Source: Candidatus Omnitrophota bacterium (GTDB lineage: Bacteria > Omnitrophota > Omnitrophia > Omnitrophales > Aquincolibacteriaceae). From it: a stretch of 22,927 bases of DNA. Positions within the stretch are counted from its first letter, which is position 1. Every line of letters begins with the position of its first letter. The notes under the pieces are model-generated. The model was given only the letters and a program-made list of their open reading frames with translations. It was not told the DNA's origin and did not search any database. The stretch covers positions 1 through 22,927 of the forward strand of contig JAZDJU010000067.1 in assembly GCA_043803685.1 (NCBI GenBank), given 5' to 3'. Position numbers and translations under genes: made by a program. Positions 1 through 22,927 of the stretch are shown here, piece by piece.

Positions 1-1065
1 GGGGTCTGGACCGTAGGCGTGCCATCCTTACGTTCTGATATCACACGCACGAACGATCATGTCGAAGTGATCGCCCGGATCTTCGGTTATGAGAATATTC
101 CCGAGACCTTGCCGGTGCGGGAGCCGCTTACGGTTGGGGAATCGCCGAGGCTTGTTCTGGAACGCAAAATACGGAATTTTTTAAGCGGCGCGGGGCTTTG
201 TGAGACTGTGACCTTTAGCCTTGTTTCTGAAGACGGGCTTGATCCGGACAAAGATCTTAAGGAAGCCGTTCAGATCGTCAATCCGCTCCAACACGGACTT
301 CACTGGATGCGGCCGACCCTGGTGACCAGTCTCTTGGGCGTCATTCAGCGGAACGTGAATGCGGGCGCGGATTCGGTGCCGGTCTTTGAGATCGCCAACA
401 CCTACGCCATGCCGGATCCTCATAAGCATCCTGTGGAGGAGCGCGTTTGCGCGATCGCTCTTTACGGAAAGAAGGCCACTCAGACATGGCTCGATGCCGC
501 GCGAGCGGTGACGTTTTATGACCTCAAAGGTTGTGTCGAGGCGGTCTTGCAAAACGCAGGTTGCGCGGACCTTTGTGTTGCGAGGATCCAAAAGAGCTAT
601 CTGTCAGAGGGGACGGCGGAGGAATTGCGGACTTGGCAGACGCCGCTCGCCTTTTTGGGACAAGTTTCCGATGAGCTTCAAAAGAAATGGGATTTGAAGG
701 AACCTGTCTATTATGCTGAGATCTCTCTTGGGCAGTTGGTGGAGTCTTCGCGTAATGTTCGGAAGTTTAAGGAATGGCCTAAGTATCCAGCGATCGAGCG
801 TGATCTATCGCTTGTGGTGAAGGAATCCGTTCGCGGCGGGGACCTGATCTCCGAGATCCGTGGTATGGGCCAGGGGCTTATCCAGGAGGTGGAGCTTTTC
901 GACCTTTTCCGGGGCAAACGCGTTCCTGAGGGCTGTAAAAATCTCGCATTCCGCATTATTTATCAGTCGGCGGAGCGCACGCTCGTTTCGGATGAAGTGC
1001 AGGCGATCCACGACCGCATCGCGCAAACGCTTGTCCAAAAGCATCAAGCCTCTTTTCAAAATTAA
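1..1065 (+). CDS. pheT: Phenylalanine--tRNA ligase beta subunit, C-terminal part (5' end lies outside the window)
   Basis: Frame 1 is open from base 1. It shows the B5 motif VPSLRSDITR..HVEVIARIFGY, then NPL...MRPTL..SLL, FEI and FYDLKG, and a C-terminal FDX-ACB domain (YPAIERDLS..LFDLFRG..KNLAFRIIYQSAERTL). Confidence 0.96.
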   Translation, partial: GVWTVGVPSLRSDITRTNDHVEVIARIFGYENIPETLPVREPLTVGESPRLVLERKIRNFLSGAGLCETVTFSLVSEDGLDPDKDLKEAVQIVNPLQHGLHWMRPTLVTSLLGVIQRNVNAGADSVPVFEIANTYAMPDPHKHPVEERVCAIALYGKKATQTWLDAARAVTFYDLKGCVEAVLQNAGCADLCVARIQKSYLSEGTAEELRTWQTPLAFLGQVSDELQKKWDLKEPVYYAEISLGQLVESSRNVRKFKEWPKYPAIERDLSLVVKESVRGGDLISEIRGMGQGLIQEVELFDLFRGKRVPEGCKNLAFRIIYQSAERTLVSDEVQAIHDRIAQTLVQKHQASFQN

Positions 1066-1067
1066 TT

Positions 1068-1136
1068 CGGGCAACGGAAATCGGGAATCGTCAGTCGTCG
1101 GATGTTTTCGTTTCCCGTTCAACGTTTCCCGTTTCG
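1068..1136. repeat. Intergenic heptamer-repeat imperfect palindrome
   Basis: Left arm GGCAACG GAAATCG GGAATCG TCAGTCG; right arm CGTTTCC CGTTCAA CGTTTCC CGTTTCG. The arms have 7-nt periodicity and are roughly complementary. Confidence 0.7.
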
Positions 1137-1146
1137 CGAGGATTTC

Positions 1147-2481
1147 ATGACGCCATCTGACGAGCTATTCGGTCCCTCCGAAGTCGAGGATTCTCTGCAG
1201 GTCCCAAAGGACGCGCCGCTCGCCGTCCGGATGCGGCCCGCTAAGCTTGATGAGATCATTGGCCAGGAGCATCTCTTGGGCCCCGGTAAGCTTCTTCGAA
1301 GGACGCTCGAATCCGATCGTCTCTCTTCGCTGATCCTCTATGGTCCTCCGGGGACTGGTAAGACCACGCTCGCGCTCGTGATCGCTCGCACGACTGCTGC
1401 GCGCTATGTTTCGATCAATGCGGTCCTGAGCAATGTGGCGGAGATGCGCAAGATCCAGGATGAGTCCCGCAAACTCTTGCGCCAATCGAGGCGCAAAACC
1501 GTTCTATTTATCGATGAGATCCACCGTTTCAACAAAGCCCAGCAGGACATCCTGATGCCTGATGTGGAGTCGGGTGTGATCATCCTGATAGGCGCCACGA
1601 CGCAGAATCCTTCTTTCGCGATCCGTGGGCCGCTTCTTTCCCGCTCGATCGTGTGCGAATTGAGACCTCATGAGGAATCTCACCTCTTACGCATCATGGA
1701 GCGTGCCCTGAACGACAAAGATCGCGGGCTCGGGAACCTTCAGGTCAAGATCGAGCCGGCCGCTCTCGATCATATCGCAAGGCAGGCCTCGGGCGACGCG
1801 CGCCGGGCCCTGAATGCGCTGGATGTTGGGGTCATGACGACACCGCCGGATGAGAAGGGAATTATCCATTTTACGGCCGCGGTGGCAGAGGAGTCGTGCC
1901 AGAAAAAGATCGTTCAGTACGACTGGGATGAGGATTTTCACTACGACACCATCAGCGCTTTTATCAAGAGCCTTCGCGGGTCGGATGTGAATGCCGCGAT
2001 CTACTGGCTTGCCAAGATGCTTTACGCGGGGGAGGACCCGCGGTTCATTGTGAGGCGTCTTGTGATCTTCGCGAGCGAAGATATCGGGAACGCGGACCCT
2101 CAGGCCTTGATCCTGGCGACAAGCGGATTCACGGCCGTCGAGTTCGTTGGAATGCCCGAGGCTCGAATCATTCTGGCGCAGGTGGTGACCTATCTTGCGC
2201 TTGCCCCAAAAAGCAATGCCAGTTATGTGGCTATTGAGCGTGCGACTGAAGATGTCCAGAATCAAAAGTCAGAGCAGGTGCCTCAGCATCTTCGCAGCAC
2301 CGCCTACTCGGGGGCTAGGGACCTTGGTCATGGCAAGGGTTATGTCTATCCGCATAATTTTCCGGGCCAAAAGATCGACCAAACCTACCTAGATAAGCCG
2401 GCCGACTATTATGTCCCCAATCCTGTTGGGTTTGAAAAGACACTCCAGGCGAGGATGAATAAGGTTCCTGCCTCGGCCTAA
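1147..2481 (+). CDS. rarA: Replication-associated recombination protein A (MgsA/RarA AAA+ ATPase)
   Basis: PLAVRMRP, Walker A GPPGTGKT, Walker B FIDEIHRFNKAQQD, GATTQNP, GDARRALN, YDTISAFIKSLRGSD, ASEDIGNADP. Start moved from 1102 to ATG 1147 because GAGGA lies at 1138-1142 and the upstream codons are heptamer-repeat DNA. Confidence 0.96.
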   Translation: MTPSDELFGPSEVEDSLQVPKDAPLAVRMRPAKLDEIIGQEHLLGPGKLLRRTLESDRLSSLILYGPPGTGKTTLALVIARTTAARYVSINAVLSNVAEMRKIQDESRKLLRQSRRKTVLFIDEIHRFNKAQQDILMPDVESGVIILIGATTQNPSFAIRGPLLSRSIVCELRPHEESHLLRIMERALNDKDRGLGNLQVKIEPAALDHIARQASGDARRALNALDVGVMTTPPDEKGIIHFTAAVAEESCQKKIVQYDWDEDFHYDTISAFIKSLRGSDVNAAIYWLAKMLYAGEDPRFIVRRLVIFASEDIGNADPQALILATSGFTAVEFVGMPEARIILAQVVTYLALAPKSNASYVAIERATEDVQNQKSEQVPQHLRSTAYSGARDLGHGKGYVYPHNFPGQKIDQTYLDKPADYYVPNPVGFEKTLQARMNKVPASA

Positions 2482-2656
2482 GCTCTTGCCGATTAAATAC
2501 TCTCCGAAGGTCTTCTTTTATCTTACGGCTTACATCCAAAATAAGTTTAAACGAGCGATATTTGTGCCATTTTGAGGCAATTTAAGCTATGTAATGCTAT
2601 TAATATTTATAAATATACATATTAACAAATATTTTAAATTCAATTGAGTTAGGCTA

Positions 2657-2685
2657 TTGACAAATGAATGTCATTAGGCTATGTT
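2657..2685 (+). promoter_or_regulatory. Sigma70-type promoter for the small ORF/STAS-PilZ unit
   Basis: TTGACA (2657-2662), 17-nt spacer, TATGTT (2680-2685), within an AT-rich tract. The inverted repeat TGACA-N6-TGTCA (2658-2673) overlaps the -35. Confidence 0.6.
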
Positions 2686-2756
2686 TTTGTTAGAAAGTAG
2701 TAAAAGTGCTTTTAATAAATGTATAAATACTGAAATTTAAAAAAGGAGACTCGCAG

Positions 2757-2924
2757 ATGACACACGATTTATACGGAATCCGGAACTCAAAAGTGAGCGG
2801 ACGCGGTGGGGCACTTACATTTTGTGTCATCCACCAAGGCGATATTCTTTCGGGGTATATGTCCCCGAAGCTTCACCGGGAGCTTCGCCGCACAGAACGC
2901 TCAAGAAAGCGAAAAAATCTATGA
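2757..2924 (+). CDS. Small basic hypothetical protein, 55 aa (MTHDLYGIRNSKVSGRGGALTFCVIHQGDILSGYMSPKLHRELRRTERSRKRKNL)
   Basis: Translated by hand; it is shorter than anything in the ORF track. Shine-Dalgarno AAGGAG (2743-2748) lies 8 nt before the ATG, and the TGA stop overlaps the next gene's ATG (ATGA, 2921-2924). Confidence 0.55.
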   Translation: MTHDLYGIRNSKVSGRGGALTFCVIHQGDILSGYMSPKLHRELRRTERSRKRKNL

Positions 2925-3658
2925 GCAAATTCCATTATTCAACACGCGAGATCGGGGGCGTTGCGGTCTTTGATCTGAAGGGGATGCCGACCTACGAGAC
3001 GGTGCAGGAGGTGACCTGGAAGATCCAACGGAGCATCCGTCGTCATCATTTTCACCAGATCATCCTGAATTTTAAGGCCGTGGGTCCCATTGATACGATA
3101 GGTCTCCGTCACCTTCTGACGGTATGTCTGCGCCCAAAACACAGCGCCCTGTATGGAGCCTCGTCCGATATGGCCCATTTTCTCGAGGAGAATTGCTTCT
3201 CGGGGAAGGTCGATATCTGTGCGGATGAAAAGGAAGTGGCCGAAAGCTTTGGACCCTTCCTCTACGATAAGGACCCCGATAAGCGGTATATCGATAAAGG
3301 GGCAAAGACTCCGAAGGAATCGCTTGGCGCTCAACTGGACGGTCGGAGAAACCACCGTATGCATGTCGGGATTCCTGTGGAGCTGCGGATCTCCAGCGCC
3401 ATGAATGAGATCGTTACGACGAAGGCGATCGTTACAAATATTAGCCAGGGGGGGCTTTTTGTGGAGTATTTGGATCTGGATGCTGCCGCAAAGATCCTTG
3501 CCATGGAGCCTATCGAAAATCTGCCAGTGGAGATCCATATATTTCCAAGCGCTAATTTTCCCGATGAGTATCACGTGGCGGGCAAGATCCGGCGCAAGGA
3601 AGTTCGCAAGGAGCAACTCGGTTTTGGGATAGAATTCCAGGAAAATCCTAGGAATTAG
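2921..3658 (+). CDS. STAS (anti-sigma-factor antagonist-like) plus PilZ domain protein, 245 aa
   Basis: N-terminal VAVFDLKG...IILNFKAVGPIDTIGL resembles the STAS D-S-x-G-L motif with Thr at the phospho-site. C-terminal RRNHR...NISQGG matches the PilZ RxxxR and (D/N)xSxxG motifs, ending in GFGIEF. ATG 2921 preferred over the TTG at 2822. Confidence 0.8.
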   Translation: MSKFHYSTREIGGVAVFDLKGMPTYETVQEVTWKIQRSIRRHHFHQIILNFKAVGPIDTIGLRHLLTVCLRPKHSALYGASSDMAHFLEENCFSGKVDICADEKEVAESFGPFLYDKDPDKRYIDKGAKTPKESLGAQLDGRRNHRMHVGIPVELRISSAMNEIVTTKAIVTNISQGGLFVEYLDLDAAAKILAMEPIENLPVEIHIFPSANFPDEYHVAGKIRRKEVRKEQLGFGIEFQENPRN

Positions 3659-3845
3659 TGCCCATGTGGCATAACTTGTTTGATAGTATATGGTTGTGCG
3701 TCTTTTTATCATTCTCAAGACTATCCCCAATAGGGAATCTCTTTATTGCTTGAGCTTGTAATTTTTGAAATGTGTGTTAGATTTTTGCAAGATTTATTTA
3801 GATTGTAAAAAGTATTAATTAAATGATTTTTTAATGGAGGATTTG

Positions 3846-6800
3846 ATGAAGATTGGACTCAAAGTGGTTGCGGCGGTGACGCTCCTCTGCTTTGTGACGA
3901 CTCAATGTATTTCGGCGGCGCCCGGGGTGGGTATCGAAATAGCCAATCCACGCGAAGTGCCGTCTTACCTGAGCCTTGACGTTCCTGCGGAGCTCGGTAC
4001 GGTGGACTCTCTCTACGAAGCGCCTGCTAGCGCCAACCCACAATTCGTCCTTCATATCCAGAATGCCCATGCGAATTATGAAGCGCAAATGAAGATCAAA
4101 CAGCTTCTGGCTCATATGGACAAGCGCTACGGCTTCAAAACGATTTTCGTGGAAGGGGCTTCCGAAAAGCTGGATGCCGACTATATGCGCCTATTCCCGG
4201 ATGAAGCTCGGAACCTGAAACTTTGCGACGGACTCGCCAAACAGGGCGAATTGACCGGTGCCGAGCTTTATCTGATAGAGCAAACAGGGGCCCGTGGAAC
4301 GGGAAACGGGGAACGAAAAGCATCTAACGGTGACCGTTCATCGTTATCCGAGTTTCGCGGCGAAGCCGTTGAGGCCTTCGGGATCGAAGAAGCGGCGCTC
4401 TACCGGTCGAACTATAACGCCCTGAAGAAGGTGTTCGGCGCGGAAACGGATATCGATCATTTCTTCAAGGGGTTCGACGGTAAGATCGATCATGTCTCCT
4501 CGAAAGTATTTACGCCCGAAACCCGGGAACTGATTGCCGACTGGAAACGGTTCGAACAGGGACGCCGCGCGTTCATGCCCTTCGTTCAAGCGCTTGTTCA
4601 GAAATCCAAAAAAGTTCTGAAAGTTGATCTCGAGAGTCTTTTCGCTCAAGCGGGCTGGCCGCAGATCACGCGTCTTTTGGTCATCCAACGGATGGAAAAG
4701 GATCTGGACAGGACTCAGGCTCTTAAGGAAAAAACAACTCTTCTTGAGATGCTCCGACAGAAAGGCGCTTCGAAGGAACTGGTGGCAACGCTTGAGAATT
4801 TCAACGAGGGGAACATCACGGTCGGAAAGTCCACGAAGGAAGTTTTACCGCGTGTGGTCCTGGAGCGGCTCGCGTCCGAAATGGGGCCCAAGGGTTTCAA
4901 GTTCAGTGACTATCCTTCCTTCAGTCTCTTTGCGGGTTACGTTGCATTAAAGGCGGAGCTGGACCCCAAAGTTCTTTTCGCGGAGATCGAATCCCTTTTC
5001 ACGCAGATGCTCGATGCGCTGGGCAAGGAGCCTGAACAGAAATCACTACTCGCTCTTTACCGGGACGGCGAGCTCGTGCGTAAGCTTCTTCATCTGGAGC
5101 TGACTCGCGCCGAGTGGCGTCAGGTCGTTGCGGACAAGGATCGTCTTACTATTCCGTCGCTCGTTTCGCGATTGAAAGAATGTGTGCAAGTTGCGGATGA
5201 CGGAGGGCGGAAGGCGGAAGGCGTAAAAAATGGTTCTGCTCCATCCTCCATCCAACATCCGATATCCAAGTCTCCAGTCTCCGGTCTCCAGTCTGTGACT
5301 GACGTCATGCCCGAGAAATTTGCCAAGACGATGGAGGAACTCTTTTCGACCGGTCTCGAGTTCTATGATGTCGCGCGTCAGCGTGAAGCCGTCTTCTATA
5401 AAGAAATGCAAAATGCCATGAAAGAGCGCAAGATCAGTAAAGCCATTCTGATCACCGGCGGTTTCCACACCGACGGCATGAGCGACCTTTTCCGGGACCA
5501 TGACATGAGCTATGGCATCGTAACCCCGCGTCTCTCCGAAAAGTCCGACGAAAACCTCTATCGCAAGATCATGCTCCAGAAGAATACCGGAACTTTTGAG
5601 ATCTCCTATCTGGAATCGATCCTGAGAATGGAACCGCTGGCGGCACAGTTGGAGCAAGGCGGTGGAGATGTAACCAACATTGTGCAGGAATTTATGGCCG
5701 TGGCTAATATTTCGGATCCGGACCAGGCTGTGGCGATGTTGCGGGCCACTGCCGAGGCGACTGGAAAGACATTCTTGAATGGAAAAGACGGTAAAGGATT
5801 CGATATCGTTAAAGTGGGAAGTGGTTACAGGCTTGTTCTTCGTGAGCAAAATGCGGCGCCCGTCACTACTCAGATTGGTTCCGTTAAGGTTGAAACCGGC
5901 TCTATTGAATCACTTATGGCACCTGCCATTCCCGCGGATCAGCCTGAGGTTGAGGTCCGTTCCGCCACCCGCTCGGAATTACGCCTGGGATTTAAATCGG
6001 TGCTTTGGACGCTTACGATTTTGACGATAGGCGTCTCTCTTGTTGCGTTCTATCTCCAGTCGGAGAATCAAAGACTTCGAGTTCAACTTGGGGTGGAGAC
6101 ACAGAAGTTGGAACGCAACTTGGATTCCCATGTTGGGAAGCTTGCTCAAAAGCACGGCCTTTTCGACCAGCACGCCGACTTTTGGGTCGACGACAACGGT
6201 ATGCCAAAGTATGGGATCTATTTCTTTCCGAAGGGAGTTGTCTCGGATTGGCAAGCAGAGGTGAAGTCCGGGAGGACCACCGTCTATCAGCTTACGCAAC
6301 GTTTTAACGCCTATCAGGTGGTAAGAAATCTGGCGGATGAGCTCAAATGTCCCGTTCGGACGGAGGCTGAACTTCAGAAATTTGTCGAGATATTGTTAGC
6401 GAAGGGTGAGGCCGGACTTAAAGCTGCGATGAAGGAAGAAGCGAAAAAATGGTCTGACAAAATTCTGCCGGTGGCAGGTCCTTTCGTGAAATTCCGCTCG
6501 GAGGTGAGGGATAGGGATATTGCCACGATTCGTTCGGGCCGTATCTCGTGGGACCTTCGCGGTTTAAGTCTTTCCCTTGTTTTTTGGGGTGGTCTGGCAC
6601 TTTCCTTGTCATTCTCTGCAATTCTTATGTGGGCGATCTGGCAGGGGGATGCTGAGATCCAACCTGAACCAAGCGCTACACCGCCGGCCATCACATCATC
6701 CGTTCGCTCGGAGATGCGTCAGGATCTCATTGTCCCGCAGACTGGCACAGCTGTTTCCCCAAGAGTTGCGGCGATCGATGCGAAGAGGGCTCGTTGGAGG

Positions 6801-9800
6801 GCGGAGAGGGAATCTCAGAAGCTTGAGATTTTGGCGGAAGAGGCAAAGAGTGAATTCCCGTTGATCATCAAGTGGCGGATGGACGGAGGGAACGCGGCTT
6901 TAGGAGAAAAACCGCCGCGCGGAGTGAGAACGGCGAGGACGCCGCCGGGACAGATCGATAGCATCCAAGATGGGCGAGTTTTTTTTAGTAATGGCCTTTC
7001 TATTCCGGTCGCTTCTATTTTGGATTTGCGTACTGCGGATCCCGTTTTAAATTTTTCGGCCAACGTCATAGTCTGGGGTAGTGCGGCTTTCTTGGGTCTC
7101 ATAATTGTTTCGCTCATTTTTGCGGTGTTCAATGTGACGTCTTATCTCCAATCGCAGAACCGAGACATTGATGCCCGACTTGGAGTGCAAGTGGCAAGTT
7201 TAGAAAAGAATAGGCAAGAAAATGTGCATCTGAAGATCCTCAAGCTTGCTCTCGGTGACGATGACGGTGACAGTCTTTTCAATAAACATGCCGACTTTTG
7301 GATTGATGGCGATATTCCCAACTATGGGATCCATTTCTTTACAATGCGAGATATCTCGGATTGGCAAAAGCAGGTAGAGACCGGGAAGATCACTCTCGAT
7401 GAACTCAAGCAGCGTCTAGAGGCTTATGGGGTGGTGAGACAGCTGGCTGATGAGCTCATATGCCCCGTTCCGACACTGGAAAAGCTTGATGAGTTCGTCG
7501 GGATATATTTAAGCGAGGGTATGGACAAACTTAAAGCCGTGATGCAGGAAGAAGCGGTGCAACGATCTCGCGACGTTTTGCTGACGAATTCATTTCTTGA
7601 CAGCCTGACTCGCTCGGAGGTGAGGAGTGATACCGGGAAAGCTGCATTTACACTTCGTTGGCTTCAAGTTTTTTTATTGGGCGCATTTATTTTCACGCTC
7701 GGAGCTTATTTTGTTGAGCTTTGGCTGGAGCTTCGGCAGGCTGAAAATGTCCGAAAAACTGTGACATCTGAACATGTAACGGCTGCGACGGAATTCACCC
7801 AATTATTCCAGGATCTTTCCGGCCTCGATTCGAAAAATTCCGAGAGCACTCAAAAAGCTTTTGAAGGGTTGGTTAAAAAATACGGTTTGAAAGACATTTT
7901 GGTCGGTACCAGTTCGTCAAGCTCCCTTAAGCTGCTGCGCTTGATCGCTGGGGGATATCCCAAGCAGGATCCTGGCCAACCCTTCACAGGAATGATCTTT
8001 GGTAGCGAAGGCGGAAAGCGACTGGTCCTGGTGGGACCAGCACAGGCTGGTAAACAAGCGATTATTCGTTATAAACCGAAATGGGTTGGACAGAGCGGAA
8101 ATGCTTTATGGGGCGGAGTAGATTATGAGGCTGAGAAATGGAATCTTGAGTTATCAACTGGATTTTCTTCGAATGATTGTTTTTTAAAGTTCGGTTCGCC
8201 GGAAGAAGTTGCGGGTGTATTGCGTGAGGCAGAAGCCACTTTACCCCTATCATCGGTGGAGTATCTTATGAATGCCCCTCTGAGTGCGCCTGCCATCCAA
8301 TCCTCCCGCTCGGAGGTGAGGGTGGGTGAGGTGGTGAAGGAGTACGTCCTGCTCGCTCTTTCGGTCGTCTTTTTTGCTGGCGTGGGTTTTCTTGTGCTCT
8401 CGAACCCGCTCGTCGTGAATTTCTTGTATGCGGCGTTGAAGCTACCCATTAGTGCTCCCGCCTTTGGAATTGTGATGAAGGTTCTCGGCGTGCTATCAGG
8501 AGGTGCTCTGGGTCGGATGGTCGCTTTGCGGAAAATGTCACAGCATGTGAATGGGGAGGCTTTGAAAGCTGTCCGAAAGGTGGCGGGAGAATACGGCTTG
8601 CTTAGTGGGATGCAGTTCTCAGAATCTTTAGGAGAGAACGATGTTCAATTGTTTTTGGTCCAGGGGCTTTCCGAACAAGAGCTGAGGAAAAAATTTGAAG
8701 CTATCCAGACTATCCGGGATCTTGCTGAAGAAACTCAATATCCGGGGATTAAAGCGAACCAGAAAATGATGGTTGAGGCTTTGCGCGCTTGGGCGAGAAA
8801 GTTGCTGAGTGAGGGCGAGGACAAAGTCCCGGAGGTCAAGGAGAGGATAAGAAATTATTTTACATACCTTCGCGGGCAGCAGTTGCTTGCCGCGGCGCGT
8901 GTCAATGGTTCAGCGCCTGCCGAAGAGAAGTCCGCTCCTGCCTCTGATGCTTCGGAGGGCAAGCGCTCGGAGATGCGAGACCGTGGGCCAGCGAACTGGT
9001 TTAAGGGGGTGTCCTCGAAGGTATTGCTTGTCGCGATGTTTGTTTTGTTCACGTTCGGACAGTTGTTCCCGCCTGCGCTTGTGAGCCCTTCTTTTGCGGA
9101 GGGTCTGAAAGAGACGATTGAGCAAAGACTTGCCGACCCCGATTTGGCGCCTGGGCTTCGAGCTTTTTATGAAAAGCAATATGTGGAATTAGAGACAAAA
9201 AAGACGCTGCCGGAAACTTCGGATAAAGGTGGTGCGCCGTCTAAAAGTGCTGGAGATAACGGTCCGCGGGCGAAGGATCCCAAGGGCGTAAGCTTCTATC
9301 GTTCCCAACCTGCCGTGGTGACTACGATCGTTGATGCTGTCAGTCGCATTGGTGGAAAATATATGCGGCCCGGGGTGGGGATGCATTCTCCTACGTATGG
9401 CCCCATGGATCATGTCCAGGTGCATCCCGTGACAGGGAAGCCCGTGGGGAACCCGGCCAATTATGGCGCTCCATCCAAAGAAGGCGCTTTTTATCCGGCC
9501 ATGGTCCATTTCATGGAAGGAAATCCGGTTCTGAAAGGATCGGGCATTGAGCAGGTTTATTCCGTCAAGGATTTAGCCGCTGGCCTCCATGTGATGCAGA
9601 AGTTCCAGATGTCTGGGGAAGGCACGCAAACCTATGCTGGTTTATTTCCATGGCACTCCAAGAATGACAATGGAGAGCTTCTTATCGCTGAATATGGCGG
9701 GCGTTTTATGGTTCCAACGCTGGATAACGGACAGATGGCGTTTGGACTTGCCGCAGACGTCGGAGCGACCTTGAAGGCCACCGCGGGCACTCCTGAAAAG

Positions 9801-12800
9801 GATGTGCATGAGACCGCGCTGAAGATTCTTCGGGGCATGAATTTCGGGAAATATGTATTGTCCGATGGCTCTCTTGCGGCGGAATACAATTTCGGGACTC
9901 GATCCCTCGAAGGAAAAAGCGGCCACATGATGCTTTGGACCGAATGGGCCATTCCCGCCCTTTGGGGATATTTAACGGGGCAGGTCCCTGAAAAAGCATG
10001 GCTTTCATTTCCAAGCCCCACTTTTGTCTGGAATTCGCCCGCGGGGCCCCTCGACTTGCCCGAGGGATTTATTGATTCTGTGCATGAATGGTGGATCCTG
10101 CAATATCTCCACAAGACGATCATGAAATCCGAACTGGCGCCGCTTTTGCGGAATTTCTTTTACTATCACGCGACGCACGCACTGAAACACGATATGCCGG
10201 GTTTTGTCGCCACTGAATATTGGCAGGGAGGCTACACCCAAGGCGGTATCTGGTCTGAAAGGCCTGCGGGATCTCCGGCCGCCAGTGTAGGAACCAACCC
10301 CAAACACGAAGATATGGCAACACCCTATGCCACGGCCTTTCTGGCGCTTGTGGCTCCTGAGCCCGGTGCAGCATGGCTGAGCTATTTATTCAAACAAAAG
10401 GACATGGTGAGCGAATACGGTCCCCAGACGGCTTTTCGCCGTGCCGGCGGGCCCTCATGGATGATGTCCGCTGATAATACCTTTGGAACCCTTAACGCGG
10501 CAGGTGAACTCTATCTTCTTCTGAATAAACAGCCCGGCGGCGTCAATGATGCCATTCTCAAAACGCTGGAAAAATATTATGGGGTTTCGGAAGCGCAAGT
10601 GATCGAAGCGTTTAATCAACATGCGCGTGAGATCAAAAAAAGACTCGGGCGAGATTTCAAAGCGATCGAGGCTGCGCGTTTGCCTGGGCCGCCAACGCCC
10701 GGGAATTTCAGTTATACGCCGACAGAAAAAAAGATTTTTAAAGTTCAGGACTTGAGCCTCGCCGATCAGCTGATCGATGTCTGGCATACGAAGAATAATA
10801 AGACGGATTGGGACGCTCATACCCAGACGTTGACCGTCCGCTTCGATTTTTCCAAAAGTCTGGACCGTTATATGTATACGGGTCGGATGATCAAGGCGGT
10901 GCCTATTGACGGTTTGAACTATGTTTCCTTGTGGATCCCGGCTGATTACAAAGGCGGGACATGGCAGATCGAACTCAAAGACGCGGGCGTTGAACTTGCG
11001 CCGCGTTTGAACGTTTCGTCTGTTCGGGAGGGGCGACTGAGTCCCGATAAAAAGTGGAGAGAGGTTGTTTTTAAGACCGATTGGAAAGCTTCTTATCGCG
11101 GGATCGGAGCGGAACTGAATTATATCGCGTTTTCAGCCAATGATACTTCGTGGCATGGGACTCAGGGTGAGATCGTTTTTAAAGGGATGCAATTTCACAA
11201 GAAAGACCCCGGCACCGGCGAATCGATCTCTGCCCCTGCGACAACCGGAGCCCGCCTTGGAACAGCGCCCGAGGTAACCGGAAAAACTTCTGTCAAACAA
11301 AGCGTTCCGCTAGCTGAGATATCTTTAAATGTCCAAACGTTCCAGAAGGCGCAGAAAGCCGGGATCAACGATGTCGCGAAATTTCTGAGGGCGTACTTTT
11401 TACAGAAATACAAATATGAGCTTTCGGACACGGGGAATGTGAATGGCTGGGTGATGGGAATCGCGGGGTGGTACACGAATAGCGCTGATCATGGCGGCGA
11501 TCTGAGTAACCGGTCTTTCTCGGAATTCGAAGGCGAGATGGCGCGGAAGATCGAAGAGGCGAGAGCGAAAAACTATGGCCAGGCGAGGTCTGAAGTTCGT
11601 TCGGCGAGTTTTTATGCCGGGGTGATTGGCTTGGTCATGATGATAACGACAACGGTTGCTCAGGGTGCTGATTCGAGGCAGTTTCTTGAGGAGCGGCTTA
11701 AGGACCCGACTTTGCCTGCCGCGACGCGCCAGGTTCTTGAACAGGAATACACGCGGCTTTTAGAACAGGCGCCTGCGAAGTCCAATGCTCCTGCAACGGA
11801 GATATCTATCAATGCTCAAACGTTCCAGAAGGCGCAGAAAGCCGGGATCAACGATGTCGCGATATTTCTGAGGGCGTACTTTTTACAGAAATACAAATAT
11901 GAGCTTTCGGACACGGGGAATGTGAATGGCTGGGTGATGGGAATCGCGGGGTGGTACACGAATAGCGCTGATCATGGCGGCGATCTGAGTAACCGGTCTT
12001 TTTCGGAATTCGAAGGCGAGATGGCAAGAAAGATCGAAGAAACGAGATCAAAAAACTATGGCCAGTCGAAGTCCGGTTCTGCGCCTGCAGCGTCCATTGC
12101 ACCCAAGCCGTCTGCGACGCCTTCTCAAGCCCGTGATCTGAACGGGGCGAAGGCCGCGATCACAACGGATCTCCAGTCAAAGGGGTTTGCGATCCAAGAC
12201 CAAAGCTGGCTTTCCGGTATCGCTCCGTTTTACACGGGCAATCGACCGCTTGAGGATCTTCAAGGTGAATTAACACCTCAAAAGCTGGATCGGTTGGTTC
12301 GGGATGGAATGATCAGGCCTTTGTCTTCCCAAACTCCGTCTGCCGTACAGCAGCCGGCGGCTGTTGCGCCGACCTCGTTTTTTTCAGCGAGTTTGGCTTC
12401 TCGCAATATTATTGCCTCCAAATTGTTCGGCTTACATCCCGAATCGCAGGGGGATAGGGGGACGGTGGAGGTCACTTCAGAAGGCATTGCGGCCACATTG
12501 TCCTACGGTGGTTGGGCCGGCCTGAGATTTCCGTTGCAACGGATCGGGGACCTGATCCCGGCGGGCACTCAATATTTGATGGTGGAAATGCATACGGCGC
12601 CGCATGGATTTTTCAGTCATGGGAAATACGGTTATCCGGAAGGGGCTTATTTTGAATTCAAACGCGACAGCGCCTATGTGGTAGGGGGCGGAAAATTAGA
12701 AACAGCGGCTGGATATCATGCGGAATATGCCGACGGTGCCCGGGTGACGCGCTACTTTATTCCAGTCAAGACATTCGATCCGCAAAGCAGTATGAACTTT

Positions 12801-15800
12801 TTCGGGATCTCGACGCACGGGTTTCATGGCAATACGGGCATGCGTGTGGAAGTTCCGGCCATCGTTCCTCTCACGGGCGATGAGTACAAGAAAATTATGG
12901 CAGAAGAGATCGAAACCAGTTTTATCGGATCGGGGACAAGCAAAGTCACCATAGCGAAAGGTTCTACCGGTCGCTCGGAGGTGAGGGCGGGCTCTCTGCG
13001 TTGGCCTGTGGATGGGGATCAGAATTCAGCATGGGCTCATCTATCAGAGGAAGAATATCTTTCTTGGGGATCTAAGCTCTTCAGCGGATTGCGTAGGCTG
13101 CAATTGAACCCGTTGGAAATTGGATGGCTGAAAACGACCGGCTTTCCATCAGCGGTTAAGCGAATTGCGATTGGGCAATTGCATAGTTACTCGGTTCCGT
13201 ACGGCATGAAGCTAAGTGTTGACTATCGCAATGCGGCAACGGGGGCTTGGGGAACATTTGTCTTTGAACAGCCGGGCGAAGACCAGTGGGTTGCTTTGCC
13301 GACAAAAGCTGAAACTGTGGTTCAAGTGCCGGATAAGAAAAGCATTCCGGCGCTTGTCCGGCAAGTGCTTCTGTGGCGAAAAACAATGATCGAGCAGTTT
13401 GCTGCGGCGCGCGGGGACGCGGCACAGGGGATCGTCTATTCGGACGGAAGACGCTTTGCCCAGATCAGGGATCTTTCTTTGGCGCAAGAGCTCCTGGCGC
13501 AAGGCATCCTGGCTTTTTATGACAACAGACTCGTACTCGTGGGTGTCACTCCTGACGATTTTGCAGATCGTGGTGGTGTTCAGGTTATCCGCTCGGAGAT
13601 GCGTAAGCCATTGAAGCAGGCGCGCCTAGGTCTATGGCAAAAGGTCCCTCGTACAAGAAATGGGAAAGTCGTTCAAGAGTTCTGGTGGCTCGACGCTGCA
13701 AGAAAGTGGCTTCCTTTGACTTTGGGCGTACTGGCGTTTGTGTCCGTGGGGTTTGTTACTCTCAAGTATTATGTTGACGTACAAGAGCAGCAGCATTATG
13801 CGGTTACCGTGCCAGTGAATCAGCAGATAGCCGAGGCGCTCGAGATCCCCTATGCCGATTCTCCTCTGTTCGACAAGTTGCATTCTCTTTTTCCTGAAGC
13901 CCTCCCGGAACTAAAGGCGAAAGGTGTTATCTCAAAGGATGAAGAGGAATCTTATAATGTTGTGGAGTTTGCGAAATATGTGAAAGATTTTAGTGAGGAA
14001 AATCCTGATAAGCTTTCAGACTCACTTGCTCTGAAGATCCTGGACCTTTCCGCATGGATCGCGCAGTTGCCGAGGTCCGAAATCCGCTCCACAAACCGCT
14101 CGGAGATGAGGGGGCAGGGGGGCTTGGAGAGGCTTCGATCAATTCAGCGTTCGGTCGCGAATTGGTATAAGCGGTGGACGAAGTCTGTGGTGAGTCTTGA
14201 TCGTACGTGGCGTAATCCTGAGGTGGTGTCCTATGAGCCGGCTTGGTATGCTCCGGCGCGGGAGTTTGGAAAGAGCATGAGACGTCTTGCGCTGGGAGTC
14301 GCATTGATCGGTCCTCTCGCGTTTTTTGTGATGTTCCCTGCTGTCCAGTACGGTTTGGATGCTGTGGGGACATACATAGCAAATGTCGAAGAGGAATTGC
14401 GGCAGGCAGAGGAAATCAATCAAATGCTGGAAAAGGAGCTCAATATTCCACCGAGTAATCCGGAACTATCCAGCTCTTTTCTATCTCTCTATATGCAATG
14501 GCTTGTAGAAGTAGAAGAAAATTACAATTTCCATGAGAATGAAACGCTTTACGGCTTCTTAGTTTTTCTAAGCGGTTTAGGGAACGAGAAGATCTTTAAA
14601 CAGACGAAGGATGCTGGGTATTCGGATGGATTTTTAGGTAGGGCGCGCTTGTTGTGGCTGCAGTTGGCTGATTCGAAGGGGAAGGCGATTTTGGAAGGGC
14701 TTGCGAGGAAAGCCGAGCTCGAAAGCTATGTCGGCCAGAAGGTTAATGTTTGGTATCTGTCTGATGGAAGGGAAGCGACCTGGAGGTTGGGAACCAGACC
14801 GGCCGATGCGGATCTTGTGGTCGGAACGCTTATTCAGATCAGTACAAATGAGATCGTGGTGCTGAAAGCTGATGAGACCCTTCAGGTGATACCGAATAGA
14901 TCGCTTTTCGATGTGAAGCCGGTGTCGCCGGATGGATTGCTTAAGATGGTAGCTTCCCGCTCGGAGATGCGGTTGACGTCAGGGGCCATCTCAAGGATGC
15001 AAGAGCGTGTGGAAAAGGGGCTGGATCGGTGGTTGCAGGCGCAATCGCATCTGGAGAACCCTGCTCCGGAAGTCCGCCGGCAGCTTCAGCAGCAAGCTTT
15101 TGCGCATTTCGGATTTTCCTGGCAAGGTATTTTGAACAGGGGTTTGAATGATCCTGAATCGCAGGAGTTGAAACCTGAAATGCTTCGCTCTGGGGATGTT
15201 CTTTTTGCGCGTTCTCGTGAGTCGAAACAGAATGCGGTCTTGGTCGTACAAAATATTGAAAATGATGGCAAAGGCCAGTTTGTGAAATGGACTTTGGGGG
15301 GTAAGAAGGACGGCGCTTATTTGCATGATCAGGAGTTTTTTGAAGGGGCTCTTTCGGATTTTCTCGTTAAGGATGTATACCGGTTAAATAGGGTCGTGAG
15401 GGATATTATTAGCGGAATTGTCGGTCCCGGTAGTCCGCATATTCTTCTTCAGAATGTTCTCGTCGAAACTATTCTTGGCACAGGAAATCTTGAGGCCATG
15501 ATATCGCTCGTAGAAAAGCGAGGAGGGCAGGAGCGAGTTACAGAGCTTGCTAAGCTTTCGGCGTCCGCGGAAAAGACGAATGAAGGAGGAGAAGTTTTAA
15601 CTTTGGACTCTCTCTCAAAAAGCCTTGATAAACAAGTCGAAGAGTTGTTTGGGTTGCAGGCTATTAAGCAGAGGAATTCTCTCATAGAGAGACAGGACAA
15701 AGATAGAGAGTATAAGGATAAAGTATTGAGGAGCGAAGGTGCAGAAAGGGACAGATCCTATGATGTGCTTCAAAACACCTCTGACGACATCGGCGCCTCC

Positions 15801-18800
15801 TTGGTGAAGCTTCAGGAGTTTATCGGGAATTTGTCTGCTGAGAATTTGCGAGTTGAATTTGAAGTCTTAAAGGGGGATCGCAGTGTAGAAATAGTCCGGG
15901 ATCTTCAGGAGATCTTCTCGATTCTGAGTACAATGCGGGGCATTGTTGCGGGCGTGCCGAAAGAAATAAAGAAAATGGATCAGCTGAACCAGAAGAGGGG
16001 AACTTCCGCTTTGAAGCCGGTCGTGAGTAATCTGGAGGGACTCCAGGCGGAACTCAGCGCTTTTGGTAAAGTCTTGTCCAGGGCTCTTGCGGGTCTTCAG
16101 GCTTTTGATCCGGACGTTGAACAGCTGACGCCAACGACTCTGGAGCAAATCGAGGCGGCGCTAAAGGCTGTTGGGGAAATTGATGCGGTGCTGAAAGCCT
16201 TGGGACCGAATCTTCTGGAGTGGCGCGTCAAGGGTGTAGCATTTAATGGAACGATGAGCGTCTTAGAGTATGAGCTGCGGAAAGTTCTGCTCGCTTCTTC
16301 CCGCTCTGAGATGCGGGCGGAAGTGGTGGAAGGGCAGGATGTGAAGGCGACGATCGAGCGGCGTATCCAAAACGCGAGCCAGAATCTGCTGTTTGGAGAT
16401 TTGATTCCTGCCAATGCTCCACTGATTTCGGCTCTTAAGGTTGCAAAATTTAACGATTGGAATTCTGTTTCAACTCATGTGAATAATGCGATTGTGAAGT
16501 TGGAACCCTTCCGAAATTCGACAAACATGACGATTCGGAATTCGGCTCGGGCAGCGTCGAGAGATTTGCAAGAGGCTCTACCCTTAATCGATCAGATGCG
16601 TTCTGAGGCGAGGGGGAACGCTGTGATGACTGATGATGAAGTGATGAATGCTTTGCAGGGGCTCACGGACCGGGTAGCAGCGCTTACGACGCCCGAATTT
16701 ACCGCAAAATATTTTAACGATCCCAAGGGGGATGCAAATGTCAATCGTTTTACCCAGAATCTCAAGGCTGCGGAATTGTCTTTGAGGTTTGCGTTGCTGC
16801 GGCTTGACAAGGGTGAGCTAGTGGATGAAGTTGTTCGGGCTCACGGGCCCGAGACTCCCTTGTATCTGGCGATGAAAAATCTCACAGCGGCGTCTGTGGG
16901 AGTGTCTCGTTCCTTTGGGAGAGTAGCTTATCGTTTTTCGGAGGCAAGAAAAAATGGCAGAGTAGTGGGTAGCTTGGGTTACACCGGTTCGCTGGTCGAA
17001 GGTCTGACAAGAAAAACGGGTCTCAGGCCTGACGCCCAACTCATGGAAGAATATTTTGTAACGACGGAAGGTTTGAAGGACGAGATTCTTGCGGTAAAGA
17101 ACAGTGTCCGTTCGGAGGTAAGGGCGAATCTGGTGGGTGATCCTATGCACATCGCCAGTTTCTACTATGCCATCGATCCGGCAAAAGATCTTGCTGAGCA
17201 GAAGTCTGAAACAGAGGCCTTTCGCCAAGCGCTTCTCCAAGGTTTGGAGGCGACTCAGAATGATGCTCGTCAGTCTGGAAGGTCGGCAGACTCTTTTGAG
17301 GTTGAGCTGTTTACTTCGGTCATCACAGAAAATGTCCCGCAAACAGACGAACAATTTTTGTCATATCTGCGTTCCGCGCTGGACTTCATTTACCAATACA
17401 ACGGTACCTATGAGCTTATTTTGCTAAACAAGTCACTGAGGGATATTTTTGAAAGTGCAACTGAATATGAAGACGCAGCGTTGGCGAACGAGCATTTGAC
17501 GAACATCGAGAACATCTGGGCCTTGCAGCACAGTGTGTATGTCGCGTCAGCCGTCAGGTTTGTTGCGGATTATGAAAGAAAGCGCGGTTCTACTTCTCGC
17601 TCCGAAGTGAGGACGCCTGAGGATGATATTCGTGGTTACATCGCGAGCGCGTTAGAAGATTTGGAAACTGTTGTTTATCTGAAATATCAGCAGAAAGTAA
17701 GTGAATTGAAATGGGGGCCCTTAGCGTCTGCGCAGAAAGCTGCGAAAGCTGGGGATTGGAATAGTGTGACAAAATATGCGAAAGAGGCGTCAGACATCTT
17801 GTTGGGGGTGGCGAATGATATGAGTGCCAACGTCAATGCCCGGGGGGCGGCTGTTCTTGTGAGGCGTGATCTGGTCCAAGCTCAAAGAGTGATCGCGAGG
17901 ATGAGCCATCCAGCAGAAGGAAGGGCGGGAGGGGCTGAGCGGGCGACCCTTCTTGATGATTCTGTCGCTTCGGAGATCCTTATGCGGATCAATAATGCCG
18001 CGCTAAATTTGAAGGACGCTTCACTTGAGCCGTATAAGCAGGTGCAACTCGACCCTGCGGTTCGGGCCGCCAAGGAGAAAAAATGGGGCAGGTTGGTGGT
18101 TTTTGCCGAATGGGCCACCGGTCAATTGCAATCTTTAGCGCCAGGTAATGAGCAGGTAAAATTCGCGCAGGAGGATCTTCAGGACGTAATCTCCTTGATC
18201 GATCCCGACCGCTCCGGGTCGAGTCAGCAGCTTAGTGTCAAAAGCGCGATCGCTGCGGTGGAAGCTGTTCAGAGAAGTCTCCCCAGTAAATTGGAGCCGC
18301 TTGCGGGAGTTGGCGAAGACGCTGGTGCGAAAAACGGCGATGTTTCTCTCAAGGCACTGGATCTGACCGAGATAAAGGGTGCGGCTGTTGGAGGGATCGG
18401 TACTGACATCGATGATGTTGAAGCCAGCATCAGGTTTTTGGCGGAAAAACTCGATCGTCTGCGTGAAGTGAAAGGCTATAGACCTAGTAATGTCGAAAGC
18501 GCTGTAAAAGCTCTTCGCGCTATTGCCAACGATCTACGGGCCACACCTCGTTCTGAGGTGAGGGGAGGGCTTGCAAATGATATTCATGAATTGATGAACA
18601 TTTGGAATGATTTCGGTGGCTATGATTTCTTCCCGGCAGGTTTGCCGTTGCCTGAAGATTTTCTGAAGGCATATCGAAATGTTCTCGGGCAGCTCCGGAG
18701 TCTGGATGGCGTTTTGCGCGATGAGGCGGAACACGCAGGATTTTTAAATCTTTTAGATGAAACTATAGAAAGTCTTCAGATGCAAACTAAGGGGGTAAGA

Positions 18801-20066
18801 GATTCTAGTTCCCGCCTGGCCATGAACGCTCCAATCAGTGGGTTTCAAGAGATCCGAAAAAAAACAGGAACTGGTTACTCTTTTGCAATGCTATTGAATG
18901 ATTTTCAGAAGAATTTAAGCGTGTTGGCGATGAATGGCCAAGGTCAGCCGAATGTCGAACGAGAACTTCGGGAGATCGAGGCTCGTGCGTTTCTACGGAT
19001 CAAACCTTTGATGCAGCTTTATCTGGATGAGGCGGACAAGGTGCTTGTTCGGATACAGTCGAATGAATCACTGAAAGCGGTACTGGGTAGTTACAGTGAA
19101 ACGATCCATGCGAAACTCCAAACGATTCGCGGTCGTTCCGAGACGCGTGTGGCGGGTAAGGAATTGGAATCGGCGGATGTGGTCATGAGCCATCAGAAGC
19201 TGGCGAAGGAGGTTTGGGGCTCATTGTCACTGATCGCGCAGGGGAAACTTCGTTCTATGGGATTTGAAATTGGTAATGGCTCGTTGGCTGACGTGCTAGG
19301 ACAGATCATTGTTCCGGCGGAAATGGGAAGTATCACGGCGGAGCAAGTAAAAGCGATGCTGATGTCGCTGATCGCGCTCAGGGCGGGACAACTGGATCAA
19401 GAAAAATTTTTAGGTCTAGCAAAAACGATCTTGAAAAATCCGATGATGTCCGTGTCCAACGAAGCAGGAGTGGCGATCATTATTACGCCAAGATTGACTG
19501 AGACGGCCAAAGAAGACATCCGGCAGCAGCTGATCATGAATACAGGCCAGGTTGTGCAGGTCGTGGTGACCGAAGCGATGGATAGTGAAACGGTCAGGGC
19601 GTGGAGGGACGAGATCGAGTGGGATTATGATATTAATGGTCAGTATATCTCTGGGCGGTTTTCGATCTGGAACGCTCCGAAGAACGTTTCTCGGGACGTA
19701 CAGATCGGCATTTCAAGTATTGTCCACAGTCGTAAGGAATTTTCGGGCGGGAAGCACCTATCGATCCTTATCGAGAATTTACCTGGATTTCAGCTGTCAA
19801 ATACCCTTGGAACTGTCCTTGAAAGTCCGAGCGCCAAAGCGGAGAATGCCGGTGTTCGCAGCTTGCTGGCGATGCGGGTTTCCCAGACGAGTGTTGATCA
19901 GACCAATCGGTTGCTTTCCGCGCAGGTAGGCGGGGTCGTGCTGAAGCAGGCACCCGGGGCGGGGCAGATGAACGCGCCTTATCAGATCGACGAAAATCTT
20001 TTGACGGGCCTGGCGAAGATTTGGGCCGAGCTCATGGGGATCCGAGCAACATCGATCGCGGCATAA
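3846..20066 (+). CDS. Giant secreted/membrane modular protein (about 5,406 aa) punctuated by 18 RSExR motifs
   Basis: Uninterrupted 16.2-kb ORF. GGAGG (3836-3840) lies 5 nt before ATG 3846, and there is a Sec-type signal peptide MKIGLKVVAAVTLLCFVTTQCISA. It has multiple hydrophobic helices and a terminator directly downstream. Confidence 0.93.
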   Translation: MKIGLKVVAAVTLLCFVTTQCISAAPGVGIEIANPREVPSYLSLDVPAELGTVDSLYEAPASANPQFVLHIQNAHANYEAQMKIKQLLAHMDKRYGFKTIFVEGASEKLDADYMRLFPDEARNLKLCDGLAKQGELTGAELYLIEQTGARGTGNGERKASNGDRSSLSEFRGEAVEAFGIEEAALYRSNYNALKKVFGAETDIDHFFKGFDGKIDHVSSKVFTPETRELIADWKRFEQGRRAFMPFVQALVQKSKKVLKVDLESLFAQAGWPQITRLLVIQRMEKDLDRTQALKEKTTLLEMLRQKGASKELVATLENFNEGNITVGKSTKEVLPRVVLERLASEMGPKGFKFSDYPSFSLFAGYVALKAELDPKVLFAEIESLFTQMLDALGKEPEQKSLLALYRDGELVRKLLHLELTRAEWRQVVADKDRLTIPSLVSRLKECVQVADDGGRKAEGVKNGSAPSSIQHPISKSPVSGLQSVTDVMPEKFAKTMEELFSTGLEFYDVARQREAVFYKEMQNAMKERKISKAILITGGFHTDGMSDLFRDHDMSYGIVTPRLSEKSDENLYRKIMLQKNTGTFEISYLESILRMEPLAAQLEQGGGDVTNIVQEFMAVANISDPDQAVAMLRATAEATGKTFLNGKDGKGFDIVKVGSGYRLVLREQNAAPVTTQIGSVKVETGSIESLMAPAIPADQPEVEVRSATRSELRLGFKSVLWTLTILTIGVSLVAFYLQSENQRLRVQLGVETQKLERNLDSHVGKLAQKHGLFDQHADFWVDDNGMPKYGIYFFPKGVVSDWQAEVKSGRTTVYQLTQRFNAYQVVRNLADELKCPVRTEAELQKFVEILLAKGEAGLKAAMKEEAKKWSDKILPVAGPFVKFRSEVRDRDIATIRSGRISWDLRGLSLSLVFWGGLALSLSFSAILMWAIWQGDAEIQPEPSATPPAITSSVRSEMRQDLIVPQTGTAVSPRVAAIDAKRARWRAERESQKLEILAEEAKSEFPLIIKWRMDGGNAALGEKPPRGVRTARTPPGQIDSIQDGRVFFSNGLSIPVASILDLRTADPVLNFSANVIVWGSAAFLGLIIVSLIFAVFNVTSYLQSQNRDIDARLGVQVASLEKNRQENVHLKILKLALGDDDGDSLFNKHADFWIDGDIPNYGIHFFTMRDISDWQKQVETGKITLDELKQRLEAYGVVRQLADELICPVPTLEKLDEFVGIYLSEGMDKLKAVMQEEAVQRSRDVLLTNSFLDSLTRSEVRSDTGKAAFTLRWLQVFLLGAFIFTLGAYFVELWLELRQAENVRKTVTSEHVTAATEFTQLFQDLSGLDSKNSESTQKAFEGLVKKYGLKDILVGTSSSSSLKLLRLIAGGYPKQDPGQPFTGMIFGSEGGKRLVLVGPAQAGKQAIIRYKPKWVGQSGNALWGGVDYEAEKWNLELSTGFSSNDCFLKFGSPEEVAGVLREAEATLPLSSVEYLMNAPLSAPAIQSSRSEVRVGEVVKEYVLLALSVVFFAGVGFLVLSNPLVVNFLYAALKLPISAPAFGIVMKVLGVLSGGALGRMVALRKMSQHVNGEALKAVRKVAGEYGLLSGMQFSESLGENDVQLFLVQGLSEQELRKKFEAIQTIRDLAEETQYPGIKANQKMMVEALRAWARKLLSEGEDKVPEVKERIRNYFTYLRGQQLLAAARVNGSAPAEEKSAPASDASEGKRSEMRDRGPANWFKGVSSKVLLVAMFVLFTFGQLFPPALVSPSFAEGLKETIEQRLADPDLAPGLRAFYEKQYVELETKKTLPETSDKGGAPSKSAGDNGPRAKDPKGVSFYRSQPAVVTTIVDAVSRIGGKYMRPGVGMHSPTYGPMDHVQVHPVTGKPVGNPANYGAPSKEGAFYPAMVHFMEGNPVLKGSGIEQVYSVKDLAAGLHVMQKFQMSGEGTQTYAGLFPWHSKNDNGELLIAEYGGRFMVPTLDNGQMAFGLAADVGATLKATAGTPEKDVHETALKILRGMNFGKYVLSDGSLAAEYNFGTRSLEGKSGHMMLWTEWAIPALWGYLTGQVPEKAWLSFPSPTFVWNSPAGPLDLPEGFIDSVHEWWILQYLHKTIMKSELAPLLRNFFYYHATHALKHDMPGFVATEYWQGGYTQGGIWSERPAGSPAASVGTNPKHEDMATPYATAFLALVAPEPGAAWLSYLFKQKDMVSEYGPQTAFRRAGGPSWMMSADNTFGTLNAAGELYLLLNKQPGGVNDAILKTLEKYYGVSEAQVIEAFNQHAREIKKRLGRDFKAIEAARLPGPPTPGNFSYTPTEKKIFKVQDLSLADQLIDVWHTKNNKTDWDAHTQTLTVRFDFSKSLDRYMYTGRMIKAVPIDGLNYVSLWIPADYKGGTWQIELKDAGVELAPRLNVSSVREGRLSPDKKWREVVFKTDWKASYRGIGAELNYIAFSANDTSWHGTQGEIVFKGMQFHKKDPGTGESISAPATTGARLGTAPEVTGKTSVKQSVPLAEISLNVQTFQKAQKAGINDVAKFLRAYFLQKYKYELSDTGNVNGWVMGIAGWYTNSADHGGDLSNRSFSEFEGEMARKIEEARAKNYGQARSEVRSASFYAGVIGLVMMITTTVAQGADSRQFLEERLKDPTLPAATRQVLEQEYTRLLEQAPAKSNAPATEISINAQTFQKAQKAGINDVAIFLRAYFLQKYKYELSDTGNVNGWVMGIAGWYTNSADHGGDLSNRSFSEFEGEMARKIEETRSKNYGQSKSGSAPAASIAPKPSATPSQARDLNGAKAAITTDLQSKGFAIQDQSWLSGIAPFYTGNRPLEDLQGELTPQKLDRLVRDGMIRPLSSQTPSAVQQPAAVAPTSFFSASLASRNIIASKLFGLHPESQGDRGTVEVTSEGIAATLSYGGWAGLRFPLQRIGDLIPAGTQYLMVEMHTAPHGFFSHGKYGYPEGAYFEFKRDSAYVVGGGKLETAAGYHAEYADGARVTRYFIPVKTFDPQSSMNFFGISTHGFHGNTGMRVEVPAIVPLTGDEYKKIMAEEIETSFIGSGTSKVTIAKGSTGRSEVRAGSLRWPVDGDQNSAWAHLSEEEYLSWGSKLFSGLRRLQLNPLEIGWLKTTGFPSAVKRIAIGQLHSYSVPYGMKLSVDYRNAATGAWGTFVFEQPGEDQWVALPTKAETVVQVPDKKSIPALVRQVLLWRKTMIEQFAAARGDAAQGIVYSDGRRFAQIRDLSLAQELLAQGILAFYDNRLVLVGVTPDDFADRGGVQVIRSEMRKPLKQARLGLWQKVPRTRNGKVVQEFWWLDAARKWLPLTLGVLAFVSVGFVTLKYYVDVQEQQHYAVTVPVNQQIAEALEIPYADSPLFDKLHSLFPEALPELKAKGVISKDEEESYNVVEFAKYVKDFSEENPDKLSDSLALKILDLSAWIAQLPRSEIRSTNRSEMRGQGGLERLRSIQRSVANWYKRWTKSVVSLDRTWRNPEVVSYEPAWYAPAREFGKSMRRLALGVALIGPLAFFVMFPAVQYGLDAVGTYIANVEEELRQAEEINQMLEKELNIPPSNPELSSSFLSLYMQWLVEVEENYNFHENETLYGFLVFLSGLGNEKIFKQTKDAGYSDGFLGRARLLWLQLADSKGKAILEGLARKAELESYVGQKVNVWYLSDGREATWRLGTRPADADLVVGTLIQISTNEIVVLKADETLQVIPNRSLFDVKPVSPDGLLKMVASRSEMRLTSGAISRMQERVEKGLDRWLQAQSHLENPAPEVRRQLQQQAFAHFGFSWQGILNRGLNDPESQELKPEMLRSGDVLFARSRESKQNAVLVVQNIENDGKGQFVKWTLGGKKDGAYLHDQEFFEGALSDFLVKDVYRLNRVVRDIISGIVGPGSPHILLQNVLVETILGTGNLEAMISLVEKRGGQERVTELAKLSASAEKTNEGGEVLTLDSLSKSLDKQVEELFGLQAIKQRNSLIERQDKDREYKDKVLRSEGAERDRSYDVLQNTSDDIGASLVKLQEFIGNLSAENLRVEFEVLKGDRSVEIVRDLQEIFSILSTMRGIVAGVPKEIKKMDQLNQKRGTSALKPVVSNLEGLQAELSAFGKVLSRALAGLQAFDPDVEQLTPTTLEQIEAALKAVGEIDAVLKALGPNLLEWRVKGVAFNGTMSVLEYELRKVLLASSRSEMRAEVVEGQDVKATIERRIQNASQNLLFGDLIPANAPLISALKVAKFNDWNSVSTHVNNAIVKLEPFRNSTNMTIRNSARAASRDLQEALPLIDQMRSEARGNAVMTDDEVMNALQGLTDRVAALTTPEFTAKYFNDPKGDANVNRFTQNLKAAELSLRFALLRLDKGELVDEVVRAHGPETPLYLAMKNLTAASVGVSRSFGRVAYRFSEARKNGRVVGSLGYTGSLVEGLTRKTGLRPDAQLMEEYFVTTEGLKDEILAVKNSVRSEVRANLVGDPMHIASFYYAIDPAKDLAEQKSETEAFRQALLQGLEATQNDARQSGRSADSFEVELFTSVITENVPQTDEQFLSYLRSALDFIYQYNGTYELILLNKSLRDIFESATEYEDAALANEHLTNIENIWALQHSVYVASAVRFVADYERKRGSTSRSEVRTPEDDIRGYIASALEDLETVVYLKYQQKVSELKWGPLASAQKAAKAGDWNSVTKYAKEASDILLGVANDMSANVNARGAAVLVRRDLVQAQRVIARMSHPAEGRAGGAERATLLDDSVASEILMRINNAALNLKDASLEPYKQVQLDPAVRAAKEKKWGRLVVFAEWATGQLQSLAPGNEQVKFAQEDLQDVISLIDPDRSGSSQQLSVKSAIAAVEAVQRSLPSKLEPLAGVGEDAGAKNGDVSLKALDLTEIKGAAVGGIGTDIDDVEASIRFLAEKLDRLREVKGYRPSNVESAVKALRAIANDLRATPRSEVRGGLANDIHELMNIWNDFGGYDFFPAGLPLPEDFLKAYRNVLGQLRSLDGVLRDEAEHAGFLNLLDETIESLQMQTKGVRDSSSRLAMNAPISGFQEIRKKTGTGYSFAMLLNDFQKNLSVLAMNGQGQPNVERELREIEARAFLRIKPLMQLYLDEADKVLVRIQSNESLKAVLGSYSETIHAKLQTIRGRSETRVAGKELESADVVMSHQKLAKEVWGSLSLIAQGKLRSMGFEIGNGSLADVLGQIIVPAEMGSITAEQVKAMLMSLIALRAGQLDQEKFLGLAKTILKNPMMSVSNEAGVAIIITPRLTETAKEDIRQQLIMNTGQVVQVVVTEAMDSETVRAWRDEIEWDYDINGQYISGRFSIWNAPKNVSRDVQIGISSIVHSRKEFSGGKHLSILIENLPGFQLSNTLGTVLESPSAKAENAGVRSLLAMRVSQTSVDQTNRLLSAQVGGVVLKQAPGAGQMNAPYQIDENLLTGLAKIWAELMGIRATSIAA
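4288..4357. repeat. In-frame heptamer-repeat palindromic insertion in the giant gene
   Basis: GGAACG GGAAACG GGGAACG ... CGTTCAT CGTTATC CGAGTTT. It encodes the low-complexity loop GARGTGNGERKASNGDRSS. Confidence 0.6.
5193..5294. repeat. In-frame heptamer-repeat insertion in the giant gene
   Basis: GCGGATG ACGGAGG GCGGAAG GCGGAAG ... TCCATCC TCCATCC AACATCC GATATCC AAGTCTC CAGTCTC CGGTCTC. A purine-rich arm is followed by a pyrimidine-rich arm. Confidence 0.7.
9300..10560 (+). other. Glucoamylase-like (alpha/alpha)6 glycoside hydrolase domain, GH144/GH189-like (boundaries approximate)
   Basis: Ordered motifs GLFPWH (9639), VPTLDNGQM (9711), LWTEW (W at 9936), DSVHEW (10074), TPYATAFLAL (10320), YGPQTAF (10416), MSADN (10464). 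They parallel the GHFYNWY / VSxVDSGNL / LASE / GSMFE / APYAxxLAL / YGFYEA order recalled for the Cgs/NdvB glycoamylase domain. Confidence 0.6.
10740..11200 (+). other. CBM11/CIA30-like beta-sandwich, putative carbohydrate-binding domain (boundaries approximate)
   Basis: Pattern IDGLNYVSLWI...WQIELKD...KWREVVF...LNYIAFS...GEIVFKGMQF immediately follows the GH-like domain. Confidence 0.5.
11316..12065 (+). repeat. Near-identical 267-bp direct repeat (11316-11582 and 11799-12065; 89 aa)
   Basis: Offset 483 bp. In manual alignment the 209-bp core (11334-11542 vs 11817-12025) differs at only 2 positions (AAA>ATA, TTC>TTT). Confidence 0.95.
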
Positions 20067-20087
20067 CACGTATATTGATGGGTTTAT

Positions 20088-20120
20088 GAGGGCGGGATCA
20101 TTCCCGCCCTCTTTTTTTTT
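20088..20120 (+). terminator. Rho-independent terminator of the giant gene
   Basis: Perfect 10-bp stem GAGGGCGGGA-TCAT-TCCCGCCCTC followed by T9. Confidence 0.92.
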
Positions 20121-20217
20121 GTGCGCCCGGTAGGGCGCAGCTTGTCGCTGATCGGGACCTCGCCTTTTGTTCGTTTCTACCCCAACCACCTGCGAGGTGT
20201 ACAGGGTATTCGTCAGT

Positions 20218-20246
20218 TTGACATTATAACGTCATAATGTTATAGT
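20218..20246 (+). promoter_or_regulatory. Sigma70 promoter with palindromic operator for the TA operon
   Basis: TTGACA, 17-nt spacer, TATAGT. The inverted repeat ACATTAT-N6-ATAATGT (20221-20240) spans the spacer. SD GGAGGTG at 20253-20259. Confidence 0.8.
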
Positions 20247-20264
20247 GCCATTGGAGGTGACGAT

Positions 20265-20492
20265 ATGACTCTGACTCGAACGACCGTTTATTTAGACCCT
20301 AAGATCCACAGAGCGATCAAAATGAGAGCGGCTCAGATGTCGATGAGCGTTTCCGAAGTGATCAGTGAAGCTCTGCGATTGTCGCTCAAAGAAGATGCCG
20401 TTGACCTGGGGGCGATCCAGAGCCGCGTTTCTGAGCCGTCCCGTTCGTATGAGGCGGTACTCAAGGATCTGAAAAAAGATGGCCTCCTTTAA
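20265..20492 (+). CDS. CopG/ribbon-helix-helix antitoxin
   Basis: RTTVYLDPKIHRAIKMRAA...SVSEVISEALR fits the RHH pattern. 75 aa; overlaps the downstream toxin gene. Confidence 0.85.
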   Translation: MTLTRTTVYLDPKIHRAIKMRAAQMSMSVSEVISEALRLSLKEDAVDLGAIQSRVSEPSRSYEAVLKDLKKDGLL

Positions 20493-20742
20493 GATCTTTT
20501 TCAAGGCAAGCGCTGAAAAAGAACTGCGTCAGATCCCGAAGCCTTTCCTCTCAAAAATCCTCTCAAAGATAGCGGCTTTGGCTGAAACTCCTCGTCCTTG
20601 GGGTGTTAAATTGATGCGGGGTGAAGAGCGTTTTTACAGGCTAAGACAGGGGGACTACCGGATCGTCTATGAGATCGATGATCAGACTCGTACAGTGACT
20701 GTGATCAAAATTGGCCATCGAAGGGAAGTCTACGATAGCTGA
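20479..20742 (+). CDS. relE: RelE/ParE-family type II toxin
   Basis: AEKELRQI...PRPWGVKLM...YRLRQGDYRIVYEIDD...VIKIGHRREVY; 87 aa. Confidence 0.9.
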   Translation: MASFKIFFKASAEKELRQIPKPFLSKILSKIAALAETPRPWGVKLMRGEERFYRLRQGDYRIVYEIDDQTRTVTVIKIGHRREVYDS

Positions 20743-20773
20743 AGCGGCAGGGGGGCGAATTTTTTTCGAAAGA

Positions 20774-20801
20774 TTGACAGGAAAACGCTCGGGAGTATAA
20801 T
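20774..20801 (+). promoter_or_regulatory. Consensus sigma70 promoter
   Basis: TTGACA (20774-20779), 16-nt spacer, TATAAT (20796-20801). Confidence 0.75.
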
Positions 20802-20807
20802 ACGCGC

Positions 20808-20888
20808 ATGCGAGACTTACGGGTCTCGACTCACCTGCAGAGGTTCGTGGCCACCAGATCCCCACTCGGTCACGAACCTCTTTTTTTT
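20808..20888 (+). ncRNA. Candidate ~80-nt small RNA or attenuating leader
   Basis: Directly after a consensus promoter: hairpin CGAGACT-TACG-GGTCTCG (UNCG-type loop), then stem GAGGTTCGTGGCC/GGTCACGAACCTC followed by T8. No family recognised. Confidence 0.45.
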
Positions 20889-20956
20889 GTAGGGACATTC
20901 GTTGAAACGGGTAGTTTTCAGGATCAATGCAACTTACATCATTGGCGGGGGTGCTT

Positions 20957-21322
20957 ATGGAACCGGAAAAAGACATACGTTTTACCGAGAAAAAGGTAGA
21001 TGAGAGCTGGAAGGAACAGGCGGAGAACATTAAGGCTAAGGCCGCCGCCGCTCAACCCGCTCCAAAAGCCAAGCCCGCAGAGACATCCAAGCCTTTTCTG
21101 AGCCTTGTTCAGTCTCTTGGCTATCAAGCGCTTATGAATCTCGGAGAGATCCCTAATCCGATGACCCAGCAGACGGAGCTCAATCCCGAAGGCGCGAAGG
21201 AGGCGATCGATCTTTTGATCGCGATCCGTGACAAGACCCTGGGGAATTTGAGCGATGACGAAAAGAAAATGCTCGATACCCTTCTTACCCAACTTCAGAT
21301 CAAGTTCTCCCAGACCGTATGA
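20957..21322 (+). CDS. DUF1844 domain-containing protein
   Basis: FLSLVQSL..QALMNLGEIPNP...AKEAIDLL..IRDKTLGNLSDDE..ML matches the DUF1844 pattern. ATG 20957 follows a G-rich SD-like tract. Confidence 0.8.
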   Translation: MEPEKDIRFTEKKVDESWKEQAENIKAKAAAAQPAPKAKPAETSKPFLSLVQSLGYQALMNLGEIPNPMTQQTELNPEGAKEAIDLLIAIRDKTLGNLSDDEKKMLDTLLTQLQIKFSQTV

Positions 21323-22299
21323 AAGGCAAGATCATTCGTTTTGCCATCAGCTTCGTTGCGATCGGGCTGATCCTTTTTTTTATGCGCGGCAAATTACACG
21401 AAGCGGTGGCGATCCTTAAGAATGAGGTCGTCTGGGGATGGTTTGCCACTGCGATCGCCGGTTATTTTTTCGGCCTTGCCATTCTTGCTATTCGCCTCCA
21501 TTGGGTTTTTAAGGTCCAGAACATTCACATGAGCTTCCGGGAGTGTTATCACCTTGGTTTCGTGGGACTCTTCTACAACCTCATGTTGCCTTCCGCCGTC
21601 GGCGGGGACATGGTCAAAGCTTTTTATGCTTATAAGCATTCGGGAAAAAAGATCGAGTCGGCGACTTCAATCCTGCTGGACCGTTTGCTCGGATTTGTCG
21701 CGATCATTGCCATGGCGGGGATCGGACTCATGTGTTTTAGTAAAGAGGCCTCGAATGACTATATCAATTATGCGGTCTATGGGGCTTGCGGGGTGCTTGT
21801 TTTCGTGATTGCTTTTTTTGCGAGCAAGCGTTTTGCCCGGCTTTTTAAAGGTCTTGCGCGTTTTATCCCGAAAGAGAAGTGGAAGAAGCAACTTGCTGAA
21901 GTTTATCACGCGATCTATGGTTACCGGCATCATCAAGGCCCCGTTCTGATGGCGGTTCTGCTTTCTTTTGCGGGACAGGCGATTTTTATCTCAATGAATT
22001 ATCTGCTTTCGCGTGCCGTTGGCGCCGAGATCGACTATTGGAAGTTTTTTATCTTGATACCTGTTATTAACATCGTTAGTATGGCGCCTTCGATTGGCGG
22101 TTTGGGTGTGAGGGAAGCCGGCGTATTGTATCTTTTTGGCCGTTATCTTCCTTCGGAACGGGCCCTCGCGCTGATGCTTTTGATGGACGTGGTGATCTAT
22201 TCGTTCAGTATCGGCTCCGGGATCTGGTATGCCTTTCGCGGCGGTTTGGCTCCCAAATCTATGGAGGAAGTGGCCCAAATGCAATCTTCTGGTAAATAG
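21319..22299 (+). CDS. Lysylphosphatidylglycerol synthase TM domain / UPF0104 flippase-like membrane protein
   Basis: About 8 hydrophobic helices, with motifs FYNLMLPSAVGGD, SILLDRLLG and PSIGGLGVRE. ATGA overlap with the upstream gene. Confidence 0.85.
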   Translation: MKGKIIRFAISFVAIGLILFFMRGKLHEAVAILKNEVVWGWFATAIAGYFFGLAILAIRLHWVFKVQNIHMSFRECYHLGFVGLFYNLMLPSAVGGDMVKAFYAYKHSGKKIESATSILLDRLLGFVAIIAMAGIGLMCFSKEASNDYINYAVYGACGVLVFVIAFFASKRFARLFKGLARFIPKEKWKKQLAEVYHAIYGYRHHQGPVLMAVLLSFAGQAIFISMNYLLSRAVGAEIDYWKFFILIPVINIVSMAPSIGGLGVREAGVLYLFGRYLPSERALALMLLMDVVIYSFSIGSGIWYAFRGGLAPKSMEEVAQMQSSGK

Positions 22300-22327
22300 T
22301 TTAGACTGGCGCCGTTAGGCAGACATA

Positions 22328-22828
22328 ATGATGAAAATCCTCGTTATTCACGGTCCGAATTTGCAGCTTCTTGGTGAGCGGGAAGTTTCCGTTTACGGCA
22401 AGGTCACGCTCAAGCAGATCAATGAAGCTCTTGAGCGCGAGGCTGCGGAGCTTGGTGTAAAGCTGGATATCCTCCAGAGCAACCACGAAGGCGCGATCGT
22501 CGACCGCGTTGGCGGTGCTCGACGTCAGTTTTCAGGGGTTTTGATCAATCCCGCGGCTTATACGCATACGAGTGTCGCGATCCGTGACGCATTGGCCGCT
22601 TGCGGCCTGCCGGCGGTGGAAGTCCATTTGAGCCATATCTACAAGCGCGAAGATTTTCGCCAGCATTCCATGACCGCTCCCGCGTGCGTTGCCCAGGTGA
22701 CGGGGTTCGGTAAAGACAGTTATCTTCTGGGCCTGCGGGGTCTTGTGGCCTGCGCTTTCAAAGTGAATTCTGTTCATTCTTCCCAAAAAACCGTGAAAAA
22801 AGCACTTATTGCGAGGAAAAGAAAATGA
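22328..22828 (+). CDS. aroQ: Type II 3-dehydroquinate dehydratase
   Basis: [55 protein letters not shown]. Confidence 0.96.
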
Positions 22829-22927
22829 ATATTAAGGAAATCAAAGAACTTTTAGAGCTGATGGCCGAGCATAATCTCGGCGAGATTGAGATTGAAAAGG
22901 ACAACGCGAAGATCAAACTTCGGAAGC
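22825..22927 (+). CDS. accB: Acetyl-CoA carboxylase biotin carboxyl carrier protein, N-terminus only (runs off the window)
   Basis: [34 protein letters not shown] is a typical AccB N-terminus. ATGA overlap with aroQ, and aroQ-accB adjacency is common. Confidence 0.75.

Follow-up and report, generated by a model that had tools for sequence, protein, structure and literature searches.

The window analysed here comprises 22,927 nt of contig JAZDJU010000067.1 from an uncultured Candidatus Omnitrophota bacterium (GCA_043803685.1) and carries a giant ORF, P0001, punctuated by the pentapeptide RSExR. A regex scan of the translation found this motif 18 times, with 0.092 occurrences expected from composition and a maximum of two in 1,000 shuffles. 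The junctions marked by the motif are listed below with the hydrophobic segments, which are Kyte-Doolittle windows of 19 residues scoring at least 1.6 (a hydropathy window and not a trained predictor), and with the other features of the ORF.

3834..20066, + strand: giant ORF P0001 (translation), 5,410 aa with seven Cys in total
3843..3920, + strand: N-terminal hydrophobic leader, aa 4-29, signal-peptide-like
3966..5753, + strand: conserved head domain, aa 45-640 (paralogue alignment, predicted structure)
5970..5984, + strand: junction RSELR, first motif past the head
5997..6056, + strand: hydrophobic segment aa 722-741, at +4 aa from the motif; K+R 4 on the N flank and 2 on the C flank
6495..6509, + strand: junction RSEVR
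6561..6641, + strand: hydrophobic segment aa 910-936, at +17 aa from the motif, in a module of only 70 aa
6705..6719, + strand: junction RSEMR, followed by a 115-aa stretch that is soluble by hydropathy
7065..7130, + strand: hydrophobic segment aa 1078-1099, the sole cluster far from a junction
7611..7625, + strand: junction RSEVR
7659..7715, + strand: hydrophobic segment aa 1276-1294, at +11 aa from the motif
8307..8321, + strand: junction RSEVR
8343..8513, + strand: helical hairpin aa 1504-1523 and 1537-1560, with a hairpin-like K+R bias of +2, then -2
8964..8978, + strand: junction RSEMR
9021..9086, + strand: signal-peptide-like segment aa 1730-1751, 14 aa after the junction, then SPSFA/EG; start of an 874-aa module
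11586..11600, + strand: junction RSEVR
11601..11660, + strand: signal-peptide-like segment aa 2590-2609, immediately at the junction (+0), with a strongly hydrophobic core of ~12 residues and the end AQG/AD
12972..12986, + strand: junction RSEVR, without a hydrophobic segment after it by hydropathy
13590..13604, + strand: junction RSEMR
13707..13763, + strand: hydrophobic segment aa 3292-3310, at +34 aa from the motif; preceding stretch of net charge +8
14073..14111, + strand: tandem junctions RSEIR (14073) and RSEMR (14097), spaced by three residues
14286..14345, + strand: hydrophobic segment aa 3485-3504, at +58 aa from the motif; preceding stretch of net charge +8
14958..19148, + strand: last seven junctions (14958, 16302, 16599, 17109, 17598, 18549, 19134) and their modules, without a hydrophobic segment
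19134..20063, + strand: C-terminal module, aa 5101-5410 (homologue comparison)

P0001 is a string of protein-sized modules with RSExR as the separator. The modules show no mutual kinship except for two internal duplications, and a Pfam search of 16 inter-motif fragments of P0001 returned no match. Besides the head, the C-terminal module is the sole part of P0001 with relatives, and these sit at the very C-terminal end in each of the six closest homologues (P0003, P0004, P0005, P0006, P0010 and P0011). In the relatives, the junctions frame whole enzymes or other proteins (HPr, receiver, methyltransferase, PGI and others): a 92-aa HPr module begins 2 aa past its motif, a 132-aa receiver module begins 4 aa past its own, and across 12 homologues not one of 20 Pfam domains was interrupted by the motif. 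The median module length among cluster representatives is 191 aa. The form R[SA][ED]xR occurs at 1,106 sites across 104 of 120 homologues, and AQSLG and GASLG are the separators of other lineages, also directly ahead of a receiver domain or a helix. Two hallmarks of a polyprotein, several complete and unrelated protein units in one ORF and borders that all carry a short conserved site, are found here in a chromosomal gene family whose members number in the thousands and which can have dozens of paralogues in one genome.

It could be argued that the junction acts on RNA or translation, by internal initiation or transcript processing, and yields separate modules without proteolysis. Of the 156 sites in the genome of P0001, 105 have V or M as x, and 76 have ATG or GTG as its codon; the first Arg is encoded by CGY in 87% of cases against a background of 39%, and Ser by TCN in 97% against 68%. 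This codon bias was replicated at 222 sites in 17 other giants. We nevertheless consider such a mechanism highly improbable. The x residue is varied family-wide (V 25%, A 18%, L 17%, M 12%, S 8%), GGAG directly adjoins the would-be start codon, and the codons within a site are mutually independent, with GGAGG seen 23 times against 23.5 expected. Moreover, the AQSLG and GASLG separators contain no start codon, and Rfam gave no match in the window.

The hydrophobic segments are arranged with respect to these borders. Eight of the nine internal hydrophobic clusters of P0001 begin at most 60 aa after an RSExR motif; random motif placement brings a mean of 1.6 clusters into this position, none of 100,000 placements reached eight, and the result was unchanged when placement was confined to aa 700-3708. 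The initial annotation had reported hydrophobic segments soon after the motifs at 5970, 6495, 7611, 8307 (two helices), 8964, 11586, 13590 and 14097, and all of them were located, at +0 to +58 aa. The modules from 14958 onward, described there as soluble, indeed lie beyond the last hydrophobic segment, as the Kyte-Doolittle windows gave none past aa 3504. The first stretches of these modules carry a net charge of 0 to -4, with the exception of the 19134 module (+1). Missing from that annotation was the helix that starts at aa 1078 (nt 7065), 115 aa past the 6705 motif; the domain that follows it shares 45% identity with the module at aa 730-878.

The link between segment and motif is one-sided, with segments clustering after junctions and not before them. 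In 95 homologues, the start of 115 of 312 clusters falls at most 60 aa past a motif, with 43.1 expected, whereas the 49 that end at most 60 aa before one are at chance level (43.5 expected). The same was found in 80 further cluster representatives, where 93 of 244 clusters begin just after a motif (38.1 expected) and 41 end just before one, again at chance level (37.6 expected). In six other giants of the same genome, between 2/3 and 4/4 clusters follow a motif. C-terminal sorting signals of the sortase, exosortase or rhombosortase type, in which a motif, a helix and a basic tail close the sorted protein, do not fit, given the long domain that follows each helix before the next junction and the lack of enrichment of clusters just before junctions. 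The link is limited to a subset of modules, since a hydrophobic segment follows only 8 of 17 junctions in P0001 (the 14073/14097 pair being counted as one), leaving nine without, and among the 205 modules of 17 other giants ~86% lack one. An N-terminal hydrophobic segment was present in 1 of 26 cytoplasmic-type modules versus 25 of 165 unannotated ones, a difference in the expected direction that is not significant (p = 0.21).

Signal peptides were judged by a basic n-region, an h-region of ~8-16 residues and small residues at -3 and -1. By inspection, the 8964 module starts with RSEMRDRGPANWFKGVSSK, VLLVAMFVLFTFGQLF and PPALVSPSFA/EG, and the 11586 module with RSEVRSAS, FYAGVIGLVMMI and TTTVAQG/AD. 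From these letters, both segments look like putative cleavable Sec signal peptides, with a short h-region followed by SFA/EG and AQG/AD, respectively. They are consecutive, with nothing hydrophobic between them, and the mature N-termini that follow are homologous (36% identity over 28 aa, E = 8e-6, motif and leader left out). Were the chain left uncut, the two homologous parts would lie on opposite sides of the membrane.

This topology bears on the alternative that P0001 is an uncut giant polytopic membrane protein, in which RSExR is a non-proteolytic linker tag serving docking, a folding pause or translocon hand-over. If the modules arose from the in-frame fusion of complete genes, old signal peptides and anchors would persist as ordinary TM helices, and it is established for the SRP/Sec pathway that co-translational insertion of internal hydrophobic segments needs no cut. 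The charge bias across the family is also mixed, with positive-inside counts of 41 versus 22 when the motif arginines are included and 32 versus 27 when they are left out. In the accessible part of its text, a 2026 preprint on Omnitrophota giants treats each such protein as one SP+TM or TM chain and suppresses signal calls within it (10.64898/2026.06.07.730766). We consider an uncut chain rather unlikely, however. Besides the consecutive segments ahead of homologous mature parts, the core of the 11586 segment is short for a membrane span. The difference in K+R between the N and C sides of the first helix of each module (+2, +3, 0, 0, +2, +2, +1, +2 and +4) is never negative, although alternation would need about half of these helices to be so; the single negative value in P0001 falls on helix two of the hairpin. 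Nor is a passive linker easily reconciled with a pentapeptide kept strictly at more than 1,000 borders whose sequence contexts are unrelated.

With some reserve, we favour the proposal that P0001 is a polyprotein-like precursor in which the modules retain signal anchors or signal peptides of their own. The precursor would comprise, in order, a leader peptide, a Tiki/Ere-like head and unrelated protein-sized modules with RSExR between them. The chain would most likely be cut at or beside RSExR, and the freed modules would insert or be exported independently, those at 8964 and 11586 undergoing a second trimming by signal peptidase I. The 12972 module and the eight C-terminal modules from 14958 on, including the conserved last one, would be soluble. 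Each module destined for a membrane or for export would have retained the N-terminal signal of a free-standing protein, which would explain why hydrophobic segments directly follow junctions. The initial annotation had similarly read each module as a standalone protein with its own N-terminal signal, exposed by cleavage; the first half is well supported by the one-sided clustering, the whole-enzyme modules and the homologous mature starts, while the exposure of new N-termini by cleavage is something that we infer.

The best candidate for the cutting enzyme would be the head. It is predicted to consist of an alpha/beta core interrupted by a helical insert at ~aa 187-531 (~345 residues). Its invariant residues are H79, E107, E144, R517 and G542-G543-F544-H545, among which H79, E107, E144 and H545 form an invariant His/Glu/Glu/His set in 12 paralogues; GGFH is present in 118 of 120 homologues. 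When the head model (pLDDT 71.6) was compared with 48,161 chains, five of the six best matches were EreC, HopBA1, two Bacillus cereus Ere-like proteins (2QGM, 2RAD) and ChaN, with 155-180 aligned residues and Z scores of 8.0-9.2, which the tool rates as middling; Foldseek gave no match for the model. The modelled core thus appears to resemble the parallel-sheet alpha/beta core of solved TIKI/Ere/ChaN members. At the level of sequence, the head hit no Pfam family at E up to 10 and nothing relevant in NCBIfam or, as a single sequence or a profile, among PDB sequences, so that no family model of TIKI/Ere/ChaN appears to match it. We regard the head as a candidate divergent hydrolase of the Tiki/erythromycin-esterase type. 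Head and motif occur together: among frames of at least 2,000 aa in the genome of P0001, 13 of 13 with a head have at least four motifs, against none of eight headless ones (Fisher p = 4.9e-6), and the RSExR coding pattern exceeds the control solely in head-bearing genomes. The first motif lies 50-250 aa past GGFH in most of the 120 homologues (range 52 to 5,431 aa), and 16 of the 120 have no motif of the RSExR type after the head.

The compartment in which cutting would take place raises a conflict. With an export leader ahead of it, the head should be outside the cytoplasm, whereas junctions that precede N-in anchors should be inside. All 10 other complete paralogues whose start does not lie past this segment carry a leader of the same kind, and in several of them the AXA site is clear; in the alignment, no such leader is seen in the C80 paralogue, which was trimmed there to its first ATG. 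It can be hypothesised that the N-terminal leader and the conserved C-terminal module direct export of the whole chain, which is then cut outside the producer or in a prey cell; the segments after the junctions would be stop-transfer anchors or inserts into a foreign membrane and not Sec signals of the producer. Such a route is consistent with the classic AXA leaders of the paralogues, with the conservation of the C-terminal module and with the stretch from head to cargo, which in most relatives reaches cytosolic-type enzymes without a helix. It is also consistent with a ten-fold depletion of Cys (0.10% in 13 head-bearing giants versus 1.12% in 2,053 other ORFs, and again 0.10% in 128 cluster representatives) and with the predatory lifestyle given for Omnitrophota in the accessible part of one report (10.1101/2023.11.21.568195). 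However, the cargo of relatives is mostly of the cytoplasmic housekeeping type (PGI, PFK, GDH, HPr, receiver domains) with no obvious extracellular role, and secretion-system genes are absent from the 22,927-nt window, so that we hold export of the intact chain to be distinctly unlikely.

The published Omnitrophota giants resemble P0001 in phylum, in very long ORFs, in many TM helices and in mixed enzyme domains (10.1101/2023.11.21.568195; 10.64898/2026.06.07.730766); RSExR, the head domain and the restart of hydrophobic segments are not described in the available portions of either paper. Cleavage of such giants was suspected by West-Roberts et al (2023; bioRxiv 10.1101/2023.11.21.568195), whose proteome re-analysis of one giant protein, as far as its available text goes, does not address it. 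The 2026 preprint handles internal signal-peptide calls as artefacts, and its accessible text contains no word starting with "cleav" or "motif" (10.64898/2026.06.07.730766). We found no published description of these three features, and the motif-segment statistics, the topology argument and the codon bias are new.

Flavivirus-type polyproteins contain internal signal sequences; basic sites immediately upstream of these are cut by a viral protease, and host signal peptidase cuts downstream. P0001 likewise has a single frame for many putative mature proteins and a short basic motif directly before internal signals or anchors, and its 8964 and 11586 modules would have to be cut twice, at the junction and by signal peptidase. 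In contrast to these polyproteins, the P0001 family is chromosomal and bacterial, the candidate protease would have a Tiki/Ere fold and not a chymotrypsin-like one, and cleavage is inferred.

Among bacterial precursors, MARTX toxins and gingipains (RgpA/Kgp/HagA) free functional domains by a protease of their own chain, gingipains cleaving after Arg or Lys. They are secreted virulence factors with a handful of domains and with CPD or clostripain-like protease folds; we know of no strict pentapeptide separator or internal signal peptides in them. Inter-domain cuts by a protease of the same chain would be the feature shared with P0001. P0001 is not itself a MARTX protein, as the Pfam search of the 16 fragments gave neither RTX repeats nor a cysteine protease domain. 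The TIKI superfamily, taken here as EreA-C, Bcr135/136, ChaN, HopBA1, Tiki, TraB/PrgY and the MARTX effector RRSP, differs from the P0001 head in being recognised by sequence models and in lacking its large helical insert. The predicted head core nonetheless resembles that of the superfamily, and the invariant His/Glu/Glu/His recalls its 2His/2Glu set, with a putative equivalence to the catalytic residues of EreC and RRSP. According to the part of the source available, which also describes MARTX, RRSP is a proven sequence-specific endopeptidase with the TIKI-superfamily fold (PMC6254334).

The initial annotation had placed the junction motif RSExR (x being any residue) along the giant open reading frame, and its coordinates all proved exact. 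The 5,410-aa product (P0001) carries 18 occurrences, against 0.09 expected from composition and a maximum of 2 in 1,000 shuffles. The frame lies in a source genome of 2.89 Mb (133 contigs), on a chromosomal stretch with the gene order pheT, MgsA/RarA-type ATPase, STAS-PilZ, giant ORF, lysyl-phosphatidylglycerol-synthase-like gene and aroQ, and no Rfam family was matched across the window.

Features of the window around the giant gene
2822-3658: gene for a protein with STAS and PilZ domains, immediately upstream of the giant frame
3834-20066, forward strand: giant open reading frame
20265-20742: small overlapping gene pair, just downstream of the giant frame
20927-21322: DUF1844 protein (E = 5e-22), between the gene pair and the lysyl-phosphatidylglycerol-synthase-like gene

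According to the accessible text of the 2023 preprint on giant genes of Omnitrophota, PilZ genes frequently adjoin such genes, on the downstream side in the cases it describes (West-Roberts et al, 2023, 10.1101/2023.11.21.568195). The first gene of the overlapping pair codes for a ribbon-helix-helix protein (RHH_1, E = 5e-4, narrowly below the family cut-off) and the second for a ParE-family toxin (E = 5e-15), matches that suggest a type II toxin-antitoxin pair. A single-protein search with the giant returned two related loci.

A hydropathy scan of the giant protein with a 19-residue window gave, besides an N-terminal leader, nine hydrophobic clusters within the chain, one of them a hairpin of two helices. 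It had been claimed that hydrophobic segments begin just after the motifs, and this is borne out: eight of the nine clusters start at most 60 aa after an RSExR, six of them at most 20 aa, when permuted placement of the motifs gives a mean of 1.6 and none of 100,000 placements reaches eight. The outcome was the same with placement confined to aa 700-3708, so that the association is not due to both features sharing one half of the protein. The exception, a helix at aa 1078 that the initial annotation had missed, lies 115 aa into its own module (modules are the protein-sized stretches between junctions, named here by the nucleotide of the preceding motif). The modules from 14958 onward look soluble, as had been suggested, with no hydrophobic cluster past aa 3504. 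Since only 8 of 17 junctions precede a hydrophobic segment, the motif is a general separator rather than a juxtamembrane feature. Six other giants of the source genome have the same link between motif and hydrophobic segment. Among 95 homologues, 115 of 312 clusters start at most 60 aa after a motif (43.1 expected) and 49 end at most 60 aa before one (43.5 expected), and among 80 further representatives 93 of 244 clusters lie just after a motif (38.1 expected) and 41 before (37.6 expected); the members of these sets are related and cannot count as independent samples, but the asymmetry between starts and ends is a control inside each protein. The association of hydrophobic segments with the motif is real and far beyond chance.

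The borders of the modules coincide with those of whole proteins. In 12 homologues, none of 20 Pfam domains contains a motif; among homologues, an HPr domain starts 2 aa past the motif in a module of 92 aa, and a receiver domain starts 4 aa past one motif and ends 7 aa ahead of the next, in a module of 132 aa. The 205 modules of 17 further giants include a complete PGI (E = 4e-224), GDH, PFK, an epimerase and other enzymes, each within one module; module length has a median of 191 aa and an interquartile range of 104-353. An N-terminal hydrophobic segment is found in 1 of 26 cytoplasmic-type modules against 25 of 165 unannotated ones, a difference in the expected direction and not significant (p = 0.21). 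In the one cytoplasmic-type module that scored, the segment is the first strand of a UDP-glucose dehydrogenase, which is hydrophobic; the only Peptidase_S8 module carries a leader. The earlier proposal that each module is a standalone-type protein with its own targeting signal is well supported by the module borders and by the one-sided hydrophobic segments.

In the giant itself, 16 inter-motif fragments gave no Pfam match at E <= 0.01. The signal-peptide-bearing module of 874 aa (window 8964-11585) has none even at E <= 10, and a word-based search of limited sensitivity among proteins of 480-1,530 aa found no standalone homologue of it; its single-sequence structure model has a pLDDT of 33. 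The atlas features of this module are nearest to glucoamylase-like PF10091/DUF3131 clusters (score 0.94, 195 shared features), which we take only as a lead to a glucoamylase-like protein. The 97-aa segment that closes it (11295-11585) recurs within the next module (11778-12068) with 88% identity and looks, from the two copies, like a recent internal duplication across the junction region. A second internal resemblance, of 45% identity, joins the domain behind the first helix (aa 730-878, window 6021-6467) to the one behind the aa 1078 helix (aa 1094-1249, window 7113-7580); two of the membrane modules are thus paralogues. The last module (window 19134-20063) has conserved counterparts at the very C-terminal end of the six closest homologues, and the middle modules are all unique to the giant. 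The architecture is one of a constant head, a variable cargo and a subfamily-specific tail.

The main rival to a proteolytic release of the modules is that the chain stays uncut, with its helices alternating in orientation. In one such chain, about half of the first helices would need a negative K+R difference (N flank minus C flank). The values for the first helix of each module are +2, +3, 0, 0, +2, +2, +1, +2 and +4, and the absence of any negative one favours independent modules; the only negative difference (-2) is that of the second helix of the hairpin. Family-wide, the positive-inside test is weak, at 41 against 22, and at 32 against 27 without the motif's own arginines. The stretches ahead of the helices in the 13590 and 14097 modules have a net charge of +8. 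From nt 14958 on, the starting net charge lies between 0 and -4 in seven modules and is +1 in the eighth and last (19134), and the helix-free module at 12972 starts at +3. Furthermore, the segment at aa 2590-2609 is the next one after that at aa 1730-1751, no hydrophobic cluster lying between, and in one chain the two would therefore require opposite orientation. Each precedes a small-x-small site (SFA/EG and AQG/AD), and downstream of both lies homologous sequence of the form 'ExRLxDPxL...R...ExxY' (E = 2e-6 including the leader; E = 8e-6 over 28 aa once leader and motif are excluded). The charge pattern, the starting charges and the consecutive homologous leaders favour independent modules. 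We infer that proteolytic release of the modules is the most economical explanation, to which we give slightly better than even credence.

The RSExR motif works at the protein level. Its three conserved residues are each encoded by several synonymous codons; in the wider family x is V in 25%, A in 18%, L in 17%, M in 12% and S in 8% of cases, and Ser can be replaced by A. A reading of the sites as Shine-Dalgarno sequences with internal starts, which would draw on GGAG beside an x codon of ATG or GTG, was rejected: GGAG abuts that codon directly and the codon choices within one site are statistically independent (GGAGG seen 23 times, 23.5 expected), both of which argue against an internal ribosome-binding site. 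Codon use was assessed at all RSExR sites (e.g. window 5970-5984) and at loci L044-L058, L012 and L013 of other genomes. In the source genome (156 sites) the codon of the first Arg is CGC or CGT in 87% (background 39%, p = 5e-30) and that of Ser TCN in 97% (background 68%, p = 1e-18); at 222 sites in 17 giants of other genomes the first Arg is CGY in 86% (p = 5e-40) and Ser TCN in 98% (p = 3e-21). The last Arg has a mild preference for CGG or AGG. The Glu codon matches background in these 222 sites, so that shared descent of junction cassettes is not the cause of the bias, and the TCN preference may stem from the one-step exchange of Ser and Ala codons.

Within the source genome, giant frames carry 25, 18, 18, 15, 11, 11, 9, 9, 9, 8, 7 and 7 motifs, the remainder fewer. 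Among 120 homologues, the gapped pentamer that ranks first is as a rule RSE.R, RAE.R or RSD.R; a few have AQSLG or GASLG in its place. Some head-bearing giants (homologues P0040, P0042, P0062 and P0108) are without RSExR and repeat AQSLG, GASLG or SLGxE at apparent borders; one copy of these alternative separators lies 8 aa ahead of a receiver domain and another just ahead of a helix. In DNA, the RSExR pattern outnumbers its reversed control chiefly in the family and order to which the window belongs (for instance 203 against 65 in the source genome). It is above control in none of the 20 head-less genomes listed and has no excess in many head-bearing families elsewhere in the phylum, the latter fitting lineage-specific separators.

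The part that the giants of the source genome have in common is only their first ~600-700 residues, N-terminal in each complete giant, with the first motif following at aa 583-814. Among frames of 2,000 aa or longer, every one of the 13 with a head carries at least 4 motifs; of the 8 lacking it, seven have none and the eighth, cut by a contig end, has 2 (Fisher p = 4.9e-6). Searched against 1.84 billion proteins, a profile of the head matched 9,760 cluster representatives (E <= 0.001); the head is N-terminal in all 150 of the matches listed. Of 201 genomes sampled from the phylum, 149 have the head. Twelve paralogues with 22-48% identity keep I75, Q76, A78, H79, A84, E107, G108, G142, E144, R517, G542-G543-F544-H545 and a few more residues, from which membership of the Tiki/ChaN/Ere superfamily was guessed before any fold search. 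No sequence model searched recognised the head. Its AlphaFold model (pLDDT 71.6, pTM 0.62) has an alpha/beta core with a helical insert at aa 187-531. Foldseek gave no match in the PDB at E <= 0.001; with an exhaustive aligner, the six best of 48,161 chains include EreC (Z 9.2), HopBA1 (9.0), 2QGM (8.3), 2RAD (8.2) and ChaN (8.0), values that are moderate by the aligner's own warning. The fold includes RRSP, which the accessible text of its description presents as a proven site-specific endopeptidase with a 2His/2Glu centre (PMC6254334), and by this analogy the head is a reasonable candidate for the cutting enzyme. Co-folding of the head (aa 45-640) with a 40-aa junction peptide gave a score of 0.01, uninformative either way.

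The head is preceded by a classic export leader, and in most relatives no helix lies between the head and cytosolic-type cargo. Two readings are possible: in one, the head is active ahead of export or in its absence; in the other, the chain as a whole is moved out of the cytoplasm. In alignment A1 of the 12 paralogues, the leaders of 11 (window 3843-3920) have the consensus F-x-x-T-S in the hydrophobic core, with F20 nearly invariant; as a pattern unusual for ordinary signal peptides, it may mark a dedicated route. Cysteine makes up 0.10% of the head-bearing giants (this protein and 12 others of the genome), a ten-fold depletion relative to the 1.12% of the remaining ORFs (200 aa or longer), and likewise 0.10% in 128 representatives; the giant has 7 in 5,410 aa and none past aa 1449. 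Departure of the whole chain is the basis of two further proposals. A variant of proteolytic release in which the cut follows export seems unlikely to us. The other casts the giants as effector polyproteins that an ultra-small bacterium, predatory or parasitic, would export; their Tiki-like head would cut RSExR outside the producer, the new N-termini entering the prey membrane and the enzyme modules acting in or on the prey; we regard it as quite improbable. If it were true, the need to thread a chain of several thousand residues out of the cell would account for the export leader, the scarcity of cysteine and the conservation of the C-terminal module, all three as adaptations.

Proteolytic release of the modules, whichever compartment hosts it, bears on earlier work. 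In its accessible text, the 2023 preprint suspects cleavage, names C39 and S8 domains as candidates and describes the cleavage points as unknown, a lack which by its authors' account blocked module-wise analysis (West-Roberts et al, 2023). The accessible text of a 2026 preprint lacks any word that starts with 'cleav' or 'motif' and gives less weight to calls of internal signal peptides (10.64898/2026.06.07.730766). No description of the RSExR motif or of Omnitroph polyproteins was found in the literature searched, which for these preprints covered the accessible text; their supplements may contain domain maps of relevance here. The published work on these giant genes leaves two questions, namely whether the product is one chain or is cut and, if cut, where. 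A strict junction tag supplies concrete candidates for the cut sites, strengthened by the one-sided targeting signals and by the co-occurring hydrolase-like head. For the giant gene, the predicted products are ten modules that are exported or sit in the membrane and about eight that are soluble. Should the cuts be real, annotation and topology prediction ought first to split such genes at the junctions, and modules from one reading frame would be routed to different compartments. A part of a bacterial proteome would then be made in the manner of many RNA viruses.

Follow-up and report, generated by a model that had tools for sequence, protein, structure and literature searches.

The single giant ORF of the window, the 22,927-nucleotide stretch of an Omnitrophota contig analyzed here, spans 16 kb (3834-20066, + strand) and encodes a predicted protein of 5,410 amino acids in which the peptide RSExR recurs 18 times. 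The gene appears to encode a polyprotein: between a head and a tail that stay constant lies a rapidly changing series of cargo modules, every one of which corresponds to a complete protein and is linked to its neighbor by R-[S/A]-E-x-R. Judging from sequence comparisons, the best explanation of this motif, with a probability of roughly 0.55, is that it is a protease site read by a factor that acts genome-wide; that the giants are cleaved by one route or another is probable. The motif would be the recognition site of an Arg-specific endopeptidase, so that each cut would free a module with its own N-terminus. The cutting most likely would occur in cytoplasm, either the producer's or a host's, in which case the internal signal peptides and membrane anchors would be read afterwards. 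A weaker inference is that one reader is shared genome-wide, the candidates being either the TIKI-fold heads, all with the same specificity, or an independent protease. New junctions would be copied from old ones as modules duplicate or swap, which would explain the codon signature described below.

Layout of the giant protein

The giant consists of a predicted signal peptide, a head domain, 17 motif-bounded segments and a tail, all encoded on the + strand. No significant Pfam family was detected either in the whole protein or in the 17 segments scanned. The signal-peptide-like N-terminal segment (amino acids 1-29; 3834..3920), with a hydrophobic run at amino acids 11-29, was read from the sequence, and is followed by the head (amino acids 45-600; 3966..5633), in which a TIKI/EreA/ChaN-like alpha/beta core appears to carry a large helical insert. 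The first-pass annotation had counted 18 in-frame copies of RSExR between 5970 and 19148, and this count is borne out against 0.09 copies expected from composition, together with the residues at the x position (V in eight copies, M in six, and L, I, A and T) and the exact spacings of the motifs, namely, 175, 70, 302, 232, 219, 874, 462, 206, 161, 8, 287, 448, 99, 170, 163, 317 and 195 aa, with a final segment of 310 aa. The N-terminal region is indeed devoid of the motif, the first copy being located at amino acid 713.

Motif 1 (RSELR, amino acid 713; 5970..5984) precedes a transmembrane segment and is followed by motifs 2 (RSEVR, 888; 6495..6509), 3 (RSEMR, 958; 6705..6719), 4 (RSEVR, 1260; 7611..7625), 5 (RSEVR, 1492; 8307..8321) and 6 (RSEMR, 1711; 8964..8978). 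A membrane-anchored cargo domain is present in two copies with 70% DNA identity (6197-6468 and 7310-7581), each of which stops shortly before a motif. The largest module (874 aa; 8979..11585), which holds the glycoside-hydrolase-like domain and, as initially claimed, no motif, begins with an internal signal-peptide-like stretch (hydrophobic amino acids 1730-1746, then S-F-A) and continues into a domain with a weak match to endo-beta-1,2-glucanase (PDB 6IMW, E 0.0026); a homolog with 30% identity across ~700 aa was detected in P0202. Motif 7 (RSEVR, 2585; 11586..11600) is followed by another signal-peptide-like segment that was read from the sequence and falls under the threshold of the hydropathy script used for the topology calls. 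A recent domain duplication of 275 nt (11316-11590 and 11799-12073, + strand, 95% identical) lies across this motif. Further downstream are motifs 8 (RSEVR, 3047; 12972..12986) and 9 (RSEMR, 3253; 13590..13604), motifs 10 and 11 (RSEIR and RSEMR; 14073..14111), which are 8 aa apart and thus enclose an empty module, and motifs 12 (RSEMR, 3709; 14958..14972), 13 (RSEMR, 4157; 16302..16316), 14 (RSEAR, 4256; 16599..16613), 15 (RSEVR, 4426; 17109..17123), 16 (RSEVR, 4589; 17598..17612), 17 (RSEVR, 4906; 18549..18563) and 18 (RSETR, 5101; 19134..19148).

The conserved tail module (305 aa; 19149..20063) is predicted to comprise an alpha/beta domain and a terminal helix ending in AA. The AF2 model of the tail (pLDDT 72.6) yields generic Rossmann-like matches only (Foldseek TM ~0.22, best VIA Z of 8.1) and no fold assignment, Atlas scores are below 0.8, and the tail contains no invariant catalytic residue; the tail profile reached 111 of 190 complete tails. 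An intrinsic-terminator-like hairpin located 3' of the stop codon (20088..20121, + strand) is suggestive by position only because one was found and shuffled sequences give 1.2.

The motif at module edges

The location of the motif at module boundaries, proposed from the source sequence, holds in the relatives: none of the 117 copies in 13 scanned relatives falls inside a Pfam domain, compared with 10.4 expected (scored on the single best stretch for each family). When 123 proteins were compared all against all after masking of the motifs, 407 cargo alignments were obtained, of which 35% have their start and 27% their end no more than 10 aa away from a motif, compared with 6% at random; only 74 alignments span a motif, compared with 205 expected. 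The motif, hence, sits at module edges. The broader claim that it marks domain boundaries is correct for these edges but not for every domain edge: in the 275-nt duplication, one copy ends at the motif and the other does not. The segments in the relatives have a median length of 250 aa, and 78 of the 1,095 segments are no longer than 30 aa. Their cargo includes kinases, UDP-glucose dehydrogenase, PEP-utilizer and receiver domains, and in one giant (G027), a signal peptide and an HtrA-like protease are located exactly between two motifs.

Membrane topology, called with a simple hydropathy script, bears on the same question. Transmembrane segments begin within 40 aa after 83 of the 1,218 motifs and end within 40 aa before 24, with 29 expected at random. 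In the first segment after the head (77 proteins), the more positive side by net charge is N-terminal in 45 cases vs 20 (p 0.003), which speaks against an uncut chain because an exported head would need the opposite orientation. With Lys and Arg alone, the same comparison gives 38 vs 24 (p 0.10), single-segment modules show no orientation bias (45 vs 50 by Lys/Arg, 56 vs 43 by net charge), and a stricter first topology run was weak too. The topology pattern can be considered suggestive only, in favor of cutting.

Selection on the peptide and the origin of the codon bias

The sequence comparisons show strong selection on RSExR at the peptide level. Single-residue variants of the motif occur at the chance level, with the exception of Ala (in some genomes, Pro) at position 2, Lys never substitutes for either Arg, and the flanks show no conservation. 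Peptide-level selection had been proposed on the grounds of synonymous codon variation; both the variation and the selection stand, but the codons are strongly biased. In the source genome (G000), the motif Ser is encoded by TCN in 158 of the 162 copies and the first Arg by CGY in 137 of 162; among the non-motif RS pairs, 102 of 340 use AGY. The combination CGY-TCN-GAR is dominant in the source genome and other families (Arg1 CGY in 103/115, Ser TCN in 108/115), and the codons are more alike among copies within one gene than between genes (p 0.003). Given this bias and the within-gene likeness, the junctions probably arise by copying, so that copying of junction DNA is the likely origin of the codon bias. 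The DNA itself does not seem to be the functional unit of the junction because one genome (G013) keeps the peptide with mixed codons, the Ser being AGY in 11 of 23 copies.

A large Omnitrophota family with fixed layout

The giant is a member of a large family of Omnitrophota proteins that lacks annotation and whose layout is constant: signal peptide, head, variable cargo and a tail with AA or SA as the last two residues. Among the 8,175 stop-to-stop ORFs of at least 100 aa in the source genome, 17 ORFs with at least two motifs hold 162 of the 216 copies. As anticipated at first pass, the enrichment is confined to giants that share the N-terminal domain: all 12 members with an intact start carry the head, and the remaining 5 are truncated at the edge of a contig. 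In this set, 14 C-termini are complete, every one of them with AA or SA at its end, and one paralog exceeds 10,000 aa. None of the seven other ORFs longer than 2,000 aa contains the motif, and 2,009 other ORFs contain 13 copies vs 12.5 expected, that is, the motif is at the chance level and not depleted.

All 41 related genomes encode the head, and clustering at 50% identity gives 9,874 clusters that contain it; among the related loci, 15 of 20 are labeled Omnitrophota or Omnitrophica and 5 uncultured bacterium. The related proteins are punctuated by the same motif or by a counterpart of it (RSExR, [AG]xSLG or GAR[LM]A), as the first-pass annotation had implied: of 107 head-bearing rows, 73 are of the RSExR type, 12 have [AG]xSLG, 5 have GAR[LM]A and 17 have no clear motif (4 further rows, in which the head pattern was not found, were skipped). 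A DNA-pattern scan, with at least 20 matches and at least a 3-fold excess over the reversed control counted as positive, was positive in 52 of the 62 genomes of the family. Elsewhere in the order, 8 of 25 genomes were positive, and these belong to just two families; outside the order, 1 of 164 was. The latter, an outlier with 40 pattern matches (G109), looks like background: of the 7 matches checked, 5 are antisense or in another reading frame. Five low-scoring genomes of the family were sampled; four use variants that the pattern misses (RSE[T/S]R, RSELR, RPExR and R[AGP]ELR) and the fifth has one short gene without a motif.

The source genome also encodes a paralog of 739 aa free of both cargo and motif (L033, G000:C114:46201-48420), which consists of a signal, the head and a tail-like end in AA. 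Such a cargo-free head is present as a single copy in 21 of 24 genomes of the family, often head-to-head with a giant gene, and was not found in the other families searched, users of RSExR included; on this ground it was rejected as a universal reader.

The head domain

The AF2 model of the head (pLDDT 87, 46 sequences in the alignment) places it in the TIKI/EreA/ChaN fold. The top rows of the VIA comparison are EreC (Z 8.9; rmsd 4.4, 171 residues aligned), HopBA1 (Z 8.5; rmsd 4.0, 170 of 217), Bcr135/136 (Z 8.2/8.1) and ChaN (Z 8.0; rmsd 6.3, 184). This superfamily accounts for five of the six best rows, with moderate Z values. Foldseek gave no match at E 0.001, the head sequence has no match in PDB or Pfam, and the search against the Atlas retrieved only Omnitrophota clusters without names. 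In the accessible part of the published account of the superfamily, EreC, HopBA1, Bcr135/136 and ChaN are assigned to the TIKI superfamily, and the endopeptidase RRSP is described as having two catalytic His and two catalytic Glu along with a conserved Arg, the first acidic residue being Glu-3900 (PMC6254334). In the 246 aligned head rows, H79, E107, R517 and H545 are near-invariant (100% each), which is partly circular for H79 and H545 because both His are in the pattern by which the rows were picked, and not so for E107 and R517. Q76 and E185 are also conserved, as alternatives to the residue at position 77. This position, which aligns with Glu-3900 of RRSP, is D in 46%, N in 37%, S in 9% and E in 5% of the rows, with Asn in the source giant. 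Thus, by the modeled fold and the His-Glu, second His and basic residue, the head appears to be a member of the TIKI/EreA/ChaN fold, and probably, an active hydrolase. The first motif trails the head by a median of 141 aa after GGFH. Two variable in-frame inserts in the head (4278-4368 and 5190-5319, + strand) consist of hairpin-like DNA with short imperfect repeats; they match low-confidence loops of the AF2 model, and the paralogs carry similar inserts at the same places.

Motif types and the putative reader

The distribution of the motif types indicates that they are a property of the lineage rather than of the head paralog. In the source genome, RSExR is found in all paralog clades. Families f3, f8 and f10 use [AG]xSLG, and G109 uses GAR[LM]A; in f3 and f8, [AG]xSLG dominates the pooled cargo of the sampled genes in 4 of 5 genomes (G026 has too few copies), and its users there include orthologs of deep RSExR paralogs of the source genome. 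On the head tree, the two types are intermingled within four clades that have good support, and a single [AG]xSLG head clade is rejected (AU p 7e-7) for 30 rows that were chosen after earlier trees and of which some were labeled by genome and have few motifs. No head column tracks the motif type across the deep clades. The lineage-wise pattern favors a shared reader over strict self-cutting; the enzyme to look for would then be one for each genome and might be a novel protease with sequence specificity. Dialects can be gene-specific as well, given that two genes of one genome differ in the motif: in G125, one gene has RPExR in 16 copies (L129, G125:C11) and another has RSELR or RSEMR.

No protease whose sequence tracks the motif was found. 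The one trypsin-like gene of the source genome and those of four other genomes were considered and rejected as the reader, being HtrA-like or unrelated to the motif type; S8, C39, C14 and S41 peptidases were not found in the source genome, which is 91% complete. Two further observations weigh against the protease reading: the rest of the proteome is not depleted of the motif, whereas a protease free to diffuse through the cytoplasm might bring about such depletion, and 17 of the 107 head-bearing rows show no clear motif. Besides, the head carries a signal peptide and so could not easily reach junctions in the cytoplasm of its own cell. A tentative and rather unlikely extension of the protease reading is that the giants are protein-level cassette arrays, that is, polyproteins that would be delivered whole to a host or prey and cut there, at a single motif specific to the lineage, by a shared TIKI-fold protease, after which the cargos would be sorted by their own signal peptides. 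If true, this would be a delivery and processing system without a described bacterial counterpart, with a dozen or more polyproteins per genome releasing hundreds of fast-changing cargo proteins.

Alternative explanations

The alternatives differ in whether the chain is cut and at what level the junction acts. If the motif were an uncut binding tag, either for docking or module-by-module re-engagement of a chaperone or export machine, or a modification site, the data on boundaries, selection and per-genome usage would fit a shared binding partner, the lack of depletion elsewhere in the proteome would pose no problem, and the conserved AA/SA tail would suggest C-terminal handling. Against this, signal-bearing modules and cytoplasmic-type enzymes would be hard to use in an uncut chain, and short empty modules are tolerated, so that we regard a tag as unlikely. 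Strict self-processing, whereby every TIKI-fold head would have a specificity of its own and cleave the chain to which it belongs, by analogy with the MARTX cysteine protease, draws on the presence of the head at the start of every intact member, on its four near-invariant residues, on the median distance from GGFH to the first motif, on the gene-specific dialect of G125 and on the failure to find S8, C39 and C14 peptidases in the source genome. This version appears quite improbable: the motif type changes in concert, lineage by lineage, in four or more deep clades of heads, a switch that is followed by no head column, 21 of the 24 genomes of the family retain the motif-free, cargo-free head, and export of the head is predicted.

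The two remaining alternatives dispense with a protease. Separation of the products at the level of translation, through ribosome pausing, peptide-bond skipping or internal initiation, would agree with the strong codon bias, with ATG or GTG at x in 80 of the 162 copies and with GGAG or GAGG in 83 of 162. However, the commonest x codon in other genomes is GCG, the flanks are unconserved, G013 keeps the peptide with mixed codons and the SLG and GARMA motifs have unrelated DNA, which makes this route very unlikely; internal initiation in particular is rejected because Met is not enriched in the four codons after the motif (8/162, with a background of 2.3% per codon). Least credible of all is a DNA recombination site for cassette shuffling, with the peptide as an in-frame scar. 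Such a site would account for the dominance of CGY-TCN-GAR in the source genome and other families, for the within-gene codon likeness and for the fast cargo turnover at a fixed locus, and YTCNGAR reads as a degenerate palindrome. Yet synonymous change is plentiful and amino acid changes are purged, the SLG lineages use both Ser codon boxes, no recombinase gene lies next to the locus, and the AGY codons of G013 largely refute a purely DNA-level site as the sole role. A genome-wide reader that cleaves at RSExR thus remains our preferred reading.

Relation to known systems

In MARTX toxins, effector arrays are released by an internal cysteine protease, and glycine-rich repeat regions are present. 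The MARTX analogy drawn at first pass is apt insofar as conserved ends flank a variable string of domains that, in the giants, is proposed to be separated at short sites; the part of it that implies self-cleavage in cis loses weight, given that motif types go with lineages rather than with head paralogs. Unlike MARTX, the giant has no cysteine-protease domain by Pfam and no repeat arrays, it has an N-terminal signal peptide and modules with signals of their own, and a dozen or more paralogs per genome share one motif. Polyproteins of the flavivirus type contain repeated short sites between whole proteins, with internal signal or anchor segments after the sites, a pattern that the giant resembles. 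In contrast to these, the giant gene is chromosomal, in a conserved locus among housekeeping genes, and its cargo differs between close relatives; its synteny with pheT, mgsA/rarA, STAS-PilZ and aroQ in related genomes does not fit a viral origin. By analogy, the giant would work like a viral or MARTX polyprotein while belonging to neither class. In integron-like arrays, the junction is conserved as DNA and a recombinase lies beside the array, whereas the junction here is a peptide with mixed codons in G013, and no recombinase is encoded within the window.

The head resembles the TIKI/TraB/EreA/ChaN proteins (RRSP, HopBA1 and Bcr135/136 in the accessible part of PMC6254334) in the fold and in the His, Glu, Arg and His at matching strands, the residues being paired by order and motif rather than by superposition. 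It differs from them in a helical insert of ~300 residues, in the Asn at the first acidic position, in the lack of Pfam or PDB sequence matches and in its position atop thousands of polyproteins (the 9,874 clusters). With the multi-enzyme, Archaeovorin-type giants of Omnitrophota, the source giant shares the combination, within a single chain, of a signal peptide and transmembrane segments with enzyme domains that are unrelated to one another. At 5,410 aa, it is below the size cut-offs of >10,000 aa, >20 kb or >90 kb given in the available portions of West-Roberts (bioRxiv 10.1101/2023.11.21.568195), bioRxiv 10.64898/2026.06.07.730766 and Seymour (PMC10066038), and by Pfam it has neither C39 or S8 domains near the N-terminus nor SecA-like domains.

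The literature leaves open whether the Omnitrophota giants function as a single chain or undergo cutting. In the part of West-Roberts that is accessible, cleavage of the giants is proposed, cut points are not reported and the lack of known cleavage points is said to have blocked the analysis; the corresponding part of the 2026 preprint treats internal signal peptides of the giants as chunking artifacts. The head and the junction motif are not mentioned in the available parts of these two, of Seymour and of the Lipocone preprint, and the tail is not mentioned in those of the first three. No published description of the motif was found in a search of mostly open-access literature, and bioRxiv supplements could list it. 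A five-residue junction provides concrete sites for proteomics and reporter assays and splits the giants into real units for annotation and folding (~160 in the source genome), and topology predictions of whole giants are to be read differently.

Genomic neighborhood

The giant gene is preceded by pheT, mgsA/rarA and a STAS-PilZ gene, and followed by a DUF1844 gene, a lysylphosphatidylglycerol-synthase-like gene and aroQ. This neighborhood is kept in 17 of 20 related loci, where the protein lengths differ, and no substantial counterpart of the source giant's cargo DNA turned up among 19 congeneric genomes. The STAS-PilZ gene directly upstream (2822-3658, + strand) is conserved in most of the related loci and is a possible c-di-GMP-linked regulator. 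After the giant gene comes a small toxin-antitoxin pair (20265-20742, + strand), with a promoter-like site at 20218-20246, a ribbon-helix-helix antitoxin (PF01402, E 5e-4) and a ParE/RelE-type toxin (PF05016, E 5e-15). The window yielded neither an Rfam family nor a tRNA, and this holds for the stretch that comes next as well. This stretch (20774-20920, + strand), located before the DUF1844 gene, consists of a perfect sigma-70 promoter-like site followed by an untranslated region with a T run, and could correspond to a small RNA or a leader.

Follow-up and report, generated by a model that had tools for sequence, protein, structure and literature searches.

The window (the whole stretch of Omnitrophota DNA analysed, 22,927 nt) contains a giant gene whose product is punctuated by 18 copies of the motif R-S-E-x-R, and the best-supported reading of the sequence patterns, to which a probability of about 0.55 can be given, is that the motif is a protease site in a cellular polyprotein cut in the cytoplasm. 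The motif is enriched across a family of related proteins, lies between whole protein units, is followed by signals that normally stand at N-termini and varies together with the genome; at some loci, the units are unfused and form an 'operon'. The giant gene would encode a cellular polyprotein, in which R-S-E-[V/A/L/M/S/I/T]-R would be the recognition site of a sequence-specific endopeptidase, with the scissile bond most likely immediately past the second Arg. Cutting, most likely in the cytoplasm of the producer and co-translational or soon post-translational, would yield the head, about 16 cargo proteins and the tail; units starting with a hydrophobic, lipoprotein or twin-arginine signal would be inserted or exported, and the rest would remain cytoplasmic. 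Cleavage itself, the scissile bond and the compartment are what we infer, as is the assignment of the protease to a separate genome-encoded enzyme and not to the head domain.

The giant reading frame and its conserved ends

A single ORF of 5,410 aa, counted from its first ATG, extends over positions 3834–20066 (+); the true start is likely the ATG at 3846, with GGAGGA 4 nt upstream, giving 5,406 aa, which is also the length of the database entry. Residue numbers throughout are counted from the 3834 start. The first-pass annotation had listed 18 in-frame copies of the motif, and the analysis returned the same count, spacings and 310-aa last segment (after the start of motif 18), with the x position occupied by V in eight copies, M in six and L, I, A and T in one each. 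Composition predicts 0.09 copies; in 2,000 shuffles of the protein the count averaged 0.093 and peaked at 2, and the five other frames of the whole window contain two in total. The motifs, with the residue at which each starts, are:

5970..5984, +, motif 1, RSELR, aa 713, head-cargo junction; a hydrophobic helix begins 10 aa on
6495..6509, +, motif 2, RSEVR, aa 888
6705..6719, +, motif 3, RSEMR, aa 958
7611..7625, +, motif 4, RSEVR, aa 1260
8307..8321, +, motif 5, RSEVR, aa 1492
8964..8978, +, motif 6, RSEMR, aa 1711; signal-peptide-like stretch after
11586..11600, +, motif 7, RSEVR, aa 2585, codons AGG TCT GAA GTT CGT; signal-peptide-like stretch after
12972..12986, +, motif 8, RSEVR, aa 3047
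13590..13604, +, motif 9, RSEMR, aa 3253
14073..14087, +, motif 10, RSEIR, aa 3414, first in a tandem pair with 8-aa spacing
14097..14111, +, motif 11, RSEMR, aa 3422, second in the tandem pair
14958..14972, +, motif 12, RSEMR, aa 3709
16302..16316, +, motif 13, RSEMR, aa 4157
16599..16613, +, motif 14, RSEAR, aa 4256
17109..17123, +, motif 15, RSEVR, aa 4426
17598..17612, +, motif 16, RSEVR, aa 4589
18549..18563, +, motif 17, RSEVR, aa 4906
19134..19148, +, motif 18, RSETR, aa 5101, cargo-tail junction

Motif 18 shares one alignment column in six of six syntenic relatives. The motif had been described as absent from the first ~710 aa and from a GH-like unit, and this holds, with none in aa 1–712 or inside 1711–2584; the small-residue lead-in is also borne out, a small or polar residue (T, S, A, G, P, N) preceding 12 of the 18 copies. 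The gene is chromosomal and flanked by housekeeping genes, and the window contains no known RNA elements or tRNAs. Other features of the locus are:

3834..5969, +, conserved 'head' domain, aa 1–712, which defines the family
3846..3917, +, hydrophobic stretch behind two lysines, read as the head's N-terminal signal peptide or membrane anchor (hydropathy scan)
8964..11585, +, longest segment, aa 1711–2584, the 'GH-like' unit of the first-pass annotation
11316..12073, +, duplicated module, 275-nt copies 11316–11590 and 11799–12073, 95% identical
19134..20063, +, conserved 'tail' unit, aa 5101–5410
20088..20111, +, intrinsic-terminator-like hairpin, 10-bp stem (8 G-C pairs) and T run, 22 nt past the stop

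Pfam, NCBIfam, PADLOC and PDB sequence and profile searches gave nothing usable for the annotation of head, tail or cargo; neither half of the giant protein matched a Pfam family at E ≤ 0.01, and a search with 16 segments at E ≤ 1 returned chance-level matches only. For the head, Pfam, NCBIfam and PDB sequence searches came back empty, a PDB profile search gave two irrelevant matches with E above 0.01, a tblastn search against plasmid and phage collections found no match, and Atlas returned only clusters of Omnitrophota hypothetical proteins. Its invariant residues are H79, E107, Y190, F510, Y511, R517, T541, G542, G543, F544, H545, G548 and P565; all 49 aligned heads keep H79, E107 and H545, and a second Glu was not identified. 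The same hydropathy scan found an N-terminal hydrophobic segment in 8 of 12 relatives. The tail, for which PDB and Pfam searches indicated no known family, is C-terminal without exception in about ten close relatives (identity 25–35%). The cargo (aa 713–5100) shows no similarity in 250 relatives, except for weak matches of aa 713–957 and 1867–2202 to a few of them, and a comparison of 79 related loci revealed a single shared cargo module. The longest segment has no Pfam, NCBIfam or PDB homologue, and a word-index search found none of 480–1,530 aa; its language-model resemblance to glycoamylase-like (PF10091) clusters, with a score of 0.93, is its sole support as a GH-like unit and a lead only. 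Copy 1 of the duplicated module ends in motif 7, and copy 2 has no motif at the equivalent place.

Syntenic orthologues, with flanking genes that are 72–88% identical, keep head and tail but show no detectable similarity in their cargo, and the first motif of the relatives always comes after the head. Such an arrangement favours a MARTX-like delivery system, where the chain would be exported by the head signal peptide, head and tail would deliver it, the cargo would be freed outside or in prey, and the head would be the processing hydrolase; a predatory or epibiotic lifestyle is ascribed to the Omnitrophota in the excerpts consulted. The invariant His, Glu and His of the head also fit, H79 and E107 being 28 apart like pairs of the TIKI superfamily (PMC6254334). 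The TIKI/TraB/erythromycin-esterase hydrolases, which have an alpha+beta fold with a parallel beta-sheet core, are thus a candidate fold for the head, the possible likeness lying in this invariant pair and in a later invariant His after a G-x-x-H-like turn; in the part of PMC6254334 consulted, the spacing of 28 is quoted for Bcr135 and RRSP, and the TIKI catalytic set is given as 2His/2Glu. However, Pfam, NCBIfam and PDB profile searches revealed no sequence or profile similarity to these hydrolases, and an hhalign comparison of the head with the TraB-family protein YbaP of E. coli, the one template used, gave a probability of 0.5%. The earlier analogy with MARTX toxins survives in the layout, where a constant head and tail enclose cargo that changes, but the RTX-type glycine-rich repeats, which MARTX toxins have at both ends, and the cysteine protease domain were not found in the giant protein (Pfam; peptidases also NCBIfam), and no peptidase domain is recognisable in it (Pfam, NCBIfam) or in the products of neighbouring genes (Pfam). 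Most of the cargo of the relatives is everyday metabolic or signalling machinery, with HPr, response regulators, PFK, UDP-glucose dehydrogenase and glycogen synthase as examples, which speaks against delivery and leaves the word 'cargo' of the first-pass annotation applicable to units that are not solely effector-like. All considered, delivery of this kind appears quite improbable.

Unit boundaries and export signals

The earlier proposal that the motifs fall at domain boundaries is confirmed by the relatives, where none of 59 Pfam domain stretches (three sets combined) contains a motif: 0 of 25 for the strict motif (9.35 expected), 0 of 24 for the loose motif (10.5 expected) and 0 of 10 in variant-motif proteins. 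One receiver domain is bracketed, beginning 4 aa past a motif and ending 7 aa ahead of the next; an HPr unit begins 2 aa past a motif, which puts its His 15 residues beyond that motif; and no motif interrupts the three-domain UDP-glucose dehydrogenase, GDH or glycogen synthase. The median segment length is 294 aa (interquartile range 150–527, 937 segments), and 51 of the 937 are shorter than 30 aa. In the subsite analysis (1,134 sites), the x position excludes D, E, K, R, G, P and aromatics, position -1 is small, and preferences span -3 to +1 past the motif. Directly past R5, A, S, G, T and E are overrepresented; Pro occurs there in 1.4% of sites against a background of 4.6%.

The Pro depletion and small residue after R5 are typical of cleavage sites and count against an uncut scaffold, that is, a membrane-tethered multi-enzyme chain whose motif would be a docking, chaperone/insertase or Ser/Arg modification site. 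This alternative, and with it the docking tag that the first-pass annotation offered as a second option, is unlikely in our estimate, with a share of probability that still deserves attention. It agrees with topology work that, in the available part, treats such proteins as single membrane-anchored chains (bioRxiv 10.64898/2026.06.07.730766), with the position of the motif in short linkers, where only about eight flanking residues are enriched in disorder-promoting ones, and with certain enzyme junctions being motif-free: HPr and a receiver domain share a single segment of relative P0076, and a three-enzyme ORF at locus L077 has zero motifs. On the other side, relatives place cytoplasm-type enzymes behind a signal-bearing head with no intervening helix, and the hydrophobic segments themselves, found with a simple hydropathy window and not a trained predictor, are hard to reconcile with one chain:

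6000..6056, +, hydrophobic helix aa 723–741, 10 aa past motif 1
6570..6626, +, hydrophobic helix aa 913–931, 25 aa past motif 2
7065..7121, +, hydrophobic helix aa 1078–1096, 120 aa past motif 3 and thus not motif-proximal
7644..7700, +, hydrophobic helix aa 1271–1289, 11 aa past motif 4
8322..8498, +, two to three hydrophobic helices aa 1497–1555, the first 5 aa past motif 5
9000..9056, +, signal-peptide-like helix aa 1723–1741, 12 aa past motif 6; four K/R in the N-flank, none in the C-flank
11604..11660, +, signal-peptide-like helix aa 2591–2609, 6 aa past motif 7
13707..13763, +, hydrophobic helix aa 3292–3310, 39 aa past motif 9, behind a very basic stretch
14289..14345, +, hydrophobic helix aa 3486–3504, 64 aa past motif 11

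Eight of the nine single helices of the window, neighbouring pairs included, have a more basic N-terminal flank, which speaks against an uncut chain because such a chain needs alternating orientations; adjacent helices are all predicted N-in, which is incompatible within one chain. This positive-inside argument is biased, since the motif itself contributes two Arg. Family-wide, 100 helices start 5–45 aa downstream of a motif (36 expected) and six lie at -40 to +5 (41 expected; 1,063 motifs in both counts), a hydrophobic helix coming after just about 10% of the motifs. In 180 proteins, 15 strict twin-arginine motifs occur, of which nine follow a motif by 5–35 aa (1.09 expected) and none precedes one; five lipobox-like sites lie downstream (0.86 expected) and none upstream. 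Both signals would have no role right behind the motifs of an uncut chain. The Tat (nine) and lipobox (five) cases, few in absolute number, may be left over from genes fused only recently. Tat substrates leave the cell folded, via an N-terminal signal; an internal Tat signal is therefore sensible only after release, and indicates cutting inside the producing cell's cytoplasm, not following delivery, contrary to what the MARTX-like reading proposes. For the claim that a protease site releases separate proteins, the unit boundaries, N-terminal-type signals, subsites and link between variant and genome are in its favour, while the released products and the protease stay at the level of prediction.

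Motif variants and codon usage

The head family has 6,803 representative matches, almost wholly in Omnitrophota; the named relatives belong to this phylum, as do the 53 of the 79 related loci that carry its label, and one genome can contain several head-type giant genes. As the first-pass annotation had predicted, enrichment of the motif is limited to giant proteins that share this N-terminal domain (79 related loci). Among 225 family proteins with a length of 1,300 aa or more, 173 contain at least three R[SAP][ED].R and 17 have the replacement motif [AGS]xSLG; RSE.R occurs 1,287 times in 1,004,732 residues of 273 family proteins, and motif density past the head is 2.2–3.4 per 1,000 aa in all length classes. 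The longest of 274 family proteins has 7,944 aa, and a size-matched search with relative P0079 (4,307–13,705 aa) found no head-bearing protein above that length.

The lineage variants RAExR, RSDxR, RPExR and [AGS]xSLG occupy the same places as RSExR. Paralogues within a genome are more alike in motif variant than proteins of different genomes (cosine 0.478 vs 0.24, with the observed value reached in 2 of 5,000 permutations), as any trans-acting partner would give, including one acting on an uncut scaffold. Even highly divergent head paralogues of one genome use one variant, which argues against the head as the processing enzyme of a delivery system. The SLG motif class is clustered on the head tree (5 changes vs 14–17 in 200 shuffles), which could be taken in favour of that system; the clustering does not show co-evolution, because related sequences share labels on a tree. 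Clustering of the flanking ORFs of the 79 loci in a search for a neighbouring protease gave synteny groups only, with no universal neighbour. In head-only relatives, a stop codon, ribosome-binding site, ATG and signal peptide stand at the motif position of the fused forms, and the units are separate genes. A wider version of the polyprotein reading, which we put slightly below even odds, would be virus-like expression throughout the phylum: its own enzymes, regulators, membrane proteins and Tat, Sec and lipoprotein exports would be made as single ORFs that replace operons and are cut by a dedicated cytoplasmic protease at a 5-residue site, the specificity shifting between genomes (RSExR, RAExR or RPExR, and [AGS]xSLG in other clades).

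The synonymous codons of the motif had been taken to indicate selection on the peptide, and this was upheld. The 18 window motifs are encoded by 13 distinct 15-mers (one used four times, two used twice each), and the 218 motifs of related loci by 193. In the window, R1 is CGC in 12 of 18 copies (background 16%), S2 is TCG in 11 (21%) and never AGY, E3 is GAG in 14 (45%) and R5 is AGG in nine (17%); at the related loci, R1 is CGY in 175 of 218 (93 expected) and S2 is TCY in 154 (79 expected), with E3 and R5 at background usage. The bias at R1 and S2 is not explicable by peptide selection alone. It may be cited, with the turnover of cargo at a fixed locus and the difference between the preferred window form CGCTCGGAG (10 of 18) and the CGCTCCGAR of other genomes, for the motif being a functionless footprint of in-frame joining of genes or cassettes at the DNA level. 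A footprint of this type is very unlikely in view of the 193 15-mers, the background codon usage at E3 and R5, the amino-acid-level restriction of x and preferences of the flanks, and the unrelated replacement motifs at the same places; in addition, no repeats or palindromes were found near the motif sites, the long direct repeats being two module duplications only.

Many window motifs read ...GGAGGTGAGG or ...GGAGATG..., which resembles a Shine-Dalgarno sequence with GTG or ATG at x, and the units might in principle be made separately, by internal initiation at such codons or by a peptide-bond skip. We regard this as hardly credible: the pattern is confined to the window, the 79 related loci favouring CGC TCC GAR without a Shine-Dalgarno core; x is A or S, with non-start codons, in about 29% of sites; a Shine-Dalgarno sequence directly abutting the start codon leaves no spacer; and the conserved residues that a skipping peptide requires ahead of the motif are absent. 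The internal-start reading was rejected on the window-specific GGAGG core and the frequent A or S at x. A codon-reassignment artefact, with a motif codon being a stop, was rejected as well, because every motif position shows several codons.

Comparison with known polyproteins and giant proteins

No description of the motif was found among the published papers listed; literature searches also returned no polyprotein reading of Omnitrophota and, judged by title and abstract start, no paper on cleavage sites in their giant proteins. In the part of the text available to us, bioRxiv 10.64898/2026.06.07.730766 mentions no punctuation motif, cleavage or polyprotein, and the excerpts of West-Roberts et al. 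likewise name no punctuation motif. West-Roberts et al. (bioRxiv 10.1101/2023.11.21.568195, consulted in excerpt) state that the cleavage points of these proteins are unknown, which is said to block structure prediction per unit, and that a single chain or cut pieces is an open question; the predicted topologies of multi-enzyme giants are called implausible or contradictory in excerpts of both preprints. A countable motif located solely between whole units makes the single-chain-or-cut question directly testable, since it predicts exact neo-N-termini. It also supplies boundaries for the folding and annotation of thousands of unannotated segments, and the comparison of RSExR with [AGS]xSLG genomes offers a handle on the protease. 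If the polyprotein reading is true, the motif would be a cleavage map of the Omnitrophota giant proteins, resolving the contradictory topologies, and confirmed cleavage would mean a cellular polyprotein system at a scale so far mainly viral.

Several features recall viral polyproteins: one ORF, whole proteins divided by a short motif with neighbour preferences, lineage-dependent motif variation, both membrane and soluble products, and internal signals behind the putative cleavage sites. Viral polyproteins, such as those of potyviruses and flaviviruses, are cut at short linear sites. Unlike them, the giant gene is chromosomal in a cellular organism, lies among housekeeping genes and has several counterparts per genome, no protease is recognisable in the giant chain, and cleavage is putative. 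Multi-core RiPP precursors and prohormones are cut at repeated recognition sequences, and there, too, short repeated sequences flank every product of one precursor, but these products are peptides and not 300-aa enzymes and membrane proteins.

In MARTX toxins, an internal cysteine protease domain autoprocesses the regions between effectors (PMC6315884, in part). The likeness of the giant protein to them is one of layout only, both being very large bacterial proteins with conserved ends and variable modules between; the giant family differs in its strict 5-mer, in cargo composed of Tat, lipoprotein and membrane proteins and ordinary enzymes, and in a release that would probably take place in the producer's own cytoplasm. 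Giants of the Archaeovorin/Dockerin type contain SecA DEAD-like, C39 or S8 peptidase domains and dockerin/discoidin repeats and exceed 30,000 aa, according to excerpts of West-Roberts et al. (bioRxiv 10.1101/2023.11.21.568195), whereas the window protein has none of those Pfam families and the head family reaches 7,944 aa at most. The multi-enzyme giants (bioRxiv 10.64898/2026.06.07.730766) and giant genes (bioRxiv 10.1101/2023.11.21.568195) of the same phylum, as far as the consulted parts describe them, are similar in combining many unrelated enzyme families per chain, in being rich in transmembrane helices or signal peptides, in a topology that is puzzling and in having pilZ genes alongside. 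The window protein itself has no Pfam match, though transmembrane and signal content is present, and its relatives carry many enzyme families.

The giant gene and its punctuation motif

The window contains a single very long ORF on the plus strand (3834–20066; 5,410 aa, numbered from the ATG at 3834), flanked on both sides by ordinary chromosomal genes. The sequence GGAGGA sits 4 nt 5' of the ATG at 3846, which is probably the true start of the giant gene; the database copy of the protein has 5,406 aa. The first-pass annotation had counted 18 in-frame copies of the pentapeptide RSE.R (R1 S2 E3 x R5) in this ORF and judged well under one to be expected by chance; the recount returned the same 18 copies, with exactly the same positions and spacings, against 0.09 expected and a maximum of 2 in 2,000 shuffles, and 2 copies in all occur across the window's other five frames. 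The observation is confirmed: the motif count lies far from chance, and the motif is shared across a large family of Omnitrophota proteins.

Surroundings of the giant gene
Upstream neighbours: end of pheT, RarA/MgsA ATPase gene, STAS+PilZ protein gene
2822–3658, plus strand: STAS+PilZ gene, directly 5' of the giant gene, kept in about a dozen syntenic loci
20088–20111: strong terminator-like hairpin, 3' of the giant-gene stop codon
20067–20926: 860-nt gap separating the giant gene from that for DUF1844
20774–20801: sigma-70-like promoter, perfect (12/12), inside this gap
Downstream neighbours: genes for DUF1844, an LPG-synthase-like membrane protein and aroQ

Rfam and tRNA searches of the whole window gave zero matches. 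Compared with the neighbouring genes (window 1–2481), the giant gene has a lower G+C content (0.47–0.54 against 0.55–0.56), a strongly positive GC skew unlike theirs, and a different codon use (AGA 13% against 4%, GAA 55% against 37%). A Pfam search of the window protein found no match, PF26157 included; this family is precomputed in the database for the window's own protein and one relative (P0002 and P0011).

A large protein family shares the conserved head, aa 1–712. Head matches were found in 198 proteins of 2,975–9,468 aa (E ≤ 0.001), and when 1.84 billion representatives were searched exhaustively, 6,803 matched at E ≤ 0.001, 720 of them also at E ≤ 1e-30; among the matches listed in the representative search, 150 of 150 proteins have the head N-terminally. 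Scanning one genome per species yielded at least 593 pattern matches, 380 of them encoding a relative, and the best 80 of these 380 relatives supplied 79 loci, labelled Candidatus Omnitrophota (53), Planctomycetota (1), Elusimicrobiota (1) or carrying no label (24). Several genomes have two to four paralogues. Among the 225 family proteins with 1,300 aa or more, 137 contain at least three copies of RSE.R and 173 at least three of the looser R[SAP][ED].R, while a further 17 contain at least three copies of [AGS]xSLG in its place; relatives poor in RSE.R carry RAExR, RSDxR, RPExR, HAELR, [AGS]xSLG or RDTAM. Motif number is proportional to length: past the head, every 1,000 aa hold 2.2–3.4 motifs. 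The expectation of enrichment in giant proteins only was borne out in the flanks of the 79 loci, where other giant ORFs alone were motif-rich and ordinary ORFs had scattered single copies. Tandem giant genes also occur, a second motif-rich giant ORF ending just 5' of the head-bearing one:

L030, 1–9774: second motif-rich giant ORF
L011, 3–9848: second motif-rich giant ORF
L036, 2–9493: second motif-rich giant ORF

Information is confined largely to the five motif residues (806 sites). At x, V accounts for 25% of 1,134 sites, A for 19%, L for 17.5% and M for 13%; D, E, K, R, G, P and the aromatics are nearly missing there. Position −1 is a small residue (A, S or P), and directly behind the second Arg, A, S, G, T and E are over-represented, with Pro at 1.4% against a background of 4.6%. 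The 218 motifs of the related loci are encoded by 193 distinct 15-mers, with background codon use at E3 and R5, and therefore selection acts mainly on the peptide; to this extent the earlier claim of selection on the peptide stands, but a codon bias is left over at R1 (CGY, 175 against 93 expected) and S2 (TCY, 154 against 79 expected; AGY, 14 against 74 expected). Shine-Dalgarno-like motif codons, present in the window, are not general in the related loci.

The motif as a putative cleavage site

The first-pass annotation placed the motif at apparent domain boundaries and took it for a protease site or else a secretion/chaperone docking tag. The placement agrees with the Pfam comparisons, where the motif was absent from every Pfam stretch checked in three sets of relatives: 0 of 25 stretches held one against 9.35 expected (12 relatives), 0 of 24 against 10.5 expected (11 more relatives) and 0 of 10 in four proteins using RAEVR or [AGS]xSLG. 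One receiver domain has an RSETR motif on each side, 4 and 7 aa away, and an HPr unit starts 2 aa past an RSEVR, its His being the 15th residue after the motif; in free HPr the His is likewise residue 15. Multi-domain enzymes (UDP-glucose dehydrogenase, glutamate dehydrogenase, GT5+GT1 glycogen synthase, phosphoglucomutase) are unsplit, occupying one segment each; the median length of inter-motif segments is 294 aa (n = 937). The motif preceding the tail (aa 5101–5410 in the window protein) occupies the same alignment column in six syntenic orthologues, with differing flanks.

Membrane and export signals follow the motif. Hydrophobic helices start 5–45 aa past it in 100 cases against 36 expected, and lie just before it in 6 against 41 expected (1,063 motifs); in the window protein, 8 of 12 hydrophobic segments lie 5–64 aa after a motif, and two of these eight resemble cleavable signal peptides. 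Lipobox-like sites number 5 in the stretch 10–40 aa past the motif, where 0.86 would be expected, and upstream there are none; of the five, three are convincing lipoprotein signals, one of these also having a Tat motif. Strict twin-arginine motifs in 180 family proteins lie 5–35 aa past the punctuation motif in 9 of 15 cases (1.09 expected), with none in the equivalent interval upstream. The Tat pathway takes substrates already folded in the cytoplasm and recognises them via an N-terminal signal, so that internal Tat signals make sense only if the unit is freed first. Moreover, the more basic flank is N-terminal in 8 of 9 single helices of the window protein, neighbouring pairs included. Such orientations are incompatible with a single uncut chain, with the caveat that the motif's own two Arg bias the flank comparison. 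In each of three relatives, the head carries a signal and PFK, HPr or receiver domains come next, no helix intervening.

Three distant loci carry the head as a gene of its own (529–552 aa), closed by a stop codon and followed by a ribosome-binding site and an ATG; the genes after it each begin with their own signal peptide or anchor, and none contains a motif. These genes encode a PGK-like protein of about 800 aa (L066, 11410–13803; L070, 6822–9233) or, in L077 (11447–21235), an aldolase+PFK+GAPDH ORF and a PPDK ORF; such signal-peptide-like or anchor-like N-termini are odd for glycolysis-type enzymes. The stop–start junctions of these head-only loci correspond to motifs in the fused genes.

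The boundaries, the post-motif signals and the unfused versions support the protease-site reading indirectly, and the motif is a well-supported putative cleavage site, for which we infer the protease, scissile bond and compartment. The giant protein would work like a viral polyprotein and is laid out like a MARTX toxin (PMC6315884), but does not show the defining features of either family. Omnitrophota giant genes were described by West-Roberts et al. (bioRxiv 10.1101/2023.11.21.568195), who raise the question of cleavage of their products and give the cleavage points as unknown; giant ORFs are called poorly understood by Seymour et al. A 2026 preprint (bioRxiv 10.64898/2026.06.07.730766) reports 'multi-enzyme metabolic cluster' giants with odd topology, and its available text does not contain 'motif', 'cleav' or 'polyprotein'. 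No earlier description of the motif was found in searches of the accessible literature.

Cargo turnover and the candidate recogniser

About a dozen genomes share the gene order PheT, RarA, STAS/PilZ, giant gene, DUF1844, LPG-synthase-like, AroQ, and West-Roberts et al. (bioRxiv 10.1101/2023.11.21.568195) report that pilZ genes adjoin Omnitrophota giant genes. Across syntenic loci, identity is 72–88% for flanking proteins (61–91% for STAS/PilZ, except at one locus with 39%), 50–65% for heads and 25–33% for tails, and the giant gene encodes from 2,003 to 5,410 aa. The cargo (aa 713–5100) shows almost no similarity in 250 relatives, the exceptions being weak matches of aa 713–957 and 1867–2202 to a few of them. 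Two internal duplications were found:

6197–6468 and 7310–7581: older duplication, DNA 70% identical
11316–11590 and 11799–12073, plus strand: duplicated 97-aa module, 95% identical over 275 nt and 89% as protein

Segments aa 713–887 and aa 958–1259 are 45% identical as protein, and the module type of the older duplication is the sole cargo piece shared with the 79 loci, occurring in one of them (L002). The first copy of the 97-aa module closes with RSEVR, and the second has unrelated residues there. The cargo is under constraint; dN/dS of this module is 0.28 (12 synonymous and 14 nonsynonymous differences). In the clade of the relative P0079, HPr, a PEP-utilising enzyme domain and response-regulator receivers recur as cargo; the degree of cargo variability therefore differs between clades.

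Paralogues of one genome resemble each other more closely in their motif variants (cosine 0.478) than do proteins of different genomes (0.24), and 2 of 5,000 permutations reach the observed value; two heads of one genome, 61% and 27% identical to that of the window, both favour RSESR. On the head tree, members of the [AGS]xSLG class group together, needing 5 changes where 200 shuffles need 14–17, but related sequences share labels anyway, and the clustering does not show co-evolution. Both patterns are consistent with a recogniser that each genome encodes once. The head itself could be considered for this role: its invariant residues include H79, E107 and H545, and the 28-residue spacing of H79 and E107 is also that of His and Glu in two TIKI-superfamily enzymes, according to PMC6254334. 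No sequence or profile similarity to this superfamily was found, and the head carries its own export signal; set against the Tat evidence for cytoplasmic cleavage, an exported head makes a separate enzyme the more likely putative protease.

A match to a self-processing module, the intein/Hint splicing domain (E 3e-11), follows the head of a family member of about 1,000 aa in L069 (1655–2965). The C-terminus of the tail (window 20040–20063) is conserved in six syntenic relatives and ends in two small residues, mostly Ala-Ala; it is possibly a C-terminal recognition signal.
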